Origin: an uncultured Actinomycetes bacterium | GTDB taxonomy: Bacteria > Actinomycetota > Acidimicrobiia > Acidimicrobiales > JACCXE01 | Direction: 5' to 3' | DNA: 64,000 bases | Assembly: GCA_963718605.1 (NCBI GenBank) | Contig: OY970363.1 | Span: 192,505 to 256,504, forward strand | Shown here: in pieces, positions 1 through 64,000 of the stretch | Layout of the letters: each line of letters opens with the position of its first letter | Numbering within the stretch: position 1 is the stretch's first letter | The notes under the pieces: model-generated | The model's input: only the letters and a program-made list of their open reading frames with translations | What the model was told of the DNA's origin: nothing | The model's database searches: none | Program-made: the position numbers and the translations under genes

Positions 1-1767
1 TTCCACGCGCCCACCGCTCCCCCAAACGGCGAGACCCTCGCCGGGACCGCCAACAACCGCTGCGGACCCCACGAACGTCGCCACAAGGCCGTTGAACGAT
101 GCGCACACCGTTGCGGACTCCTCAATGTCGGCGGCGATGGCGGACGGCGTCATCGAAGCCTCCACCCATTCACATGGCCCGCCCACTAGCGCGACGATCG
201 CGTCGACATGGTGGTAAAGATTCATTAGAACGAAGCCACCACCGGACCGAGTTCGATCAAAGCGCCAGGTTGATACCTCGCGTCCGCTGTAGCCGCCATA
301 GTAATAGGCAGGCGACTTGTCGATCAGATACGTGGACAGCGCTCCTAGCGGTCGACCGAGAAGACCGTCCGCGATAGTTTCGCGGGCGGCCAGAAACGAC
401 GGCTCGTACCGAAGTGGCAGCCATACGCCGACGGTCACACCTACAGAGTCAGCGGCGTTGGCAATCCGGGTCGCCGCTCCGACGTCAACACCGAGCGGCT
501 TCTCAAACAGCACGTGCTTGCCGGCTTGCATCGCGGCTACGCCGAGCCCTTCGTGGGTGTCGTGCGGCGTCGCGATCACGACGGCCCCGATGTCGTCGCG
601 GCGCAGAATCTCGTCGAGGGATGCGGACACACTCGTCCGATATCGCAACGCGATGTCGCTTGCGAGGTCGGTCGCGGGGTCAAAGACGGACACGAGCTCG
701 CATCGATCCGAAGCCGAGATCATGGCTGCGTCGCGCTCGCCCACGTCTCCGCAGCCGAGGAGCGCTAGGCCGAGGCGCCTCCTCGACGTGCGTGTTGCAG
801 CCGACTGTGCCGATTTGCGTCGCGGCTTGGGCGGTGCCGCCGACCAGTCGAACGCAACTGCGACGAGGGCCGCGTCAGTACTAATCCGTCGATAGACGAG
901 GGGGGCGGTCTCAGCACGGTGCACTTCGACAAGGTTCCGGAAGGTGACCTCTCCGTGCTCCAACATATTGTGGTACTCCGCACTCAGCGCCTCTTCGATC
1001 CTGGCGGCCTGCAGCCTGTCGAACTTGAGCGTGTCGATGTGGGCCCCGATAATCCGGAGTCCGCGGTCCTGAAGTTGACCCATATCGACCGGCGCGGTGT
1101 GAGCCCGGGGCGACCCAAGCAAGACGACGGTCCCGCCATCAGCGACGTGATCGAGCGCGACGGGCAGCCCACGTGGCGAGCCGGAGGCGTCCACCACGAG
1201 TGAGCAGCGTGGCTGGTCGCGACGACCGACGACGTCGAATGTTACGCGCTCCTCACCGCGGATCGACCAAGCCTTCGCGTCGGATGCGGCGAGGACATGG
1301 CACGCCTTAGCCCCGCGTGCAACCGCGAGGCGCCGCGTAATCGCGCCAACGAGACCGGCACCAACCACAACGAGCGGTGTAGACGCCGGATGACCTCCGG
1401 CTCGGAGCCCGTTCAGGCACGTAATCCCCAGCTGCCAAAGAGCCGCGTCGACTTCGTCGACGTCAGCCGCGATGCTGTGCACTTGGCTAGGCGGCACGAC
1501 GATGTGGCTTTGATGGGGAGCACCGCGGATCGCCACGCGCTCGCCTACGTGCCCCGGACCGTCGACAACCACACCCGCCGACAAGTACCCGGGAACGTGC
1601 GGAAACCCGATGTGCGCGTTCGGCAGGCCCAAGAACCGAGCCCGCTCTGTGCCAGTGCTCACCACACTCGTCGTAGTTGAGACGATGAACTGAGTTCGGT
1701 CGCGTGGCGGCAACTCGAAGTGAACTAGTTCCGCTCGTCCAGCTGCTGGCCAACTGACTGCCTTCAC
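1..1767 (-). CDS. bi-domain oxidoreductase: N-terminal zinc-ADH/MDR-like domain fused to C-terminal Gfo/Idh/MocA domain (3' end leaves the window)
   Basis: Absent from the ORF track because it has no stop inside the window. My manual minus-strand translation is open for all 589 codons from GTG at 1767, with an in-frame upstream stop at 1810-1812. N-half: MKAVSWPAAGRAELVHFELPP...PHVPGYLSAGVV...LVVVGAGLVGAITRRLA (GxGxxG). C-half: RRRLGLALLGCGDVGERDAAM...AVVIATPHDTHEGL...GKHVLFEKPLG (Rossmann fold plus the EKP motif of Gfo/Idh/MocA). Confidence 0.75.
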   Translation of the reverse strand, partial: MKAVSWPAAGRAELVHFELPPRDRTQFIVSTTTSVVSTGTERARFLGLPNAHIGFPHVPGYLSAGVVVDGPGHVGERVAIRGAPHQSHIVVPPSQVHSIAADVDEVDAALWQLGITCLNGLRAGGHPASTPLVVVGAGLVGAITRRLAVARGAKACHVLAASDAKAWSIRGEERVTFDVVGRRDQPRCSLVVDASGSPRGLPVALDHVADGGTVVLLGSPRAHTAPVDMGQLQDRGLRIIGAHIDTLKFDRLQAARIEEALSAEYHNMLEHGEVTFRNLVEVHRAETAPLVYRRISTDAALVAVAFDWSAAPPKPRRKSAQSAATRTSRRRLGLALLGCGDVGERDAAMISASDRCELVSVFDPATDLASDIALRYRTSVSASLDEILRRDDIGAVVIATPHDTHEGLGVAAMQAGKHVLFEKPLGVDVGAATRIANAADSVGVTVGVWLPLRYEPSFLAARETIADGLLGRPLGALSTYLIDKSPAYYYGGYSGREVSTWRFDRTRSGGGFVLMNLYHHVDAIVALVGGPCEWVEASMTPSAIAADIEESATVCASFNGLVATFVGSAAVVGGPGEGLAVWGSGGRVE

Positions 1768-2247
1768 ATCGATCGGTACGGTGGTCAGGAAGTTCCTAAT
1801 TGAGTAGTGTCAAAGAGTGACGTGGACACGGGCTCCGGTCCCGCTGTCGCGCGATCATGGCACACCTAATTCGTTGGGGACGTCCTCTGGTGGCGCTGCT
1901 ATTCCTTCCCGCGCCACTCGGGCCACAGGACGCTCGCGGGGTGAGCGACGAGGCTCCGTACTCGCCAGGACCTGTAATGGTCCGCTGCGGAAGTACGCGC
2001 GCATCGTCGCAAGTCGCGTCTGTTTCGCGACATTGTTGACACTCTGCTCGCCAGCATTTGGTCCGTGGGGACGTCCCCGTAGACCGATTCGTCGAGTGCC
2101 ACGTCCAACTCGCGCAATTTTCGTAACGCACTCCGCGAGCGGTTGGAGACGTCTCTCGATTGCGAAGCGGGGCTTTGACTGTCCGAGCGAGGCGCCGACT
2201 GTCTTCGGCTTCAGGCCCGCCAGGCCGTTAACGCCGCGAGGAAGCCA

Positions 2248-3063
2248 ATGAATTACACGGACCTCACCTCACCGAGCGGCACTGTCCTGAAGCTCGCCGG
2301 CGACGAGCGGGTCGTTGTCCTCTCTCCGCACCTCGACGACGCAGCACTATCGCTGGGCGCCACGATCGCTACTGCCGTCGACGCTGGCTGCGAAACGCTA
2401 ATCGCGACGTTCTTTACCGCGCAGCCGAACGGCCCCCTATCGGCAGCGGCTCAGGAGTTCCACGCCCGATGCCACTTGGACGATTCAAGCGCTGTGGCGA
2501 CACGCGTCGCGGAGGACCTCGCTGCACGAGCGGTCCTCCGCTCCGACGGGGTCCATCTCGGCCTTGAGGAGTGCTTTTACCGGCAGCGGGGTGGGCTGCC
2601 GGTGCACGCTGCCGAGTCATCGATCTTTGAGTCGACGCCCGAGGACGAGTCGGATGTTCTCGACAAGGTCACGGAAGGGCTTCGGGAAGTCATTCGGACA
2701 TTCGAGCCAGACTTAGTTTTTCTCCCGCTTGGCGTCGGAAATCACATCGACCATCTACTAGTGCGAGGCGCCGCGATGCGGATGCGCCACGCGTCGCGTG
2801 CCGCGAGATGGCTGGCCTACGAGGAGCTGCCCTATGTTCTCTTCGAGCGGTGCAAGGGCTACGATGCGGGCCTTGAAGGCCCGTCCCTCCAGGTCGAAAC
2901 ATCTGCTGCGGCTTGGCCTCGCAAGCTAGAAGCGATCGGCTGCTACACGTCACAGCTTCCTATCCTGTTCGAAGCGGCGACTGGATGGCGTCAAGAGGTC
3001 CTCCGGCATGCAACTGCAGGGCGGCTTGCGCGACCGACAGAGCGTGTGTGGGTCTCTTGGTGA
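2248..3063 (+). CDS. PIG-L/LmbE family deacetylase
   Basis: 271-aa ORF. VVVLSPHLDDAALSLG (PDD motif) and PLGVGNHIDHLLV (HxDH) form the metal-binding signature of PIG-L/LmbE N-acetylglucosaminyl deacetylases. Confidence 0.8.
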   Translation: MNYTDLTSPSGTVLKLAGDERVVVLSPHLDDAALSLGATIATAVDAGCETLIATFFTAQPNGPLSAAAQEFHARCHLDDSSAVATRVAEDLAARAVLRSDGVHLGLEECFYRQRGGLPVHAAESSIFESTPEDESDVLDKVTEGLREVIRTFEPDLVFLPLGVGNHIDHLLVRGAAMRMRHASRAARWLAYEELPYVLFERCKGYDAGLEGPSLQVETSAAAWPRKLEAIGCYTSQLPILFEAATGWRQEVLRHATAGRLARPTERVWVSW

Positions 3064-3839
3064 GTCCACGCCGAAGCGCTCGCAAGGCGTACATCGCCGC
3101 TCGCTATTGGGAAGAAGTCGCTCGCTCGGTCAGGGACCGCAACGTCGAGGACGAACTCCTCGCTGGGGACGAAACGCCTTTTCATCGCTACAAGCGCGCC
3201 CTCGTGTCTCGCAGCATTCGTCAACTTGACCTCCACGCTGCACGCGTCCTGGAGGTCGGTTGCGGGCCGGGGGGCAACCTATCGCTTATCGAGTCGAGCG
3301 CCATGGTAGTCGGGGTTGATCAGAGCGGGTCAATGTTACGGCTCGCCGGCCTACGGACCGAGGGACTGCTCGTGCGCTGTGCTGGTGCAGCGCTTCCATT
3401 TCGCGATGGCGCCTTCGACCTCGTTTTGTTCGTGACCGTGCTGCAGCACAACGACGACGCCACGGCGAATCGTTTGATCGCTGAAGCGTGTCGAGTCGCC
3501 GACCACGTGCATCTCTACGAGGACACATCCTGGATCAGCATCCGCGATCGCCCGTCTCACTTCTCCCGAAGTAAGCGCCGTTACATAGCATGGTTTAGCG
3601 ACCGGGGTTACCTGTGCTCCGACTTCGAACCGTTCCGAATTTTCGCCAGTGAGACGTTCGCGACGGGTACACGCCGGTTTTTGAACCGCCGTACACGACA
3701 CGAGGGCGAACCCGTGAGCCGGCGGCATCGCTCCGTCGAACAACGGGGTCTCCGGGTTACGAGGCAACTTGACCCGTGGTTGCCCTCCCCGGTCGGGATT
3801 GCCCGGCTGAGCTTTCGCCGCCGTGCGATCACGCGGTGA
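3060..3839 (+). CDS. class I SAM-dependent methyltransferase
   Basis: VLEVGCGPGGN (SAM motif I) and DLVLFVTVLQH. I moved the start to GTG 3060, which overlaps the upstream TGA (GTGA). The first 49 codons of ORF 2913..3839 lie inside the PIG-L gene and look non-coding. Confidence 0.75.
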   Translation: MSPRRSARKAYIAARYWEEVARSVRDRNVEDELLAGDETPFHRYKRALVSRSIRQLDLHAARVLEVGCGPGGNLSLIESSAMVVGVDQSGSMLRLAGLRTEGLLVRCAGAALPFRDGAFDLVLFVTVLQHNDDATANRLIAEACRVADHVHLYEDTSWISIRDRPSHFSRSKRRYIAWFSDRGYLCSDFEPFRIFASETFATGTRRFLNRRTRHEGEPVSRRHRSVEQRGLRVTRQLDPWLPSPVGIARLSFRRRAITR

Positions 3840-3849
3840 AGGAGTAGCG

Positions 3850-5232
3850 GTGACTGATCCAGATCGCCAGCGCCGACGTCTACTGCTCCTTGCCTTTTAC
3901 GTCCCACCGGCCACAGGTGGCGGGGTGCCTCGCCCGACAAAGCTATCGGCGTTCCTCGAGGAACTCGGTTGGGAGGTGACAGTGCTAACCGTTCGGCGAA
4001 CGGGAGACATCGATCCGTTACTCGCGCCACCGCCAAGGTTGATCACAACGAAGGAGGTGAACTTAGGCTGGTTATTGCGCGCGTTCGATCGACTTGAGCG
4101 CGCTCTCGCTCGCCGCGCTAGCCGTCAGCGCGACGCCGCGTCCGAACCGCCCCTAATCGAAACCGAGTTCGCCGTCCGCGAGGCGGAACTCCCAGCAAGC
4201 CGTCCCGGATGGTTTCTCCCCGCTGTGCTCGCCGGTGTTCGATCGTCGCGGCGTGCTCGATTCGACGTCGTCTTAGCATCTCAGCCACCTCCGGTGGTCG
4301 GCATGGCTGGATGCATCATCGCTCGCATAACGAGAACCCCGTTCGTCTTGGAGTATCGCGACCCTTGGTCGGTCGATCCCGTGTGGCGCTACGATGACAT
4401 CGGGAGACCACGTCACGATCCCGCCGTGCGCGCCCGGCTGCGCGTTGCAAGATTGATCGAGGGAGCGATGCTCCGCCAGGCCGCTGGCGCAATCGTCGTC
4501 AACGGCGAACCCAACGTCGCAGCGCTCAAGGACACGTTCCCGCGCGCTCTTAAGGACAAGCCGGTGTGGCACATCCCGAACGGCGTCGACCTTGACGACG
4601 TCCGTCGCACCGCTGCCGTCGCTCGCTCGCAACCGTTAACGAACGATCCAAGTCGCGCGTCGCGCCTAGTAGTCAGCCATAATGGCCACTTCTACGGACA
4701 CCACACGCCATATTTCGTCGTGCGAGGCCTGCGGGAGTTGGCTGCGTCGGATCCCGCGACGAGCGCGCGGCTGCGTGTCGACTTCGTAGGGTGGGGTTTC
4801 CCCGAGCGCCTTCGGCTTGCGCTTCCAGAGTGGGGACTTGAGGACATAGTCCGGGTGCTCCCTGCGGAGTCGTACTCGGGGTCCCTAGTGCGCCAACACC
4901 GCGCCAACGCACTGCTTTTGGTGCTGCCACCGTACTCTTCTTACGTTGACTGCATACCTACGAAGCTTTGGGAGTACATGGCCATGGGAAAGCCCATAAT
5001 CTCGGTTAGTCCGCACGGCCGGGCGACTGAGCTCCTCTCCCGAGAGCTACCCGTCTTGCACGCCGAACCGACAAGTCCAGTCGCAATCGCTTCCGCGTTC
5101 CGGGGCCTAGTCGAGCTGATCGATGCAACCCCACTCGGGGAACCCGCAACTCGCCACGATGCCCCCTGGGACTACCGGTCTCGCGCTCGAGATCTGAATG
5201 TCGTGCTCCGATCGGTCACCGGCTCGCGCTAG
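3850..5232 (+). CDS. GT-B fold glycosyltransferase (GT4-like)
   Basis: N-terminus RRRLLLLAFYVPPATGGGVPRPTKLSAFLEELGWEVTVLT is typical of GT4 N-domains. The C-terminal KLWEYMAMGKPIISVS matches the E-x7-E-like nucleotide-sugar motif region. GTG 3850 lies 6 nt after AAGGAG (3839-3844); ORF-track start 3823 is the alternative. Confidence 0.7.
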   Translation: MTDPDRQRRRLLLLAFYVPPATGGGVPRPTKLSAFLEELGWEVTVLTVRRTGDIDPLLAPPPRLITTKEVNLGWLLRAFDRLERALARRASRQRDAASEPPLIETEFAVREAELPASRPGWFLPAVLAGVRSSRRARFDVVLASQPPPVVGMAGCIIARITRTPFVLEYRDPWSVDPVWRYDDIGRPRHDPAVRARLRVARLIEGAMLRQAAGAIVVNGEPNVAALKDTFPRALKDKPVWHIPNGVDLDDVRRTAAVARSQPLTNDPSRASRLVVSHNGHFYGHHTPYFVVRGLRELAASDPATSARLRVDFVGWGFPERLRLALPEWGLEDIVRVLPAESYSGSLVRQHRANALLLVLPPYSSYVDCIPTKLWEYMAMGKPIISVSPHGRATELLSRELPVLHAEPTSPVAIASAFRGLVELIDATPLGEPATRHDAPWDYRSRARDLNVVLRSVTGSR

Positions 5233-5234
5233 CG

Positions 5235-6002
5235 CTAATAGCGCGCTGCGTTCCGATCCGCTCCGTCGATCATTCCGATGTACTCGTATGGCTCCCACCC
5301 GAGGAGTGACCTGAGCCGAACTGTCGCGTCGACGTGCACCCGCGGATCTAGCGAGACGAAGAAGTTCTCTTGCTGCCGAACAAAGGGTCGGCAGTAATAG
5401 GCGAGCAAGGCGTGCCGACGTGTCGCGGTCCGGTTCGCGCCGGTCCGGTGCCATAGACGCGCGTCAAGGCAAAGCGCCGACCCCGCGGGGCATTCGATGG
5501 GCGTGAGCGTATCGATTGCCGGCGGATCATCGATACGGTGGCTGCCGATGGAAACCTCGGTGGCTCCGTTCTCAGCCGTGAAGTCGTCGAGCGCCCAGAT
5601 CACCGTTGCTGCGAGGGCATACGGCCAAGGTCGCGGAGCGTACAACTGATCGTTGTGGACGACCATCGGCTCTCCGCCGTGACCAGCAATGTTGGCACTC
5701 AGGTTCGACAGTAGGAACGGCCGGTCGAGCAGTTCCGCTACTAGGGCGAGCGCAATCTCGTGCTCGGCCAGTGCGACGAAAACATCGTCCTTGTTAAGCA
5801 GAGACCAGACTCGCTGGTTGCAACCGTTTGAATAGACGAAGTCGGTATCCCGAGCGACTTCGTCCGCGGCAATCGAGAGGAGGCGAGTACGAGTGTGTGC
5901 ACACTCCTCGCTGGTGAGCGCGTCGCGCACTACGCAGCAACCGAACTCGCGCAGGTCGGCGGCGGCTTGGACGAGGGAGGTCACGGGTAGCGGCCCACTC
6001 AT
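5235..6002 (-). CDS. phytanoyl-CoA dioxygenase (PhyH) family Fe(II)/2-oxoglutarate hydroxylase
   Basis: MVVHNDQ (HxD facial-triad part, so hydroxylase-type rather than halogenase-type), distal His in RLWHRTGANRT, and PhyH-like length. Start set to ATG 6002 (MSGPLPVTSL). The 67-codon extension of ORF 5235..6203 is Arg/Pro/Ala-rich and looks non-coding. Confidence 0.75.
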   Translation of the reverse strand: MSGPLPVTSLVQAAADLREFGCCVVRDALTSEECAHTRTRLLSIAADEVARDTDFVYSNGCNQRVWSLLNKDDVFVALAEHEIALALVAELLDRPFLLSNLSANIAGHGGEPMVVHNDQLYAPRPWPYALAATVIWALDDFTAENGATEVSIGSHRIDDPPAIDTLTPIECPAGSALCLDARLWHRTGANRTATRRHALLAYYCRPFVRQQENFFVSLDPRVHVDATVRLRSLLGWEPYEYIGMIDGADRNAARY

Positions 6003-6471
6003 TGTGGTCTTCTCACGGATGACGCAGTGTCGTTTTAACGGATTCAGAAGACGTCCCAAAGACCACGGCGCAGAAGCCCTCGCCGACGCTCCATGCGTCC
6101 TTGGTCGCGGACTCGCTCCTCCTGTCGCAATCGGCGACAGTGCTGCCGGAACAGACGCGGCAAGCGTTCGCGAACCCGGCGGCATCGACCGAGGATCTCC
6201 CAAGGGCGCTCTGCCTAGCGACAGTCACGATGACAACGCCCCTTCGCGACCGAGCGCGACCGAGCGCGACCGGCACAGCATCGTTCGTTTGAGTTGGGTT
6301 GGGCGCCGGGCCATGACTTCTCCGATGCTTGGAGGCTCCACGAAACCGATGCCGATTCAAATTGATCGGGTCTCAGTTTCCCGTTCCTGCGACTCGCCAC
6401 GCCGTCGCACGTCCGGTGACTACGTAGCGTCGCGCGACTACTGAATCGGCTTTTCGCGAACTTGAACCGCC

Positions 6472-9400
6472 CTAGATGGTATCGAGATAAGCGAGAACTT
6501 CCGGCGCATCCAGAAGTTTCGAGTGCTCGACTAGCGTGTCCACCGTCACTATTTGCATCGTCGGGTAGACGACGTTCCAGGTGGATCTCAACTGCTCCGT
6601 TAGCTGTAATCGTGGACTCGCGATCAATAGCTCTGTAGAAACATCGTACGCCGCGACAGATTGATTAGCGCATTGGAACGCAAGTAGCAGCCAACTACTA
6701 TGAAACTCGTACTCACCGATGTCGTTCCCATGGCTTGGCAGTACTCGACGCACGATTTCTATCGCACGCTCCAGTTGGCTCCGTCCGTTCGTAGGGTCAA
6801 ATGGCTGGTGCAACCCCGCTGCGGCGAACTCATCGAATAATTCGCCCTCCATACCAAATGCTTCGGGCAAAGTGCTGGCGGAGTAGACAGATTGCGCCCG
6901 TATTGCTTCCAAAGGAGTGGGCTCCACGAGTACCAAATTAACGTTAAGCCCAAGGTTTTTGAGTTCAGTCGCCGCGATCGTCGCTGGCCATCCTGACAGG
7001 CTGAAGCCCACCACGGTTACTTTCGTAATGCCGTCGACGAGCATCGCCTGAATCATGCGGGCTCGCCTTCGCGCATCATCGTGAAGGTCGACCGAATAGA
7101 CGCCGTCGACAAATGGTTCAGGATCAAGCGCGTACAGCTCGCGTTCGTAGCCGCTCCGTCGCCAATTCGCCTGAACATGACTTGCGATACCGGGACAAGG
7201 CGACAGCAGCCAAATCGGAGGCTTGGTCCCCCGGCTCTGTCCCACCGGGCGCGGCAGCGAGGACCTGTCCTCGCCATCTGCCGCGAGTTCCTCGACGGTT
7301 GGATTCTGAAACAACATTCGAGGCGTGATCTCCACACCGGCGTTTCGTGCCCGTGAGATGACCTGAATGCTCAGGATCGAGTCGCCACCCAACGCGAAGA
7401 AATCATCGTGGACACCGACACGGTCCACTCCCAACACCTCACACCAAATCCCCGCAAGGAGTTCCTCAGTCGGAGTCCGCGGCGCCACAAACTCCTGGCC
7501 CAACTCCGGCCGCGAACCATCCGGCGCCGGCAACGCCTTGCGATCAACCTTGCCATTCGGCGTCAACGGCAACCCGTCCAACACCACAAACGCCGACGGC
7601 ACCATGTAATCCGGCAACACCCGACGCAGAGACTCACGCAACTCCGTCGTCGACAGAACACTCCCATCGACGGGCACCACATAACCAACCAACCGCTTGT
7701 CACCCGGCGCATCCTCCCGAGCAACCACCACCGCCTCACCCACCCCCACACAACCCAGCAACGCGGCCTCAACCTCACCACACTCAATCCGGAACCCCCG
7801 GATCTTCACCTGATCATCCAGCCGACCCAAAAACTCCAAATTCCCATCCGGCAAATACCGCACCACATCACCAGTCCGATAAAGCCGCGCCCCCGCCACA
7901 TCACTAAAGGGATGCGGCACAAACCGCTCCGCCGTCAACTCCGGACGACGCAAATACCCCCGCGCCAAACCCACCCCACCAATAAACAACTCGCCCGCCA
8001 CACCCACCGGCACCGGACGACCCCACCGATCCAACACAAACAACTCCGTATTCGCAATCGGCCGACCAATCGGCGGCGACCCGACACCGTTCGAGCTGAT
8101 GCGGCCGGCAGTGGTCACGACCGTGCACTCCGTCGGCCCGTAATGATTCACGATCTCAAACGGGACGCCCCCAACGCGTGCCGACCAACGATCACCTCCC
8201 ACCAACAACCTGCCCAGAGACGCGTCAGACGCGCTGGGACTAGACACAACACCTTCCGCCATCGCCGTCGGTAAGAACGTGGTAGTCAAACCGTCGCGCT
8301 CCCACCAACCCAAAACGGCTTCAACGTCACCCCGGGCGGCACTAGGCACAAGCGACAATGACGCCCCGCTCGACAGCGGAGGCCACACCTCCCACACCGA
8401 CGCGTCAAACGCTAACGAAGCGAACTGGCCACAACGCTGCGCCGCATCCAACCCGTAAGCCCCAACATGCCAACTCACCAAGTTGGTGAGGCTGCGGTGT
8501 TCGATGAGGACGCCCTTGGGTTGGCCGGTGGATCCCGACGTATAAATCACATAAGCCAAGTCGGTGGCAGTCGCCGCCGGACCCGGGTTCGTGTCCGGGA
8601 AGCCGTCATAAACCGACGACTCGTCCAAACACAGAACCTCAGCAACACCAACGGGCAACGAGCCCAGAAGATGACGCTGACTCAACAGGACTGGCGCGGC
8701 GGTGTCCTCGAGCATGAACGCAAGCCGATCAGCGGGATAGTCGGGATCCAACGGCACATACGCGCCTCCCGCCTTCAAAATCGCGAGTAACCCGACCACC
8801 ATCTCCGGGCTGCGCTCCACACAGATCCCGACCAACACATCCGGACCCACACCCAGATCACGCAAATGATGCGCCAACCGGTTCGCCCGCCGATTCAACT
8901 CCCCATAAGACAGCGACACATCCTCAAACACCACCGCGGTCGCATCAGGATCCCGAACAACCTGATCCTCGAACAACTCATGCACACAACGATCCGACGG
9001 AAACTCGACCGCCGTGTCATTCCACTCCACCAACAACTGGCGCCGCTCATCAACGCCAAGCAACTCCAACTCACCGATCCGACAATCCGGATCCGCCACC
9101 ATCCCCGCCAACAGGTTCCGCAAATGCCCCGCCATCCGCGCCACCGTCGACGAATCAAATCGTCGAGTGTCGTGGGAGAGGCGCAGCGACAAATGGGGGC
9201 GAGGCGAGGCGACGAGTAGTAGCGGGAAGTTTGTTTGTTCGTGGGCTCCGACGATGCGGACGTCGAACTCGTCGCGTTGAGGGGCAGCCGCCTCGATGGG
9301 GTAGTTCTCAAAGACGACGATATTTTCGAAAAGCGACGTGCCGGGTGGTAGTTCGCTGAGGTTCTGGATTTCTGCGAGCGAGCTGTATTCGAATTCGCGC

Positions 9401-12400
9401 AGCTCTATTTGTCTGTCCTGTAACTCGGTGAGCAAGTCGAGCACTGAAAACTCCCCGTCGACGCGCACGCGGACAGGCAGGGTGTTGATAAAGCAGCCCA
9501 CCATCGATTCGACTCCGGGTAACGCCGCTGGTCGTCCTGAGGTCGTTGCGCCGAACACGACGTCGGTTTCGCCGCTATGAGCAGCGAGCAAGAGGGCCCA
9601 GGCGCCTTGAACCAGGGTGTTCAAAGTGAGGCGATGCTCTGCGGCAAATTGTTGAAGGAGCGCCGATAGTTCCTCATTGACCGTGACTTGCTGCGACACG
9701 ACCCGCGGCATCTCATCTAACTCCGATTTATCCGCAGCGCTTCCCAGTGTTAGCGGACTTGAGAAACCTGCCAGGTAATCACGCCAGAAGGCTTGAGCCG
9801 ACGCTTGATCCTGACCAGCGATCCATTGGATGTAATCCCGATAGGGCCGAGCCGCAACCGGAGCGGGACCACCTCCATAGACGGCGAACACCTCGTTAAC
9901 GACACGACCCACGCTCCAACCGTCGAGAAGAAGATGGTGATAGCTCCACACCAGCCGATGTTTTCGGTCGGACTCGCGGATGCATCGGAATCGCATTAGC
10001 GGTGCCCGCGTTAGTTCGAATCCGGCGGCCCGATCAGTAGCCAGAAGTGCGCGTAGGGACTCCCGCTGTTCCGCGTGGTTTTGGTCTCGCCAGTCAAGAT
10101 GTGCGAACTCGACGTCGGGTGATCGAACCACCACCTGAACGGGCTGGTCGAGCCCGTCCCAGAACACCGCCGCACGCAACGATTCGTGACGCGAGATCAC
10201 GTCAAGCCAGGATTGTTCCAGCCTGCTGGCGTCAATGCCCTCAAACTGCATTTCAAGTTGCTCCACGTAGACGCCCGAATCCGGCGCGAACAACGTGTGG
10301 AACAACATGCCCTGCTGTAACGGCGCCAGTGGGTATATGTCCTCGACGCGGCGTAATCCGCCACACAAATCACCGATGCGATCGAGCTGCGACGGACTCA
10401 ACCGCGCCAATGGAAAATCCGAAGGCGTGCAACCCTCGAACCCGACCGCGGTGCAGTGCTTGATGAGAGTTCGCAACTCAGCGAGAAACGCTGTGACTAA
10501 AACCTCAATGGTCGAACGTTCATGCAAGTCGCGCGAAAACGTGAAACCCACCTGCAGTTCACCGTCAACTACTTGAGCTACGACATCAAGTACATGGTCG
10601 CGTTGTGCATCAGGAGATCGTTCCCACCCCCGCGCCTCGCTCAGAACCCGAAACATCGACGCGGAGACCGCCGAAGAACTCTGCCCCAAATAGTTGAAAC
10701 TCAGTTCCGCCGAAGCCGCCAACATCTCACGAACGGAACTGTCGGGATGTAAATGTCGCAACAAGCCAAATCCGATTCCGCGACCGGGAACCGTCCTTAG
10801 CTGTTCCTTGACCGAGATGAGGGTCTCACCCGGATCCACGACATCCTCAAGATCAAGACACACAGGGAAGAGAGAAGTGAACCATCCGATAGTCCGAGAC
10901 AAATCGATGTCATCAAAAAGGTCCTCCCGGCCATGACCCTCAAGGTTGACCAACACCTTTGTCGAGCCAGCCCAACTGCTCACCGCTCGACCCAACGCCG
11001 CCAGCAACACATCATTGATCTGCGTCCGATAAATCGGGGGAACATCACGCAACAACGACGCCGTCGAACTTCGATCTAACTGCGCGCCGACAACGTCAGT
11101 AGAACCGACCCGATTCAGACCATCTCGATAGTCCAGCGGTAACGGCGTAGCCGACCGGACTCCGCTCCAATACTCAAGTTCAGCATTGAGCTCAGGGGAA
11201 GAAGCGAAGTCGGTCAGACGCTGCGACCACGCCTGGAACGAACTCGTCTTAGCCGGCAACTGCACTACCAAACCATCACGGAGTTGCGAATAGACCAGTC
11301 CGAGATCCTCAAAAAGAATCGACCAGGACACCCAGTCAATGACGAGATGGTGTGCCACCAGAAGCAGTCGCGCCTGACCCCCACCCAGATCAAACCAACA
11401 CGCGCGCACCAGCGGACCTGCGCACAAATCCAGTCCGGCTTGGATCCGCCCCGCATGCTCCTGCAACAGACTTAGCCAATTCGGATGTCCCGACAGATCG
11501 ACCCGTTCAAGCATGAACGGGCCGATCTGTGCGTCGCAGTGTTGCCGCCAAGCACCGTCAATCAACTCAAAACGAAGGCGCAACGCGTCGTGATGGCCAA
11601 CTAGCTCTCCGAGCGCCTCCTCCAACAGATCCGCATGGGTGCCAGCCGTTACCTCCAAGAGCATCGACTGATTGAAATGGTGCGCATCAACGGTCGATCC
11701 TTCTAAGAACCAACGCTGGATCGGGCTCAACAACACGTGCCCCTCAACAGCCGCCTGAGATGCATGCACCCCGATCGAATGGCCCGCCACCGCCGCGAGT
11801 TCCTCGACGGTTGGATTCTGAAACAACATTCGAGGCGTGATCTCCACACCGGCGTTTCGTGCCCGTGAGATGACCTGAATGCTCAGGATCGAGTCGCCAC
11901 CCAACGCGAAGAAATCATCGTGGACACCGACACGGTCCACTCCCAACACCTCACACCAAATCCCCGCAAGGAGTTCCTCAGTCGGAGTCCGCGGCGCCAC
12001 AAACTCCTGGCCCAACTCCGGCCGCGAACCATCCGGCGCCGGCAACGCCTTGCGATCAACCTTGCCATTCGGCGTCAACGGCAACCCGTCCAACACCACA
12101 AACGCCGACGGCACCATGTAATCCGGCAACACCCGACGCAGAGACTCACGCAACTCCGTCGTCGACAGAACACTCCCATCGACGGGCACCACATAACCAA
12201 CCAACCGCTTGTCACCCGGCGCATCCTCCCGAGCAACCACCACCGCCTCACCCACCCCCACACAACCCAGCAACGCGGCCTCAACCTCACCACACTCAAT
12301 CCGGAACCCCCGGATCTTCACCTGATCATCCAGCCGACCCAAAAACTCCAAATTCCCATCCGGCAAATACCGCACCACATCACCAGTCCGATAAAGCCGC

Positions 12401-15400
12401 GCCCCCGCCACATCACTAAAGGGATGCGGCACAAACCGCTCCGCCGTCAACTCCGGACGACGCAAATACCCCCGCGCCAAACCCACCCCACCAATAAACA
12501 ACTCGCCCGCCACACCCACCGGCACCGGACGACCCCACCGATCCAACACAAACAACTCCGTATTCGCAATCGGCCGACCAATCGGCGGCGACCCGACACC
12601 GTTCGAGCTGATGCGGCCGGCAGTGGTCACGACCGTGCACTCCGTCGGCCCGTAATGATTCACGATCTCAAACGGGACGCCCCCAACGTGTGCCGACCAA
12701 CGATCACCTCCCACCAACAACCTGCCCAGAGACGCGTCAGACGCGCTGGGACTAGACACAACACCTTCCGCCATCGCCGTCGGTAAGAACGTGGTAGTCA
12801 AACCGTCGCGCTCCCACCAACCCAAAACGGCTTCAACGTCACCCCGGGCGGCACTAGGCACAAGCGACAATGACGCCCCGCTCGACAGCGGAGGCCACAC
12901 CTCCCACACCGACGCGTCAAACGCTAACGAAGCGAACTGGCCACAACGCTGCGCCGCATCCAACCCGTAAGCCCCAACATGCCAACTCACCAAGTTGGTG
13001 AGGCTGCGGTGTTCGATGAGGACGCCCTTGGGTTGGCCGGTGGATCCCGACGTATAAATCACATAAGCCAAGTCGGTGGCAGTCGCCGCCGGACCCGGGT
13101 TCGTGTCCGGGAAGCCGTCATAAACCGACGACTCGTCCAAACACAGAACCTCAGCAACACCAACGGGCAACGAGCCCAGAAGATGACGCTGACTCAACAG
13201 GACTGGCGCGGCGGTGTCCTCGAGCATGAACGCAAGCCGATCAGCGGGATAGTCGGGATCCAACGGCACATACGCGCCTCCCGCCTTCAAAATCGCGAGT
13301 AACCCGACCACCATCTCCGGGCTGCGCTCCACACAGATCCCGACCAACACATCCGGACCCACACCCAGATCACGCAAATGATGCGCCAACCGGTTCGCCC
13401 GCCGATTCAACTCCCCATAAGACAGCGACACATCCTCAAACACCACCGCGGTCGCATCAGGATCCCGAACAACCTGATCCTCGAACAACTCATGCACACA
13501 ACGATCCGACGGAAACTCGACCGCCGTGTCATTCCACTCCACCAACAACTGGCGCCGCTCATCAACGCCAAGCAACTCCAACTCACCGATCCGACAATCC
13601 GGATCCGCCACCATCCCCGCCAACAGGTTCCGCAAATGCCCCGCCATCCGCGCCACCGTCGACGAATCAAACAAATCCGTCGCATACTCGAACTCGCACA
13701 GCAACCCACCGTCGCCTTCGGCCATAGCCAAGGTCAGATCGAACTTCGCTGTTGTCCGCGAGACCCCGAATTGTTCAACGTCAAGAGAGCCCAGTGAGAA
13801 GGCCTCGCGCGAGTTGTTCTGCAAAACAAACATCGTCTGGAACAACGGCGTATGGCTCAGATCCCGCGGAAGCCGCAACTCCTCGACAAGTTTCTCGAAC
13901 GGCAAATCCTGATGCGCATACGCGCCCAGCGCCGTCTCACGCACCCGACCCAACAACTCCCCGAAACTCGGATCACCCGCACAGTCAGCCCGCAACGGCA
14001 ACGTGTTCACAAAAAAACCGATCAGCGGCTCAATCTCCGCCCGATTCCGGCCAGCGATCGGCGTGCCAACCACAAAATCGTCCTGACCGCTGTAACGATG
14101 CAGCAACACCTGGAACGCAGCCAACAACGTCATAAACAACGTCGCCCCATAACGCTGCCCCAAGTCACGCACACCATCGCTCAGCTCAGCATCAAGACTG
14201 AAACTGAAACTCGCTCCCGCATCACCGCGCACCGGCGGCCGCGGACGATCCGTCGGCAACTCCAACGCCGGCACACCGCCCAGATGGTCACGCCAAAACC
14301 CCAACTGCGTTTCCAGCACATCACCGGTCAACCACTCCCGCTGCCACACCGCAAAATCCGCATACTGAATCGCCAACGCTTCGAACGGCGCAGACTCACC
14401 GCGACTGAACGCGTCATAACCAGCAGACAACTCACGCAACAACACCGACAACGACCAACCATCAGTCACGATGTGATGCAACGTCAAAACAAACACGTGG
14501 TCCTCACCGCCCACACGCACCAACCCGGCGCGCACCAACGGACCACGCTCAAGATCAAACGGCCGCGACGCCTCCTCAACCACCAAACGCCGCGCCTCCA
14601 GCTCCGCCTCGCCCGGCGCCAACCCACTCACATCCCACACCACAACCGGCACATCCCCAACCGGCCAAATCACCTGCTCAGCCTTCCCCCCCGGCGCAGC
14701 AAACGTCGTGCGCAACACCTCATGCCGCGCCACCACCGCACCCAACGCCAACTCCAACGCCCCCACATCAAGCGACCCACGCAAACGCAACGCCAACGGA
14801 ACGTTGTAAACCGAACTCGGAACAAGACGATCCAAAAACCACAACCGCTGCTGCGCAAACGACAACGGCAAATCACCGTCACGCGCCGCCACCACAATTG
14901 GCGGCGCGGCCGACTCGCCGCCACCGCCAGCCACCACATCGGCAAGCGCAGCCACCGTCGGATCCTCAAACAGACTGCGTAACAACAACTCGACGCCAAA
15001 CACGACCCGCACCCGCGACACCACCTGCGTGGCCAACAACGAATGCCCACCCAACGCGAAGAAATCATCGTGGACACCGACACGGTCCACTCCCAACACC
15101 TCACACCAAATCCCCGCAAGGAGTTCCTCAGTCGGAGTCCGCGGCGCCACAAACTCCTGGCCCAACTCCGGCCGCGAACCATCCGGCGCCGGCAACGCCT
15201 TGCGATCAACCTTGCCATTCGGCGTCAACGGCAACCCGTCCAACACCACAAACGCCGACGGCACCATGTAATCCGGCAACACCCGACGCAGAGACTCACG
15301 CAACTCCGTCGTCGACAGAACACTCCCATCGACGGGCACCACATAACCAACCAACCGCTTGTCACCCGGCGCATCCTCCCGAGCAACCACCACCGCCTCA

Positions 15401-18400
15401 CCCACCCCCACACAACCCAGCAACGCGGCCTCAACCTCACCACACTCAATCCGGAACCCCCGGATCTTCACCTGATCATCCAGCCGACCCAAAAACTCCA
15501 AATTCCCATCCGGCAAATACCGCACCACATCACCAGTCCGATAAAGCCGCGCCCCCGCCACATCACTAAAGGGATGCGGCACAAACCGCTCCGCCGTCAA
15601 CTCCGGACGACGCAAATACCCCCGCGCCAAACCCACCCCACCAATAAACAACTCGCCCGCCACACCCACCGGCACCGGACGACCCCACCGATCCAACACA
15701 AACAACTCCGTATTCGCAATCGGCCGACCAATCGGCGGCGACCCAAGCGACACGGAGCCGTCGATCGGGAACTGCGCGGACCAGATCGTTGTCTCGGTCG
15801 GGCCATAAAGATTCCACACCGCACCGGCCCGAGACACCAGTTCCGACGCGAGACGCCGATTCATCGCTTCGCCACCACAAAGCACCGTTAACGCCGGCTT
15901 CTCCCAGCCTGCCTGAACCAGCATCTGCCACGTCACCGGCGTCGCCTGCATAACTGTGACCAGCGGATCGTTGACCGCCTCAACCAGCAAGTTCGCTTCA
16001 ACCGCGGACGACGAACTCGCAATCCTCACGCTCGCGCCCTCGACGATCGGCAAAAACAACTCGAGGGCGGCAATATCAAAAGACAGCGACGTCACCGCGA
16101 GCATCCGACCGGCAACGCCCAAACCAAGATCAGCTTGCATCGAGATCACCAAGTTGGTGAGGCTGCGGTGTTCGATGAGGACGCCCTTGGGTTGGCCGGT
16201 GGATCCCGACGTATAAATCACATAAGCCAAGTCGGTGGCAGTCGCCGCCGGACCCGGGTTCGTGTCCGGGAAGCCGTCATAAACCGACGACTCGTCCAAA
16301 CACAGAACCTCAGCAACACCAACGGGCAACGAGCCCAGAAGATGACGCTGACTCAACAGGACTGGCGCGGCGGTGTCCTCGAGCATGAACGCAAGCCGAT
16401 CAGCGGGATAGTCGGGATCCAACGGCACATACGCGCCTCCCGCCTTCAAAATCGCGAGTAACCCGACCACCATCTCCGGGCTGCGCTCCACACAGATCCC
16501 GACCAACACATCCGGACCCACACCCAGATCACGCAAATGATGCGCCAACCGGTTCGCCCGCCGATTCAACTCCCCATAAGACAGCGACACATCCTCAAAC
16601 ACCACCGCGGTCGCATCAGGATCCCGAACAACCTGATCCTCGAACAACTCATGCACACAACGATCCGACGGAAACTCGACCGCCGTGTCATTCCACTCCA
16701 CCAACAACTGGCGCCGCTCATCAACGCCAAGCAACTCCAACTCACCGATCCGACAATCCGGATCCGCCACCATCCCCGCCAACAGGTTCCGCAAATGCCC
16801 CGCCATCCGCGCCACCGTCGACGAATCAAACAAATCCGTCGCATACTCGAACTCGCACAGCAACCCACCGTCGCCTTCGGCCATAGCCAAGGTCAGATCG
16901 AACTTCGCTGTTGTCCGCGAGACCCCGAATTGTTCAACGTCAAGAGAGCCCAGTGAGAAGGCCTCGCGCGAGTTGTTCTGCAAAACAAACATCGTCTGGA
17001 ACAACGGCGTATGGCTCAGATCCCGCGGAAGCCGCAACTCCTCGACAAGTTTCTCGAACGGCAAATCCTGATGCGCATACGCGCCCAGCGCCGTCTCACG
17101 CACCCGACCCAACAACTCCCCGAAACTCGGATCACCCGCACAGTCAGCCCGCAACGGCAACGTGTTCACAAAAAAACCGATCAGCGGCTCAATCTCCGCC
17201 CGATTCCGGCCAGCGATCGGCGTGCCAACCACAAAATCGTCCTGACCGCTGTAACGATGCAGCAACACCTGGAACGCAGCCAACAACGTCATAAACAACG
17301 TCGCCCCATAACGCTGCCCCAAGTCACGCACACCATCGCTCAGCTCAGCATCAAGACTGAAACTGAAACTCGCTCCCGCATCACCGCGCACCGGCGGCCG
17401 CGGACGATCCGTCGGCAACTCCAACGCCGGCACACCGCCCAGATGGTCACGCCAAAACCCCAACTGCGTTTCCAGCACATCACCGGTCAACCACTCCCGC
17501 TGCCACACCGCAAAATCCGCATACTGAATCGCCAACGCTTCGAACGGCGCAGACTCACCGCGACTGAACGCGTCATAACCAGCAGACAACTCACGCAACA
17601 ACACCGACAACGACCAACCATCAGTCACGATGTGATGCAACGTCAAAACAAACACGTGGTCCTCACCGCCCACACGCACCAACCCGGCGCGCACCAACGG
17701 ACCACGCTCAAGATCAAACGGCCGCGACGCCTCCTCAACCACCAAACGCCGCGCCTCCAGCTCCGCCTCGCCCGGCGCCAACCCACTCACATCCCACACC
17801 ACAACCGGCACATCCCCAACCGGCCAAATCACCTGCTCAGCCTTCCCCCCCGGCGCAGCAAACGTCGTGCGCAACACCTCATGCCGCGCCACCACCGCAC
17901 CCAACGCCAACTCCAACGCCCCCACATCAAGCGACCCACGCAAACGCAACGCCAACGGAACGTTGTAAACCGAACTCGGAACAAGACGATCCAAAAACCA
18001 CAACCGCTGCTGCGCAAACGACAACGGCAAATCACCGTCACGCGCCGCCACCACAATTGGCGGCGCGGCCGACTCGCCGCCACCGCCAGCCACCACATCG
18101 GCAAGCGCAGCCACCGTCGGATCCTCAAACAGACTGCGTAACAACAACTCGACGCCAAACACGACCCGCACCCGCGACACCACCTGCGTGGCCAACAACG
18201 AATGCCCACCCAACGCGAAGAAATCATCGTGGACACCGACACGGTCCACTCCCAACACCTCACACCAAATCCCCGCAAGGAGTTCCTCAGTCGGAGTCCG
18301 CGGCGCCACAAACTCCTGGCCCAACTCCGGCCGCGAACCATCCGGCGCCGGCAACGCCTTGCGATCAACCTTGCCATTCGGCGTCAACGGCAACCCGTCC

Positions 18401-21400
18401 AACACCACAAACGCCGACGGCACCATGTAATCCGGCAACACCCGACGCAGAGACTCACGCAACTCCGTCGTCGACAGAACACTCCCATCGACGGGCACCA
18501 CATAACCAACCAACCGCTTGTCACCCGGCGCATCCTCCCGAGCAACCACCACCGCCTCACCCACCCCCACACAACCCAGCAACGCGGCCTCAACCTCACC
18601 ACACTCAATCCGGAACCCCCGGATCTTCACCTGATCATCCAGCCGACCCAAAAACTCCAAATTCCCATCCGGCAAATACCGCACCACATCACCAGTCCGA
18701 TAAAGCCGCGCCCCCGCCACATCACTAAAGGGATGCGGCACAAACCGCTCCGCCGTCAACTCCGGACGACGCAAATACCCCCGCGCCAAACCCACCCCAC
18801 CAATAAACAACTCGCCCGCCACACCCACCGGCACCGGACGACCCCACCGATCCAACACAAACAACTCCGTATTCGCAATCGGCCGACCAATCGGGAGACT
18901 TCCGCGAACGTCCTTCCGTATCGGATACGTGCACGTAAAAGTCGTGGCTTCAGTGGGTCCGTAGCCATTGACGACACTGACGGTCGGGGAAGCCTCCATG
19001 AATCGCGCAACATGTTGATAACTCAGCGTCTCGCCGCCGATAACCAAGGTAGACAAACCTGCAAACAGGCCTGCACTCCCTTGATCCACGTAGGCGTTAA
19101 ATAGTGATGCGGTCAACCAAAGCATGCCAATGCTCTGGTTCCTAATGGTGACTTCCAGATCTCTGGCCGACGGCAGATCATTTCCTGACACGAGAACAGC
19201 GGTGCCGCCGTGCAGCAGCGGGCACCAAAGCTCAAACGTTGATGCATCAAAGTTCAAGGTGGCGAGATGCAACACCGTTGGTTTGCTTCCAACCGCAAGA
19301 AAAGGCAAGCCGAATACCAGCCGAAGAATCGAGTGGTGTTCGATGAGGACGCCCTTGGGTTGGCCGGTGGATCCCGACGTATAAATCACATAAGCCAAAT
19401 TGTCGGCCGCAGCGATGGGGCCAGGATTCGTGTCGGGCTGATCAGCCCACGCCGCGACATCATCCACGCAGATAGCAAATGTGTTCGTCCAGGGCAGCCT
19501 GCCTTCGACAGCGCTGTGTGTGAGCAGGACTGGCGCGGCGGTGTCCTCGAGCATGAACGCAAGCCGATCAGCGGGATAGTCGGGATCCAACGGCACATAC
19601 GCGCCTCCCGCCTTCAAAATCGCGAGTAACCCGACCACCATCTCCGGGCTGCGCTCCACACAGATCCCGACCAACACATCCGGACCCACACCCAGATCAC
19701 GCAAATGATGCGCCAACCGGTTCGCCCGCCGATTCAACTCCCCATAAGACAGCGACACATCCTCAAACACCACCGCGGTCGCATCAGGATCCCGAACAAC
19801 CTGATCCTCGAACAACTCATGCACACAACGATCCGACGGAAACTCGACCGCCGTGTCATTCCACTCCACCAACAACTGGCGCCGCTCATCAACGCCAAGC
19901 AACTCCAACTCACCGATCCGACAATCCGGATCCGCCACCATCCCCGCCAACAGGTTCCGCAAATGCCCCGCCATCCGCGCCACCGTCGACGAATCAAACA
20001 AATCCGTCGCATACTCAATCGCCCCGACAATGGCTTCATCGCTATCAATGAAATGGAACGACAAATCAAACTTGGCGGTCTCATGCGACAGTTCGAAACC
20101 ATCGACTTCTAGACCTTCCAGCACCAACGTCCGGCCAGTCTCCGAGGCATGCAACCCGACACTCACCTGAAACAGCGGATGCCGACTCGGATCGCGCTCA
20201 GGCTGTAACTCCTCGACAAGTTTCTCGAACGGCAAATCCTGATGCGCATACGCGCCCAGCGCCGTCTCACGCACCCGACCCAACAACTCCCCGAAACTCG
20301 GATCACCCGCACAGTCAGCCCGCAACGGCAACGTGTTCACAAAAAAACCGATCAGCGGCTCAATCTCCGCCCGATTCCGGCCAGCGATCGGCGTGCCAAC
20401 CACAAAATCGTCCTGACCGCTGTAACGATGCAGCAACACCTGGAACGCAGCCAACAACGTCATAAACAACGTCGCCCCATAACGCTGCCCCAAGTCACGC
20501 ACACCATCGCTCAGCTCAGCATCAAGACTGAAACTGAAACTCGCTCCCGCATCACCGCGCACCGGCGGCCGCGGACGATCCGTCGGCAACTCCAACGCCG
20601 GCACACCGCCCAGATGGTCACGCCAAAACCCCAACTGCGTTTCCAGCACATCACCGGTCAACCACTCCCGCTGCCACACCGCAAAATCCGCATACTGAAT
20701 CGCCAACGCTTCGAACGGCGCAGACTCACCGCGACTGAACGCGTCATAACCAGCAGACAACTCACGCAACAACACCGACAACGACCAACCATCAGTCACG
20801 ATGTGATGCAACGTCAAAACAAACACGTGGTCCTCACCGCCCACACGCACCAACCCGGCGCGCACCAACGGACCACGCTCAAGATCAAACGGCCGCGACG
20901 CCTCCTCAACCACCAAACGCCGCGCCTCCAGCTCCGCCTCGCCCGGCGCCAACCCACTCACATCCCACACCACAACCGGCACATCCCCAACCGGCCAAAT
21001 CACCTGCTCAGCCTTCCCCCCCGGCGCAGCAAACGTCGTGCGCAACACCTCATGCCGCGCCACCACCGCACCCAACGCCAACTCCAACGCCCCCACATCA
21101 AGCGACCCACGCAAACGCAACGCCAACGGAACGTTGTAAACCGAACTCTCCGGCGCCCACTGATGCAGAAACCACAACTGCTGCTGCGCAAACGACAACG
21201 GCAACGTCACATCACGAGACACACACACAACCCGCGGAACAACCACACCGACATCAGCCAGTAACGCCTCGTCGACCACCCGAGCCAACCCCGCCAACGT
21301 CGACGACTCAAACAGCGACTTCACCGCCAACTCGGCCTGGAACGCCGCCCGCACCCGCGACACCACCTGCGTGGCCAACAACGAATGCCCACCCAACGCG

Positions 21401-24345
21401 AAGAAATCATCGTGGACACCGACACGGTCCACTCCCAACACCTCACACCAAATCCCCGCAAGGAGTTCCTCAGTCGGAGTCCGCGGCGCCACAAACTCCT
21501 GGCCCAACTCCGGCCGCGAACCATCCGGCGCCGGCAACGCCTTGCGATCAACCTTGCCATTCGGCGTCAACGGCAACCCGTCCAACACCACAAACGCCGA
21601 CGGCACCATGTAATCCGGCAACACCCGACGCAGAGACTCACGCAACTCCGTCGTCGACAGAACACTCCCATCGACGGGCACCACATAACCAACCAACCGC
21701 TTGTCACCCGGCGCATCCTCCCGAGCAACCACCACCGCCTCACCCACCCCCACACAACCCAGCAACGCGGCCTCAACCTCACCACACTCAATCCGGAACC
21801 CCCGGATCTTCACCTGATCATCCAGCCGACCCAAAAACTCCAAATTCCCATCCGGCAAATACCGCACCACATCACCAGTCCGATAAAGCCGCGCCCCCGC
21901 CACATCACTAAAGGGATGCGGCACAAACCGCTCCGCCGTCAACTCCGGACGACGCAAATACCCCCGCGCCAAACCCACCCCACCAATAAACAACTCGCCC
22001 GCCACACCCACCGGCACCGGACGACCCCACCGATCCAACACAAACAACTCCGTATTCGCAATCGGCCGACCAATCGACGGCGACCCGACACCCCCAATCC
22101 GGCAAATGGATGCATCGACCGTGCACTCCGTCGGCCCGTAAACGTTGAAAGCTACGACGGACGAATTAACCAATTGGAGCCAGAGCTTCGTTGAGATGGG
22201 TTCGCCGCCAAGAAGCAACACGCGACACCCAAGCTCGGACCTCAGTTCCAACAGGACAGCCAATTGCGACGGAGTGCAGTCGAAAACGTCCACCCCGTCC
22301 AACCACGCGACGAGAAGCGTTGGCTCTGTCCGAAGGCGATCAGGAATGACCTCCAGCTGATCACCAAGAGTCAGACCCGTGAGTTGCTGGACGGAGGCAT
22401 CAAACGAAAGAGGTGCATTTAAGGCGATCCGACGAGCACCGGAAGGACGCGCGACTCTAAAGACGTCACCGAGAACCGTCATCAGGTTGACGACGCTGCG
22501 GTGTTCGATGAGGACGCCCTTGGGTTGGCCGGTGGATCCCGACGTATAAATCACATAAGCCAAGTCGGTGGCAGTCGCCGCCGGACCCGGGTTCGTGTCC
22601 GGGAAGCCGTCATAAACCGACGACTCGTCCAAACACAGAACCTCAGCAACACCAACGGGCAACGAGCCCAGAAGATGACGCTGACTCAACAGGACTGGCG
22701 CGGCGGTGTCCTCGAGCATGAACGCAAGCCGATCAGCGGGATAGTCGGGATCCAACGGCACATACGCGCCTCCCGCCTTCAAAATCGCGAGTAACCCGAC
22801 CACCATCTCCGGGCTGCGCTCCACACAGATCCCGACCAACACATCCGGACCCACACCCAGATCACGCAAATGATGCGCCAACCGGTTCGCCCGCCGATTC
22901 AACTCCCCATAAGACAGCGACACATCCTCAAACACCACCGCGGTCGCATCAGGATCCCGAACAACCTGATCCTCGAACAACTCATGCACACAACGATCCG
23001 ACGGAAACTCGACCGCCGTGTCATTCCACTCCACCAACAACTGGCGCCGCTCATCAACGCCAAGCAACTCCAACTCACCGATCCGACAATCCGGATCCGC
23101 CACAAGAAACTCGAGCGCGCGCACATACCAGTCGCCGACTTGTTCTGCGACTCGATGCGGGATAGCTGCGGCATCGATGTCGATCCCGAGATCGAGCCGC
23201 TTTCCGTCGGCTGACAGCTGAAAGCTCACGGCCAGCGCGAAATTTGTCCGTGCCTGAACGAACTCGAAGGCAGCGATCTCGTCCTTGACGCCGGATCCTG
23301 CGCTATGCGTGGCCCGTGTAAAATTGAATGTCGTATCGAACAACTCGCCGAGTTCACGCTCAAGCTCCGCCAAGGGGTACCTTCGAAAGCGGTACCCTTT
23401 TCGCTCACTCGCGACGACAGTTCTCACTAACTCCGAGCCTGTTGTCGACGCCGACGACGAGATGAAGAGCGGCGAGGTGTTGAGGAACAACCCGATCATG
23501 CTCTCGCCACCGGGGACGTTGGGACGACCGTGCGACACGAGCCCGGTCACAACGTCGGCGGCGCCGGTCAGCTGCTGCAACACGCATACATGGGCCGCGA
23601 GTAGCAACGAGCGAATAGACGTGTTAAGTCGACGCGCCACCTTCGACGCTTGCTCGAGTGCCTCAGGAGGAACGACAATCCGATCCGCGTGGAGTCGCCC
23701 TTCCCCAACGGGATCCGACGCCCGAATCCGAACTAGCGACGTCGGTCCACCGGAAAGTTCCTTGAGCCAGAACCCGCGCGCGTCGAGATCCGCGGCATGG
23801 CGCAATTCCTCGTCGACATAATCCTTGTAGGGAGGAGGCGTCGGGCGTTGAATCGTCGGGCGACCCTCTAAGGCTGCTCTGTAGTCGCCAAGAATTTCCT
23901 CGACCAGAAGAGAAACGCTCCGTCCGTCGAGTATTGAGTGATGGAAGGCGAGGCCGAGCCGGAAACCGTCTGCGGAAGGTTGAGTAAAAAAGCGAATGAG
24001 CGGCGGCTCAAGCCAAACAAAAGGGCGTGACCCCTCCGCCCTAAGCGTGGCGAGCCAGGTGGCATCGTCGCCAGCCGGGAGAAATAACAGATTCGGCACA
24101 AGCCCCTTCGGCCATACCAACTGCGTCGGTCCGACTGGATTAGCGAGGTCAAACGACGTTCGTAGTACCTCGTGTCGGTCCGAAGCTGACGTGGCAACGT
24201 CTTCAAACAGCTGAGCTTTCAGCGGCAGCGAGACGTTGGCGCTGAGAATGTCGTGGTACGTCCCACCGTCTAGCTCGGAGTGAAAGATCATTCCGAGCTG
24301 AAGCGGAGTCATTGGATACTGGCTCACGACGCTGTCGTCCATCAC
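6472..24345 (-). CDS. non-ribosomal peptide synthetase NRPS-C, 5 modules: C-A-T / C-A-T / C-A-T / C-A-T-E / C-A-T-TE
   Basis: 5957-aa ORF. C motifs [16 protein letters not shown] (x3) and HHLLLDGWS. Five copies of A motifs [16 protein letters not shown], Nx[40 protein letters not shown] and [10 protein letters not shown] motifs [11 protein letters not shown] (x3) and [11 protein letters not shown] (x2). E motif [10 protein letters not shown] and TE GFSLSGW. The ORF-track start 24345 is GTG; ATG at 24342 overlaps the upstream TGA (TGATG). Confidence 0.97.
6475..7250 (-). other. thioesterase (TE) domain of NRPS-C
   Basis: C-terminal ~260 aa after the last T domain. GFSLSGW (GxSxG, about 6988-7008) and a C-terminal His in [10 protein letters not shown]. 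The DNA is visibly less GC-rich and less C-skewed than the repeated scaffold. Confidence 0.8.
7280..9159. repeat. NRPS direct repeat, copy 1 of 2 (1880 bp; partner 11792-13671; offset 4512 bp)
   Basis: Covers the whole A domain plus T of modules 7 and 6. I found one mismatch (8177 c versus 12689 t). The boundaries gccgcgagttcc... and ...cgaatcaaa were read directly. Confidence 0.9.
10440..11775 (-). other. epimerisation (E) domain of NRPS-C
   Basis: [10 protein letters not shown]...[10 protein letters not shown] (His motif at 11323-11352)...SFNYLGQ. It lies between a GGDSI-type T and a DCL-type C. Confidence 0.85.
11792..13671. repeat. NRPS direct repeat, copy 2 of 2 (partner 7280-9159)
   Basis: See the partner entry. 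Antisense ORFs 7408..8274 and 11920..12786 differ by one residue. Confidence 0.9.
12987..15735. repeat. NRPS inter-module direct repeat, copy 1 of 2 (2749 bp; partner 16146-18894; period 3159 bp)
   Basis: Six overlapping antisense ORFs in different frames have identical translations at +3159 (for example 13852..14982 and 17011..18141). Spot-checked lines are identical. The boundaries were read directly: divergence begins after ...caatcgg at 15735/18894 and before tcaccaagttgg at 12987/16146. Confidence 0.9.
14882..18040 (-). other. NRPS module 5 (C-A-T), predicted Gly
   Basis: A core 15736-16145. Pocket residues D I L Q L G L I W K are an exact match to the canonical Gly code DILQLGLIWK ([29 protein letters not shown]). 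Confidence 0.75.
16146..18894. repeat. NRPS inter-module direct repeat, copy 2 of 2 (partner 12987-15735)
   Basis: See the partner entry. It encodes the A N-half, the whole C domain, the T domain and the A C-half of adjacent modules. Confidence 0.9.
18041..21200 (-). other. NRPS module 4 (C-A-T), predicted Val-like
   Basis: Variable A region ~18895-19480. Pocket D A F W V G N T F K, closest to the Val code DAFWIGGTFK. Confidence 0.65.
19481..22081. repeat. NRPS direct repeat, copy 1 of 2 (2601 bp; partner 25759-28359 in the neighbouring gene; offset 6278 bp)
   Basis: Antisense ORFs are identical (for example 20242..21264 and 26520..27542; 19705..20112 and 25983..26390), as is the sense protein. 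Boundaries were read directly. Confidence 0.9.
21201..24345 (-). other. NRPS module 3 (DCL-like C - A - T), predicted Gln
   Basis: C starts [14 protein letters not shown] core ~22082-22495. Pocket D A Q D L G V V D K is an exact match to the canonical Gln code ([29 protein letters not shown]). Confidence 0.75.
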
Positions 24346-27300
24346 GAACGTCTGTCATCGCTGTCTACCTGCAGTCGAGCCAACTCGGCGACCACCGGAT
24401 ACTGAAAGAAGTCTCCGGGATCGATCTCCACACCGGCGTTTCGTGCCCGTGAGATGACCTGAATGCTCAGGATCGAGTCGCCACCCAACGCGAAGAAATC
24501 ATCGTGGACACCGACACGGTCCACTCCCAACACCTCACACCAAATCCCCGCAAGGAGTTCCTCAGTCGGAGTCCGCGGCGCCACAAACTCCTGGCCCAAC
24601 TCCGGCCGCGAACCATCCGGCGCCGGCAACGCCTTGCGATCAACCTTGCCATTCGGCGTCAACGGCAACCCGTCCAACACCACAAACGCCGACGGCACCA
24701 TGTAATCCGGCAACACCCGACGCAGAGACTCACGCAACTCCGTCGTCGACAGAACACTCCCATCGACGGGCACCACATAACCAACCAACCGCTTGTCACC
24801 CGGCGCATCCTCCCGAGCAACCACCACCGCCTCACCCACCCCCACACAACCCAGCAACGCGGCCTCAACCTCACCACACTCAATCCGGAACCCCCGGATC
24901 TTCACCTGATCATCCAGCCGACCCAAAAACTCCAAATTCCCATCCGGCAAATACCGCACCACATCACCAGTCCGATAAAGCCGCGCCCCCGCCACATCAC
25001 TAAAGGGATGCGGCACAAACCGCTCCGCCGTCAACTCCGGACGACGCAAATACCCCCGCGCCAAACCCACCCCACCAATAAACAACTCGCCCGCCACACC
25101 CACCGGCACCGGACGACCCCACCGATCCAACACAAACAACTCCGTATTCGCAATCGGCCGACCAATCGGCACCGAACTGCCGGGCGCACCCTCGTCCGAA
25201 ATAGCAAACCAACTAGAAAACGTCGTTACCTCAGTCGGCCCATAACCATTCGCTAGCGTCGCATCCGATACGGAAAGAAACTGCCTTGTATGTCGACGAC
25301 TCACCGCTTCGCCGCCAATCACTAGCGTGCGCAGGCCAGCCCAGGATCCGATCCCGCCATCGTCTACGTATGCGTTGAACAGTGAAGAAGTGAGCCACAT
25401 AGTGTCGACGGCATGCTTCCCAATACTCCGCCCGACCTCCGCAGCATCTGGCGGCGTGACCGTTACCAATTGGACGATGGCGCCGCCTTGCAAGAGTGGC
25501 CACCAGACTTCGAATGTCGATGCATCGAAGCTCAGAGTTGCAAGCTGCAGCAGGCGCGGCCGATTCTGGCCAACGACGATCGGCAAGCCGAATACCAGCC
25601 GAAGAATCGAATGGTGTTCGATGAGGACGCCCTTGGGTTGGCCGGTGGATCCCGACGTATAAATCACATAAGCCAAGTCGGTGGCAGTCGCCGCCGGACC
25701 CGGGTTCGTGTCCGGGAAGCCGTCATAAGTGTCCGGATCGTCGATGCGAACAATCAACGTGTTCGTCCAGGGCAGCCTGCCTTCGACAGCGCTGTGTGTG
25801 AGCAGGACTGGCGCGGCGGTGTCCTCGAGCATGAACGCAAGCCGATCAGCGGGATAGTCGGGATCCAACGGCACATACGCGCCTCCCGCCTTCAAAATCG
25901 CGAGTAACCCGACCACCATCTCCGGGCTGCGCTCCACACAGATCCCGACCAACACATCCGGACCCACACCCAGATCACGCAAATGATGCGCCAACCGGTT
26001 CGCCCGCCGATTCAACTCCCCATAAGACAGCGACACATCCTCAAACACCACCGCGGTCGCATCAGGATCCCGAACAACCTGATCCTCGAACAACTCATGC
26101 ACACAACGATCCGACGGAAACTCGACCGCCGTGTCATTCCACTCCACCAACAACTGGCGCCGCTCATCAACGCCAAGCAACTCCAACTCACCGATCCGAC
26201 AATCCGGATCCGCCACCATCCCCGCCAACAGGTTCCGCAAATGCCCCGCCATCCGCGCCACCGTCGACGAATCAAACAAATCCGTCGCATACTCAATCGC
26301 CCCGACAATGGCTTCATCGCTATCAATGAAATGGAACGACAAATCAAACTTGGCGGTCTCATGCGACAGTTCGAAACCATCGACTTCTAGACCTTCCAGC
26401 ACCAACGTCCGGCCAGTCTCCGAGGCATGCAACCCGACACTCACCTGAAACAGCGGATGCCGACTCGGATCGCGCTCAGGCTGTAACTCCTCGACAAGTT
26501 TCTCGAACGGCAAATCCTGATGCGCATACGCGCCCAGCGCCGTCTCACGCACCCGACCCAACAACTCCCCGAAACTCGGATCACCCGCACAGTCAGCCCG
26601 CAACGGCAACGTGTTCACAAAAAAACCGATCAGCGGCTCAATCTCCGCCCGATTCCGGCCAGCGATCGGCGTGCCAACCACAAAATCGTCCTGACCGCTG
26701 TAACGATGCAGCAACACCTGGAACGCAGCCAACAACGTCATAAACAACGTCGCCCCATAACGCTGCCCCAAGTCACGCACACCATCGCTCAGCTCAGCAT
26801 CAAGACTGAAACTGAAACTCGCTCCCGCATCACCGCGCACCGGCGGCCGCGGACGATCCGTCGGCAACTCCAACGCCGGCACACCGCCCAGATGGTCACG
26901 CCAAAACCCCAACTGCGTTTCCAGCACATCACCGGTCAACCACTCCCGCTGCCACACCGCAAAATCCGCATACTGAATCGCCAACGCTTCGAACGGCGCA
27001 GACTCACCGCGACTGAACGCGTCATAACCAGCAGACAACTCACGCAACAACACCGACAACGACCAACCATCAGTCACGATGTGATGCAACGTCAAAACAA
27101 ACACGTGGTCCTCACCGCCCACACGCACCAACCCGGCGCGCACCAACGGACCACGCTCAAGATCAAACGGCCGCGACGCCTCCTCAACCACCAAACGCCG
27201 CGCCTCCAGCTCCGCCTCGCCCGGCGCCAACCCACTCACATCCCACACCACAACCGGCACATCCCCAACCGGCCAAATCACCTGCTCAGCCTTCCCCCCC

Positions 27301-30300
27301 GGCGCAGCAAACGTCGTGCGCAACACCTCATGCCGCGCCACCACCGCACCCAACGCCAACTCCAACGCCCCCACATCAAGCGACCCACGCAAACGCAACG
27401 CCAACGGAACGTTGTAAACCGAACTCTCCGGCGCCCACTGATGCAGAAACCACAACTGCTGCTGCGCAAACGACAACGGCAACGTCACATCACGAGACAC
27501 ACACACAACCCGCGGAACAACCACACCGACATCAGCCAGTAACGCCTCGTCGACCACCCGAGCCAACCCCGCCAACGTCGACGACTCAAACAGCGACTTC
27601 ACCGCCAACTCGGCCTGGAACGCCGCCCGCACCCGCGACACCACCTGCGTGGCCAACAACGAATGCCCACCCAACGCGAAGAAATCATCGTGGACACCGA
27701 CACGGTCCACTCCCAACACCTCACACCAAATCCCCGCAAGGAGTTCCTCAGTCGGAGTCCGCGGCGCCACAAACTCCTGGCCCAACTCCGGCCGCGAACC
27801 ATCCGGCGCCGGCAACGCCTTGCGATCAACCTTGCCATTCGGCGTCAACGGCAACCCGTCCAACACCACAAACGCCGACGGCACCATGTAATCCGGCAAC
27901 ACCCGACGCAGAGACTCACGCAACTCCGTCGTCGACAGAACACTCCCATCGACGGGCACCACATAACCAACCAACCGCTTGTCACCCGGCGCATCCTCCC
28001 GAGCAACCACCACCGCCTCACCCACCCCCACACAACCCAGCAACGCGGCCTCAACCTCACCACACTCAATCCGGAACCCCCGGATCTTCACCTGATCATC
28101 CAGCCGACCCAAAAACTCCAAATTCCCATCCGGCAAATACCGCACCACATCACCAGTCCGATAAAGCCGCGCCCCCGCCACATCACTAAAGGGATGCGGC
28201 ACAAACCGCTCCGCCGTCAACTCCGGACGACGCAAATACCCCCGCGCCAAACCCACCCCACCAATAAACAACTCGCCCGCCACACCCACCGGCACCGGAC
28301 GACCCCACCGATCCAACACAAACAACTCCGTATTCGCAATCGGCCGACCAATCGACGGCAAGCAACCATCCACAGGATTGTCCACAGGGAAACTGCTCGC
28401 GGTCGCCAGGACCGTCGCCTCAGTCGGCCCATAGTGATTGCCAAGCGTGATTCGGCTATCGACAGGAACTCCGCTCAGTAACCGATCACCACCAGTGAAG
28501 AGAACCCTCACCGAGGATCCAGCCTCCAACAGCCGTTCAACCGCTTCCACTGCCCAAACCGTCGCGATGTACGCGATCGACACCTCGCGATCAATCAACC
28601 AACGCACCGACGCGCTCAAATCCCGGCGCGTCCACTCGTCACAGACGACCACCGAGGCCCCTGCGACCAACCCCGCCCACAGTTCAAGAACTGACGCGTC
28701 AAAACCAAACTCAGCCAAAACCCCGCACCGATCCACGTGCGACACGCCATATCGGCCCACATGCCACTGCACAACATTCACGACTGACCGATGCTCGATC
28801 ATCACGCCCTTGGGCTGGCCGGTGGATCCCGACGTATAAATCACATAAGCCAAGTCGGTGGCAGTCGCCGCCGGACCCGGGTTCGTGTCCGGGAAGCCGT
28901 CATAAACCGACGACTCGTCCAAACACAGAACCTCAGCAACACCAACGGGCAACGAGCCCAGAAGATGACGCTGACTCAACAGGACTGGCGCGGCGGTGTC
29001 CTCGAGCATGAACGCAAGCCGATCAGCGGGATAGTCGGGATCCAACGGCACATACGCGCCTCCCGCCTTCAAAATCGCGAGTAACCCGACCACCATCTCC
29101 GGGCTGCGCTCCACACAGATCCCGACCAACACATCCGGACCCACACCCAGATCACGCAAATGATGCGCCAACCGGTTCGCCCGCCGATTCAACTCCCCAT
29201 AAGACAGCGACACATCCTCAAACACCACCGCGGTCGCATCAGGATCCCGAACAACCTGATCCTCGAACAACTCATGCACACAACGATCCGACGGAAACTC
29301 GACCGCCGTGTCATTCCACTCCACCAACAACTGGCGCCGCTCATTCGACCCCAAAAGCTCTAGTTGGGACAACCGCGCCTTCGGACGCCCGACGAGGTTC
29401 TCAAGTAGCCGCTTAAAACGCTCGGCCAGCCGTTCGATCGTCGCTCGGTCGAATAGCTCCGACGAGTACTCGAGAACGAAGCTCTGAGGCATCGAGCTAG
29501 CCACGCGCGCCGTCAACAACAGGTCGAACTTCGCGGTGTTTCTCGGGATCAATATTTCAGTAACTTCGGCACCAATTAGCCCGAGACGGTCGTGGTTCTC
29601 TGCCTCCATCGCAAAAGCGACTTGAAAAATCGGGTGTTGGCCGGTACTGCGATCCGGGCGCAGCACCTCCACGATGTGTTCGAACGGTACGTCCTGATGT
29701 CGCAGCGCCTGAAGCGTGACATCGCGGACGCGATCGACCACCTCAAGGAAGCTCGGATCGCCAGAAAGATCGAGACGCAGAGGAAGCACATTGGCGAAGA
29801 GCCCGACGACGTCTTCGGTGATCGAGTGTGTTCGCCCCGCGGTCGGCGTGCCCACAACGACCGTGTCTTGGTTGCTCACCTTCGCCAGAAGGCACGCCCA
29901 GGCTCCCAACAGCGCCATGAAAGGAGTTGCTTTGACGTTGCGCGCGATCGGCGCCAGTCCGGCGGTAGTGCCGGAGTCCACGAAGAAGTCGACCTGCCCG
30001 CCGGACGTAGTTGCACGACGCGTACACCGGTTGTCAACCGGCAATTCGATGCGGGAAACATCCGACAATTGTTGAGTCCAGTAGTCCAGCATTGCATCGA
30101 ATTGCCCCTCGCCTGCTGCGCGGCGTTGCCAGTTGGCGAACTCCCTATAGCTGATTCGGGCTGGGCCGGCCTTGACCTCCTTGTCGGCGTGCAGGCGCGC
30201 TTCGTACCGTTCCGAGAGTTCGTTGAGTACGAGATTTAGCGACCAACCGTCCACGATCGCGTGGTGGAACGCCATGGCGAACGCGTACTCACGCTCACCA

Positions 30301-30704
30301 ACTGCCCAAAGAGCCGCGCGCCATAGCGGAGCCGCACGTAAGTCGAACGGCCTTTGAACAAACGCCGTAACGGATCGCAGCAGATCATCCTCTGACAACT
30401 CTCCAACCGTGAAGTAAGCGCTGACATCGAGTGCGTCCTCGACCACCACGTGCGCCAACCCGGCGTGAATCTCAAATCTGCTCCGCAACGAGCCGTGGGA
30501 TACGACCACCTCGCTCCATGCGTCGCGCAACGCGACCGGGTGAACTGAACCACTTATGCGGCACGCGAACCATGCGTTGTATTGAGAGCTTGCACCGTGC
30601 AGCTCGTCAAGGAACCAAATTCCTTGCTGCGCGAGCGAGGCTATGTAGGTCCGTTCTTCATCGTCTTCGTCACGAAGCCCTGGGCCTGTCGACAGATCCG
30701 CCAT
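24342..30704 (-). CDS. non-ribosomal peptide synthetase NRPS-B, 2 modules: C-A-T / C-A-T
   Basis: 2120-aa ORF starting at ATG 30704. C motifs HHAIVDGWS and HHIVTDGWS, two full A domains, and T motifs GGHSLLA then GGDSILS. The stop overlaps the NRPS-C start. Confidence 0.97.
24345..27478 (-). other. NRPS module 2 (C-A-T), predicted Val-like
   Basis: Variable A region ~25171-25758. Pocket D A F W V G N T F K is the same code as module 4, although the cores are only related and not identical. The terminal T is GGDSI-type. Confidence 0.65.
25759..28359. repeat. NRPS direct repeat, copy 2 of 2 (partner 19481-22081)
   Basis: See the partner entry. This pair spans NRPS-B and NRPS-C. Confidence 0.9.
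27479..30704 (-). other. NRPS module 1 (C-A-T), substrate not recognised
   Basis: A core ~28360-28820 is identical to the NRPS-A loading domain. Pocket read as D A L Y F G H V L K, which matches no code I know. Confidence 0.6.
27787..28861. repeat. NRPS direct repeat, copy 1 of 2 (1075 bp; partner 32009-33083 in NRPS-A; offset 4222 bp)
   Basis: Includes the complete specificity core of A1 and A0. Antisense ORFs 28438..28839 and 32660..33061 are identical, as are 28217..28444 and 32439..32666. Confidence 0.9.
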
Positions 30705-30780
30705 AGCACGCCTCAGTTCTTAGAAAGTGCTAGCTGGGCGCATTGACGCGGACCCAGTTGCTCGAGCATCTCGCACGTAC

Positions 30781-33513
30781 TCAAGCATCGATATCGGTAT
30801 AGCCAAGCCGCGTGGCTAGCTCGTTTGTCCTCGCGTCCAACGGACCCAACCCCGACGCCTTGGAACGCCATTGGTTCGCTACCTTTCGCTCTACGGCGTT
30901 GAACGACGCGAACGTGATGTCTCCGAGCATTCGACTGCCTGGAACGACACCGTCCACCATTCGGTCGCGCAGCGGGTCGACCTGGTACGGGTCCAACATG
31001 GTGTCGCAGAACGGAACGCCGATGAAGCGCGCCAAGTCAGTCATCGTTTCGCGCGGGCGCGACACGAGATCCTCAAATCGAACAAGCTGGGTGCGCGCGT
31101 CGCCGAGCAGAGACGCGAGCGCCAAGGAGTTCTCCGCAGCAACGACCCACGAAAGCTCCGCATACATTCGGGGCGAAAGGTCCACTGGTGGAGGGACCAA
31201 CAGGTGGTAACTGTTCGCGAGATACGAGCTAATAACGGCCATGGGGTGACGAACTAGAAGAACCGCACGCAACTCATCTGACTCGGCGATGCGCCGCACC
31301 ACCGATGTCGAATGCGCATAACTGACGGTTTTGTCGACCAGTCGCGCGTGCGTAGAAGTTTCAAGGAGCCAGCGGTAGCACTCCTCGACGCTGCCACTGC
31401 GCTCCTCGAACTGCGCAACACGCGCAGACGCGCGAGTTCGATCAATCTGCTCGATCGCCATGACTGCACGCACTAATCCAAGGGACATGAAGTCGTTGCG
31501 ACCGACAAAATGGTCAGCTCGCTCCCGCATCGTCTGGAACTGAAGGAGTTCAAGTTCGGGCGGAGCGAAGACTTCTGGACTCTGTCCGAGCATCACCCGT
31601 AGAAGAGTTGACCCCGATCGTGGGTTAGCGAATAGAACTACGAGGCGCTCACCAAGATCTCGGACGATTGGCCGAAGCGCGGACCGGTTGACTGAGGGTG
31701 CGTTTGTAAATTCCTCAATGCTCTCGCCAATGCCGCCGACGTTGCGGGCGGAAGGCGATCCCATCTCGGTAACAAGACGGGCCGCGAGCCGCCGTGGTGT
31801 CGACTCTTCAAATACGAGCGGAATATAGAGCGTCATGCCGAGAGCGTCTTGGAGCCGGTTGACGATTCGTGATGCCGCGAGAGAGTTACCGCCGAGCTCG
31901 AAGAAGTCGTCCAACACGCTGAGTTCATCTACACCCAATACATCGGCCCAGACCTGAGTCACAAGGCGTTCTGTTGGAGTCGATGGAGGAACGATCTCTG
32001 TCGCCCCGTCCGGCCGCGAACCATCCGGCGCCGGCAACGCCTTGCGATCAACCTTGCCATTCGGCGTCAACGGCAACCCGTCCAACACCACAAACGCCGA
32101 CGGCACCATGTAATCCGGCAACACCCGACGCAGAGACTCACGCAACTCCGTCGTCGACAGAACACTCCCATCGACGGGCACCACATAACCAACCAACCGC
32201 TTGTCACCCGGCGCATCCTCCCGAGCAACCACCACCGCCTCACCCACCCCCACACAACCCAGCAACGCGGCCTCAACCTCACCACACTCAATCCGGAACC
32301 CCCGGATCTTCACCTGATCATCCAGCCGACCCAAAAACTCCAAATTCCCATCCGGCAAATACCGCACCACATCACCAGTCCGATAAAGCCGCGCCCCCGC
32401 CACATCACTAAAGGGATGCGGCACAAACCGCTCCGCCGTCAACTCCGGACGACGCAAATACCCCCGCGCCAAACCCACCCCACCAATAAACAACTCGCCC
32501 GCCACACCCACCGGCACCGGACGACCCCACCGATCCAACACAAACAACTCCGTATTCGCAATCGGCCGACCAATCGACGGCAAGCAACCATCCACAGGAT
32601 TGTCCACAGGGAAACTGCTCGCGGTCGCCAGGACCGTCGCCTCAGTCGGCCCATAGTGATTGCCAAGCGTGATTCGGCTATCGACAGGAACTCCGCTCAG
32701 TAACCGATCACCACCAGTGAAGAGAACCCTCACCGAGGATCCAGCCTCCAACAGCCGTTCAACCGCTTCCACTGCCCAAACCGTCGCGATGTACGCGATC
32801 GACACCTCGCGATCAATCAACCAACGCACCGACGCGCTCAAATCCCGGCGCGTCCACTCGTCACAGACGACCACCGAGGCCCCTGCGACCAACCCCGCCC
32901 ACAGTTCAAGAACTGACGCGTCAAAACCAAACTCAGCCAAAACCCCGCACCGATCCACGTGCGACACGCCATATCGGCCCACATGCCACTGCACAACATT
33001 CACGACTGACCGATGCTCGATCATCACGCCCTTGGGCTGGCCGGTGGATCCCGACGTATAAATCACATAAGCCAAGTCGGTGGGTATCGGCGGTCGCGCG
33101 ACCTGTACCGCGGTACCACTCACGAAATCGATTTCAATGAGCTGCGGCGGTCTTTCGACCGTGCGCAAGACCCCGTGACCAGCAATATCACAGAGAACAA
33201 CTCGAGCCAATGAATCCTCGATGAGCATCGACAGGCGGGCCGCAGGGTGATGCGGGTTCATGGGCATATACGCGCAACCGGCCTTCATAACCCCCAGTGC
33301 CGCAACCACGAAGCTGACCGTCGGCAGCGCCGCAATCGCAACAACCTCTCCCGTACCCACGCGGGCCCGCCGCAGTTCGTGCGCAACACCATTCGATAAC
33401 TCGTCGAGCTCTTTGTAGGTCAGGCGACGAGTCCCGTCCTCTACCGCGATTGCGTCGCAACGCGCGACAGCGGACGCATGAAACAAGCTCACCAGAGTGG
33501 ATTCGTCCGTCAT
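30781..33513 (-). CDS. NRPS-A loading protein: A - T - sulfotransferase tridomain
   Basis: 910-aa ORF starting at ATG 33513. It has an A domain ([16 protein letters not shown]...NHYGPTE...NGKVDRKAL), a T domain ([15 protein letters not shown], about 31880) and a C-terminal ~300 aa with sulfotransferase PAPS-binding motifs. Confidence 0.9.
30784..31690 (-). other. sulfotransferase domain of NRPS-A
   Basis: [18 protein letters not shown] (5'-phosphosulfate-binding loop, about 31609-31626) and [13 protein letters not shown] (3'-phosphate-binding RxxxxxxS-like motif). The size and motif order fit cytosolic-type sulfotransferases. Confidence 0.7.
32009..33083. repeat. NRPS direct repeat, copy 2 of 2 (partner 27787-28861)
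   Basis: See the partner entry. Confidence 0.9.
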
Positions 33514-33552
33514 GGGTAACGCACGCCCGCAGCCCTAACTCGTATTGACCGG

Positions 33553-34587
33553 TTACGTCGTGGCGCCGACGGCGCGGTTGCTACGAGAAATCATCTTGAG
33601 CACGGCGGAGCAGTATCGTTCGGAGACCGCGAGCCGCAACAACGCGCCCTCGATGATGCGGTCAGCGACGGCCGGGCTTGCCATGATCTCGGGAATCACG
33701 ACATCGCTCGCCCAGTCTGAGGCGTGGTCTCCGTCCGCCTCAACGTGTTCCGCGTAGTACGCATGGACGGCCGGTGGCAGACAGAGTCGCTGCACTGCGC
33801 GAACAACGTTCTCAAACCGCCACGGAACCGCACCCTCAGTCACGACTAGAGCGCCGATGCTTTCAAAATAGAACGTCCGATACCGCGCTAGGACATGGAA
33901 GAGGTTTCCCGCTGCATGCGCCTCGGGTAGCAAATCGCAAGGTGCAGTAGTGACGCTCTCTTGGGCATTTCGGAAGAGGACCAGGTGGTCCGAGTCCGGA
34001 CGGCCCGCGCCCACCTCGTCCCAGAGGTTTCGCACTATCACCCGCTTTGACTGCCCGCTAGCTCCGACTTGGGTCATCGCCAAAAAATCGGCGAAGGATG
34101 CGTCCACCGTACGTTCCTGGCCCATAAAGAACGCGAGATCGTCGCGTTCGGCGCTCTCGGCTAGTTGCGAGTACAGATTGTTTCGTGCAGGCGTCGACGC
34201 GAGCGCCACGGCAAACCAGTCGTTGAAACACTCAGCAACGGCAGAACCCACCGAATCCAGATCAGTCGGCGCCCACGCCAGGTGTGGCTGGTTCGCTACG
34301 AACTCCGGAAGTCTTCGCTTCTCGTGCGAGATCCATTCTTGCGACATTCGCGCGAGCGTTGCGTGCAAAGCGGGATCTAGCTCATCGGCTATGGGATTTC
34401 GAGTTGATGTCGCCCTCAGCAAACACGCCAGGGCTCTGTGAAAGGCAGCCCACGAGTCATCGTCGAGTTGATCGAGGCCCAACTTGAAAAACTCTCGAGC
34501 GGCTCGAACGGCGAGATCGACTTCGTCTTGATCCGGCGACGCGTCGTAATTCATATTGGGCTGCACCGCCACCCCGGGCATGGCCAT
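33553..34587 (-). CDS. heme-oxygenase-like di-iron (iron-containing redox enzyme) family protein
   Basis: NLWDEVGAGRPDSDHLVLF, LVVTEGAVPWRFE and YYAEHVEADGDHASDW supply the Glu/His ligand pattern of the Haem_oxygenase_2/HDO family. Start set to ATG 34587 (MAMPGVAV). The 103-codon extension of ORF 33553..34896 overlaps the PPTase gene and looks non-coding. Confidence 0.55.
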   Translation of the reverse strand: MAMPGVAVQPNMNYDASPDQDEVDLAVRAAREFFKLGLDQLDDDSWAAFHRALACLLRATSTRNPIADELDPALHATLARMSQEWISHEKRRLPEFVANQPHLAWAPTDLDSVGSAVAECFNDWFAVALASTPARNNLYSQLAESAERDDLAFFMGQERTVDASFADFLAMTQVGASGQSKRVIVRNLWDEVGAGRPDSDHLVLFRNAQESVTTAPCDLLPEAHAAGNLFHVLARYRTFYFESIGALVVTEGAVPWRFENVVRAVQRLCLPPAVHAYYAEHVEADGDHASDWASDVVIPEIMASPAVADRIIEGALLRLAVSERYCSAVLKMISRSNRAVGATT

Positions 34588-34787
34588 CCTCGTGACGCCA
34601 CCCAGCGAACATCGGAGTTGCCTGCCAATCTCTGCTCCCCACCGTACGCACCGAGCCGTCGAGCCGATCCAATGCGGAACCCTCGCGATCGCGGTGGGCC
34701 CAAATGGCCTCGACAAGGGCAGACTACCGTGAAGCAGATAGCTCCGGGGGGAAAGACGCCTCCCTTTGTCGCGGTCTTGTTCGTCCG

Positions 34788-35426
34788 TCAGGTCTCGTAA
34801 ACTCTTAGAACCGCTGGTCGAGTGGGTTGACGATCGCAGCGCACCGCCAACACAGTCGCAATTCGGTCCCAGGTGCCGACACGCTGCAGAGACCACAGGG
34901 CGCCGTCGAACGGCACGACGCTCCGGTTAAGTGCAGTCAGAACCGGCCATTCGGATGCGACAAGGCCTTTCCCGCTTGCCTTAAGAATCGCCTCCTTGGA
35001 CGCCCACACGAGCGCGAGCCCGAGCGCCGTGTCGCCAAACCGCTCCACCAGCTCCAGTTCGCCGGGCGACAGAAACTTAGGGCCAAAGGTGCCGTCGACC
35101 ACCGCCGGTTCGATGTCAACGCCAATGGCTGAAGCGTCCGAGACACCAACCATCGCGACGTCTCCGCCTCGCGATGCCGAATACGTTAGGCCCTTCTGCA
35201 GCAATTCGAGGCAAACTGGCTTGCCGTGCAGCGCGTGGCCGCAATGACGACAGTGGCGATCGAAACTCAGCGCGTTGCCGAGCGCGCCGACGTAAGTCGA
35301 CAACACTTCACGTTGAAACGTCCGCCTTTGACTTGTCTCAATCGCCACACGCTCGATTCGCTCCGACCGGCTTTGGACACGGCCGGGCAAACTGAGGTGC
35401 CTGAACCAAACATCGACAAAGGTCAT
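34788..35426 (-). CDS. Sfp-type 4'-phosphopantetheinyl transferase
   Basis: 212 aa starting at ATG 35426. AIGVDIEP and LVWASKEAILKASG are the PPTase motifs (G-x-D-x-E and W-x-x-K-E-A-x-x-K). Confidence 0.85.
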   Translation of the reverse strand: MTFVDVWFRHLSLPGRVQSRSERIERVAIETSQRRTFQREVLSTYVGALGNALSFDRHCRHCGHALHGKPVCLELLQKGLTYSASRGGDVAMVGVSDASAIGVDIEPAVVDGTFGPKFLSPGELELVERFGDTALGLALVWASKEAILKASGKGLVASEWPVLTALNRSVVPFDGALWSLQRVGTWDRIATVLAVRCDRQPTRPAVLRVYET

Positions 35427-35459
35427 TTCACGCGCGGAAACCGCCGCACTCGGCTCGGA

Positions 35460-36035
35460 CTAACCGTCAATTGCGTCGCGATACTGAGGCTTGAGCTTCC
35501 ATGAAGGAACGGGAGTTACGACTCCTGGTTGCGGCACGTACTCGGACACGCCCTCAAGGGCCATCTTATGGATGTATCGGGAGCAACTCGAAAATGCCCG
35601 TACAACCTGCACCCGTATCTCGAGCTGAGCGCCGTACCATCGATCTTGCGGCGAGTCTCGGTGAATGGACGCTCTGCCCTCGACCAATGTTCGAGCCTGC
35701 TCGGCAAAGTCGATAAACAGCAAGGCAACCCGCGGATTCAAAGTGAGGTTGCCAAGGCTTCGAAACGTTCCGTTCCCGTCAAAGTCTGGAAACGCGAGCT
35801 CGGTGGGCCCGAGAATGCGAACGAAACCAGGTTCTCCACCCTTGTACGAGCACAATGGCTCACCAGAACTCGGGTCAGCCGTCGCGAGAAAGAACATGCT
35901 CTGGCGGGCGATGAAGCCGACATCAGAGTCCGTGAGTTTCTGTCGCGCCTCGTGGGTCGCGAGCCGGTCCGCAAGCTCCTCGGTCCCAAATGCTGCTTGA
36001 AGTGACCGTGAGCCTTCGTTGAACATCGATCGCAT
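35460..36035 (-). CDS. pyridoxamine 5'-phosphate oxidase-like FMN-binding (split-barrel) family protein
   Basis: 191 aa. SMFFLATADPSSGEPLCSYKGGEPGFVRILGPTELAFPDFDGNGTFRSLGNLTLNPRVALLFIDF is the conserved core of the PNPOx-related flavoprotein family (COG3576-like). Confidence 0.7.
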   Translation of the reverse strand: MRSMFNEGSRSLQAAFGTEELADRLATHEARQKLTDSDVGFIARQSMFFLATADPSSGEPLCSYKGGEPGFVRILGPTELAFPDFDGNGTFRSLGNLTLNPRVALLFIDFAEQARTLVEGRASIHRDSPQDRWYGAQLEIRVQVVRAFSSCSRYIHKMALEGVSEYVPQPGVVTPVPSWKLKPQYRDAIDG

Positions 36036-36270
36036 CCCTTCGCTGTTGGATCGCCCGCATGATCTGGAATTTGGCGATCAGCGTAGAGCCCCACTCCAAC
36101 GTCAGCCGCGAAGCGACACGTCGCCTGGGTTTGATTGGAACTCCTTGGTTGGCGTCGCTCGAAAATTGACGGTACTCGGACCCGCCGTCGGCGAGTGTGA
36201 GGTTGCCGAGTTCGCGAGGCGTATGTCGTGACCAGGCGGCCGGCAAGGGGTCGCTATCTGAGGTCGGGCT

Positions 36271-37056
36271 CTACCCTCTGGTCAGCGCACGAACGACATC
36301 AAGCAGGGAACCAAGAAATTCATCTTCGGCAGACCGAATGAAGAAGTGCTCGCCCGGCACGACCGTGAAGGAGAACTCTTTGTTCGTGTGCTCTCGCCAC
36401 TCCGCTACTTCGGAAGGTGTTGCCTCAGGGTCCGCTTCCCCTGCAAACGCCGCAATCGGGCATGGCAAGCGGGACCCGAGAACGTGAACGTAGTTTTCGG
36501 CTGCAGCTAAGTCGGCCCGAATCGTCGGCAGCATTACGGACAGCAGTTCGCGAACTACGTCGGGCTTTTCAGTGCTTGCGGCCCCAAGAGCGAGTTCTTC
36601 AACTAGCTCATCGTCGGACAGGCTGGTCTTCGGCGGCCGTCGCTCCGGAAGGTGGGGCGCCGGGCAGCCTGCGACACACAACAGTCGAACGGGTACGCCT
36701 GCATCGAGCAGGAGCCGCGTCGCGAGGTACGCCGCTAGCGCGCCCATGCTGTGGCCGAAGATCAGAGGCGGTGGTCCCTCTAGCGACGCAATGTCATCAG
36801 CAAGCGCTTGGGCGATTAGGTGCAGGTCGCGCAGAGGGGTTTCGTTAAAGCGTCTCTCACGGCCGGGAAAGCATGCTGCGAACGGAACGAGGCCCGCCCT
36901 TACAAGACGCGGCGTCCAACTCCTGAACGCTCCGGGGCCGCCACCGGCGAACGGCACCAAAACAATGTTCTGAAGCGCATCGACACTCCTAGTGCGATTT
37001 TTGTCGAGCAGTACCAGCGATCGTGGTACGGAGACGGGTGTCACCCGGTCACGCAC
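36271..37056 (-). CDS. type II (editing) thioesterase
   Basis: VLVPFAGGGPGAFRSW and LIFGHSMGALAAY (GHSMG nucleophile elbow), ~260 aa, first gene of the NRPS operon. The start is GTG and uncertain by some codons. Confidence 0.85.
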   Translation of the reverse strand: MRDRVTPVSVPRSLVLLDKNRTRSVDALQNIVLVPFAGGGPGAFRSWTPRLVRAGLVPFAACFPGRERRFNETPLRDLHLIAQALADDIASLEGPPPLIFGHSMGALAAYLATRLLLDAGVPVRLLCVAGCPAPHLPERRPPKTSLSDDELVEELALGAASTEKPDVVRELLSVMLPTIRADLAAAENYVHVLGSRLPCPIAAFAGEADPEATPSEVAEWREHTNKEFSFTVVPGEHFFIRSAEDEFLGSLLDVVRALTRG

Positions 37057-37669
37057 TCAAGCCGTAGGCCGCTGTCATCAGCTGGCCCCGTGTTGCACCG
37101 CTTGGCGTCAACGTCATGGACAGCTCGGTGCTGTGAGTCTCGCGATGGTTCTTACCGCGATGCCTGCTCCGTGCTGCCACAGATCAGAGCGCCGCAAGTG
37201 GGCTGTCGGTTCGCCGCGCGCGTGGCCGATTCACGGCGACCATGTATACCAAATTTGGTCGAATCATCCGCCTGGTCCCGATGGGCTGCATGCGTCGGCC
37301 TTCGTCGGACCTGCGCACCTACGGGAGTCAAGCGATCCGTTGGAACCTGGTTTGAGCTTGGTCGTCCAGGGAGGCGCAAGTGTCTGCCCATGCTCACGGT
37401 GAGATAGCGCTGATGCGCGACAGCTGCGGAGCGGCCGCAGGATTCTCCCGGAAGGTCGAGACTGGACCCAACCGACGCGACAACCTTGGACTTACTGTCG
37501 AGTAGCGAGGAACCAACATTTCGTCGGGCTCCCGACGTATGTCCGCGAACCACGAGGTGCCGACACTTGACTCCGATGAACCCGCAAACGGTCGAGGGCG
37601 AGGCGGGTGCAGGAAGTCCCGGTCCATTTCGCGCACGAGGTCATAGTGTGACTGGACTACGAGCTTGGG

Positions 37670-39577
37670 GTGAGCGACATGAGACAGCGGCGGTGGCCGG
37701 GCCAAGATCTTTGGGACGCATGGCACGGGAGGTCAACGAGTCGTTCGGCACGTTGGGCCCTCGTTGCGCTGCTGCCGAAGATCAGCCTTCCGCTCACGGT
37801 CGGAGCTGTTTGGGTCGCTGCGTCGAATGCGGCGGGCATCGTCGCTTTCACGGTCAGTTCTGGGCTACTGATCGGCAGCGTGCCTGGTGCCGTCAGCCAT
37901 GGGATGGGCTCGGCGGATGGCACTCGGCTCAAGATGCTGCTCACTGTGGTCTGCGCGATCTTCGTCTACCAACAAGTTCTCGGGCCGATCCAAACCTTGA
38001 TCGTGCAGCAGTTCTCGCGCCGCATCAACGGCAACCTCCGCTCTCGCGTCATGCGAGCCGCACTTCGGCCGTCCGGCATTGCTCACCTTGAACGTGCTGA
38101 TCTCTTAGACAAGGTCCGCGATGCGCAAGGAGTGGGCGAAGGGCAGTTCACGCCGGGCGGCGCCGTCGGCGCGCTGGTGTCCACGCTGACCCTCCGATTG
38201 AACGTGTTGGCGATGGGTGTGATCGTCGCAGGGTTCCGATGGTGGCTGGCATTCGTCCTCGTCGGTTTCGGGGCGGTAGTCCGGTATCGACTTGTCGAGG
38301 ACATGCTGCGCACGGCTCAGTCGGGTCGAGGCATGACGGAAGGGCTGCGCCGCGCCGATTACTTACGGGAGCTTGCGTTGACGCCGGATGCCGCGAAGGA
38401 GACACGCGTATTCGGACTCGGTGCGTGGCTGCTTGACCGATTCAAGACGCAGTGGCTCGGGTCGATGGAGCTGCTGTGGCGTGAGCGACGAGAGCGGGAC
38501 AGCTCTCCTTGGTCGTGGAGCATCCCGTGGGGTGTGATTACGTTCGGCGCAGTTTGGATCGTGGGAAGCGCCGGCATTTCCGGCGAGCTGAGCCTGGGTC
38601 GGACGATGATCATGGTCCAGGCCGTATTTCAGGCTGGCAATATCTGGATCTCTAACGATGACGTGCAGCTGGCCTACGGCGCGACGTCGGTGCCGGCGGT
38701 GCGTGAGCTTGAAGAGGCGCTGCAGGAGCCGGAACTGAGTCTCGGCGGCAGCGATGCCGCCGGGTTGCCGCACGCGTCCATCTCGATCGAGGGGGTTCAC
38801 TTCAGCTATCCCGGCAGTGAGGATCCCGTGCTCAGCGGCGTCGACCTTCAAATCCCTGTTGGCCGGTCACTCGCGATTGTCGGAGTCAACGGCGCGGGGA
38901 AGACGACGCTTGTAAAGCTTTTGGCCCGGCTCTACGACCCGACCGCGGGTCGGATCGTCATCGACGGCGTCGACCTCCAAACGCTCGACGCTTCCAGTTG
39001 GCAGCGCCAGCTCGCAGCCATCTTTCAAGACTTCACCCGTTTCGAGCTATCAGCTCGCGACAACGTCGCGTTCGGCGGCATCAGCCGAACGTGGACCGAC
39101 GCCGAACTCGAAGGAATCGCAGCGCGCGTCGGCGCGGCCGACATGATCACGGCGCTGCCGAAGGGGTGGGGCACCACGCTTTCGCGCCAGTTCAGCGACG
39201 GTGCCGATCTTTCCGGCGGTCAATGGCAACGCCTCGCGTTGGCCCGAGCGGTCTGCGCGGTAGCAGCTGGCGCGCAACTGCTCATCCTCGATGAACCGAC
39301 CGCTAACCTCGACGTGCGCGCCGAGGCCGAGCTATTCGCACGCTTTCTCGAGGTCACGCGAGGCGTCACGACGATCCTGATCTCGCACCGTTTCTCAACT
39401 GTTCGTCTGGCGGACCAGATCTGTGTCCTCGAGAACGGTCTCGTCACCGAGCAAGGCGGCCACCGCGAGCTCCTGGCAGCTGGCGGTGAATACGCCCGGC
39501 TATTCCGGCTTCAAGCAGCGCGGTTTGTCGAAAGCGACGGCGTCGAGCCGAGCGAGGACGCCCCGGCCGATGCGTAG
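37670..39577 (+). CDS. ABC exporter, fused permease/ATPase subunit 1
   Basis: N-terminal multi-TM region, then GVNGAGKTTLVKLL (Walker A), LSGGQWQRLALARA (signature) and LLILDEPTANLD (Walker B). Confidence 0.9.
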   Translation: MSDMRQRRWPGQDLWDAWHGRSTSRSARWALVALLPKISLPLTVGAVWVAASNAAGIVAFTVSSGLLIGSVPGAVSHGMGSADGTRLKMLLTVVCAIFVYQQVLGPIQTLIVQQFSRRINGNLRSRVMRAALRPSGIAHLERADLLDKVRDAQGVGEGQFTPGGAVGALVSTLTLRLNVLAMGVIVAGFRWWLAFVLVGFGAVVRYRLVEDMLRTAQSGRGMTEGLRRADYLRELALTPDAAKETRVFGLGAWLLDRFKTQWLGSMELLWRERRERDSSPWSWSIPWGVITFGAVWIVGSAGISGELSLGRTMIMVQAVFQAGNIWISNDDVQLAYGATSVPAVRELEEALQEPELSLGGSDAAGLPHASISIEGVHFSYPGSEDPVLSGVDLQIPVGRSLAIVGVNGAGKTTLVKLLARLYDPTAGRIVIDGVDLQTLDASSWQRQLAAIFQDFTRFELSARDNVAFGGISRTWTDAELEGIAARVGAADMITALPKGWGTTLSRQFSDGADLSGGQWQRLALARAVCAVAAGAQLLILDEPTANLDVRAEAELFARFLEVTRGVTTILISHRFSTVRLADQICVLENGLVTEQGGHRELLAAGGEYARLFRLQAARFVESDGVEPSEDAPADA

Positions 39578-41369
39578 CCGCTTCCGTGGTTTGTGGCTCG
39601 TGATGGTGATCGCGGTGCAGGCGGACGCGCCCCGCGCTATCGGAACCTTGATGGTGTCTGCGACCGAAGGTGTCAGCCGCGTCACCCGTCCGTATTGTTT
39701 GAAGCTCGTTGCTGACGGTGTTATCGGGCACGACACCAGCAAGATCGTCATCGCGGCGGCCATCCAGGGTGTCTCACTTGCCGTGCTCGGCGTGATGAAC
39801 CTCGCGCGCAACGAGTGGGGAACAGTGCTCAACGAGAAGGTCGGTTTCCTTCTCGATCAAAGAATCGTTGCCACGACCGCAGGCATCCCTGGCATCGAGC
39901 ACCATGAGCGACCCGAATATCTCGACGAGCTCGCGTTGCTCCGCTCGCAGCGCGGCATATTGTCCACGACAGTCAACGCCGTCATGCTCACCTTTCAGTA
40001 CTTGGTCATGTTCTTCGGAATCGTGGCGCTCGCGGCCCAAGTCCATCCGATTCTTCTACTACTACCCTTCTTTGCGATCCCCTCTCTAGCGACCACGGCG
40101 TTGAGCGCGAAGATCGAGCAGGGAGCGATGGAGCAAACAGCCGAGCGAACTCGGGTCGCACATCACCTATTCGAACTTTCGACGACGGCCGCGCCTGGCA
40201 AAGAACTACGCATCTTCGGCCTCGGCGACAAGCTCGTCGAGCGCTACGAGACCGTATGGGGCGAGTTCGACAAGATCTCGCGCCACGCGTCCGCCAAGGT
40301 CGCCGCGCTCAATGCCTTGGGTTGGGCGATCTTCGCTGCCGGTTATGCCGGCTGCCTCACGTTCGTCGTGGTCCAGGCGATCAACAACCCGTCGCGCATC
40401 ACTGTCGGCGACGTGTCTCTCGCCTTCGTAGCTGCCGGACAGATCAACGGTTTCGTCGGCGGCATCGCCGGAATCCTCTCCTGGCTTTGGTCGACGCTCA
40501 AGACGGTGGGACGTCTCATCTGGTTGACGGACTACGCGACCGAGGCAACGCGCAACTTCGCTCCGACAGACGCGCAACCAGCACCAACGGCGGTCAAGCA
40601 AGGTCTCACTTTCGAAAACGTCGCCTTCACGTACCCCGGCACGAACGCGCCAGTGCTCGACCAAGTGAGCTTTCACGTCCCTGCAGGAGCGACCGTCGCC
40701 CTTGTCGGCGAGAACGGAGCAGGCAAGACCACCCTGGTCAAGCTCCTATGCCAGCTCTACCGCCCCACGTCGGGACGCATCACAGTCGAGGGCATCGATC
40801 TTGCCGAGATCGAGTTCGGCGAGTGGCGACAACAGATCTCCGCCGGCTTTCAAGATTTTGCACGACTCGAACTCCTTGCGCGGGAGGCGATCGGTGTCGG
40901 TGACCTGCCCAATGTCGATTCTGACTCTGCGGTGCTCGCCGCGCTCGATCGCGCGCAAGTCTCTGACGTCGTTACCTCGATGCCGGCAGCACTCGACACC
41001 CAACTCGGCCGCTCGTTCACCGCGGGCGTCGAACTCTCGCTCGGCCAGTGGCAGAAGATCTCGCTCGGTCGCACCATGATGCGCGAACAGCCTCTATTGC
41101 TCATCCTCGACGAACCCACCGCGAGCCTCGACGCGCAGGCCGAGCACGACCTGTTCGAGCGCTACGCCGGAGCAGCGCGCCGCGCCTCAGATGACACGGG
41201 CGCCATCACGTTGCTCGTGTCGCACAGATTCTCGACGGTCCGCATGGCAGATCTCATCGTTGTGCTCGAACACGGCCGCGTCGCAGAAATCGGCAGCCAC
41301 GCCGAACTCGTCGCTAACGCCGAGACGTACGCCGAACTCTACGAACTTCAGGCTCGAACCTACCGGTAG
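39570..41369 (+). CDS. ABC exporter, fused permease/ATPase subunit 2
   Basis: GENGAGKTTLVKLL, LSLGQWQKISLGR and LLILDEPTASLD. Start set to ATG 39570 (MRSRFRGLWLVMV), which overlaps the end of subunit 1 by 8 nt. The ORF-track start 39423 lies inside subunit 1. Confidence 0.9.
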   Translation: MRSRFRGLWLVMVIAVQADAPRAIGTLMVSATEGVSRVTRPYCLKLVADGVIGHDTSKIVIAAAIQGVSLAVLGVMNLARNEWGTVLNEKVGFLLDQRIVATTAGIPGIEHHERPEYLDELALLRSQRGILSTTVNAVMLTFQYLVMFFGIVALAAQVHPILLLLPFFAIPSLATTALSAKIEQGAMEQTAERTRVAHHLFELSTTAAPGKELRIFGLGDKLVERYETVWGEFDKISRHASAKVAALNALGWAIFAAGYAGCLTFVVVQAINNPSRITVGDVSLAFVAAGQINGFVGGIAGILSWLWSTLKTVGRLIWLTDYATEATRNFAPTDAQPAPTAVKQGLTFENVAFTYPGTNAPVLDQVSFHVPAGATVALVGENGAGKTTLVKLLCQLYRPTSGRITVEGIDLAEIEFGEWRQQISAGFQDFARLELLAREAIGVGDLPNVDSDSAVLAALDRAQVSDVVTSMPAALDTQLGRSFTAGVELSLGQWQKISLGRTMMREQPLLLILDEPTASLDAQAEHDLFERYAGAARRASDDTGAITLLVSHRFSTVRMADLIVVLEHGRVAEIGSHAELVANAETYAELYELQARTYR

Positions 41370-41419
41370 GGGCCGCGTGCGCTTCAACTAGATCCGATTG
41401 TGTTTCCTGGTTCCCCAGC

Positions 41420-41539
41420 TTGGGAAGCTGAATTCAGTGGTCGTCCACGGACGCCCGCGGACGTTTGCGCAGGTCACGCCGGGTGACGTGCTTCGGCGGA
41501 TGAGGGCGAATCCCGGGGGATGAGCCATAAATGCGCCAT
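41420..41539. repeat. 120-bp imperfect direct repeat, copy 1 (partner 62856-62975; offset 21436 bp)
   Basis: My ungapped hand alignment gives 89/120 identical positions (74%). It ends in atgagccat-aa-atgcgccat. It lies in the gap between the ABC exporter stop and the RES gene stop. Confidence 0.8.
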
Positions 41540-41749
41540 CGAGTTAGTCCGTGCACTTGACGACTCCTTCCAGAGGCACGGGACTCGCCTCAGCTTCCCG
41601 ACAACGCAGCAGCCGGTTGTCAGCGGGCAGTCCTGAACTGTTGGGGCGGGTCTCCGGTCTCGGGACGATGGTCGCTACACGACATCTTCTGGCATTTTCA
41701 GCTTGCACGCGAACCGACGGCCAGCTCGCGAGCGATCGCCGCGGAAGTC

Positions 41750-42418
41750 TCACCGTCGGGACACTGAGACCCGGTACGGCGCGAGCCGCGTCCGCAGTTC
41801 ACGCCGTCCTCGGTTGGTGTCGAAGTCTGCGCTCGCGCCCGACGGAACTTGGGGGTCGTTCGAGGCGACGACCGCACCAACCGGGATCCGATCGCCGAAC
41901 AGAACCAGAGCAAGCAACGTCGGGTCTCGCTTACTTTGCCAGACGTATCCTTGCGCGGCTGGGGCGACGGACCTGATCCAGTGGCCCCAGTGACGCGATT
42001 GTGCGTAGTCACGCGGGTCGCACATGGTCAGCCACGTGTCCTGCGCGACTGCGCTGAGATCTAGCGCCGATCGAAGGGCGACCAACTCCAGGTCGTGCGT
42101 TACTGAAATCGAGCTGATCCGTCTGCCGGCAACCTTCGCTCGTGGTAGCAGGCGAAATCCCAAGTCGTCTGCGTCTAAGTCCCGCAGGAGAGTCTCCGCG
42201 ATCGCGACATCAACCGTCTGGCCGGCGTAAAGGAAGGGGTAGTCGTCGTCGTCAGTGCCATCAAAGCGTCCGCCGCCGTAGTACTTGTGGCTCGGTGTGG
42301 TGTTGAACGCGTCGCTCGCGAACCGTTTCTGATGAACTCGAAACAGGCTTGTCCCAGATAACAGAGTCGTTGTCCGCGCGACGCCGTTGAACGCCAACGG
42401 CGGTCGTGTGTTCGACAC
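41750..42418 (-). CDS. RES domain toxin (NAD+-targeting toxin family)
   Basis: 222 aa. The R/E/S triad context is GGGRFDG, VAIAETLLRD and YVWQSKRDP. GTG start lies 3 nt after the stop of the upstream DUF2384-like gene. Confidence 0.8.
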   Translation of the reverse strand: MSNTRPPLAFNGVARTTTLLSGTSLFRVHQKRFASDAFNTTPSHKYYGGGRFDGTDDDDYPFLYAGQTVDVAIAETLLRDLDADDLGFRLLPRAKVAGRRISSISVTHDLELVALRSALDLSAVAQDTWLTMCDPRDYAQSRHWGHWIRSVAPAAQGYVWQSKRDPTLLALVLFGDRIPVGAVVASNDPQVPSGASADFDTNRGRRELRTRLAPYRVSVSRR

Positions 42419-42421
42419 CGG

Positions 42422-43087
42422 TTACCAGCTGTCATTCGCGAGTTGGTCGACGGCAAACAAGAGTTCGTCGTCGCGGCCCGTGCCGAGGAGGTCAGCTGGC
42501 CTCGCCTTCGACAGCCACTGGTTTGGTGTGAGCCACCAACTCGCTGCACCTGCCGGGTCTTGGTAGCCGCCCAGCCGCTCGTGGAACCCTCGGACGATCT
42601 CGTGGATGGTGCCCGACTCGATCGACGAGAACATGAAGCGCGGCGTGCCGCCTTCCGCGTCGCTAATGAATGGTCGGGCCGTGATGCTCGGCGTTCCGTC
42701 CTGCGAGATGAAGAAAACGACTCCTTCGCGGCGAACCTGGGCTAGAGCCTCCTGCTCGACATAGTCCGCCACGGCACGCATCGTGACGTCAGGTTCGGCG
42801 AGCGCGACGAGAGAACGAACTACGCAGCGCTCGGCCAGGACCTGCGGTTCCAGGTGCAGACGGCGTTCCTCGAAGCGGGTGTCTGCGCTGCGAAGAACGA
42901 GCCACACTGCATGATCGGGTGGCAGGTCGGCCAGAAGTCGGGTTAAGACGGACTCAGCGAGCCCGTCCGAAGATGTCGGTTCTTCCCACTGGAGCCGCGC
43001 CAACGACGCGAGCGTTTGGACCGACAGCAACGGCTCTGTCTCTTCCCAGTCACGGTCGATCAGTTCGAGAGCATCGATAGTCGCCAT
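42422..43087 (-). CDS. RES-cognate antitoxin-like protein: unrecognised ~170-aa N-terminal region plus C-terminal DUF2384 (Xre/MbcA/ParS-type toxin-binding) domain
   Basis: The C-terminus WWLTPNQWLSKARPADLLGTGRDDELLFAVDQLANDSW matches the DUF2384 pattern. I could see no helix-turn-helix in the N-terminal part. ATG 43087 shares one base with the CHAT gene stop (TGATG). The 97-codon extension of ORF 42422..43378 lies inside the CHAT gene and was rejected. Confidence 0.65.
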   Translation of the reverse strand: MATIDALELIDRDWEETEPLLSVQTLASLARLQWEEPTSSDGLAESVLTRLLADLPPDHAVWLVLRSADTRFEERRLHLEPQVLAERCVVRSLVALAEPDVTMRAVADYVEQEALAQVRREGVVFFISQDGTPSITARPFISDAEGGTPRFMFSSIESGTIHEIVRGFHERLGGYQDPAGAASWWLTPNQWLSKARPADLLGTGRDDELLFAVDQLANDSW

Positions 43088-46000
43088 CAACCGGCAATGT
43101 AGACAACGCTCGACCAGTTGGCCGCGTGAGCGAACGGCCTGCGCCCCGTGTCTCGAAATTCCGGATCCAGTAGAAGCACACGGAGCTCTTGCCGAAGACG
43201 CGGCGGGATCCACGAGTCCAAGTCGTTCGCCGCGGCGAGGTCGAGGAAATCCGCGGCGCTGTATTCGCGAAGGGTCCGTTGGGCGTCGGCCAAGGCATCG
43301 GGTGCCTTCAGTCCAGCTACGAGGCGGTCGTAGAAGCGCGACATCAGCAGGCATGTGCCGGCGTCTTCGACGTCCCACAGTGTCGCTACGACGCTGCCTG
43401 CTCCGGCGGCAATCATCGTGTGCGCGAGACCGATCAGCTCATCCGCTCCCGCCTGATCAACCACCCCAGTGCTACAGCACGAGGCAACCACCATTGCCAG
43501 ATGCGGCATGGACGCCATGGCGAGGTCTTCGACGGTTACCCGCGTCTTGTCGCCGAGAATGAAGCGACTTGCGAACGGGTCGCCGGGGTCGTATCTGGCG
43601 TGACACGCGAGGTGTAGGTGCGTCGCTGTCGGGAGCTGCTCGAGCAACCAGCCCCGAAGACCGGCACCCTGGGGCGGCGTGACGACGCGTCCGGCGAATC
43701 GCTCGACGGCCACCAACTCGTCGGCTGCGAACCTCAGGTCGCCCGTCGGATTGACTATCGCCAAGGTGCGGTCTGGGTCGACGTTCCTTCGTGGGACAGC
43801 TGTGGCCGCCACGATGTACTGGGCGCTGGCGGCGACTTCAACCATGCCCGCGGACCCACCGAGAGCCGCAAGCGGAAGCCCAGACAAGGCTCCGCAGGCC
43901 ACGATCGCCACGCTGTCCACGGCTGCGTCGCGGAGAATGCGAGCCGCTTGGTTGAGGAGTCCGTCGCCTAGGACGTCCCAGGCCCGGTCCAGAGCCACCT
44001 CGACGTCTGCTCTCGATTGGGCCGTGTCAAGTGCAGCAAGCACCGAAGCGACGTCGCGTGACTTCACGAGTGCGGTCCACGCACCGGCTCCCTTTCCCGG
44101 AACCAGCACGACGGCATACGAGCCGAGTGAACACGTGCCGACGTACAGCATTGCCGTTCCAGCGCGGAGCCATCGTTGGACCGCTTCATCGACCTCGGTC
44201 GAGTCGTAGTCACCGACAGTTGTCCGCCGCCACCGTGCGCGTGAGCGTTCGATGGTGTGGATCACGCTTCGCGCATCGAGTCGATGCGCGTAGAGCAGCG
44301 CGAGCCGGTGATAGAGGTCACTCGCTGCAGCGACGTGGCCAAGGCGCGCGGCGAGCGTCGGAGCGCGGTCGATCACGTCGTCGGCATAGTCGCAGGCTGA
44401 GCGGAGAACCTCGACCGCAGCATCCCAGTTGCCACGCGACAGGTGCATCTGCGCAAGGTTGCCGCAGACGAGGTGGTGGAGGCGTGTAGGCGCTGAGTCC
44501 TCAAGCGCCGCCGCGCACTTACACAACAGCTCCTCCGCGCGATCGAGATCCGTATCTTCTCCTCGCCAAAACAACACTCCGGCCAGCGTCGTTGCCGCGA
44601 GTACGCGCGTCGCGTCGTCCGCTGCGAGATGGCGCGTCGAATCTACGGCGTCCTCCAGCCACTCCTCTGCGTCGGCGCATTGCGTCGCGCCGACGTTGGA
44701 CGTGACCCGGTGCAGCATCTCGAGGACAATCGCGCCGAGATTGACAAGCGCGCGCGTGCGCACGGGGTGGGTCGATTCGAGCTGGTCCAACTTCGGCCGC
44801 AAGGCATCAACCGCGTGGATTACAGCGTCGTCGTGCTCTGGCGAGAGGTCGAGCCGCGCACGGTCTGCGAGCGCTGAGACGAGGTTGCCTTCGAGCATTA
44901 TCGCGTCGGCTTGCGGGAGCGGATCCGACACGTCGAGACAGCGCGCGTAGTCGAAAAGCTCAAGCGCCTTCGCGACGTTCAGACTGGGATTACCGGCGAG
45001 CCGAGACCTCGACAACGCTGCCTGATTGACGATCGCCGAGATGCCCCGTGACGGCTCGTCCGGGAAATACAGCTGGCACAAATGAACGGCGTCATGAAGC
45101 AGCGACATCGCTGCCTCCGCAGCATCGGCGTCGGCGACTCGATCTGGTCGCAGTTCTGACAGCGCGAAGTTCACGGTGGCGTCGACAACGATCGGCAACT
45201 CGAGCCGGGCTGCGGTCCTTCGTACGTGATCGAGCATCGACCGCGCGTCGATAAACGCGTCCCCTGCGGTCATGTCGTCGAGAAGCCTCGCCGCCGTGTC
45301 GTTCATCGCCGTCAACGTCATCGGGTGAGCGTCGCCGAATTCGCGCGTCGCGAGCGCTATCAGTTCGCGACCGGAAGCGATGGCGGCGCGCAAGTCCGCC
45401 GGCGATCTCGAGGCTGCGGAACCAAGCGCAGTCAATTCGCGAAGCAGCGCCAGAGCTTCCTTCGCTGAGTCGGTCTCGGCATCGAACCCGAGTGCACGTA
45501 ACGAAGACTGGGCCGGACGACTCATGCGGGCCCGGACGACGTCGGCAGCAACCGGGTCGACCTGGGAGGCGGCGGTGAGAACACCGATCCGACGCACCAC
45601 CGGCTCCCACGACATCTGGGTGAGCTCAGGCTCGGACTCGATGACCCCCTCCGCGTCGGCATCGTCCGAAGCGACCAGTCTCCCGACAGCTGCCACTACG
45701 TCGGGCCACGGATGGTTCCAACGCATGGCCGCAACCCACTCGAGAACACGCGGGTCGTCGGCCCACTCCTGCCCGGCGGCGTCGACACCCGCGAGCTGGA
45801 AGCCCGAGTAACGGTCGGCCACGACGCCGACAAGCTCGGGCGACGTGTTCGCCACGGGGCCGGCGACGACGCCTGCGTCGTTGATCTGAGTTGCGAGCGC
45901 GTCCTCAAGGCGCGCCATCGTCTCGGAGTCAGCGGCCGACACGCAGAAGACGACCGGGATCGGATCTCCGGGGCGAAGGACTACGACGGGCCCGGGCACC

Positions 46001-46257
46001 GCCGCATCCTCGCCACAACTCGGGCAAGCAGCAACAGGAAAGGAAGCTCGCAGCGACTCCATCCGTTGCCGATCTCGCCAGTCCGACATCAGCGGCAGCA
46101 GATACGGAAAATTCGAGTCGCAGTGATCGCAGTGGACGATCAATTCGACATCCGTGGTGTCGAAGAGTTCGTCGCGATCGGTCGGACGGACGCCGGTACT
46201 CATTTCGCGATTGTCGCCGAGTCGCCAATGGACGCGTCGTTCAGAGAGTCGAACCAT
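43087..46257 (-). CDS. CHAT-domain (caspase-like) protease with N-terminal zinc-ribbon and helical TPR-like middle region
   Basis: 1056 aa. N-terminal HCDHCDS...ACPSCG (two CxxC pairs). A long all-helical middle region. C-terminal CHAT: LHLACHARYDP (catalytic His), AMVVASCCSTG (catalytic Cys), SVVATLWDV and the terminal HAANWSSVVYIAG. Confidence 0.8.
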   Translation of the reverse strand: MVRLSERRVHWRLGDNREMSTGVRPTDRDELFDTTDVELIVHCDHCDSNFPYLLPLMSDWRDRQRMESLRASFPVAACPSCGEDAAVPGPVVVLRPGDPIPVVFCVSAADSETMARLEDALATQINDAGVVAGPVANTSPELVGVVADRYSGFQLAGVDAAGQEWADDPRVLEWVAAMRWNHPWPDVVAAVGRLVASDDADAEGVIESEPELTQMSWEPVVRRIGVLTAASQVDPVAADVVRARMSRPAQSSLRALGFDAETDSAKEALALLRELTALGSAASRSPADLRAAIASGRELIALATREFGDAHPMTLTAMNDTAARLLDDMTAGDAFIDARSMLDHVRRTAARLELPIVVDATVNFALSELRPDRVADADAAEAAMSLLHDAVHLCQLYFPDEPSRGISAIVNQAALSRSRLAGNPSLNVAKALELFDYARCLDVSDPLPQADAIMLEGNLVSALADRARLDLSPEHDDAVIHAVDALRPKLDQLESTHPVRTRALVNLGAIVLEMLHRVTSNVGATQCADAEEWLEDAVDSTRHLAADDATRVLAATTLAGVLFWRGEDTDLDRAEELLCKCAAALEDSAPTRLHHLVCGNLAQMHLSRGNWDAAVEVLRSACDYADDVIDRAPTLAARLGHVAAASDLYHRLALLYAHRLDARSVIHTIERSRARWRRTTVGDYDSTEVDEAVQRWLRAGTAMLYVGTCSLGSYAVVLVPGKGAGAWTALVKSRDVASVLAALDTAQSRADVEVALDRAWDVLGDGLLNQAARILRDAAVDSVAIVACGALSGLPLAALGGSAGMVEVAASAQYIVAATAVPRRNVDPDRTLAIVNPTGDLRFAADELVAVERFAGRVVTPPQGAGLRGWLLEQLPTATHLHLACHARYDPGDPFASRFILGDKTRVTVEDLAMASMPHLAMVVASCCSTGVVDQAGADELIGLAHTMIAAGAGSVVATLWDVEDAGTCLLMSRFYDRLVAGLKAPDALADAQRTLREYSAADFLDLAAANDLDSWIPPRLRQELRVLLLDPEFRDTGRRPFAHAANWSSVVYIAG

Positions 46258-46303
46258 CGATTCGGCCTAGCCGAGCTTCGCCTCCGCGAAGTGGGTCGAA
46301 CGG

Positions 46304-47632
46304 TTAGCGACCTAACCGCTCGTGTTGGTCCGGTTCGCCGCGTAACGCCCACCGCGGCAGCGGCAGTTTCGTGTTGTCTGCTTCGAACCTCGTGAGCCCG
46401 AGGTCGTACATCAGGACGGTTAGCCAGTTCTGAACGATGGGTTCAATCGCGTCGACCGAGCTCCCCGCTGCCTCGCCTTGGAAGCCGTATTCCGATACGG
46501 CGTTCGCGATCACGTCTTGCGTGTATTTGTGCGCGTCGGCCAGCAAGCTGTTCAGCGCCTGAGCCGCGACGATCGAGACGGTTACTCCGTCGCGTGAGCG
46601 CGGTTCGGCCATCTCGAGAGCGGTCGCGCACGCAGCGAGCACGCGAGTTGCCGCGATGAGGCCTCCGAGCAACAGATCGCGAAGGTCGGCGATGATCAGC
46701 TTGAGGCGGGGGGTGTCGGCCGGCGGGTCGATTGGTTCGATCATCAGTTGGGTTGAGACTGAGAGCTCGCGGTGGTCGAGCACGACGCGGGACATTGCGC
46801 GGATTCGTGCGCCCAGCACGTTGTCGGTTTTCTGGGCTGCCGGTGACGTGGCGATGAGGCTTAGTTCGGTGGCTGACTGACGGAACACGTCCCAGTACGG
46901 CCCAAGGTCGCGGTATCGCCGTTGCGGCTCGAGAACCTTGTCGGGCAAGGGACTCGTATTGAGCGCTTCCTTCGCTGCTTCGGCGACCGCCGTGCCTAGC
47001 CATGGGTGGGTTAGGACGCGCACTGGTAGGTAGCTCGCTGCGCGGAAGCGGAGGTCGATCACCTCGTCGGCTTCCGGCTGGAGGCCCAAAGCCTGCTGCT
47101 TTAGCTGGGTCCACGAGTATGTGGGTGTTTGTGTGCCGGCACTGTGTCCGGCCTTGCCGCGTTCGACGAGGTTGATGATGTCTTCGCGCCGCGCGTGAGC
47201 GTTGTGGCCGGGCATCCGAATAAGGACGCGGCCGTTGACGGCAACAGGATGCGTGACGGCGTCTGCGTCGACGCGGAGAAGCAGGAGTATTCGGTCACCA
47301 ATGTCGGTGATGCGGACCGGAATGAATTCGGGCATCGCGTCTGTCGTGAGCACGCTGCGGAGCTGCTGTGCGATCGCGTCGTGATCGGCCGCCGGTATTC
47401 CGGGAAACCGATTCTCCGGGGGGCCTGTCTCGTCTGCGCCGACAATGACGATGCCGCCGTCGGCGTTGGCGAACGCGACAATGGAGTCAACGAGATGTTT
47501 CGACGCTGACTTCTTGAGTTCAAGAACGCGCGACTCGCTGAGGACTCCGAGGCGTTCGACGTTGGCGACATCCGCGACTAAGTCGTCGAACGAGATCTCG
47601 CTCGCCGCGCACCGGTAGATGTCGATCGCCAT
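46304..47632 (-). CDS. Schlafen/AlbA_2-domain protein with ~280-aa C-terminal region of unknown function
   Basis: ESRVLELKKSASKHLVDSIVAFANADGGIVIVGADETG...PVAVNGRVLIRMPGHNAHA fits the AlbA_2 (Schlafen core, putative nucleic-acid-binding) domain. ATG 47632; ORF-track start 47638 is a TTG two codons upstream. It sits 46 nt upstream of the CHAT gene on the same strand. Confidence 0.65.
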   Translation of the reverse strand: MAIDIYRCAASEISFDDLVADVANVERLGVLSESRVLELKKSASKHLVDSIVAFANADGGIVIVGADETGPPENRFPGIPAADHDAIAQQLRSVLTTDAMPEFIPVRITDIGDRILLLLRVDADAVTHPVAVNGRVLIRMPGHNAHARREDIINLVERGKAGHSAGTQTPTYSWTQLKQQALGLQPEADEVIDLRFRAASYLPVRVLTHPWLGTAVAEAAKEALNTSPLPDKVLEPQRRYRDLGPYWDVFRQSATELSLIATSPAAQKTDNVLGARIRAMSRVVLDHRELSVSTQLMIEPIDPPADTPRLKLIIADLRDLLLGGLIAATRVLAACATALEMAEPRSRDGVTVSIVAAQALNSLLADAHKYTQDVIANAVSEYGFQGEAAGSSVDAIEPIVQNWLTVLMYDLGLTRFEADNTKLPLPRWALRGEPDQHERLGR

Positions 47633-47936
47633 GATCAATCGTTAGCCGCTGCGTGGCGACGCCGCTGCGTGTTGCGACCTTCGATCTGTCGGCGCCGTCA
47701 GGATGCGGCATGCCTGCAGGTTTGCCCGGCCCGACCCGGGTACCGCTCGAATCGTCAAGTGGCACACCGCCGTTGCGGCAACGCGACTCGTCCGCGACGC
47801 ACACGCCGCGCTACTCGAAGGAGCGTTCACCGCCAACGAACGGGCTGCTCTCGACGCTGTCGCGGGGCGAAACGAGACGTAGAAGCGGCTCAAGCTCCTG
47901 CGTCACCACGCCCGCCGAAGTCAGTAGGTTCGAGTG

Positions 47937-49910
47937 ATGGGATCGGGAGCCAGTGATGCACCCGAACTTGTGGATGGGATGCCTCGAGAGGTCGTCGCCC
48001 AGATTCTGAAGGATCTCGACCGGGGACCGAAGATCATCGACTGCCTGCGGACCGCTGGTCATCTCATCGCAGAGGCGCGGGAGGACACGACGGGTCTTCG
48101 GCTGGTCGAGTCCGCCGCATACAACCTGCGCGAGGCGCTCGACGCGCTCGTCGTTGGTCAAGAAGCCGGCGAAAGCGCGCTGGACAAGTTCAGGGACGCG
48201 TACCGGCGGTACGGCGTCGCGTCGGCCGAACCGGGGGCCGACGAGGCGGCGGTGCTGAGGGCTCTCGCCACAGAGGTCGGCCGAGTGGCGACTGATACCA
48301 GCCACCAGGATTTCCGCACGCGGCAGTTCCTTGGCTGGCTGAAGTCCCGGACGGGGATTGCTCCCTTGCCGGGAGACGATGACCCGAGTGCGCAACTCGC
48401 GCGTCTTCGCAGACGAGTCAACGGTGCGCTACACGACAGCGGCACTCTCGCGAACGTCGCCGGGTTTTACGACGAAGGGACGTCGTGGTTCACCCGGCTG
48501 TTTACGCCTCCGGATGACCGAGTGCGACGGATCATCGAGCTCGCGCGCAACCCATTTGGCGAGGCGGCACAGGTGCAGGTTCTGCGCACCGAGATCGCTT
48601 ACAACGCTCACCACCTAGGCCGGTTTCTCGCCGAGGCGCGGGACCCGGCCTGGCTCGATGCATTGTTCGACGACGGGCTCATTCATCCGCCGCGCGACGA
48701 CGAACCTTGGCCGGTGGCGTCGTTGGTTGGCGGCAACGGTGGCATCGCTGCTTCTGACACGGTGGCGCTGCTGAGTCGGTTGCGGGCGTCGACGGCTGCT
48801 AGCGACGCGGCATCACTGTTGAGGTTGGACCGCAACCTCGTCCAGCTCGGCCTTCGATTGGGCGAGCCATCTCACGCGTTGGTCATCGATGTCGTGGCGA
48901 AGCACGGGAGTGACCACTGGATTCAACGACTCGCCGTGAACGTCGCCAGAGAGGCCGACCCCGCGTCGCCGGTCGTCGTCGCCGTGGCGGACGCCGTCAT
49001 CAACAGTCGCTCGACGTCGGACGCCGGATACCAGACCCGGACGATGACCGATCTGCTCATCGGCGGGATTAATACTGACAACGCGCGGGAGCGGTTCGCG
49101 TTGTTGGCGTCGAAGCTTGAACGATTGGCGACGCACGCCAGCCTTCGCGTGTCGCCACCGGACATCGCCGCCCTCAACACTCCGGACGCCGATGGAGATC
49201 TTCGCGACGAGCCGCTTATCGTGACCGAACGCTTCGTGAACGCCATTGGGCGGTGGCGGGAGCTGGGGTTGCCGACATCGGAGCTCGTGGCATTGGTTGA
49301 GCCGATTGGCGGGCAGCTCGGCGAGCGCATCCTGTGCAGAGTTTTGGTCGGCGCCGAGGACGTGACCAGGAAGTCAAAGCTCGCTCACCTGGCTCTGCGA
49401 TTGCACTCACCAACGGCTTCGGGCGACGACCGTGACCTGCTCGCAGACTTAGGACAGTTAACCGACGTCGAGATCGCGGAACTTGCAATCGCGTTCGGTG
49501 CGCCGTCCGAGGCACCGGAGTCCGATGGAAACGGAATGGTGACCCTGCCCGCCGATTGGGCTCGGGCCTGGCGCTGGTCGATGCTGCTTCCCCCGGCCGT
49601 GCTGGACTCGTGGACAGCCGCGATCGAGGCCGTTATCGGGCGACATGGCCCCCCCGATCCCGAAGCGTTCAGCGCGTCGGCTTCCGAGGCATTTCTCGGT
49701 GCCGTCCAATCCGCCGCACACTTCAGAGGAGCTCTCCGCGGTCTCTCCAATAGATGCTGCCGAATTGGTGGCGGCGTGGCGTCCCACACCCGACATGGGT
49801 CTGTGGGGCTCAAGCCTCTACGAGCTCGCCGTCGAAATCGAGAGCGCGATCAGTGGAGACATCGACGCATGGGTGGCGGACCCGGTCGCGATCGTCACGG
49901 CGCTGCGTGA
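47937..49910 (+). CDS. large hypothetical helical protein, N-terminal segment (probably the first part of a frameshifted ~1075-aa gene)
   Basis: Coding-looking sequence up to about ...GPPDPEAFSASASEAFLGAVQS (~49710). The last ~65 codons (RGALRGLSNRCCRIGGGVASHTRH...RRRNRERDQWRHRR) look like out-of-frame translation. I recognised no NTPase or nuclease motifs. Confidence 0.55.
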   Translation: MGSGASDAPELVDGMPREVVAQILKDLDRGPKIIDCLRTAGHLIAEAREDTTGLRLVESAAYNLREALDALVVGQEAGESALDKFRDAYRRYGVASAEPGADEAAVLRALATEVGRVATDTSHQDFRTRQFLGWLKSRTGIAPLPGDDDPSAQLARLRRRVNGALHDSGTLANVAGFYDEGTSWFTRLFTPPDDRVRRIIELARNPFGEAAQVQVLRTEIAYNAHHLGRFLAEARDPAWLDALFDDGLIHPPRDDEPWPVASLVGGNGGIAASDTVALLSRLRASTAASDAASLLRLDRNLVQLGLRLGEPSHALVIDVVAKHGSDHWIQRLAVNVAREADPASPVVVAVADAVINSRSTSDAGYQTRTMTDLLIGGINTDNARERFALLASKLERLATHASLRVSPPDIAALNTPDADGDLRDEPLIVTERFVNAIGRWRELGLPTSELVALVEPIGGQLGERILCRVLVGAEDVTRKSKLAHLALRLHSPTASGDDRDLLADLGQLTDVEIAELAIAFGAPSEAPESDGNGMVTLPADWARAWRWSMLLPPAVLDSWTAAIEAVIGRHGPPDPEAFSASASEAFLGAVQSAAHFRGALRGLSNRCCRIGGGVASHTRHGSVGLKPLRARRRNRERDQWRHRRMGGGPGRDRHGAA

Positions 49911-51168
49911 ACCGGCCTACATCCAGCGGTACCTCCGGGTCCTTCAGAAACACGCGAAAGAGTTGACCAGCTTGGCGGGACCGATCTTGGACGCCGTCGC
50001 GCTCGTCAACAGCAAGCCGTGGATCCCCGCCGAAATCACCAGCGACGTCAACCCGGAAACTGCATGGTTCGACCTCGAGCGGCCAATCGTTGACCTGATC
50101 GCAGCGTTCGCAAACGCTGAGGCGGACTTCGGTGAGCACCGCGACTTGATGTGGCGGATAACCGCGCAACTCGTACGGGCCGTACCGACCGACCTGCCAC
50201 CCCTAGACGAACCTACGGATCGCGAGGCTCACAACGATGCGTACGGCCGCGCAATCAACACGACGTACGGCAAGGCACTGGAAGCCGCCGTTTCCGTCGG
50301 CTGGCTCGACCATCGCCGCGACGGAACGACTCCGCAGGAGTTCGTCGATCTCCTCGACTTTGCAATAACGGTGCCGGGCGCGGTTGGTGCGGAGTTGCGC
50401 TCGATCCTCGCTGTCTCCCGGCCGGTACTGGAGTACTCCGCCGCTGACTGGTTGGACCGTTGCCACGAAGAACTCTTCGGCGGCGAACTCGGCCAAGTCA
50501 CCTTCGAAGCGACGCTGAAGTATCCGCGTCCCACAACCTGGCTCTACGAGAACTACCGGACCCGCATCGCGGCGGCCGCCCTCGACAAGGTTCCTAGCGC
50601 CGTCGCACTGCCATTGATCGGATACCTGTGGGATCTCGAAAAGTTCACCATCGCGAGCGTCCTCGGTGGCTACCACAGCAACGTCGACGTCCTCCGCGAA
50701 ACCGCCGAAGAAATCGCATCGTTGGTATCGGACGCAGAGGCCGACGAACCGATGCTGAACCATGCGCTGAAGTTCTGGGACGGCATGCTCGACGGCGCTG
50801 GTTCGACGGTGCCCAAAGCAGCGCTGGCGGGTGCCGGCCGATGGGTCTACGTAGACAAAGTCAACGACGAGGAGCTACTGCCGAGGCTGGAACGAACGGT
50901 GCTGCACACCGGTGGAGTCATCGACTTCGAAACCGAGGTCGCTGACCGATGCCGTGATGCACAACCCAACGCCACAGCGCTTCGAATTCTCCGACTCATT
51001 CAGGGCCACGGCGACCCGTGGGAACGCGACCACGTAGGAGACATCGCGATCGAGGCGTTGGTTGCCGCGGCAGGACACGACACAGGCCCGGAGTTCAACG
51101 AACTGCGAGATCGTCTACTCGAACTCGGCTATCACGCCGCCGCCGATATTGAACCGGGGCACATCTAG
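49699..51168 (+). CDS. large hypothetical helical protein, C-terminal segment (frame +1 relative to 47937..49910)
   Basis: ORF track gives 49645..51168. Its first ~18 codons look non-coding. Protein-like sequence begins near GVPSNPPHTSEELSAVSPIDAAELVAAW (GTG at 49699). No recognisable domain. Confidence 0.55.
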   Translation: MPSNPPHTSEELSAVSPIDAAELVAAWRPTPDMGLWGSSLYELAVEIESAISGDIDAWVADPVAIVTALREPAYIQRYLRVLQKHAKELTSLAGPILDAVALVNSKPWIPAEITSDVNPETAWFDLERPIVDLIAAFANAEADFGEHRDLMWRITAQLVRAVPTDLPPLDEPTDREAHNDAYGRAINTTYGKALEAAVSVGWLDHRRDGTTPQEFVDLLDFAITVPGAVGAELRSILAVSRPVLEYSAADWLDRCHEELFGGELGQVTFEATLKYPRPTTWLYENYRTRIAAAALDKVPSAVALPLIGYLWDLEKFTIASVLGGYHSNVDVLRETAEEIASLVSDAEADEPMLNHALKFWDGMLDGAGSTVPKAALAGAGRWVYVDKVNDEELLPRLERTVLHTGGVIDFETEVADRCRDAQPNATALRILRLIQGHGDPWERDHVGDIAIEALVAAAGHDTGPEFNELRDRLLELGYHAAADIEPGHI

Positions 51169-51509
51169 GCCCGGCTCGGGTCCACCCCATCGGTCTGCCT
51201 CGGGCGCGGTCCGAGCGCCTCGAGTTTCATCGCGACCGCAATGCTCGGTAGCGGACCCAGCGCAGGCTCCAAGGCCTCGCGCACCGAGCCACGGTCGGGG
51301 TAGTCCAGTGCGACCATTGCGCTGATGCACGTGTCGTAGAGGCCCGAGACATCGGCGGTTGGCCACGCCCCCACGATCTCCCGAAAGAGCAGAGTCGACC
51401 GAGTCGGTTTGAGATGCGGGAAGCGCGCCTCGTTTGCGGTCAGGCGCCACGCTTTCCTGAAGGAGCTGTGACGCGTCCGGCCGCGACCAATCGACGCCGG
51501 CGTCCGCAC
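51165..51509 (-). CDS. small hypothetical protein (weakly supported)
   Basis: 114-codon ORF with GTG start, 15 nt downstream of the 522-aa gene on the same strand. Composition is protein-like (…LLFREIVGAWPTADVSGLYDTCISAMVALDYPDRGSVREALEPALG…) and third-position GC is high. There is no obvious SD and no domain. It overlaps the convergent gene end by 4 nt. Confidence 0.3.
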   Translation of the reverse strand: MRTPASIGRGRTRHSSFRKAWRLTANEARFPHLKPTRSTLLFREIVGAWPTADVSGLYDTCISAMVALDYPDRGSVREALEPALGPLPSIAVAMKLEALGPRPRQTDGVDPSRA

Positions 51510-51524
51510 CAGGTTGCGAACTGT

Positions 51525-53093
51525 CTACGTCACTAGGAGTTCGGCGTCGACGCGGAGATCTCCGTACCGAATCCGGTGCCACTCGGTGCCGCAAAACTCG
51601 ACTGGGGGGGTTGGCGGCGATTCGAGGAGGTGGACGAGCTCGCGGACCGTCGCACCTTTCCGCAATGTCCTGGACAACAGCTGATGCGATCGCAGAAAGA
51701 CTTCGTTCTTATCGATGTCGCGCGTAGCGAGGACATCGCGGGTTAGCACGAACCAACGACGGTCGAAGTCACTGACGTCGGGCCAGTCAGCCGGCCATCT
51801 GACCGCGGCATCGCCACCGTCGACTTCGCGGCGGAGGCGCTCGACTTGCTTTCGCTTTTCGATCGCCTGCCCCTCCGTCCTGTAGACCTCGGCGTTTCCG
51901 TCGGCGGCGATGTGCCACTTGATCTCGAAGATGGCGATCAACTTGTCGCGTGGGTCGCAGACGACCACGTCCAGGTCCCCGGCGGCGTCGCCGTTGCACC
52001 GGGCCACCCTTACCCGACTCGCGACAAGGGTCCCTTTGGCCATCCGATCGAACGTTTTTCGCGTCGCGTGTTCGCCAGCGATGCCCAGGAGCTGTCCGGC
52101 CTCACCGAACATGCTGGGGTCAGGCTGCACAATGGCGAGCGTGTTGCGGTGTGGGGCGCCCGGCAGGATCAACGAGCTCATCGGCATCAGCGCACGTCCC
52201 AGAGGGGCAAGCGGGGTCAGGGCGGCGTCCGCGCACCTAGAGACGTCGATCGTATGGAGCGTCGTAATTCGATCGACCGCTCCTAGATCGATGTTCGCGC
52301 TGTCAGCGACATCCTCAATGAATCGTTCGCGGTCGACGACAGGAACGATCGTCGGCGGATGCACCGAGCCAGCCGTAATCGCGGCATTCATCTGCATTCC
52401 CCGTGCCATGAGCTCCTGCCAATAGGCGTCGAGCTGCGCGACGGTAAAGCCCGCCACCGACGCACTCGGCGGTAAATACTTCGGGTAGGTCTCGAGCACG
52501 TCTGCGGACACGGTGCGATACAGATCCTGCACCCACGCGGGCGTCTGATCCCAGGGTGTGGTCAGACCGTCGGTGCCAATCCAGTCGGCAAGCCTCGGGT
52601 CACGTTGACGTCGCGGAGGTGCGAGGGATCCGAGGTTCTCGACGAGATCGAGCATTCGGTCGAGAGCATCGACCTCGTGGTTTCCACGGTATGGGAGCCT
52701 TACAAGGGTCCCCTCGGACTCAAAACCACGAAGGCCGACGCGCACCTCGACTAGCAAGTTTCGTAGCGCCCAATATCGCTCGGTCAGCGTCCACATTGCC
52801 CCGCGATCCTGCTCGGACGATGCTCGTCTCGGAGCCGGGCCGGCCATGTACTGCGTCACCCAGCCAGCGCCGATCCCCACCTTGTTGTGGTGGGCAGCCG
52901 TGGACGTTGCGACGGCCGCGTGTGGTCCGATCTCGGCCGAGAGTTTCCGCAGTTCCGCCACGGGCTGCACGTTCAGCCAAGCCAGTGTCGGAAAAACGGC
53001 GGCATCCCCATCACGCCAGCAAGCGAGTCGCAACGGACGACCTTCCACGTACGTAGCGAAGCCCTCGAGGTCGAGGGATCGCGGCTTGCCCAT
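51525..53093 (-). CDS. hypothetical protein with C-terminal NERD/PD-(D/E)xK nuclease-like domain
   Basis: 522 aa starting at ATG 53093. C-terminal GIAGEHATRKTF...AAGDLDVVVCDPRDKLIAIFEIKWH fits the G-x-x-G-E ... D ... E-x-K pattern of NERD/restriction-endonuclease-fold proteins. The N-terminal ~380 aa are unrecognised. Confidence 0.5.
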   Translation of the reverse strand: MGKPRSLDLEGFATYVEGRPLRLACWRDGDAAVFPTLAWLNVQPVAELRKLSAEIGPHAAVATSTAAHHNKVGIGAGWVTQYMAGPAPRRASSEQDRGAMWTLTERYWALRNLLVEVRVGLRGFESEGTLVRLPYRGNHEVDALDRMLDLVENLGSLAPPRRQRDPRLADWIGTDGLTTPWDQTPAWVQDLYRTVSADVLETYPKYLPPSASVAGFTVAQLDAYWQELMARGMQMNAAITAGSVHPPTIVPVVDRERFIEDVADSANIDLGAVDRITTLHTIDVSRCADAALTPLAPLGRALMPMSSLILPGAPHRNTLAIVQPDPSMFGEAGQLLGIAGEHATRKTFDRMAKGTLVASRVRVARCNGDAAGDLDVVVCDPRDKLIAIFEIKWHIAADGNAEVYRTEGQAIEKRKQVERLRREVDGGDAAVRWPADWPDVSDFDRRWFVLTRDVLATRDIDKNEVFLRSHQLLSRTLRKGATVRELVHLLESPPTPPVEFCGTEWHRIRYGDLRVDAELLVT

Positions 53094-53366
53094 GCTTGAA
53101 GTGTTCCACCTGCCTCTCAGAATCGCCGCTCCTTATTCCAGGCGCAAAGGGGTTGATCGGCCACATGGGACGCAAATGTCCGTGCAGGGCACACGTGCGC
53201 CCTGGGCCGCGGACTCGTGCGGGTGGCAGAGGATGCCTGAATGTGGCGGCGCCGCTCCGATCCAGCATGGACTCGGCGGGCGCGGCCTCGTTGAGTCTCA
53301 AGCCCCGCTCGGAAGTCACGCGCTTGTCAGCGGCATCAGCGTTGACGCATTCGTACTATTCAACGA

Positions 53367-55169
53367 GTGGCTGACGTCGAACCCGTGGATGCCGAACCTG
53401 ATGACGTCGCGCCCGAAGTGGACCCGTCCGCACCGCTCTACATTGAGCGCGTCAGCGTCCGAAATTTTCGCGGTCTCGCGGCGTGCGAGCTTGAACTCGA
53501 ACCTCAGCTCACATTGCTCGTCGGACGCAACAATTCCGGGAAGTCACGCATTCTGCGTGCCATCGCGATCGCGTTTGCTGGAGTTGCGGCCGAACTCGAC
53601 GACCTGACTGTCGGGTCCGACGATCCGGCAGTCGTTGACGTCGTCGTGGGTCCCCGTCCTCCCGAGGCCGAAGCGGACGAGGACGTCTTCAGCGGGCCAG
53701 TCGGAATTCGACTCGGCCCAGGTGCGGTACAGACCGTCCGAGAGGAACCGCTTCGCGAACGATTTGCTTGGCGGACGACCGTTCGTCGATCGGCCGAAGG
53801 CTTGGGCGCTCGGACCGAGGCACATGTTCTTGTCTTCGACGCGGCTGATTCTCAATGGGTGCAACCTGGCGGAGCCGCGATGGTGTCGCGCGACCAGCGC
53901 TCCCTTCTTGCGGTTGACCTAATTGAAGCGCGCCGAGACGTCGTCGAGGAACTGACGCGACGAGGATCGGCGATCAGACGCGTTCTGAGCGACCTCGAAG
54001 TTGATGTCGTGAAGCGCGCCGAGCTCGAGGAGCAGTTAGCGGCACTTGGAGCGGAAATAGTCGCCAATAGCGCGACTCTCGACTCGATCCGTGGTGCGCT
54101 CGAAGAGCTCGAAGAAGTGGTCGGCACGGTCGGGAAGCCCGCGCTCAGTCCGCTGCCCGTTCGGCTGGAGGAACTCGCGCGCTCGGTGTCGATCGATCTC
54201 GACACTGGATCGGGTGGTCTGCCCATGCGGCTTCACGGCCTGGGATCGAGGAGCCTCTCGTCCCTTCAGATGCAGGGTGTCATGTACAACCGCCGGCTCG
54301 GAGTCGACGGCCCGGCTCTTCGCCCCCACCCGCTGACGCTGATCGAGGAGCCGGAGGCGCACCTGCACCCCCAGGCGAGCATCGAGTTGGCAGGCCTTCT
54401 GACCGGCATCCGGGGACAGGTGGTGGCCACGACGCATTCACCGCAGGTTGTGACCGCAGTCGAGGCAAGGTGTCTGCGCGTAATCCGCGAGGACGCGGGA
54501 GTGACGAAGGTTTTTGACCTCGGCCCGACGGACGACATGTCGGTTCACCGACACTTGCGACCGTGCCTTCACGCGGAGGAAATGGAGAAGCTCCGGCGGT
54601 TGGTAGAACGGCCGTTCGGCGAAGTGCTGTTCGCAAGCGTGGTTGTTATGGGCGATGGCGCGACTGAGCGATCGTTTCTTCCGATCGTCCTGCGCCATGC
54701 GGTGGGATCGAAGGCTCACGGCGTGTGCGTGATCGACCCAGGCAGCCTTGGCGGTGCGCTCGCTCCCGCCGTAGTGAAGTTCGCGAACCTCGTCGACGCT
54801 CCTTGGTTCATATTCAGCGACACCGATGATCAAGGACAGAAGGCTGCGAACAAGCTGGTAGACGACTTCGCGGGCGGCGATGCATCTCACATCGTGTGGG
54901 TTGACGAGGCCGGTGCGCTGGCCGACCCGGCGGGAGACGGTGCGATTGAGCGCCTCATGGCGAGTTTCGACGACCAAATGTGCATCGACGCCTGTGTCGA
55001 GATGCGGCCGGACGCGGACCAAACCAAATCGGCTCTGGATCTGTTGAAGGACGCGAAGGGCTCCGTTGGAGCAACGTTGGCGCGGCGTTTTGTTCAGAAG
55101 TACCCGAACGTCGATGACTGGCCCGAATGCCTTCGTACACTTGTCGAGCGGCTCAACGACGCCGTCTGA
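53367..55169 (+). CDS. gajA: OLD-family ATP-dependent nuclease (ABC-type ATPase + Toprim), GajA-like
   Basis: IERVSVRNFRGL...LLVGRNNSGKS (Walker A), LTLIEEPEAHLHP (Walker B region), VVMGDGATERSFLP and FIFSDTDDQG (Toprim Glu and DxD). It is followed directly by a UvrD-like helicase. Start is uncertain: GTG 53367 or GTG 53418. Confidence 0.7.
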   Translation: MADVEPVDAEPDDVAPEVDPSAPLYIERVSVRNFRGLAACELELEPQLTLLVGRNNSGKSRILRAIAIAFAGVAAELDDLTVGSDDPAVVDVVVGPRPPEAEADEDVFSGPVGIRLGPGAVQTVREEPLRERFAWRTTVRRSAEGLGARTEAHVLVFDAADSQWVQPGGAAMVSRDQRSLLAVDLIEARRDVVEELTRRGSAIRRVLSDLEVDVVKRAELEEQLAALGAEIVANSATLDSIRGALEELEEVVGTVGKPALSPLPVRLEELARSVSIDLDTGSGGLPMRLHGLGSRSLSSLQMQGVMYNRRLGVDGPALRPHPLTLIEEPEAHLHPQASIELAGLLTGIRGQVVATTHSPQVVTAVEARCLRVIREDAGVTKVFDLGPTDDMSVHRHLRPCLHAEEMEKLRRLVERPFGEVLFASVVVMGDGATERSFLPIVLRHAVGSKAHGVCVIDPGSLGGALAPAVVKFANLVDAPWFIFSDTDDQGQKAANKLVDDFAGGDASHIVWVDEAGALADPAGDGAIERLMASFDDQMCIDACVEMRPDADQTKSALDLLKDAKGSVGATLARRFVQKYPNVDDWPECLRTLVERLNDAV

Positions 55170-55182
55170 GTTGGAGTTCCTC

Positions 55183-57000
55183 ATGGAAGGCGTTCGATCC
55201 GTGTACACACTCAGCGACGAGCAACAGGCGGCGGTCGACTGCGATGACGCTGCAATCGTCGTTGTCGCGAGTGCAGGAAGCGGCAAAACGGAAGTCGTCG
55301 CGCGTCGGGTGGAACGGCTGCTAACGAGTTCGGCCGGGGATTCGTCGCGAGTCTTGGCTCTCTCGTACACGATCAAAGCGGCAGACGAGTTGCGCGACCG
55401 ATTCCGCGAACGGTTGGGCGACCTTCACCGTCGTGTCGACACGGACACCGTGCACGGATTTGCTCACTCGCTTCTGCGACAAGGCGGAACGCGCATCGGA
55501 CTGCCCGTCGAGCCGGAAGTTCTAAGTCGGGACGCGGACCGGGTCGAGCTTCTGGGTCGTTGGCTCGCCGCAGAGGGCGCGAGGGTGCCCGACGATCTCG
55601 CCGCGGCGCTGGGGGCGCTTGACCTCAGTCGGGCGCGCCTACAAGAGGCGCCGTTGGGGGTCGAGTGGGATGCGGCGTTGCGCGATGCAGGAGCAGTCGA
55701 CTACCCGGCGATGCTCGAACGTGCGAACGAGCTACTCGGCCTCGCATCGACCCGCCGCCAGCTCTCGCGCCTGTACAGCCACGTGATCGTTGACGAGGCG
55801 CAGAACCTCACTCCTGCGCAGTATGCATTGCTCACAGCTGTCATCGGCCTTCCCGGCGACGACCAAATTCCAGCGATGATTGTCGGCGATGACAAACAAT
55901 CGATTGTCAGTTTCGCTGGCGCTGATCCAGCGCTGATCCGGCAGTTCGCCAAGGACTACCGAGCAACGCGATTCGAACTAACGAAGAATTTCCGTTCCGC
56001 GGCAGCCATCGCGACCGTTGGGCAATCCGTCGCGAAAGCGCTCGGTCAGCGCGGCGAGGTCGAGCCGGCCGACAGCTTCGCTGCGCCTGGCGTTGTACTT
56101 ACCTACGAAGCCGACGATGAGACTGACGAAGCAGCACGAGTTACGGCGTGGATCGTTGATCTCCTCCGAGACGGACTGCCAAAGGATGTTGTCGCGGCCG
56201 GTGAGTCAACGACCGTTCGACCTGAGGACATCGCGGTTCTTGCGCGATCCGCCGCCGCCCTTCGCTACACACGGGCGGCTCTTGAGGCCGCTGGGATCCA
56301 GGCCGCGTCCGCCAGCGCTCCTGAGGATTGGCTTGCTACGACGGCGGCCGACGTGATTGTTGAACTGATCGCGCTCCAAAGTTCCGCAGACCACAAGTCA
56401 ACCCACTGGCAGCTCGCGCGATTGCTGGACGCGGACGAGGACGACGTACGTGACCCCGCAGCGCTGAAACAGACGCTTGCAGGTAACGCCGATGAGGGCC
56501 TTCGTGCGATCGCGAGTCTCTGCGATGCGGAGCAGCCGTCGGACCTCGTGGCAGCGCTCGCCTCCATCGAACTGTCGGCGGATACCACCTCGCCCCTGTC
56601 GGTCGCGTGGCACTCCGACTGCGCTCTCATCGGCGAGTCATGGCTTGCATTCACGGCCCAGGCCTCGGCAGCGGAGTGGACCTGGGGAAACTTCGGCCTG
56701 TATCTCTCACGAATACAGCGCGGCACCACGGGCGGGTCTGGCGTCAAACTCATGACGATTCACAAAGCCCAGGGCCAAGAGTTCCCGGTTGTCGCTTTGA
56801 TCGGTCTGAACGACGGCCAGCTTCCTGACTTCCGTGCAAACGACGAAGCGAGCCAACTCGCCGAGTTACGAACGTTCTACGTCGCGGTCAGCCGCGCTAG
56901 CCGGGCGCTCTTGGTCACTCGGCCACGGTTCCGAGACACGCGCTTCGGCCCACGGGGCTCCCGGGAGTCCGCGTATTGGGAGTTCCTCGTCGCGAGCTGA
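55183..57000 (+). CDS. gajB: UvrD/PcrA-like superfamily 1 helicase, GajB-like
   Basis: VVASAGSGKTEV (motif I), HVIVDEAQNL (motif II), KNFRS and MTIHKAQGQEFPVV. Start set to ATG 55183, 13 nt after the gajA stop with GGAG upstream. The ORF-track start 55066 lies inside gajA. Confidence 0.75.
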   Translation: MEGVRSVYTLSDEQQAAVDCDDAAIVVVASAGSGKTEVVARRVERLLTSSAGDSSRVLALSYTIKAADELRDRFRERLGDLHRRVDTDTVHGFAHSLLRQGGTRIGLPVEPEVLSRDADRVELLGRWLAAEGARVPDDLAAALGALDLSRARLQEAPLGVEWDAALRDAGAVDYPAMLERANELLGLASTRRQLSRLYSHVIVDEAQNLTPAQYALLTAVIGLPGDDQIPAMIVGDDKQSIVSFAGADPALIRQFAKDYRATRFELTKNFRSAAAIATVGQSVAKALGQRGEVEPADSFAAPGVVLTYEADDETDEAARVTAWIVDLLRDGLPKDVVAAGESTTVRPEDIAVLARSAAALRYTRAALEAAGIQAASASAPEDWLATTAADVIVELIALQSSADHKSTHWQLARLLDADEDDVRDPAALKQTLAGNADEGLRAIASLCDAEQPSDLVAALASIELSADTTSPLSVAWHSDCALIGESWLAFTAQASAAEWTWGNFGLYLSRIQRGTTGGSGVKLMTIHKAQGQEFPVVALIGLNDGQLPDFRANDEASQLAELRTFYVAVSRASRALLVTRPRFRDTRFGPRGSRESAYWEFLVAS

Positions 57001-57190
57001 CTGCATCTTCGTCGAGGAGCAGAGCGACAAGGACCGATCCGCCCTAGACCACGTAGGCGTGACCCACCCAGTTCAATGTGGCCCGCCCGCCGTCCGACGA
57101 GTTGCGCGGAGTACGGAATCTCGCGGCACTCAGAATCAGATTTCAACGAGGGTTAAAGCGGTCCCACACACTTAGCCGGAGGCAGGACCC

Positions 57191-57388
57191 ATGAGCATCT
57201 CGGACCTGATCAACAAAACCCTCAAGAAAGCGAATGTCGAATCGATACTCGGTGATCTCGGTGTGATGCAGATCGCGGGGGCGATTTCCAGCGGCGCCTC
57301 TGAGGCCGAAATCTTGGCCATCGAGGCTGGGCTGGTGGAAGCGACCGACAACACGCCTCAGGCCACGGATCTGGTCGAAAAGCCGTGA
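57191..57388 (+). CDS. small hypothetical protein (65 aa)
   Basis: GGAGG at 57178-57182, 8 nt before the ATG. Its stop overlaps the GTG of the CHAP gene (GTGA). No recognisable domain. Confidence 0.5.
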   Translation: MSISDLINKTLKKANVESILGDLGVMQIAGAISSGASEAEILAIEAGLVEATDNTPQATDLVEKP

Positions 57389-58131
57389 CAACGGTCGCGG
57401 AAGCGCTGGCTCAGGCGGCGCACTGGGACGGCTACGTGGAGGAGCCGCCGGGGTCAAACAACACAGAGTTCGGCCGTTGGTACGGCGTGAACCCCGACTA
57501 TTGGTGTGCAATGTATGTATCGCGCGTGTTCTTCGATGCTGGGCTTCCGTTGCCGGCGTCGACGTCTAAGGGCTTCGCGTACACCCCACAGGGCGCCAAA
57601 TGGTTTATGGACAACCAACGATTCGTTGGGCCGTCAGCGCCGATCGCTCCTGGGATGGTGGTCTTCTACTACTACCCGAGCAAGAAGCGGATCGCTCACG
57701 TCGGCATCGTTGCCGACGTGATTGACAGTCAGCACTTTCACGCGTGGGAGGGCAACACCGATGCGGCCGGAGGTCGAACGGGCGGGCGCGTGATCAAGCA
57801 GACACGATCTCGTTCGACAGTCGGCGCGCACGGCGGGTTCGGCATACCGGCGCTGTCCGACTTGGTGTATCCGCCAGCGGATCAACAGGAGCCGACGCCT
57901 GCGACGGCTCCGCCGTACCCAGGCCGGGTGTTGAAGCTCACAAACCCGATGATGCGTGGTGAGGACGTCAAAAACTGGCAAGGCCGCATGGCCCAGATTG
58001 GATACAGGATCTCTAGTGACGGTGTCTACGGACGCGGTTCGGAAGGCGTCTGCAAGGAATTCCAACGCATGAAGGGACTCGGCGCAGACGGCCAGGTCGG
58101 ACCGAAGACGTGGAAAGCGAGTTGGGCGTAG
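57385..58131 (+). CDS. CHAP-domain peptidoglycan hydrolase with C-terminal peptidoglycan-binding (PG_binding_1) domain, endolysin-like
   Basis: GSNNTEFGRWYGVNPDYWCAMYVS (catalytic Cys context), IAHVGIVADV and HAWEGNT (His/polar residues of CHAP). C-terminal DGVYGRGSEGVCKEFQRMKGLGADGQVGPKTW is the PG-binding repeat. No signal peptide seen. Confidence 0.75.
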   Translation: MTTVAEALAQAAHWDGYVEEPPGSNNTEFGRWYGVNPDYWCAMYVSRVFFDAGLPLPASTSKGFAYTPQGAKWFMDNQRFVGPSAPIAPGMVVFYYYPSKKRIAHVGIVADVIDSQHFHAWEGNTDAAGGRTGGRVIKQTRSRSTVGAHGGFGIPALSDLVYPPADQQEPTPATAPPYPGRVLKLTNPMMRGEDVKNWQGRMAQIGYRISSDGVYGRGSEGVCKEFQRMKGLGADGQVGPKTWKASWA

Positions 58132-58196
58132 CAGGCGAGGCGGTCACGACGAGCACCTCCTCCCACTGGTTCACTCCGTAGAAATCGAGGGCGAAA

Positions 58197-58658
58197 ATGT
58201 TGGTTGTCGCAGCGACGAAGCTCTTCCAAAACTTCAACGTCCATCACTTCGTGGTGACCGTCTGGCAGCACCATCCGCTCGTCCGAAGTTCGATCGGTGC
58301 GCTCGTACTCGGGGGGATCGGAGGCGGAGCGTATGTGACGGCCGTGCTCCTCGGCTTCCTTGGGTCAGACACTCTCGAACAATTCCGCGCTCGCTTTACC
58401 GTCTTCACTCCACCGCCTCAACCCGCCCGGCAAGTCTTGTCCCGAGCGCGCCTCGGCGTCTTCATCTTCTTCGGCGCTGCGGTTGCGTTCGTATTCCAAC
58501 TCGCGCAGGGCAAAACGTTCGCTCCGATTCAGGCGTTTGTGCTCGGGGCCACGTGGACCACGGTCGTCGCTCAGATGATATCGAATAGTGCGCAGGGAGA
58601 CATGAAGAAGAATCAAGAACTAGCCCAGGCCATCCGAGGGTTAGATACGGCCGGCTAA
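58197..58658 (+). CDS. small membrane protein, about three predicted TM helices (holin-like position)
   Basis: Hydrophobic stretches SIGALVLGGIGGGAYVTAVLLGFLG, LGVFIFFGAAVAFVFQLA and FAPIQAFVLGATWTTVVAQMI. It lies directly after the CHAP gene. Confidence 0.5.
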   Translation: MLVVAATKLFQNFNVHHFVVTVWQHHPLVRSSIGALVLGGIGGGAYVTAVLLGFLGSDTLEQFRARFTVFTPPPQPARQVLSRARLGVFIFFGAAVAFVFQLAQGKTFAPIQAFVLGATWTTVVAQMISNSAQGDMKKNQELAQAIRGLDTAG

Positions 58659-58670
58659 CGAGGAGACAAC

Positions 58671-59081
58671 ATGGCAGCCTTCGACAACCTTTCACGCGTA
58701 CAGATTGGCCAGCTCATAGATCACGAGACCGACAAGGCGGTCACGGTCTCACCTAGCTCGACGCTCAAGGCCGCGGCAGCGAAGTTGAAAGACACTCCCT
58801 CGCGGAGCATCGTCGTCGTCGACGAGACGAAAAAGCTCGTCGGAATCCTCACGCAGAGCGACTTCACCAAGGCGGTCGAGGACGGGCTGTCGCCGGACAC
58901 GAAAGTGTCAACACTGCTCAAGGAGAAGGACATGCCGACGACGATCGACAAGTCCGTCACGCTGTCGGACTTCGTCGGGACCGTCGGACCCAAGTCCACG
59001 GTGATCATCCACGACGCTGATGCCACGTACGTCGTGAAGCGCTCAGTCCTCGCAGATCGCGTGGAGCGGAATCTTCTCTAG
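58671..59081 (+). CDS. CBS-pair domain protein
   Basis: 136 aa with AGGAG 6 nt upstream. VTVSPSSTLKAAAAKLKDTPSRSIVVVDETKKLVGILTQSDF plus a second half-repeat (TIDKSVTLSDF...VIIHDADATYVVKRSVL) fit tandem CBS motifs. Confidence 0.7.
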   Translation: MAAFDNLSRVQIGQLIDHETDKAVTVSPSSTLKAAAAKLKDTPSRSIVVVDETKKLVGILTQSDFTKAVEDGLSPDTKVSTLLKEKDMPTTIDKSVTLSDFVGTVGPKSTVIIHDADATYVVKRSVLADRVERNLL

Positions 59082-59168
59082 TCGCGAAGTGCCGTGTCGG
59101 TGGCGGCCATCAAGCCAGCATCTTCACGTGCCGGCCAGTCCTCCAAGTCGACGACCACGTGTTCACGT

Positions 59169-60131
59169 ATGACGCCGGCGCTGAGGCACGAGCTGGGAAT
59201 CATTGGCGGAGGCGTGGCCGTGCAAATGGCGCGGCCCGCGCTCGCGGCGTACAGCCGCGTCGCGATTCACCACCTGGGCGGAAATTCCTTCGAATACCCC
59301 GAGTTCGACTTCGTCGCCGAGGTCGGCGAATTGCTCGACCCTCGTCGTGTACAGGCGATCTATATCGCCACCCCCGTGCACTTACACGTCGACTTCATCA
59401 AGCAAGCGATACGCGCGGGGCTCCCGGTGCTCGTGGAGAAACCTCTCGGCATCGACGCTGACGACGTCGGGCGCCTAGGCAGCGCAGACACCTCTCGTGT
59501 CGCCGTCGCGTTTCGGAAGCGATACTCAGACCTCGCGGCTGCGCTGCGCGCCGCCCGGAACAACGGGTACGGTCCGTTCTCTCTCAAGATGACATGGTTC
59601 GCGCCCCACCCAGGGGTAGACCACTGGAAGGCAGCACCCAGCCGAACCGGAGGCGGCGTTTGCTTGGACCTGGCCTCACACGCGTTCGACCTCGTCGAGT
59701 TCTGCTTGGGACGTGTAACCGCGATCAGAGTCGTCGACTATCGCGTGAGACGCGATACGGAGGCCGACGAGTACGTCCAGGTGGTCGCGGACGTCGCGGA
59801 TGGATCACAGGTCCGACTTGAACTCGGCTGGGCAACAGGCACGCCACTGGAAATGGTGACCGTTGCGAGTCCGTCTTCCCACTTCGTCTGGGTCAAGGAA
59901 CCCGCTTCAACTGAGAGCGTGCTCGTCACCGCGAGTCGCGGTGAGGTGCAGCGAGCGACCTGCCACCGCAGCGACGAGTACGCGCGCATGTTCCGCGACT
60001 TCGACGCGTTCGCGCACGGCGGCGGCCACGAGCTCGCTACCTGGCAAGACGGCGTCCGCAACCTCGGTTTGATTACCCAAGTGCTGACGGCAATCTACTC
60101 CTCCGACGATCGGAACGAGACCGCGACGTGA
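59169..60131 (+). CDS. Gfo/Idh/MocA family oxidoreductase
   Basis: HELGIIGGGVAVQMARPAL (Rossmann fold), VQAIYIATPVHLHVDFIKQAIRAGLPVLVEKPLG (EKP motif). Start set to ATG 59169; GTG 59094 is possible. The stop overlaps the next gene (GTGA). Confidence 0.8.
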   Translation: MTPALRHELGIIGGGVAVQMARPALAAYSRVAIHHLGGNSFEYPEFDFVAEVGELLDPRRVQAIYIATPVHLHVDFIKQAIRAGLPVLVEKPLGIDADDVGRLGSADTSRVAVAFRKRYSDLAAALRAARNNGYGPFSLKMTWFAPHPGVDHWKAAPSRTGGGVCLDLASHAFDLVEFCLGRVTAIRVVDYRVRRDTEADEYVQVVADVADGSQVRLELGWATGTPLEMVTVASPSSHFVWVKEPASTESVLVTASRGEVQRATCHRSDEYARMFRDFDAFAHGGGHELATWQDGVRNLGLITQVLTAIYSSDDRNETAT

Positions 60132-61282
60132 CCGATTGGCGATGGCCGGATCCACACCCGACCGACGATCGAGAGGCTGGCTACCTGCGTCAAGCACTTG
60201 GCAACCCAGATTGGTCCCACGCCGACCTTTGCAACGAGTTCGAACAGCGATTCGCGCAGTACCTCGGAGTTCGACATGCACTGCTCGTTCCGAGCGGCAC
60301 TGCAGCAATCCACATGACCCTCGTCGCCGCGGGCATCGAACCGGGACAGGAAGTAATCCTGCCCGGCATCACCTGGCCATCAGTCGTGTACGCGATTATC
60401 AAGGCGGGCGGAGTCCCCCGGACCGTGGACATCTCCGCTGGCAGCCTTTGCCTCACCGCAGAGGCCGTCGAAGAGGCCATCACCGAGCGAACGTTCGCCG
60501 TCCTGGCAACCCACCTCTTCGGGTCGCAGTGCGATATGGAGGCCCTCTGCGAAGTAGCAGCGCGACATCGGGTCCTCGTCATTGAGGACGCAGCACAGGC
60601 GGTCGGTGCCGTCCAACGCGGGAGGTCGTGCGGGACCTGGGGCTTGGCCGGAGCATTCAGCTTGAACGACAAGAAGGTCCTTGCGTGCGGAGAGGGCGGC
60701 GTCATCGTGACCGACGACAACGAGCTCATGGATGAGTTGCGTATTCACCAGCTAATCCTTCCGGAGCGAGCCAACGTCCCAGCGACCGTTCCGGGCACAT
60801 ACAAGATCAGCGAATTCCAGGCTGCTGTAGGACTGGGGCAGCTTGAGAAGCTCCCCGTGAGACTGGAAATAATGCACCGCAACGCCGATCGGTTGGCCGA
60901 AGTGTTGGCGACCCGGACCGCACTCATCTCTCGCCAGGCCGTTCCGCCGGGCGTCACAACTCACACCCTCTATAACTTCTGCTTCAACGTCGAGGGACCT
61001 CGGACACCACTATTCAGGCATCGGTTGTCGGAAGAGCTCGGGCTCCGGGTGTCGCTCCCCTACCGACCTTTGCGAGAGATCACAGACTTTCATCCCTCGT
61101 CCCAGCCGCTGGATCAGGCGAGCCGTCAGAACCTCGATCTCCGGCATCCGAACTGTGAAGACGCGTATCGTGAACGAACGCTGCGCCTTCCCCACTACGT
61201 CCTTCGGAGCAACCTCGCGACTATTGATCGCTTGGCTCACACGATTGTGGACCTCTTTGACGCATCGATCGTGGCTCGATGA
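60128..61282 (+). CDS. DegT/DnrJ/EryC1/StrS family PLP-dependent (sugar) aminotransferase
   Basis: ALLVPSGTAAIHMTL, VLVIEDAAQAVGA and FSLNDKKVLACGEGGVIVTDD (PLP-lysine region) are hallmark motifs of this family. Confidence 0.85.
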   Translation: MTDWRWPDPHPTDDREAGYLRQALGNPDWSHADLCNEFEQRFAQYLGVRHALLVPSGTAAIHMTLVAAGIEPGQEVILPGITWPSVVYAIIKAGGVPRTVDISAGSLCLTAEAVEEAITERTFAVLATHLFGSQCDMEALCEVAARHRVLVIEDAAQAVGAVQRGRSCGTWGLAGAFSLNDKKVLACGEGGVIVTDDNELMDELRIHQLILPERANVPATVPGTYKISEFQAAVGLGQLEKLPVRLEIMHRNADRLAEVLATRTALISRQAVPPGVTTHTLYNFCFNVEGPRTPLFRHRLSEELGLRVSLPYRPLREITDFHPSSQPLDQASRQNLDLRHPNCEDAYRERTLRLPHYVLRSNLATIDRLAHTIVDLFDASIVAR

Positions 61283-62034
61283 GCGACCGGAGACTGGCGA
61301 CCATCGTTGCCTTGGTGGTGGTCGTGGCCCTAACCGCGGTCTCCTGCATCCTCATCGTGCTCAACGGCGACGGGGCCGCAGAGTTCGAACTGTTCGGACA
61401 GCGTTTCTCGTCAACCAATATCGGGCTCGGCGTGCTGTTCCTTGCAGTGGTCGTTCTGGTCATCACGCTTCGGCGATCCGACGGGACGGACCCAGCCACG
61501 GCAACGGCCAACGAGGTCCTAGCCGCGAGCGCTTCTGGCGAGCAGATCTCGTGGGACGAATTCATTAGCGGTGTCCAAGCACTCGTGCTCAAGCTGACAG
61601 CGGCGGATGGCTTCCGTCCAGATCTCGTCGTCGGGATCTGCGGCGGCGGACTGATGGTCGCAGACTTGGTCGCGAAACGACTCGGCCACATCCCGTGCCT
61701 TGCGATCTGGCCCGATCGCCACTCACACAAGCCCGGGTCAGCGTTCGGCGGGCTCGCGTCCCGAATTAACCAGATCGATCTCGATGGCGTCTTACGGGAC
61801 CTCGCGGCTAATCGCGTCCTCGTCATCGACGACGTCATTTACAGCGGCAAGACCCTAAGGGAGGGAATGGAGTTCCTGGTCGAGCGAAGCAGTCTCATTC
61901 GCGAAGGTGCGGTCGAGATCCAGTGCGCCGCCCTCTTTGCTCTCACTTCTTCGGCGTTCAAAGCAGACTTCACGATCTACCAGGACTCGGTGCGTCGGAA
62001 GATGATGCCTTCGTCAGACCGGCTGCGGCGGTAG
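61279..62034 (+). CDS. membrane-anchored phosphoribosyltransferase-domain protein
   Basis: Two N-terminal hydrophobic helices (LATIVALVVVVALTAVSCILIVL; IGLGVLFLAVVVLVITL). Then ISWDEFISGV...PDLVVGICGGGLMVADL and RVLVIDDVIYSGKTL (PRPP-binding loop). ATG overlaps the upstream stop (ATGA). Confidence 0.65.
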   Translation: MSDRRLATIVALVVVVALTAVSCILIVLNGDGAAEFELFGQRFSSTNIGLGVLFLAVVVLVITLRRSDGTDPATATANEVLAASASGEQISWDEFISGVQALVLKLTAADGFRPDLVVGICGGGLMVADLVAKRLGHIPCLAIWPDRHSHKPGSAFGGLASRINQIDLDGVLRDLAANRVLVIDDVIYSGKTLREGMEFLVERSSLIREGAVEIQCAALFALTSSAFKADFTIYQDSVRRKMMPSSDRLRR

Positions 62035-62718
62035 GCCCGACTCGAACGCGCGATCAATCGCCGTTCGAAGGGCGTCGACGGAAGCAAAGACCTCGGATGC
62101 GCCAGCGCCCGCTAAAGCTTTCGCCCGTGACTCATCAACAGGCGCACCGCCCGTGAAGCCCCATACCGGAACACCAACTTCCCTCGCTGCCCGAACACCT
62201 TCAGCACTGTCTTCTACCGCAAGGCAATCCACGCTCGACACTCCCAAGCGTGACAAAGCCACGGCGTACGTCGTCGTCTTGATCGGAGCACCAACCTCAG
62301 TCCCGAAGATTCGGTTCGCGGGCACCACGTCCGAGGCGCCGACGAGATCCAGCTTGCGTGCGACGGACTCCTGATCGCTCGAAGACACGATCGCCACGTT
62401 GTGGCGATATTGCTCAAGAAGCTCCGCGATTCCCTCGATGAGACTCAGATCGGTTTCATACCGATCCCACCGAGCCGAATGAAGTCTGGCCTTCAAATCC
62501 GCCGACGGGATGGCAACCTTCTCTCGATCAAGGCGTTCCTCCAACAAAGCCAGGTGACGTCCTTCAGAAAGTCCCAGCGTGATCTCCCGGTAGTCGGCAG
62601 GTGGCAGGACCACGCCGAGTGTCGATAAGACGGCGAGCTCTGCCTGCTCAGCGAGGGTTTCGGAGTTAACGAGCACTCCATCACAGTCAAGGAGCAAGAA
62701 CCGAGGTCGAAGATGCAC
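62014..62718 (-). CDS. HAD-superfamily hydrolase (beta-phosphoglucomutase-like subfamily)
   Basis: FLLLDCDGVLVNSE (DxDG motif I), VAIVSSS, and the C-terminal AVEDSAEGVRAAREVG (motif IV). Start set to GTG 62718. The 90-codon upstream extension of ORF 62014..62988 is Arg-rich and covers the repeat element. The 3' end overlaps the convergent PRTase gene by 21 nt. Confidence 0.7.
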   Translation of the reverse strand: MHLRPRFLLLDCDGVLVNSETLAEQAELAVLSTLGVVLPPADYREITLGLSEGRHLALLEERLDREKVAIPSADLKARLHSARWDRYETDLSLIEGIAELLEQYRHNVAIVSSSDQESVARKLDLVGASDVVPANRIFGTEVGAPIKTTTYAVALSRLGVSSVDCLAVEDSAEGVRAAREVGVPVWGFTGGAPVDESRAKALAGAGASEVFASVDALRTAIDRAFESGLPPQPV

Positions 62719-62855
62719 CGTTTCGATCCTCCCATAGGGTGGTGCGAGCGAGACCGAATCGGACAGCCCTACCCGTTTCCGGATTGCGATGAACTTTCGA
62801 AACCGTCCAACCGCGCTAAGCGCTCGCTCGCGGGCAGCCCGACGAGTGCTTCCGA

Positions 62856-62975
62856 TTGGGAACCTGAATTTGGCGGATGTCGGCGCGCACCCGCGAACGT
62901 TTGAGCAGCTCCGACAGGGTGAGGGACCTCGGCGGACGGGAACGAACGTCCGGGGATGCGCCATAAATGCGCCAT
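62856..62975. repeat. 120-bp imperfect direct repeat, copy 2 (partner 41420-41539)
   Basis: It ends in a perfect tandem 9-mer, atgcgccat-aa-atgcgccat (62956-62975). It lies between the MazG-like gene stop and the HAD gene start on the minus strand. Confidence 0.8.
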
Positions 62976-63036
62976 GCGTTTTTCTCACGTACGACTGGGC
63001 CCGCCCTCACGGTCGAACTGGCGGTCAGGAGGCCAT

Positions 63037-63462
63037 CTATTTGCGCGGTTGCTTTAGTGCCGTCCGAAGATCCGGTGGTTCGTACGCCGAGCCTTTCAAG
63101 ATCTTCCCGTCACTTCGCCGTTTAACACCACTGTCGACCTTCGTCATATTCGAGCGATGTACTTCTCTGAAGACAGCGTCGAGATCGATACCGTAAACGA
63201 GGGCTGTGCCGCACACGACATAGAGGATGTCAGCCAAAGCGTCGGCAATATCAAAGATGCTCTCGCGCGAGACGGCGTCCACCAACTCAGCCACTTCCTC
63301 CTCGAGCAACCGCATCCGGAGCGAGGCCTTGTCTGCACCGATCGACGCCGAGGGCGCGTCGCGCATAGCGACTCCAACCGCCTCGTGAAACCTTCGGACT
63401 AGCTCAAACGGGGTCGCGTCGGCGTCATGAGTTGGCTCATCTCGGGCGCGGACGTCAGCCAT
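63037..63462 (-). CDS. MazG-like nucleotide pyrophosphohydrolase family protein
   Basis: LRMRLLEEEVAELVDAV...IADALADILYVVCGTALVYGIDLDAVFREVHRSNMTK fits the all-alpha NTP-PPase (MazG-like) fold signature. ATG 63462 lies inside the last codons of the upstream ORF (ATGGCTGA overlap). Confidence 0.65.
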   Translation of the reverse strand: MADVRARDEPTHDADATPFELVRRFHEAVGVAMRDAPSASIGADKASLRMRLLEEEVAELVDAVSRESIFDIADALADILYVVCGTALVYGIDLDAVFREVHRSNMTKVDSGVKRRSDGKILKGSAYEPPDLRTALKQPRK

Positions 63463-64000
63463 GGCGTCCGGCGACGGAAACAGAGAACCCAAGTGATTCG
63501 ACGAAACCACGCAGTCTCCGCACGGTCAGATACGGAGCGCAGGAGCCAACGTACTGACCTTCAAGGTCGTCCCAGTTTGCCCGCAACTCGCGGTACAGCC
63601 GATTAGTGAGCGTCTTGGTCCGACCTCGCAAAGCGATAACGCAATCAGACAGCACAAGCGGTTGATCGGCACTGACCAGCACCAGCTTGTCCCGGCTGGG
63701 GGCGCCTACGCGAGGAAGGAGTACCGCGAAACCCTCCACGACTCGGCCCGATGCTGCCACCCAGGGCCCGCGCTCGATCGACTTCGACCGGATGTGTGTC
63801 GAATGCACGAGCCGGAAGCCAGTCTTCGGGCCCGCCGTAGTCACCCTGTGCATCTGTTGGACACCACGGATCAAGTCGATGTCAGCGCCAATCAGCGACT
63901 CCCCGCGAGACCGCGGTTTGTTAGCCGGCGTGAGATCGGCCCGAAGAGCGCCTCGATGAATGTCGGTCAGGACAACAAGCTTTACCGTCGCATGTTCGCC
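63455..64000 (-). CDS. hypothetical protein, 5'-truncated by window edge (weak resemblance to target-recognition domains of restriction-modification proteins)
   Basis: The reading frame is open from 64000 down to TGA at 63455 by my manual check. The track's TTG start at 63874 is internal. LLPRVGAPSRDKLVLVSADQPLVLSDCVIALRGRT...LYRELRANW loosely recalls HsdS/MTase TRD patterns. I have no firm call. Confidence 0.3.
   Translation of the reverse strand, partial: GEHATVKLVVLTDIHRGALRADLTPANKPRSRGESLIGADIDLIRGVQQMHRVTTAGPKTGFRLVHSTHIRSKSIERGPWVAASGRVVEGFAVLLPRVGAPSRDKLVLVSADQPLVLSDCVIALRGRTKTLTNRLYRELRANWDDLEGQYVGSCAPYLTVRRLRGFVESLGFSVSVAGRHG

What the first reader, a model, noticed from the sequence alone, without database searches (positions are those of the whole stretch)
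5235..41369. Complete-looking NRPS cluster; manual code reading predicts an octapeptide X-X-Val-Gln-Val-Gly-(D)Leu-Leu
The operon order on the minus strand is TEII, PNPOx-like, PPTase, HDO, NRPS-A (A-T-ST), NRPS-B (2 modules), NRPS-C (5 modules, E in module 6, terminal TE), then PhyH. Two ABC exporter genes are divergent. Pocket residues read against GrsA numbering:
- A0 and A1: DALYFGHVLK (unassigned).
- A2 and A4: DAFWVGNTFK (Val-like).
- A3: DAQDLGVVDK (exact Gln code).
- A5: DILQLGLIWK (exact Gly code).
- A6 and A7: DAWFLGHVVK (Leu-like).
I saw no MbtH-like ORF or pathway regulator in the window. I do not recognise a known compound with this module order plus a sulfotransferase loading module.
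Basis: partly seen in the sequence, partly recalled or inferred. Interest (0 to 1): 0.6.

Follow-up and report, generated by a model that had tools for sequence, protein, structure and literature searches.

The report
Orphan eight-module NRPS with sulfotransferase starter
This is a real, apparently complete gene cluster for an unknown eight-residue non-ribosomal peptide; its first residue is probably sulfonated on the assembly line, and its unusual building block is probably made with a diiron oxygenase and a flavoprotein partner, so it is an interesting but not revolutionary lead for natural-product discovery.

Summary
On the minus strand, 5235-37056 encodes TEII, a PNPOx-like flavoprotein, a PPTase, an HDO diiron enzyme, NRPS-A (A-T-ST), NRPS-B (2 modules), NRPS-C (5 modules, one E domain, a very divergent terminal hydrolase) and a PhyH dioxygenase. 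Two ABC exporter genes are divergent. New points:
- The ST domain belongs to the CurM family. In 79 metagenome loci its relatives sit in NRPS C-A-T-ST modules, and 73% of the partner A domains carry Thr, Ser or Tyr codes. These domains therefore sulfonate a side-chain hydroxyl of the carrier-bound residue.
- The HDO's nearest solved relative is the lysine N-oxygenase HrmI, but it lies in a separate subclade that is adjacent or fused to the same PNPOx-like protein.
- The A0 and A1 cores are identical in DNA, so X1 and X2 are the same monomer.
- The modules share perfect repeats of up to 2.7 kb, so the module count needs read support.
- The genome is an unnamed singleton.

The likely product is sulfo-X-X-Val-Gln-Val-Gly-D-Leu-Leu, with X unknown. 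I rate it a new variant of a known kind, of moderate interest.

The parts
36271..37056 (-). Type II thioesterase (editing TE), first gene of the operon
   Evidence: Pfam Thioesterase, E 6.6e-32.
35460..36035 (-). PNPOx-like split-barrel flavoprotein, the conserved partner of the HDO
   Evidence: Pfam PNPOx_N, E 2e-11. NCBIfam TIGR04025, an FMN-dependent PPOX-type family, E 1.4e-18 but below its cutoff. It is 56% identical to the PNPOx gene directly upstream of the HDO homologue P0242 in L002, and 54% identical to the PNPOx domain of the PNPOx-HDO fusion P0253. The AF2 model (pLDDT 60) matches PNPOx, HupZ and F420-reductase folds in Foldseek.
34788..35426 (-). Sfp-type 4'-phosphopantetheinyl transferase
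   Evidence: Pfam ACPS, E 2.4e-09. Weak HetI-type match.
33553..34581 (-). Heme-oxygenase-like diiron oxidase (HDO) of an HrmI-related but distinct subclade. The database gene call is P0121, 342 aa.
   Evidence: Pfam Haem_oxygenas_2, E 3e-30. The best solved relative is HrmI, E 2.3e-34, with 36% identity in the core. The carboxylate and histidine columns E156, E189, H199, E249, H279, D283 and H286 are invariant across 17 homologues. An NJ tree places it in a clade of 14-19 members that excludes HrmI.
30781..33513 (-). NRPS-A, the loading module A0-T0-ST
   Evidence: Pfam AMP-binding, AMP-binding_C, PP-binding and Sulfotransfer_3. Pocket code DALYFGHVLK. The protein is a singleton, P0001.
30799..31656 (-). 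CurM-family PAPS-dependent sulfotransferase domain of NRPS-A
   Evidence: Relatives at 38-42% identity are T-ST, A-T-ST, ST-C and ST-TE pieces. It is 33% identical to the crystallised CurM ST sequence (P0176, E 3.8e-39). The PRSGSTLLR loop, PPEL(E), VDK and RHP columns are invariant.
24342..30704 (-). NRPS-B: C1-A1-T1-C2-A2-T2 (X, Val)
   Evidence: Pfam, motifs, codes DALYFGHVLK and DAFWVGGTFK. The A1 core is 100% identical in DNA to the A0 core over 1075 nt.
6472..24345 (-). NRPS-C: C3-A3-T3-C4-A4-T4-C5-A5-T5-C6-A6-T6-E-C7-A7-T7 plus a TE-like domain (Gln, Val, Gly, Leu to D-Leu, Leu)
   Evidence: Motif map, Pfam on pieces, codes, C and E domain alignment. Its start overlaps the NRPS-B stop by 4 nt.
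10396..11763 (-). Epimerisation domain after T6
   Evidence: Pfam Condensation, E 3.5e-76. E motifs present: [35 protein letters not shown]. The His motif reads HHLVIDW. The following C7 starts with the DCL-type motif [13 protein letters not shown].
6472..7248 (-). Divergent C-terminal alpha/beta-hydrolase domain, the putative release TE
   Evidence: Only a weak Abhydrolase_6 hit, E 0.008. No PDB sequence match to a TE. The AF2 single-sequence model has pLDDT 48 and is unusable. phmmer aligns it to canonical terminal TE domains of L098 and L097, with GFSLSG on GWSMGG and Glu on the catalytic Asp.
5235..6005 (-). PhyH-family Fe(II)/2-oxoglutarate dioxygenase. The likely true start is M67 of the ORF. 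It lies 466 nt downstream of NRPS-C.
   Evidence: Pfam PhyH, E 3e-24. The best PDB relatives are SptF, FtmOx1 and KanJ at about 1e-9 to 1e-6.
37670..41369 (+). Two divergently transcribed ABC half-transporter genes (TMD-NBD), the putative heterodimeric exporter
   Evidence: Pfam ABC_tran and ABC_membrane. MsbA- and HlyB-like NCBIfam matches.

Best explanation
A functional, horizontally mobile-looking NRPS operon assembles a linear or cyclised octapeptide X-X-Val-Gln-Val-Gly-D-Leu-Leu.

Shown:
- Eight A-T units run in colinear order.
- A0 and A1 have identical cores, so residues 1 and 2 are the same monomer.
- One E domain follows T6 and a DCL-type C7 follows it, which gives D-Leu7.
- A PPTase, a TEII and an ABC exporter accompany the NRPS genes.

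Inferred:
- X is a non-proteinogenic, alpha-amino, medium-sized amino acid with a polar tip. The pocket has Tyr278, Phe299 and His322 and keeps Asp235 and Lys517.
- X is made from a free amino acid by the HDO working with the PNPOx-like flavoprotein. The HDO most likely N-oxygenates a side chain, by analogy with HrmI. The flavoprotein most likely serves as its electron-delivery or follow-up redox partner.
- The PhyH dioxygenase adds or supplies a hydroxyl group.
- While X1 sits on T0, the in-cis CurM-family ST domain uses PAPS to sulfonate a side-chain O-H (C-OH or N-OH). C1 then condenses it with X2 on T1, which has no ST.
- The sulfate is most likely retained, giving an anionic N-terminal cap on a hydrophobic peptide.
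- The divergent Ser/Glu/His hydrolase releases the peptide and the ABC pair exports it.
For: - Architecture and codes.
- The A0 core equals the A1 core over 1075 nt at 100% identity.
- The ST is a CurM-family enzyme with intact PAPS-loop and catalytic Glu columns.
- 484 relatives were found in JGI metagenomes. The best 79 loci are almost all NRPS C-A-T-ST modules.
- A domains directly before T-ST carry Thr, Ser or Tyr codes in 46 of 63 cases, against 23 of 125 for other A domains of the same loci (odds ratio 12, p 4.5e-13). The ST family therefore acts on side-chain hydroxyls of T-bound residues.
- Tyr-coded ST modules cannot eliminate sulfate by beta-elimination, which argues for retention in at least those cases.
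- A retained sulfate installed by a loading-region ST has a precedent in Planktothrix Oci (PMC2533009). A sulfotransferase acting on a T-bound NRPS intermediate has a precedent in SulN (PMC11298585).
- The HDO's best solved relative is HrmI, its ligand columns are invariant, and the ArgRS-like-HDO fusion P0255 lies in its subclade. HrmI chemistry is described in PMC13108848 and PMC10764440.
- PNPOx-HDO linkage is seen as adjacency in this window and in L002 and as two independent fusions, with PNPOx sequences 54-56% identical to the window protein.
Against: - No predictor or reference set assigns DALYFGHVLK. The best match among 188 metagenomic A domains is 6 of 10, so X is a guess.
- The HDO is only 36% identical to HrmI and lies in a different subclade. 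HDOs with similar ligands do very different chemistry (PMC13108848).
- Other members of the subclade sit in non-NRPS contexts.
- The cluster has no HrmJ/BelL-type cyclopropanase.
- PhyH is separated from NRPS-C by 466 nt and may not belong to the pathway.
- The TE is barely recognisable.
- No PAPS-synthesis genes lie in the cluster.
- Perfect repeats of 2.7 kb, 1.9 kb and 1.1 kb mean the module number rests on an assembly I cannot check.
- The HDOs found next to other ST-NRPS genes are SznF-like and belong to a different clade, so they do not support an ST-HDO link.
Confidence: 0.5

Rival explanations
1. The sulfate serves as a leaving group rather than a decoration. ST activates a beta- or gamma-hydroxyl, or an HDO-made N-hydroxyl, of T0-bound X. 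Loss of sulfate then yields a dehydro residue (hydrolysing to an alpha-keto-acyl cap), an aziridine or other small ring, or an N-N or N-C bond at the peptide N-terminus.
For: - The domain is homologous to CurM ST. By established knowledge (McCarthy et al. 2012; Gu et al. 2009, from memory), CurM ST exists only to make a leaving group.
- 17 of the metagenomic ST modules are T-ST-TE termini like CurM (P0125, P0133, P0134 and P0136).
- Thr and Ser dominate the ST-coupled codes.
- An N-oxygenase-like HDO is co-encoded.
- The ArgRS-like-HDO fusion P0255 in the same subclade recalls the aaRS-mediated O-activation of hydroxylamines in valanimycin and hydrazine pathways (PMC12376268 for hydrazine synthetases; valanimycin from memory).
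Against: - No TE follows the ST here, so CurM-type decarboxylative elimination is impossible.
- Tyr-coded ST modules (7 of 63) cannot use sulfate for beta-elimination.
- The one characterised ST-containing NRPS loading region (Oci) keeps its sulfate (PMC2533009).
- Nothing in the cluster is an obvious lyase or cyclase.
Confidence: 0.2
2. X is an ordinary hydrophobic or hydroxy proteinogenic amino acid (a Leu/Ile/Met/Tyr-type). The HDO, PNPOx and PhyH proteins tailor the peptide after or during assembly, or serve an unrelated function. ST sulfonates whatever hydroxyl is available.
For: - The pocket resembles the Leu code of A6/A7 at 6 of 10 positions.
- HDO-subclade members occur outside NRPS clusters.
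- PhyH lies 466 nt from NRPS-C.
Against: - DALYFGHVLK matches no canonical code that I know, nor any of 188 metagenomic domains at better than 6 of 10.
- A dedicated PNPOx-HDO pair sits inside the operon between TEII and NRPS-A. The same pair sits beside NRPS genes in L002.
- Characterised relatives such as HrmI act on free amino acids to make NRPS building blocks (PMC10764440).
Confidence: 0.2
3. The cluster as read is partly an artefact or is decaying. The module number is inflated or collapsed by mis-assembly of near-identical repeats, and the degenerate TE and the HHLVIDW epimerase motif indicate a non-producing locus.
For: - Perfect repeats of 2749, about 1888 and 1075 nt lie inside the genes.
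- A6-T6 and A7-T7 are identical up to the exact T/E boundary.
- The TE is not recognised by Pfam or by PDB sequence search.
- The source is an unnamed, unannotated 4.1 Mb contig.
Against: - The 5957-aa and 2120-aa reading frames are uninterrupted.
- The variable segments coincide with the pocket subdomain and give sensible, distinct codes. This is the pattern expected from gene conversion or subdomain exchange in real NRPS genes (PMC8097286).
- All catalytic motifs of the A, T, C and ST domains are intact.
Confidence: 0.1

Closest known systems
CurM / olefin synthase ACP-ST-TE ('activating' sulfotransferase, curacin A and cyanobacterial 1-alkenes)
   Same: The ST domain is homologous: 33% identity, E 3.8e-39 to the crystallised CurM ST. 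It has the same PAPS loop and catalytic Glu columns and sits immediately after a carrier domain.
   Different: It follows an NRPS A-T loading didomain rather than a PKS ACP. No TE follows it, so decarboxylative elimination cannot occur. His62 of CurM (PPELHLL) is Glu here and in all NRPS-type relatives (PPELELL).
Planktothrix cyanopeptolin synthetase OciA loading region (glyceric-acid GA domain plus sulfotransferase domain)
   Same: An NRPS loading region carries an in-cis sulfotransferase that decorates the N-terminal unit, and an ABC exporter gene is divergent (PMC2533009).
   Different: Oci loads glyceric acid through an FkbH-like GA domain. Here a true amino-acid A domain with Asp235 and Lys517 does the loading. 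Homology between the two ST domains was not tested.
HrmI / BelK (HDO lysine N6-oxygenases making 6-nitronorleucine for hormaomycin and belactosin)
   Same: HrmI is the best solved relative (E 2.3e-34). The candidate iron-ligand columns are conserved, and the enzyme is encoded in an NRPS cluster where it would supply an unusual monomer used twice (PMC13108848, PMC10764440).
   Different: Identity in the core is 36% and the enzyme lies in a separate subclade. It is paired with a PNPOx-like flavoprotein instead of the IDO-like cyclopropanase HrmJ/BelL. The substrate is unknown.
Sulfazecin pathway (SulN acting on SulM PCP3-bound tripeptide)
   Same: PAPS-dependent sulfonation of an NRPS intermediate while it is attached to a carrier domain (PMC11298585).
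   Different: SulN is free-standing and N-sulfonates Dap to enable beta-lactam closure by a Cys-TE. Here the ST is fused, acts at the loading stage, the A code is not Dap-like, and the TE nucleophile is Ser.
NRPSs shaped by intragenic recombination / A-subdomain exchange (hormaomycin, microcystin and others)
   Same: The modules are nearly identical except for the roughly 140-aa pocket subdomain. The phenomenon is reviewed in PMC8097286.
   Different: The degree is extreme, with perfect identity over up to 2.7 kb, which cannot be told apart from an assembly or polishing effect without reads.

Membership tests
Modular (type I) NRPS cluster | Adenylation domains with core motifs A3, A7, A8 and A10 plus Asp235 and Lys517 | tested here: met
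   Eight A domains have [26 protein letters not shown] and NGKVDR. All eight codes start with D and end with K.
Modular (type I) NRPS cluster | Carrier domains with the GGxS phosphopantetheine site, C domains with HHxxxDG, and a PPTase available | tested here: met
   Eight LGG(N/H/D)S sites and seven HHxxxDG C domains. An ACPS-family PPTase lies in the operon.
Modular (type I) NRPS cluster | Terminal release domain (TE, R or terminal C) | tested here: inconclusive
   The C-terminal 260 aa have no Pfam Thioesterase hit and no PDB sequence match to a TE, and the AF2 model is unusable. There is only a weak alignment to canonical TEs, with GFSLSG, Glu and His candidates.
CurM/OLS activating sulfotransferase system | ST domain homologous to CurM ST with the PAPS-binding loop and catalytic Glu | tested here: met
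   E 3.8e-39 and 33% identity to P0176. The PRSGSTLLR and PPEL columns are invariant.
CurM/OLS activating sulfotransferase system | ST followed by a dedicated TE that hydrolyses, decarboxylates and eliminates sulfate (ACP-ST-TE) | tested here: not met
   NRPS-A ends about 5 residues after the ST domain and the next gene starts with a C domain.
CurM/OLS activating sulfotransferase system | Substrate is a beta-hydroxyacyl thioester | not testable with these tools
   The A0 substrate is unknown. Related NRPS ST modules are mostly Thr- or Ser-coded, that is beta-hydroxy, but also Tyr-coded.
HrmI/BelK lysine N6-oxygenase (nitro-forming HDO) | HDO fold with a 3-His/3-carboxylate diiron site | tested here: met
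   Haem_oxygenas_2, E 3e-30. The His, Glu and Asp columns are invariant. The assignment of individual columns to ligands is by inference.
HrmI/BelK lysine N6-oxygenase (nitro-forming HDO) | Orthology (same clade) with HrmI/BelK | tested here: not met
   In the NJ tree of 148 cores, the window enzyme falls in a clade of 14-19 members without HrmI. Identity to HrmI is 36%, against 60% for the closest HrmI relatives.
HrmI/BelK lysine N6-oxygenase (nitro-forming HDO) | Co-encoded IDO-like Fe/2OG cyclopropanase (HrmJ/BelL) | tested here: not met
   The only Fe/2OG gene is PhyH-type, with SptF, FtmOx1 and KanJ as best PDB matches. HrmJ/BelL are IDO-like (PMC10764440).
HrmI/BelK lysine N6-oxygenase (nitro-forming HDO) | Converts L-Lys to 6-nitronorleucine | not testable with these tools
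   This needs an enzyme assay.
Oci-type sulfated N-cap loading region | Sulfotransferase domain within the NRPS loading region | tested here: met
   A0-T0-ST, with C1 of the LCL type and not a lipid-starter C.
Oci-type sulfated N-cap loading region | FkbH-like glyceric-acid loading (GA) domain | tested here: not met
   The loading domain is a standard AMP-binding A domain.
Sulfazecin-type N-sulfonation / monobactam | Dap-specific last A domain, a Cys-TE and free-standing SulN | tested here: not met
   The last A code is Leu-like, the TE candidate nucleophile is Ser, and the ST is fused to the loading module.

The most novel reading that the evidence does not exclude
The fused ST of the loading module O-sulfonates an N-hydroxy (or C-hydroxy) group that the PNPOx-dependent HDO installs on the starter amino acid. 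Loss of sulfate on the carrier protein then drives an unprecedented ring closure or N-N/N-C bond formation at the peptide N-terminus. That would be an NRPS-borne 'hydroxylate, sulfonate, displace' cassette. In parallel, the PNPOx-like protein would be the long-sought physiological redox partner of an HDO N-oxygenase subclade.
Probability: 0.12. Interest if true: 0.8.

Novelty: new variant of a known kind. Interest (0 to 1): 0.5.

Why it matters
If real, the cluster specifies a sulfated, partly non-proteinogenic octapeptide from a lineage with no sequenced close relative, which makes it a concrete genome-mining target.

Two more general points came out of the analysis:
- CurM-type sulfotransferase domains are common, apparently uncharacterised in-line tailoring domains of soil NRPS modules that load Thr, Ser or Tyr. 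This points to a large hidden class of sulfated or sulfate-activated non-ribosomal peptides.
- One HDO subclade is consistently adjacent or fused to a PNPOx-like flavoprotein. This gives a testable candidate for the native redox partner of these diiron enzymes, which are currently run in vitro with artificial reductants.

Tried and rejected
- Organism identification failed. The window has no tRNA or Rfam hit. The exact-protein look-up gave no names or accessions. The source genome is not among the GTDB representatives found by the HDO pattern scan.
- The HDO k-mer search returned only the query itself, so the full HMMER scan was needed.
The 6-sequence version mostly returned a broader HDO family in non-NRPS contexts, without PNPOx, ST or PhyH neighbours, so it says little about function.
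- I considered an ST-HDO co-occurrence. Four of 80 ST loci have an HDO next door, but these are SznF-like HDO-cupin proteins with an arginine methyltransferase, which is a different pathway. I rejected this as support.
- Structure prediction of the C-terminal domain from a single sequence gave pLDDT 48, so I ran no fold search on it.
- I tried to classify C3 as DCL or dual E/C. Its N-terminal motif is DCL-like, and its nearest relatives (31-36% identity) follow T domains in line without an E domain. I found no second His motif and had no reference set, so this is left open.
- Promoter and terminator scans were uninformative.
- Literature searches for NRPS-embedded T-ST modules and for the pocket codes found nothing specific.
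- Contexts of several HDO relatives lay on contigs too short to be useful.


Full report
**Observation.** The window is 59-65% G+C. A block at 6-34 kb has a strong coding-strand skew and slightly lower G+C than its flanks. ORF listing and Pfam/NCBIfam scans confirm the minus-strand gene order:
- TEII, 36271-37056
- PNPOx-like protein, 35460-36035
- Sfp-type PPTase, 34788-35426
- HDO (Haem_oxygenas_2), ORF 33553-34896, database gene call 33553-34581
- NRPS-A, 30781-33513
- NRPS-B, 24342-30704
- NRPS-C, 6472-24345, overlapping the NRPS-B stop by 4 nt
- PhyH dioxygenase, 5235-6203, with a likely true start at 6005

Two ABC half-transporter genes (37670-41369) are divergent. A motif map gives A-T-ST; C-A-T-C-A-T; and (C-A-T)x4-E-C-A-T-X. 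The E domain has every E-type motif, but its His motif reads HHLVIDW. The C domain after it starts with the DCL-type [13 protein letters not shown].

**Pocket codes.** I aligned the eight A domains to GrsA-PheA. The GrsA sequence was recalled from memory and validated by returning DAWTIAAICK. I read positions 235 to 517.
- A0 = A1: DALYFGHVLK.
- A2 = A4: DAFWVGGTFK.
- A5: DILQLGLIWK.
- A6 = A7: DAWFLGHVVK.
- A3: DAQTLGVVDK in the small alignment and DAQDLGVVDK in larger ones. The difference comes from where a 4-residue gap is placed.

The corrected code is one substitution from the canonical Val code (from memory). The colinear reading X-X-Val-Gln-Val-Gly-D-Leu-Leu stands. No MbtH signature was found.

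**Release domain.** The last 260 residues are not recognised as a thioesterase by Pfam (only Abhydrolase_6, E 0.008) or by PDB sequence search. A single-sequence AlphaFold model was too poor to use (pLDDT 48). phmmer aligns the domain weakly (conditional E 2e-6) to canonical terminal TE domains of two metagenomic NRPSs. In that alignment GFSLSG falls on GWSMGG and a Glu falls on the catalytic Asp. I therefore call it a divergent Ser/Glu/His hydrolase, and the call is provisional.

**Repeats.** The NRPS genes contain perfect or near-perfect internal repeats:
- 2749 nt: 12987-15735 equals 16146-18894.
- About 1888 nt: 7272-9159 matches 11785-13671.
- 1075 nt: 27787-28861 equals 32009-33083.

The last of these makes the A0 core, including its whole pocket, identical to the A1 core, so residues 1 and 2 must be the same monomer. 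Elsewhere the modules differ mainly in a roughly 140-aa pocket subdomain. A7-T7 copies A6-T6 up to the exact T/E junction. This is the signature of gene conversion or subdomain exchange known from real NRPSs (PMC8097286). It also means the module count depends on an assembly that I cannot verify. The intact 5957-aa frame argues for the assembly.

**Provenance.** NRPS-A, NRPS-B and several flank proteins are in the protein collection only as singletons at 90% identity. All are on one 4,099,595-bp contig held by NCBI and ENA, without names. The HDO pattern scan of GTDB representatives did not return the source genome. The organism is unknown and has no sequenced close relative.

**The sulfotransferase.** The ST domain's nearest relatives (38-42% identity) are T-ST, A-T-ST, T-ST-C and ST-TE fragments. 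The crystallised CurM ST scores E 3.8e-39 at 33% identity. The PAPS loop (PRSGSTLLR), the PPEL(E) segment that carries the catalytic Glu of CurM (residue role from memory), and the VDK and RHP columns are invariant.

A scan of JGI metagenomes found 484 relatives. The best 79 loci are almost all NRPS genes with C-A-T-ST modules, either in line (T-ST-C, 37 modules) or terminal (about 22, of which 17 have a GxSxG-containing tail like CurM ST-TE). I extracted the Stachelhaus codes of the A domains immediately upstream of T-ST. There were 26 Thr, 13 Ser and 7 Tyr codes among 63 domains. Among 125 other A domains of the same loci the figure was 23 (odds ratio 12, Fisher p 4.5e-13). The loci are not independent, so the p-value is only indicative.

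The simplest reading is that these domains sulfonate a side-chain hydroxyl of the carrier-bound residue. Tyr-coded modules cannot lose sulfate by beta-elimination, so at least there the sulfate should persist. A minority (7) carry Lys-, Orn- or Dab-like codes, which suggests N-sulfonation or action on N-hydroxy groups. I found no paper describing such in-line NRPS ST modules, and a 2022 review of unusual NRPS domains does not list them. The relevant precedents are:
- the Planktothrix Oci loading region (GA plus S domains, sulfated glyceric-acid cap; PMC2533009);
- SulN, which acts on a T-bound tripeptide in sulfazecin biosynthesis (PMC11298585);
- CurM ACP-ST-TE.

**The HDO and its partner.** The k-mer search found only the HDO itself. 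The full HMMER scan found 477 relatives, the best at about 41% identity. The only strong solved relative is HrmI (E 2.3e-34). HrmI is the diiron lysine N6-oxygenase that makes 6-nitronorleucine via N6-hydroxylysine (PMC13108848, PMC10764440). In a neighbour-joining tree of 148 core regions, the window enzyme falls in a clade of 14-19 members that excludes HrmI, with 36% core identity to it. The His, Glu and Asp columns expected for a 3-His/3-carboxylate site are invariant.

The same subclade contains:
- P0242, whose gene lies directly downstream of a PNPOx gene and beside A-T and C-A-T genes (L002);
- the PNPOx-HDO fusion P0253 (a second PNPOx-HDO fusion, P0340, is a more distant relative, outside this subclade);
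- an ArgRS-like-HDO fusion.

The window's PNPOx protein is 56% identical to the L002 PNPOx protein and 54% identical to the PNPOx domain of P0253. That is more conserved than the HDOs are among themselves. Its AlphaFold model (pLDDT 60) matches PNPOx, HupZ and F420-reductase split barrels. I infer a two-component system in which the flavoprotein either delivers electrons to the diiron site or carries out the next redox step. Other subclade members sit in non-NRPS contexts, which fits action on free amino acids.

The PhyH protein is a generic Fe/2OG dioxygenase (best PDB matches SptF, FtmOx1 and KanJ). It is not the IDO-like HrmJ/BelL cyclopropanase (PMC10764440), so nitrocyclopropylalanine is not indicated.

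**Mechanism proposed.** The HDO and the PNPOx-like protein, possibly with PhyH, convert a primary amino acid into X. A0 and A1 both load X. ST sulfonates X on T0 with PAPS. C1 to C7 extend the chain, E inverts Leu7, the divergent hydrolase releases the peptide and the ABC pair exports it.
- Shown: the architecture, the identity of the A0 and A1 cores, ST family membership and its association with hydroxy-amino-acid modules, and the PNPOx-HDO linkage.
- Inferred: the identity of X, N-oxygenation as the HDO reaction, which atom is sulfonated, and whether the sulfate is retained.

The DALYFGHVLK pocket keeps Asp235 and Lys517 and is lined by Tyr278, Phe299 and His322. It has no match better than 6 of 10 among 188 metagenomic domains and none in the literature.

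**Rivals.**
- Sulfate as a leaving group, giving a dehydro or keto cap, a small ring, or an N-N or N-C bond. This is the more novel reading. CurM ancestry and the co-encoded N-oxygenase-like enzyme support it. The missing TE and the Oci and Tyr precedents count against it.
- X is proteinogenic and the three redox enzymes act elsewhere.
- Partial assembly artefact or a decaying locus.

**Verdict.** It is a new variant of a known kind: an orphan NRPS cluster with an amino-acid-loading A-T-ST starter module and a PNPOx-HDO monomer cassette. Interest is moderate at 0.5. Orphan NRPS clusters are common, but the ST-module class and the PNPOx-HDO pairing are testable leads of wider value.

Noticed in passing
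L085-L163 (metagenome loci), e.g. L089:2-20839, L093:2-17425, L143:3470-12817: CurM-type sulfotransferase domains are widespread in-line NRPS tailoring domains, in C-A-T-ST-C and C-A-T-ST(-TE) modules, some proteins with two ST modules. 484 relatives were found in JGI metagenomes. The partner A domains are 73% Thr-, Ser- or Tyr-coded, against 18% for other A domains of the same loci. I found no paper describing this module type.
   Followed up: yes
L143:12919-17739, L153:2784-7523, L103:14888-16306, L098:7590-9149: Four ST-containing NRPS loci have an SznF-like HDO-cupin protein (about 470 aa) immediately downstream. In the two loci where the downstream genes were scanned (L143, L153), two PD40 beta-propeller proteins and an arginine-methyltransferase-like gene follow. 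This suggests N-nitroso or diazeniumdiolate chemistry combined with sulfated Tyr or Thr peptides.
   Followed up: partly
window 53367-57000 (+): A complete Gabija anti-phage pair: GajA (PADLOC E 5.8e-74) and GajB (E 3e-83).
   Followed up: yes
window 41750-53093: A probable defence or toxin island lies between the NRPS cluster and Gabija. It holds a RES-domain toxin (41750-42418, -) with an unannotated upstream partner ORF (42422-43378), a 1056-aa CHAT-domain protein (43087-46257, -) and a Schlafen/AlbA_2 protein (46304-47638, -). Three large ORFs have no Pfam or PADLOC hit (47934-49910 +, 49645-51168 +, 51525-53093 -).
   Followed up: partly
window 12987-18894, 7272-13671, 27787-33083: Perfect or near-perfect intragenic repeats of 2749, about 1888 and 1075 nt. 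NRPS modules differ almost only in a roughly 140-aa specificity subdomain. This is an extreme case of concerted evolution or subdomain exchange, or else an assembly or polishing effect.
   Followed up: partly
window 22996-24345 (-) (C3, N-terminus of NRPS-C) and T2 at the C-terminus of NRPS-B: C3 is a divergent C domain (HHSILDGRS; DCL-like N-terminal motif [13 protein letters not shown]) that receives Val from a T domain of the 'LGGDSI' type, yet NRPS-B has no E domain. Its nearest relatives (31-36% identity) follow T domains in line in metagenomic NRPSs. The configuration of Val3 is therefore uncertain.
   Followed up: partly
L165:4851-9563: An ArgRS-like (tRNA-synt_1d)-HDO fusion protein from the same HDO subclade sits next to a fatty-acid-desaturase-family gene and a B3_4 (PheRS-beta-like) domain gene. 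It may be an aminoacyl-activation plus N-oxygenation pathway.
   Followed up: no
window 2248-5232 and 59094-62988: Sugar and envelope modification genes flank the region on both sides. On one side are a PIG-L deacetylase, a methyltransferase and a GT4 glycosyltransferase. On the other are a GFO/IDH/MocA oxidoreductase, a DegT aminotransferase and a HAD hydrolase. They are probably unrelated to the NRPS.
   Followed up: no

Follow-up and report, generated by a model that had tools for sequence, protein, structure and literature searches.

The ends of tRNA-targeting genomic islands are marked by a regenerated tDNA and a displaced tDNA fragment. Anticodon-centred attP sites are common, and islands can form tandem arrays (PMC4383910). 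Elements that decay to CIMEs without an integrase and then undergo accretion have also been described (PMC5704250); CIMEs and tandem accretion are known from ICESt1-type elements (Pavlovic 2004, Bellanger 2011, reviewed in PMC5704250).

The DNA analysed here is a 64,000-nucleotide stretch from an uncultured actinobacterial genome, called the window throughout. It holds two direct repeats with a segment carrying defence genes between them. These repeats are very probably att arms of tyrosine-integrase elements that target the anticodon loop of tRNA-Gly(CCC), stacked in tandem.

The repeat pair and the genes around it

Copies 1 and 2 (Table 1) align without gaps at 89 of 120 identical positions (blastn E 8.5e-17 in the window). 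The next-best ungapped match to either copy, on both strands of the whole window, reaches 52-58 of 120. Likeness between the copies ends abruptly at each edge; ATGNGCCATNNATGNGCCAT is matched at only these two window sites when up to 3 mismatches are allowed, and nhmmer profiles found no third copy in the window. The initial annotation had described 120-bp imperfect direct repeats, each closed by a tandem 9-mer with 11-bp spacing, and had named a non-significant score from an alignment tool as grounds for refutation. The repeats are real and their similarity is significant, and a motif scan confirmed the tandem 9-mer in both copies.

The two copies are not each other's closest kin. After alignment, copy 1 shares 88% of its positions with locus L035 and 85% with L052, two loci of other organisms, and copy 2 is 82% identical to each. 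The nearest relatives of each copy (82-88%) are therefore found in other organisms, not in its window partner (74%). A coding remnant was considered by translating all three frames of both copies. It was rejected because the amino acid identity of about 45-50% is that expected from 74% neutral nucleotide identity; one frame also has a stop in copy 1. A conserved "SGRRESNSRSQLGK" peptide upstream in relatives proved to be a translated tRNA and not a real peptide. A blastn search of PLSDB for a plasmid origin gave no match.

Table 1. Features of the window, numbered from its first nucleotide
Feature	Position	Strand	Description
NRPS cluster	6472-33513	-	beside ABC exporter pair; Pfam
ABC exporter pair	37670-41369	+	flank outside islands; Pfam
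Putative att core remnant, copy 1	41416-41431	-	complete anticodon stem-loop of tRNA-Gly(CCC), tRNA positions 26-41
Arm copy 1	41420-41539	-	probable island-internal att arm, P-arm type (tRNA sense = minus); island DNA to right
CGRAY boxes, copy 1	41448-41511	+	starts 41448, 41458, 41497, 41507 (positions -72, -62, -23, -13)
CAGGTCA, copy 1	41470	+	between the two CGRAY blocks
Tandem 9-mers, copy 1	41520-41539	+	ATGAGCCAT-AA-ATGCGCCAT; distal arm end
Probable island segment E1	41540-62855		about 21.3 kb, no integrase
RES	41750-42418	-	Pfam
Unknown ORF	42422-43378	-	
CHAT	43087-46257	-	Pfam
SLFN/AlbA_2	46304-47638	-	Pfam
Unknown ORFs	47934-53093		
GajA	53367-55169	+	PADLOC 5.8e-74; Pfam AAA_15/OLD TOPRIM
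GajB	55066-57000	+	PADLOC 3e-83; Pfam UvrD
CHAP/PG_binding hydrolase	57385-58131	+	Pfam
CBS	58671-59081	+	Pfam
GFO/IDH/MocA	59094-60131	+	Pfam
DegT	60128-61282	+	Pfam
PRTase	61279-62034	+	Pfam
HAD	62014-62718	-	Pfam
Arm copy 2	62856-62975	-	probable att arm, type and orientation as copy 1; second element's DNA to right
Putative core remnant, copy 2	62856-62867	-	anticodon loop TTCCCAA and arm-side stem half
CGRAY boxes, copy 2	62874, 62894, 62933, 62943		positions -82, -62, -23, -13
Tandem 9-mers, copy 2	62956-62975	+	ATGCGCCAT-AA-ATGCGCCAT
Putative start of second island segment E2	62976-64000		runs past window end
PRA-PH/MazG-like gene	63037-63510	-	Pfam
139-aa ORF	63455-63874	-	

Segment E1 contains a Gabija system, with adjacent genes for GajA (ATPase and TOPRIM) and GajB (UvrD-like helicase). 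Earlier labels for RES, CHAT, the Gabija pair, HAD and the ABC exporter were upheld, while the gene called NERD-like is Schlafen/AlbA_2 and "lysis-like" can be narrowed with Pfam to a CHAP/PG-binding hydrolase. The description of the interval as defence-type accessory DNA fails for its right third (58.7-62.7 kb), a metabolic module of CBS, oxidoreductase, DegT, PRTase and HAD genes. The DegT-PRTase/HAD module recurs elsewhere, adjoining an IS66 transposase in L076, and MazG is not among its conserved neighbours. A suggested comparison of composition inside and outside the bracket brought out no contrast, GC inside it (0.61-0.66) not being distinct from that of the flanks. No integrase or transfer genes were found at 41.5-62.8 kb; tblastn of the window with four family integrases gave noise only, and none of the ORFs tested matched Phage_integrase in Pfam.

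The source annotation starts the HAD gene (P0121, 316 aa) at an ATG within the tandem 9-mer of copy 2. This start is over-extended and the gene 82 codons too long, because the gene caller read into the arm. On the other flank, the ABC exporter pair is kept as a pair in L074 and L075. Its best homologs, considered for an empty-site comparison, were too distant to be informative: their identity is 52-56%, and no tRNA adjoins them. Flanks shared between the window and related loci were sought with tblastx, which returned only generic ABC ATPase similarity.

Related arms and their tRNA fragments

About 45 related copies are present in Acidimicrobiia/Actinomycetota MAGs and soil metagenomes. This family was collected by database scans with the tandem 9-mer (35 and 38 loci), each genome or contig yielding one or two copies. 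In about 24 unique copies, an element of about 100-112 nt directly adjoins a displaced 3' tRNA fragment, with the join in the anticodon loop. A reverse-complement T-loop motif stands at a fixed -121 to -135 in 20 of the 28 unique arms with CGRAY boxes and in 4 more. The fragments are 3' parts of at least five tRNA species: tRNA-Gly(CCC), Gly(TCC), Ala(TGC), Pro(CGG) and Thr(CGT). ARAGORN found no tRNA in them, two defective calls aside; these calls, in L052 and L001, would make the arm part of a real tRNA and were rejected because of two acceptor mismatches and poor D arms.

Several relatives preserve more of the arrangement. An intact tRNA-Gly(CCC) is found on the 9-mer side at a distance of 1.1 kb in L005, 2.8 kb in L008 and 3.0 kb in L027; its orientation is that of the fragment, with which it forms a perfect direct repeat of 42-47 nt. 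Relatives thus include integrase-less islets of 1-3 kb with perfect att repeats. L002 and L016 have the order integrase ORF, CGAAC boxes with 9-mers, about 73 nt, and intact tRNA (Gly-CCC and Ala-CGC, respectively), and L022 and L029 encode Phage_integrase/SAM_3 proteins beside the motif. Integrases that co-occur with the arm motifs have N-terminal SAM-like domains. Mobile-element cargo in relatives comprises a RES toxin, HTH_17, an AAA_30 helicase and DnaA/DnaB fragments.

The arm itself has a regular build. It carries 2-3 CGRAY boxes from -84/-82 to -62 and 3-4 at -33/-23/-13/-3, in strict 10-bp phase; across 27 unique arms the starts cluster at -84/-74/-64 (or -72/-62) and -33/-23/-13. The gap between these blocks contains a CAGGTCA motif, and the distal end carries a pair of ATGYGCCAT 9-mers with 11-bp spacing. 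The 9-mers are invariant family-wide, an invariance partly accounted for by the search pattern used to find the family. Short direct repeats in helical phase thus lie beside the core and are conserved among related elements, as in the att arm of a tyrosine recombinase. The boxes and tandem 9-mers are consistent with binding sites for recombination proteins.

Both window copies fit the CGRAY phasing of the family. At its left edge the window repeat has TTGGGAA, which corresponds to the anticodon loop of tRNA-Gly(CCC). The core of copy 1 agrees at 16 of 16 positions with the tRNA-Gly(CCC) genes that are intact in L002 and L029, and that of copy 2 matches tRNA-Gly(CCC) positions 26-37 at 11 of 12, its far stem half and the remaining tRNA having been lost. 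The proposed tRNA origin of the window copies draws on these 16 and 12 nt and on arm homology. No T-arm or acceptor parts were detected at either copy: the remaining 3' part of the tRNA is not detectable left of copy 1 (p 0.42), and tRNA similarity in the left flank of copy 2 is not significant (p 0.25). In the 64-kb window, ARAGORN called no intact tRNA, and a P'-type motif block was likewise not found. With intact tRNA, integrase homolog and P'-type block all absent from the window, the tandem model relies on sequence beyond it.

Proposed stacked att arms and the rival readings

In the favoured model, the tRNA sense strand would be the minus strand of the window. Integration of an element would regenerate the tRNA at one end, and at the other leave a displaced 3' tRNA fragment joined to the element DNA that forms the arm. 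The CGRAY boxes and 9-mers might array the arm-binding domains of the integrase and a directionality factor, for which an Xis-like HTH_17 or RHH protein is a candidate, on one face of the DNA, and this array may build the recombination complex. The two window copies share both junction type and orientation, an arrangement that argues for two stacked elements and tandem accretion. Copy 1 would be the outer border by the ABC exporter, with the core loop intact and the rest of the tRNA decayed; the 41.5-62.8 kb interval would be one integrase-less island with RES, CHAT, Gabija, lysin and a sugar/nucleotide module. Copy 2 would mark where another element, acquired independently, joins and extends rightwards. 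In L005, L008 and L027 the intact tRNA is found on the side of the arm that carries the 9-mers; applied to the window, this orientation rule would place an intact tRNA-Gly(CCC) and any integrase beyond coordinate 64000.

Among the alternatives, the conserved part might be mainly a promoter or operator of the element's first gene, with the 9-mers serving as RHH or HTH operator. Tandem repeats roughly one helical turn apart are typical binding sites of RHH proteins. One subfamily has a small RHH gene whose start is overlapped by the 9-mers, which could there be an operator instead. L023, L027, L028 and L030 share an ORF of about 50 aa that starts at a GTG in the second 9-mer, is 45-50% identical between subfamilies and has a weak RHH_1 match (E 0.005); an HTH_17 gene follows the arm in L008. 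The 9-mers are, however, just as conserved where no such gene follows (window, L035, L052, L069), and L002 and L016 also have the motif block, placed after the stop codon of the integrase and before the intact tRNA. This reading is unlikely as the main account. No TANNNT promoter hexamer was seen by eye in the 9-mers on either strand. Operator and recombination roles of the 9-mers are mutually compatible.

Somewhat less probable still is a single 21.4-kb element inserted in the HAD 5' region, with the repeats as its attL and attR. Direct repeats do flank accessory genes, and the TTGGGAA loop, where crossover would occur, is common to both copies; in a tandem array, moreover, the inner island would have the core remnant of copy 2 for its left site. 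But attL and attR have only the core in common, not 105 nt of the same arm, and in relatives the arm is found at the fragment end only, the opposite end being an intact tRNA. The better tRNA remnant is that of copy 1, beside the ABC exporter and not HAD, and each copy is nearer to copies of other organisms than to its partner. The initial annotation, which had envisaged degenerate att-like junctions of an insertion upstream of HAD, was right about the kind of site, homologous arms abutting displaced tRNA fragments in relatives. Its target and geometry need revision: copy 1 keeps a 16-nt anticodon stem-loop that points to a tRNA-Gly(CCC) gene, and the copies are ends of one type that face the same way, not the two opposite ends of a single insertion.

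It is very improbable that the repeat is a structured small RNA or a cis-regulatory leader, of HAD for instance. The true HAD start does lie about 140 nt downstream of copy 2, as first noted, and copy 1 has a perfect GTCAC...GTGAC hairpin. Yet Rfam gave no match at the gathering threshold or at E<=1, save a chance CRISPR-DR at E 0.66; the RNAalifold consensus of 29 arms was trivial 9-mer pairing only, and the consensus energy of the closest subfamily equalled that of column-shuffled controls (z -0.5 to -0.7). No gene lies downstream of copy 1 on either strand, and HAD-module homologs elsewhere lack the element. Conservation as direct repeats in 10-bp phase marks a DNA-level signature, against an RNA or leader. 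The earlier suggestion of a HAD leader, operator or small RNA thus found no backing, including in the Rfam and consensus-structure searches proposed with it.

Equally improbable is a generic REP- or MITE-like dispersed repeat or a local duplication in the source genome: the family does span multiple genomes, as one earlier suggestion implied, but with one or two copies in each (two in the window), always in att context, without terminal inverted repeats and with a tRNA-fragment association fixed in position and orientation, and the window copies are not mutual nearest relatives.

Under the stacked-arm model, borders and polarity are fixed for a defence-gene island that lacks the usual landmarks of tRNA and integrase, and this island would be stacked from at least two acquisitions. 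The start of the HAD gene is corrected as well. One arm joined to five tRNA cores offers a natural series for studying integrase target change. A bolder extension is tentative and on balance doubtful: the arm may be a portable, self-sufficient recombination cassette, a block of about 100 nt retargeted to at least five tRNA genes by swapping only a core of about 45 nt, with small integrase-less islets that any related integrase could excise and move in trans. If true, defence cargo in Acidimicrobiia would include a satellite-like pool made up of these islets, ranging from the 1-3 kb toxin-antitoxin islets of relatives to the 21-kb Gabija/RES/CHAT island of the window.

Comparison with described att sites and islands

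The P/P' arms of lambda, mycobacteriophage L5 (which also targets a tRNA-Gly) and pSAM2 are the natural comparators for the arm. Lambda-type and actinobacterial attP arms likewise have non-coding DNA of 100-plus bp beside the core with short, helically phased direct repeats, similar motif blocks flanking the core on both sides, and the integrase gene by the P'-side arm. The CGRAY boxes at 10 bp and the paired ATGYGCCAT at 11 bp, putative protein-binding sites, differ in being unrelated in sequence to the lambda, L5 and pSAM2 arms. To our knowledge, this arm family and such islands in Acidimicrobiia-like MAGs are undescribed.

Like CIMEs, the window island is devoid of integration and transfer genes, keeps probable att-derived sites and would stand in tandem with another element at one target; a difference is that its cis mobilisation is only putative. 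The outer site (copy 1) has a complete core stem-loop, the inner one (copy 2) the loop and one stem half. With half of that core lost, the 21-kb segment may no longer be excisable.

A close parallel is with the Islander tRNA-gene islands (Hudson, Lau & Williams, PMC4383910). Features in common are island DNA abutting a displaced 3' part of the tDNA (clear in relatives, putative in the window), a crossover centred on the anticodon loop (class A of the sublocation classes of Williams 2002), an intact tDNA at the other end in the same orientation (relatives L005, L008, L027), a tyrosine integrase beside the regenerated tRNA (relatives L002, L016), and tandem arrays. The window differs in having neither intact tDNA nor integrase and in the near-complete decay of the fragments; Islander filters would therefore not call it an island. 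The border is of a known kind, that of tRNA-targeting islands; it is no new kind of biology, and current understanding is not overturned. What the locus adds is a compact DNA signature, a tRNA fragment with phased CGRAY boxes and tandem ATGYGCCAT, by which islands can be found in Acidimicrobiia MAGs that standard island finders would miss.

Island ends in relatives of the repeat

The repeat probably belongs to a family of attachment-site (att) arms, ends of about 100-120 nt that carry boxes and tandem 9-mers and adjoin a displaced tRNA fragment. A scan for ATGNGCCATAAATGNGCCAT with one genome per species returned 35 loci, about half of them in MAGs of Acidimicrobiia or other Actinomycetota, and a metagenome scan added 38 further loci. 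Actinobacterial matches share the whole element, beyond the 9-mers alone. Directly to its left, relatives carry TGGAGCGGGYGACGRGAATCGAACYCGCGTTCTCAGCTTGGGAA, whose reverse complement is the 3' part of tRNA-Gly(CCC), running from the anticodon loop to the CCA end. The reverse-complement T-loop motif keeps a constant position, -121 to -135 relative to the 9-mers, in 20 of 28 unique box-bearing arms and in four others.

These tRNA-like sequences are fragments, not genes: ARAGORN calls no tRNA at the fragment sites, with two exceptions, both with two acceptor mismatches and poor D arms. The exceptional calls (original coordinates: L052, 4162-4237, 76 nt; L001, 2189-2267, 79 nt) use the arm as the tRNA 5' half. 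The CGRAC repeats probably generated them by chance, though they may represent a vestigial 5' half. Arms of the closest subfamily carry GCGGGCG or GCGGGTG about 27 nt upstream of the anticodon stem, mimicking the tRNA-Gly acceptor 5' strand. tRNA fragments of several kinds, identified by eye from their anticodon-loop sequences, meet the arm at that loop: Gly(CCC), Gly(TCC), Ala(TGC), Pro(CGG) and Thr(CGT). Fragments from different tRNAs rule out the arm being the chromosomal flank of one tRNA gene.

Three loci show both ends. Beyond the 9-mers, each has an intact tRNA-Gly(CCC) at a distance of 1.1 kb (L005), 2.8 kb (L008, the same as L043 and L048) and 3.0 kb (L027), in the orientation of the fragment and sharing with it a perfect repeat of 42-47 nt. 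A regenerated tDNA with a displaced fragment is the textbook signature of site-specific tDNA integration. Such pairs delimit islands, and among the common crossover classes is one centred on the anticodon loop (PMC4383910). The arm forms the island's inside end.

None of these three islets encodes an integrase. L008 carries an excisionase-type HTH_17 gene, and L027 a RES toxin plus a putative antitoxin. Such islets may be either the products of element decay or satellite-like units subject to mobilisation in trans. L002 and L016 display the other end type, with an integrase ORF, CGAAC boxes and 9-mers, about 73 nt and an intact tRNA (Gly-CCC and Ala-CGC, respectively) on the opposite strand. 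Full Phage_integrase/SAM_3 proteins are encoded beside the motif in L022 and L029, the latter also with an AAA_30 helicase and tRNA-Gly(CCC). In L035, with the 9-mers on the plus strand, a (GCGAGT)n microsatellite directly follows them, and the interior near the arm (4609-5658 and 6406-7056) holds truncated DnaA and DnaB_C ORFs, the DnaA retaining its N-terminal and ATPase domains without the DNA-binding domain. These ORFs may be remains of a replicative element.

The repeat pair in the window

The two repeats, copy 1 (41420-41539) and copy 2 (62856-62975), align without gaps at 89 of 120 positions, and the pair is genuine (blastn against the window, E 8.5e-17). The best remaining ungapped matches of the copies in the whole window reach 52-58/120, and similarity between the copies breaks off abruptly on both sides. 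The tandem 9-mer occurs in the window only at these copies, with up to three mismatches allowed, and profile searches of the window found no third arm. Frame analysis contradicts a coding remnant.

Arm anatomy is strongly patterned. In 27 unique arms, CGRAC starts cluster at -84/-74/-64 relative to the 9-mers, or at -72/-62 in a second length class, with a second block of CGRAC at -33/-23/-13 and CGGAT at -3. Box phase is exactly 10 bp, a CAGGTCA motif lies between the two blocks, and two ATGYGCCAT 9-mers, 11 bp apart, close the element. Copy 1 (boxes at -72, -62, -23 and -13) and copy 2 (-82, -62, -23 and -13) fit this pattern.

Both copies retain part of the tRNA core. On the minus strand, 41431-41416 of copy 1 matches tRNA-Gly(CCC) positions 26-41 at 16/16, the complete anticodon stem-loop, and the copy 2 remnant matches at 11/12. 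Because relatives' arms are preceded by the reverse-complemented 3' part of tRNA-Gly(CCC), the TTGGGAA at the start of the window repeat is the anticodon loop (TTCCCAA on the minus strand). Farther left of either copy, no T-arm or acceptor part can be detected any longer. The 10-nt TCAGCTTCCC, in tRNA sense at 41590-41599 (plus strand), lies 50 nt beyond the right edge of copy 1 in the opposite orientation to the core remnant, and is probably a chance match (blastn E about 3). Mainly on homology to relatives, the window repeats are interpreted as putative att arms.

The copies appear to be separate acquisitions, since each is nearer to other organisms' arms than to its partner: copy 1 matches the L035 arm at 88% and the L052 arm at 85%, copy 2 matches each of these at 82%, and the two copies share 74%. 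This greater closeness argues against local duplication as their origin.

Gene content and rival explanations

The gene content named by the initial annotation is broadly confirmed.

Features of the window
Feature	Coordinates	Strand	Details
NRPS cluster	6472-34896	-	Condensation/AMP-binding/PP-binding domains; ORFs of 5957, 2120 and 910 aa
Haem_oxygenas_2-like gene	33553-34896	-	
ABC exporters	37670-41369		
RES	41750-42418		
CHAT	43087-46257		
Schlafen/AlbA_2	46304-47638		
Three long ORFs	47934-53093		658 aa (+); 507 aa (+), overlapping the 658-aa ORF; 522 aa (-)
Gabija	53367-57000		GajA 5.8e-74, GajB 3e-83
CHAP/PG-binding hydrolase	57385-58131		
CBS/oxidoreductase/DegT/PRTase/HAD module	58671-62718		
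Convergent DegT-PRTase/HAD	59094-62718		
HAD gene, source annotation (P0121)	62014-62964	-	316 aa
HAD gene from GTG	62014-62718		234 aa
PRA-PH/MazG-like gene	63037-63510		

Pfam and PADLOC gave no match for the three long ORFs that separate the Schlafen-like gene from Gabija; these are candidate unknown defence or mobile-element genes. The 910-aa protein of the NRPS cluster has an additional sulfotransferase domain, and the exporter pair probably belongs to that cluster. Strong GC and AT skew at 7-29 kb is due to an NRPS module repeat of about 3.15 kb.

Support for a structured RNA is lacking: Rfam gives no match, no fold is conserved across 29 arms, and folding of the closest-subfamily consensus stays near column shuffles (z -0.5 to -0.7).

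A leader or operator of the HAD gene, also suggested initially, is contradicted, as copy 1 is an orphan and HAD homologs lack the element. The source annotation starts the HAD gene at an ATG inside the 9-mer, and the N-terminal extension of P0121 is the translated att arm. Nearly all listed homologs have 215-252 aa, a range into which the HAD protein falls if it begins at a GTG with a GGGAGG Shine-Dalgarno motif; the annotated start is over-extended. The DegT-PRTase/HAD module recurs with HAD as last gene and the convergent arrangement kept in two unrelated metagenome contigs (L076 and L077), in one of them downstream of an IS66 transposase. The recurrence points to a small mobile metabolic module of a nucleotide or sugar modification pathway. 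Neither contig has a MazG neighbour or an arm, so copy 2 marks the edge of a module rather than serving as a HAD leader.

Low copy number and the fixed tRNA context speak against a generic dispersed repeat.

Proposed tandem accretion and comparison with known systems

The initial reading of att-like junctions was right in kind, but its target (the HAD 5' region), polarity and assumption of one element need correction: the core is tRNA-Gly(CCC) and the copies are co-oriented. By the orientation rule from relatives, island DNA would lie right of each copy, making both the same junction type and therefore not two ends of one element. The best reading is tandem accretion at a single tRNA-Gly(CCC) site, in which the stretch at 41.5-62.8 kb would be the integrase-less island left by decay of an older element, with a second element starting at 62,976. 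The position of copy 2 at the edge of the DegT-PRTase/HAD module supports this reading. The model is well motivated but incomplete, because the window contains no intact tRNA, integrase or second motif block of the integrase-side type, and GC content inside versus outside does not mark the island.

The 9-mers might have further roles. In one subfamily, a small ORF (45-50% identity) with a weak RHH_1 match starts at a GTG inside the second 9-mer; given this conserved ORF, the 9-mers may double as an operator in that subfamily. Their conservation is equal where no gene follows. At L025/L026, L032, L020, L014, L029, L064 and L050, a set of loci from outside Actinomycetota (Armatimonadota and others) together with some actinobacterial ones, there are tandem arrays of 3-5 copies of (A)ATGNGCCAT or GTGCCATG at 10-11 bp, without CGRAC boxes; in L010 and L024, 9-mer arrays lie directly beside a tRNA 3' end. 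The array may be a binding-site type more widespread than the full arm.

The arm is a new sequence family within a well-known kind of feature. Its value is practical, in marking island borders of Acidimicrobiia genomes, and its general interest is modest. Integrase arm-type and Xis sites of lambda, L5 and pSAM2 are phased direct repeats beside the recombination core, and the arm boxes resemble them; any assignment of particular proteins to boxes or 9-mers is an inference. At the larger scale, a decayed integrase-less island followed by a second element would resemble CIMEs and ICE/IME tandems, for which such decay and accretion have been described (PMC5704250).

Follow-up and report, generated by a model that had tools for sequence, protein, structure and literature searches.

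The window analysed here is a stretch of 64,000 nt from an uncultured Actinomycetes bacterium (GCA_963718605.1 OY970363.1:192505-256504), in which the locus under study occupies positions 41750-47632. Four ORFs are found on the minus strand, at coordinates that agree with the first-pass annotation, and all four show the coding-type pattern of GC3 > GC2. In reading order they are an AlbA_2-domain gene (46304..47632/47638, 442/444 aa), a TPR-CHAT protease gene (43087..46257, 1056 aa), an antitoxin-like gene, here called AT (42422..43087, 221 aa), and a RES-domain toxin gene (41750..42418, 222 aa, GTG start). The start of AT was set by the conserved MA(I/V)xDAL N-terminus of its homologues. The AlbA_2 stop is separated by 46 nt from the CHAT ATG. 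In the raw sequence, the CHAT stop TGA (43089-43087) and the AT ATG (43087-43085) have base 43087 in common within TGATG, and a spacer of 3 nt separates the AT stop TAA (42424-42422) from the RES GTG at 42418. ORF calls and raw sequence bear out the co-orientation and junctions that had been claimed, and Pfam does the same for the three domains named (SLFN_AlbA_2, 8e-9 over residues 35-148; CHAT, 1.7e-30; RES, 5.5e-20).

The locus had been proposed to be a four-gene system, in which AlbA_2 would act as a nucleic-acid sensor feeding the CHAT protease, which would then cleave the antitoxin. The AlbA_2 domain is genuine, its gene lies co-oriented just upstream of CHAT, and no terminator was detected in the 46-nt gap, so that AlbA_2 may be co-transcribed with CHAT. 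However, none of the nine related loci with upstream sequence (L001, L003, L005, L007, L009, L041, L043, L045, and L048) has an AlbA_2 homologue nearby, the homologues on Streptomyces plasmids stand alone, and AlbA_2 gives no match in PADLOC. We therefore find the four-gene model very improbable; judging from sequence comparison, AlbA_2 is probably a neighbouring, independent gene outside the conserved module.

The CHAT protein is formed by a putative Zn-ribbon, about 600 residues of helical repeats, and a caspase-like domain (residues 760-1053, 43099..43980). The motifs LHLACHA, with His886 at 43600-43602, and ASCCSTG, with Cys928 at 43474-43476, are present and the dyad is intact. Both catalytic residues are kept in the homologues P0001, P0002, P0004, and P0006, whereas in P0003, which is encoded at a locus without AT–RES (L002), the catalytic His is replaced by Asn. 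The AF2 model (pLDDT 74, with low confidence in the Zn-ribbon region) is matched by Foldseek to DdvA, Csx29, and separase with E-values from 5e-11 to 1e-8, and the Csx29 match supports the Csx29-like TPR-CHAT architecture claimed earlier. In the Zn-ribbon/helical-repeat/CHAT description given to this protein, the CHAT domain and its motifs are firm; the Zn-ribbon (residues 41-82, 46012..46137) stays putative, being a weak CpXC match (E 0.0085) over a CxxC...CxxC pattern whose Cys pairs are kept in homologues. Regarding nucleotide sensing, no SAVED, CARF, or Macro domain is recognisable in the protein.

In all the homologous loci surveyed, the AT gene is found immediately upstream of RES. The AF2 model of AT (pLDDT 79) presents a helical N-domain (from residue 1 to about 120-150), a hairpin, and a C-terminal toxin-binding-like domain (residues ~158-218, 42434..42616). 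The profile scores for Xre_MbcA_ParS_C/DUF2384 are below threshold (Pfam PF09722, E 0.019 and 15.4 bits, cut-off 24.5; NCBIfam, E 0.015), with similarly weak PF09722 matches in 6 of 15 family members (best E 0.0021). Foldseek places MbcA first (6fkg_C, probability 0.98, rmsd 2.7 Å over 62 columns), followed by VPA0769 and the P. putida Xre, with poor E-values of 0.7-8; these three RES antitoxins align best to the C-terminal ~60 residues of AT. It is the family and fold evidence, added to the sub-threshold score, that makes the DUF2384 call tenable, and a divergent domain of Xre/MbcA/ParS_C type is probably present. No HTH family was found in AT by profile search at E <= 10, and Foldseek gives no HTH-containing structural match for the N-domain of the model. 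The description of AT as a DUF2384 C-terminus lacking the usual HTH stands as to the missing HTH and probably as to the MbcA-like fold, while the DUF2384 profile itself remains sub-threshold. The family of AT is large (1326 clusters at 50% identity) and its N-terminal domains vary, from the CHAT-associated helical domain to a degenerate EF-Tu (pseudo-EF-Tu) in Brachybacterium and related loci.

RES homologues with 44-67% identity occur in more than 40 loci, and R51, E75, and S162, the putative catalytic triad, are invariant among 30 family members. The sequence is too divergent to match any of the solved RES toxins. A Macro-domain partner recurs beside related loci, which hints at ADP-ribosyl chemistry for RES rather than NADase action.

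The surroundings agree with the defence setting that had been claimed, since the locus lies in a defence island with Gabija 6 kb away: GajA (PDLC00067, 5.8e-74) is followed by a UvrD-helicase ORF (2.1e-39), which confirms the Gabija-like pair. On the other hand, the supposed NERD-like neighbour (51525-53093) gave no family match at all in profile searches and this assignment is dropped. A Gabija-like remnant also adjoins the L009 locus. The organism carrying L009 is Blastococcus capsensis. Clustering of defence genes and TA modules in islands is a general phenomenon.

Chance juxtaposition of CHAT with the toxin–antitoxin pair is not upheld by the conservation of the neighbourhood. Close CHAT homologues (45-51% identity) were found at seven loci, and in six of them (L001, L003, L004, L009, L036, and L037) AT–RES, or its visible part, lies directly downstream, with CHAT and AT–RES frames touching or overlapping; L002 is the sole close homologue without the pair. 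CHAT and AT are joined by a stop/start overlap or by a gap of at most 6 nt in the window, in these six loci, and in L041. Other CHAT proteins, unrelated to that of the window outside the CHAT domain, adjoin the same AT–RES family: at L007 and L026, at L041 of Streptomyces (order CHAT-AT-RES), and at L043 of Kitasatospora, L045 of Streptomyces, and S. clavuligerus pSCL4 (order AT-RES-CHAT). Adjacency of protease and effector thus extends across at least five divergent lineages, with two gene orders and non-homologous CHAT N-termini. Neighbour joining of RES sequences places the L007 type among loci without CHAT, which suggests more than one event of association. The junction overlaps and recurrent loci identify CHAT, HTH-less AT, and RES as a conserved, translationally coupled unit, and we are rather confident that the three are functionally linked in some manner.

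The pair is also found by itself. Full-length AT–RES, including the N-domain, has no CHAT gene nearby in at least nine loci (L010, L011, L012, L014, L015, L017, L029, L046, and L050). Therefore AT–RES can stand alone and does not need CHAT, and the atypical antitoxin, of such a large family, is not specific to CHAT. This could be taken to mean that AT–RES is a selfish or addiction pair, stabilising or hitch-hiking with a single-gene, Borvo-like CHAT protein without biochemical coupling. Such a reading accommodates the existence of CHAT without AT–RES, both at L002 and at L006, where a distant CHAT homologue has other downstream genes (Cap15_CD_rec and DACNG/DACNH), as well as a faint resemblance to Borvo BovA that is limited to the CHAT domain, and the general sharing of islands by defence genes and TA modules. 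We think that it is unlikely, because it does not account for the repeated adjacency of the pair with different CHAT proteins in either order, for the tight CHAT–AT junctions in the window and seven further loci, or for a motif in AT that tracks the presence of CHAT.

This motif lies in an exposed loop of AT (residues 68-80, 42848..42886), modelled by AF2 as coil, where T70-R71-F72 is a candidate CHAT cleavage site. An Arg followed by F/Y/L is found in the loop in five of five CHAT-linked lineages and in one of ten unlinked ones (Fisher p = 0.002, a value that ignores phylogeny), and a sixth CHAT-linked lineage, pSCL4, has 'ARF' there. Phe directly after the loop Arg is restricted to the clade of the window. 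The motif is short and loosely defined: some R-[FYLWM] occurs within a 21-residue loop segment in 94 of 165 AT family representatives, of unknown context. Bacterial caspase-like proteases with a strict requirement for Arg at P1 are known (10.1101/2024.10.24.620036).

The wiring might also run in the opposite direction. AT–RES would then be the sensor and signal generator, and a NAD+-derived product formed once RES is released would activate CHAT, together with a downstream Peptidase_C14 caspase in Streptomyces loci, to degrade cellular proteins; by analogy, this mirrors type IV Thoeris (TIR -> N7-cADPR -> caspase), from which it is known that caspase-like proteases can be activated by NAD+-derived signals. 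Such an arrangement would suit a widespread AT–RES core with CHAT as an add-on, and the recurrent Macro-domain partner could degrade an ADP-ribose-derived signal. Moreover, a convergent caspase/Peptidase_C14 gene stands beside CHAT in Streptomyces and Kitasatospora loci, as in the SAVED-CHAT -> PCaspase cascade. Nevertheless, the CHAT protein of the window has a Zn-ribbon and TPR-like repeats, which are typically protein-binding, instead of a recognisable nucleotide sensor; characterised RES toxins cause growth arrest by themselves (PMC12457610); and the CHAT-correlated loop motif would be left unexplained. We consider this reversal quite unlikely.

In our opinion, the functional unit is best described as three genes, CHAT–AT–RES, forming a RES toxin–antitoxin module under protease gating, which may serve as an abortive-infection or stress switch. 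We give this reading a probability of roughly 45%, and in it we infer the neutralisation by AT, its cleavage, the trigger, and the role in phage defence. RES, with its R-E-S triad intact, would be a NAD+-using toxin kept inactive through binding by the C-terminal MbcA/ParS-type domain of AT. Instead of a DNA-binding HTH, AT would offer a helical domain of ~150 residues with an exposed loop bearing Arg71-Phe72. The TPR-CHAT protein would be latent until its repeat region senses a trigger, presumably phage-derived; it would then cut AT, most likely at the Arg71-Phe72 loop, and the destabilised AT would free RES to cause arrest or death of the cell. We favour the protease-gated module because of the conserved linkage, the folds of AT and CHAT, the invariant RES triad, the loop motif, the Gabija context, and the existing precedents, protease-activated effector modules being a common design in defence (PMC12642450).

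It has long been asked how phage infection leads to the release of type II toxins. The common explanation, that Lon and other housekeeping proteases degrade the antitoxin unspecifically, is contested. If the protease-gated reading is true, a TA pair with its own sensor-bearing, caspase-like protease would provide a clean, testable release mechanism and would tie together two large fields, those of RES/NAD+ toxins and of caspase-like immune proteases. HTH-less RES antitoxins are in addition a large uncharacterised family, whose varied N-terminal domains suggest a modular bait–toxin design that is open to experiment in Streptomyces. More tentatively, and with more doubt than conviction, CHAT–AT–RES may be the founding case of a dedicated, operon-encoded, protease-gated TA system, a bacterial counterpart of caspase/ICAD/CAD widespread in Actinomycetota, including S. 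clavuligerus pSCL4. The N-domain of AT would be a 'bait' that can be exchanged: in the window a helical domain cleavable by CHAT, in Brachybacterium and related loci a decoy derived from a degenerate EF-Tu. RES toxins would then act as all-purpose executioners connected to different sensors of infection.

Neither PADLOC 2.0 nor the searched literature gave a named system that matches CHAT–AT–RES. As in the RES–Xre type II TA systems (MbcTA, ParST, P. putida RES-Xre, NatRT, and VPA0770-0769), there is a RES toxin with an R-E-S triad and, immediately upstream (3 nt here), an antitoxin gene; the C-terminus of AT probably has, in divergent form, their MbcA/ParS toxin-binding fold. Unlike them, AT is about twice as long, with a helical domain in the place of the Xre HTH, RES has diverged beyond sequence matching to solved toxins, and a protease is translationally coupled as third gene, with Macro-domain and caspase partners in related loci. 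Tripartite toxin–antitoxin–chaperone (TAC) systems likewise have a third operon protein that controls antitoxin stability, as CHAT presumably does, but the SecB-like chaperone of TAC protects the antitoxin and the CHAT protease would destroy it.

The type III-E Craspase (Cas7-11 with Csx29 cutting Csx30) shares the arrangement of TPR-like repeats followed by CHAT at the C-terminus (Foldseek E ~1e-10) and, presumably, the cutting of a dedicated partner to unleash a response. It differs in that our protein reaches 23 bits with NCBIfam Csx29 (NF041237), whose cut-off is 300, and has an extra putative N-terminal Zn-ribbon; no Cas7-11, Csx30/31, or CRISPR context, nor any other Cas family, was seen among the scanned neighbours. 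Besides, CHAT is presumed to cut a toxin inhibitor, whereas the substrate of Craspase is a sigma-factor regulator. Type IV Thoeris and the type III-B SAVED-CHAT -> PCaspase system are phage defences in which NAD+-using enzymes or CHAT proteases are coupled to caspase-like, Arg-specific proteolysis, and the Streptomyces relatives of the locus similarly pair CHAT with Peptidase_C14; the locus of the window has no C14 gene, nor TIR, SAVED, or CRISPR components. Borvo (BovA), a single-gene CHAT system, resembles it in having a CHAT-domain protein in a defence setting, but the PADLOC BovA match is weak (E 1.5e-5) and covers residues 878-1000 only, the rest being unrelated, and here there are dedicated partner genes. 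Finally, in protease–effector modules such as gasdermin–protease, or MBL, α/β-hydrolase, Pepco, and EACC1 with trypsin- or caspase-like proteases, among which no RES/antitoxin module is listed (PMC12642450), a death effector is encoded beside a protease that stays latent and carries a fused sensor region, as may be the case here, and the effector cassettes are swappable, as the different genes downstream of the distant CHAT homologue at L006 recall. Those proteases cut an effector zymogen; here the presumed target is the inhibitor within a two-protein toxin–inhibitor complex, which resembles the eukaryotic caspase-3/ICAD/CAD arrangement.

Four co-oriented open reading frames lie on the minus strand at 41750-47638, as the first-pass annotation had claimed, and in all four GC3 exceeds GC2, which is a coding-type pattern. 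They encode a protein with a Pfam SLFN_AlbA_2 match (AlbA_2; 46304-47632/47638; 8e-9), a 1056-aa TPR-CHAT protease (the CHAT protein; 43087-46257; CHAT domain at residues 760-1053, 1.7e-30), a 221-aa antitoxin-like protein (AT; 42422-43087) and a 222-aa RES-domain toxin with a GTG start (RES; 41750-42418; 5.5e-20). The tight spacing reported for these genes is confirmed in the raw sequence: 46 nt separate the AlbA_2 stop from the CHAT ATG, the CHAT stop and the AT start overlap in TGATG with base 43087 in common, and 3 nt lie between the AT stop and the RES GTG. A longer AT starting at GTG 43378 (318 aa) was ruled out, since its homologues all begin at MA(I/V)xDAL, which corresponds to ATG 43087.

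The model of the CHAT protein (pLDDT 74) has an N-terminal CxxC...CxxC region that is poorly resolved, a stretch of paired helices (about 600 residues) and then the alpha/beta CHAT domain. Its Foldseek matches are DdvA, Csx29 (TPR-CHAT) and separase, at E-values of 5e-11 to 1e-8, and both catalytic residues, H886 in LHLACHA and C928 in ASCCSTG, are conserved. In RES, the putative triad R51, E75 and S162 is invariant across 30 homologues; the family is too divergent for solved RES toxins to be matched in a sequence search. Its members share an invariant RHWGHW motif, and all have V(A/S)(L/V)(S/A)RR as their conserved C-terminus (41750-41760 region in the window); as far as checked, neither feature is described for RES toxins that have been characterised.

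The DUF2384 C-terminus previously assigned to AT is probable as a fold and not a family match above threshold, the Pfam Xre_MbcA_ParS_C (E 0.019) and NCBIfam Xre_ParS (E 0.015) signals being weak; PF09722 is weakly matched by 6 of 15 AT family members. A fold search was used because the RES and AT profiles retrieved spurious matches alone among PDB sequences (antibodies, ATP synthase). The AT model (pLDDT 79, built from a 19-sequence alignment) consists of a confident, all-helical N-domain (residues 1-120) with a coil loop at 68-80, a beta-hairpin, a low-confidence segment (137-155) that includes the invariant P149-x-F151-x-F153, and a C-terminal helical domain (158-218). The only compact Foldseek matches, to MbcA (6fkg_C; probability 0.98, 62 columns, rmsd 2.7 Å) and to the VPA0769 and P. 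putida Xre antitoxins, all fall in the C-terminal domain; the N-domain has no structural match in the PDB. These fold matches, together with the PF09722 signal in relatives, argue that AT is a RES antitoxin in which no HTH is detectable and the predicted toxin-binding domain is a divergent, DUF2384-like one.

The window CHAT family is rare, with five close and one distant homologue among 5.8 billion proteins. The proposed conserved linkage to AT-RES is borne out by the close homologues with one exception: AT and RES directly follow CHAT in L004 and, with frameshifts, in L003, and the contig of L001 ends inside AT, downstream of CHAT. The exception, L002, has no AT-RES and carries Asn in place of the catalytic His; at 786-4924 of this locus the CHAT homologue is divergent to an adjoining SEFIR/TIR_2 protein. 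Scans with the RES alignment added Blastococcus capsensis, where the trio keeps the same 1-nt overlap, and two loci (L036, L037) with a CHAT C-terminus directly upstream of AT. In the Blastococcus locus (L009, 10710-16000) a GajA-like ATPase fragment comes after the trio, then an IS (rve integrase) and a UvrD-like helicase; this flank is a disrupted Gabija-like pair echoing the window neighbourhood. The distant full-length CHAT homologue (24% identity; L006, 298-6565) is followed not by AT-RES but by a 96-aa ORF and by genes for Cap15_CD_rec and DACNG/DACNH proteins, which suggests that effector cassettes are swappable. A different, 1349-aa CHAT protein, with only the CHAT domain in common with that of the window (31% over 214 aa), occurs in L007/L026 in the order CHAT, 83-aa ORF, AT, RES.

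The AT family had appeared extremely rare from 3 and 19 word-indexed matches, a view overturned by exhaustive HMMER with the AT profile, which gave 1326 clusters at 50% identity (739 at 1e-10), the best matches being nearly all of about 210-250 aa and aligned over their full length. Gene contexts were inspected for a handful of these clusters. Three of the four distant members looked up are CHAT-linked: a Streptomyces locus (L041) has overlapping CHAT (1313 aa), AT and RES genes, and Kitasatospora (L043) and Streptomyces (L045) loci have a ~360-aa protein followed by AT-RES-CHAT and a convergent Peptidase_C14 gene, an arrangement also present on S. clavuligerus pSCL4 under generic PGAP gene names only. 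The fourth (L046) has no CHAT at its locus.

Full-length AT-RES pairs also stand alone at many loci (L010-L019, L028/29, L031, L050), where the genes around them are unrelated ones, for example for an ammonium transporter, FAD oxidase or MFS transporter, and AT-RES is thus an autonomous core. In one CHAT-less locus (L016, 8444-9313) AT is translationally coupled to a 289-aa protein, HTH-like at its N-terminus and with TM segments in its C-terminal part. In a neighbour-joining RES tree the window-type CHAT-linked loci group together, and the L007 type is nested among CHAT-less loci. The stand-alone pairs would fit a selfish toxin-antitoxin pair that is only co-located with a CHAT defence gene. 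At least five divergent lineages, however, couple AT-RES to a CHAT protease, and they do so in two gene orders, which is not what chance would produce; we think that mere co-location is unlikely and that the three genes are very probably linked in function.

In our opinion, the best-supported reading is a protease-gated toxin-antitoxin module, with a probability of roughly 45%. The TPR-CHAT protein would sense a trigger, CHAT would cut AT, probably at R71↓F72, and RES would be set free after this cleavage. The site lies in the coil that follows the conserved HP.W.AL helix of AT, where every CHAT-linked AT has Arg and then a bulky hydrophobic residue: TRF in the window, TRFxPG in window-type relatives, RFDPG in L007, RRY in L041, ARY in L043, ARL in L045 and ARF in pSCL4. 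The motif is absent in nine of ten unlinked AT lineages, and the exception (L016, RMRY) lies 9 kb downstream of a CHAT gene fragment; the comparison of 5/5 linked with 1/10 unlinked gives a Fisher p of 0.002 without phylogenetic correction. It is a short motif, and some R-[FYLWM] is present in the loop window of 94 of 165 representatives of unknown context. As a sequence feature, the motif is a lead on a candidate CHAT cleavage site, not proof. For bacterial caspase-like proteases, a strict requirement for Arg at P1 is documented in type IV Thoeris (10.1101/2024.10.24.620036). An N-degron, in which a cut after R71 would expose Phe for ClpS, was kept as no more than a side note; the position after Arg holds F in the window clade and Y, L or A elsewhere.

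Many related loci, with or without CHAT, encode beside or near AT-RES a ~360-aa protein whose Macro domain scores close to the threshold (L043, 5916-7001; L045, 5890-7038; L046, 6657-7847, minus strand, 22.3 bits against a cut-off of 22; L029, 8708-9808, minus strand; L048, 6152-7294; also L012, L014, L015/L031 and L041); the protein has no homologue in the window. Its recurrence hints at ADP-ribosyl chemistry for this RES family, as opposed to plain destruction of NAD+. In a reverse wiring, the RES product would activate the proteases as in Thoeris IV, and the Macro-domain protein could degrade an ADP-ribose-derived signal; this order would leave the loop motif of the CHAT-linked ATs unexplained, and we consider it quite unlikely. 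Peptidase_C14/caspase genes convergent on CHAT, all on the minus strand (L043, 12168-14105; L045, 12616-14592; L048, 11699-13567), are found in the Streptomyces, Kitasatospora and pSCL4 loci, an arrangement that recalls the SAVED-CHAT to PCaspase protease cascade. At other loci the gene directly upstream of RES encodes an in-frame fusion of an EF-Tu paralogue with the C-terminal P.FQF and DUF2384-like region of AT (L013, 3458-5059; L033, 6212-7996, the same as L032; L034, ~104-706). In the paralogue the GTPase motifs have degenerated: the P-loop reads NAEHKRAA or GHTAHSRT in place of GHVDHGKT, and DxxG is lost. EF-Tu is cleaved by defence caspases and by Lit, and the fusion looks like an EF-Tu decoy antitoxin.

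AlbA_2 lies outside the conserved module. The first-pass annotation had counted it in a four-gene system, for which its orientation and proximity speak; no AlbA_2 homologue occurs at any related CHAT, AT or RES locus, and those carried by Streptomyces plasmids are lone "ATP-binding protein" genes. By these two observations its membership was rejected, and a role as the sensor is highly improbable. Scans of viral contigs for RES and AlbA_2 found nothing.

The Gabija neighbour is genuine, with GajA at 53367-55169 (PADLOC, 5.8e-74) and an overlapping UvrD-type helicase at 55066-57000, so the locus belongs to a small defence island. Just past the pair is an endolysin-like cell-wall hydrolase with CHAP and PG_binding_1 domains (57385-58131, plus strand). 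Three ORFs with a coding GC3 signature separate the CHAT module from Gabija (47934-49910 and 49645-51168, plus strand; 51525-53093, minus strand) and may be further uncharacterised defence genes. They match nothing in Pfam, NCBIfam or PADLOC, and the "NERD-like" label of the third was not upheld; its product has, by eye, a C-terminal PD-(D/E)xK-like D...E.K motif. On the other side are a thioesterase and two ABC exporters (36.2-41.4 kb) and a minus-strand NRPS cluster at 6.4-36 kb (6472-36000), whose giant genes (5957, 2120 and 910 aa), built of repeated C-A-PCP modules, cause the very strong GC/AT skew there. Its antisense strand yields repeated spurious ORFs of identical length, and one NRPS protein ends in a sulfotransferase domain.

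PADLOC assigned the four proteins to no named system. Its sole match, a weak one to Borvo BovA, covers the CHAT domain only, and Borvo membership was rejected, as were Craspase (23 bits with the Csx29 model, whose cut-off is 300) and canonical RES-Xre (AT has no detectable HTH). RES and antitoxin modules do not figure in the accessible part of the protease-associated effector lists, and no system that joins CHAT or a caspase to RES, DUF2384 or an antitoxin is described in the open-access literature searched. CHAT-AT-RES belongs to no tested named system, but it resembles tripartite toxin-antitoxin systems and would be alike in its working to the known protease-effector defence modules (Csx29-Csx30; gasdermin-protease; MBL, hydrolase, Pepco, EACC1; PMC12642450).
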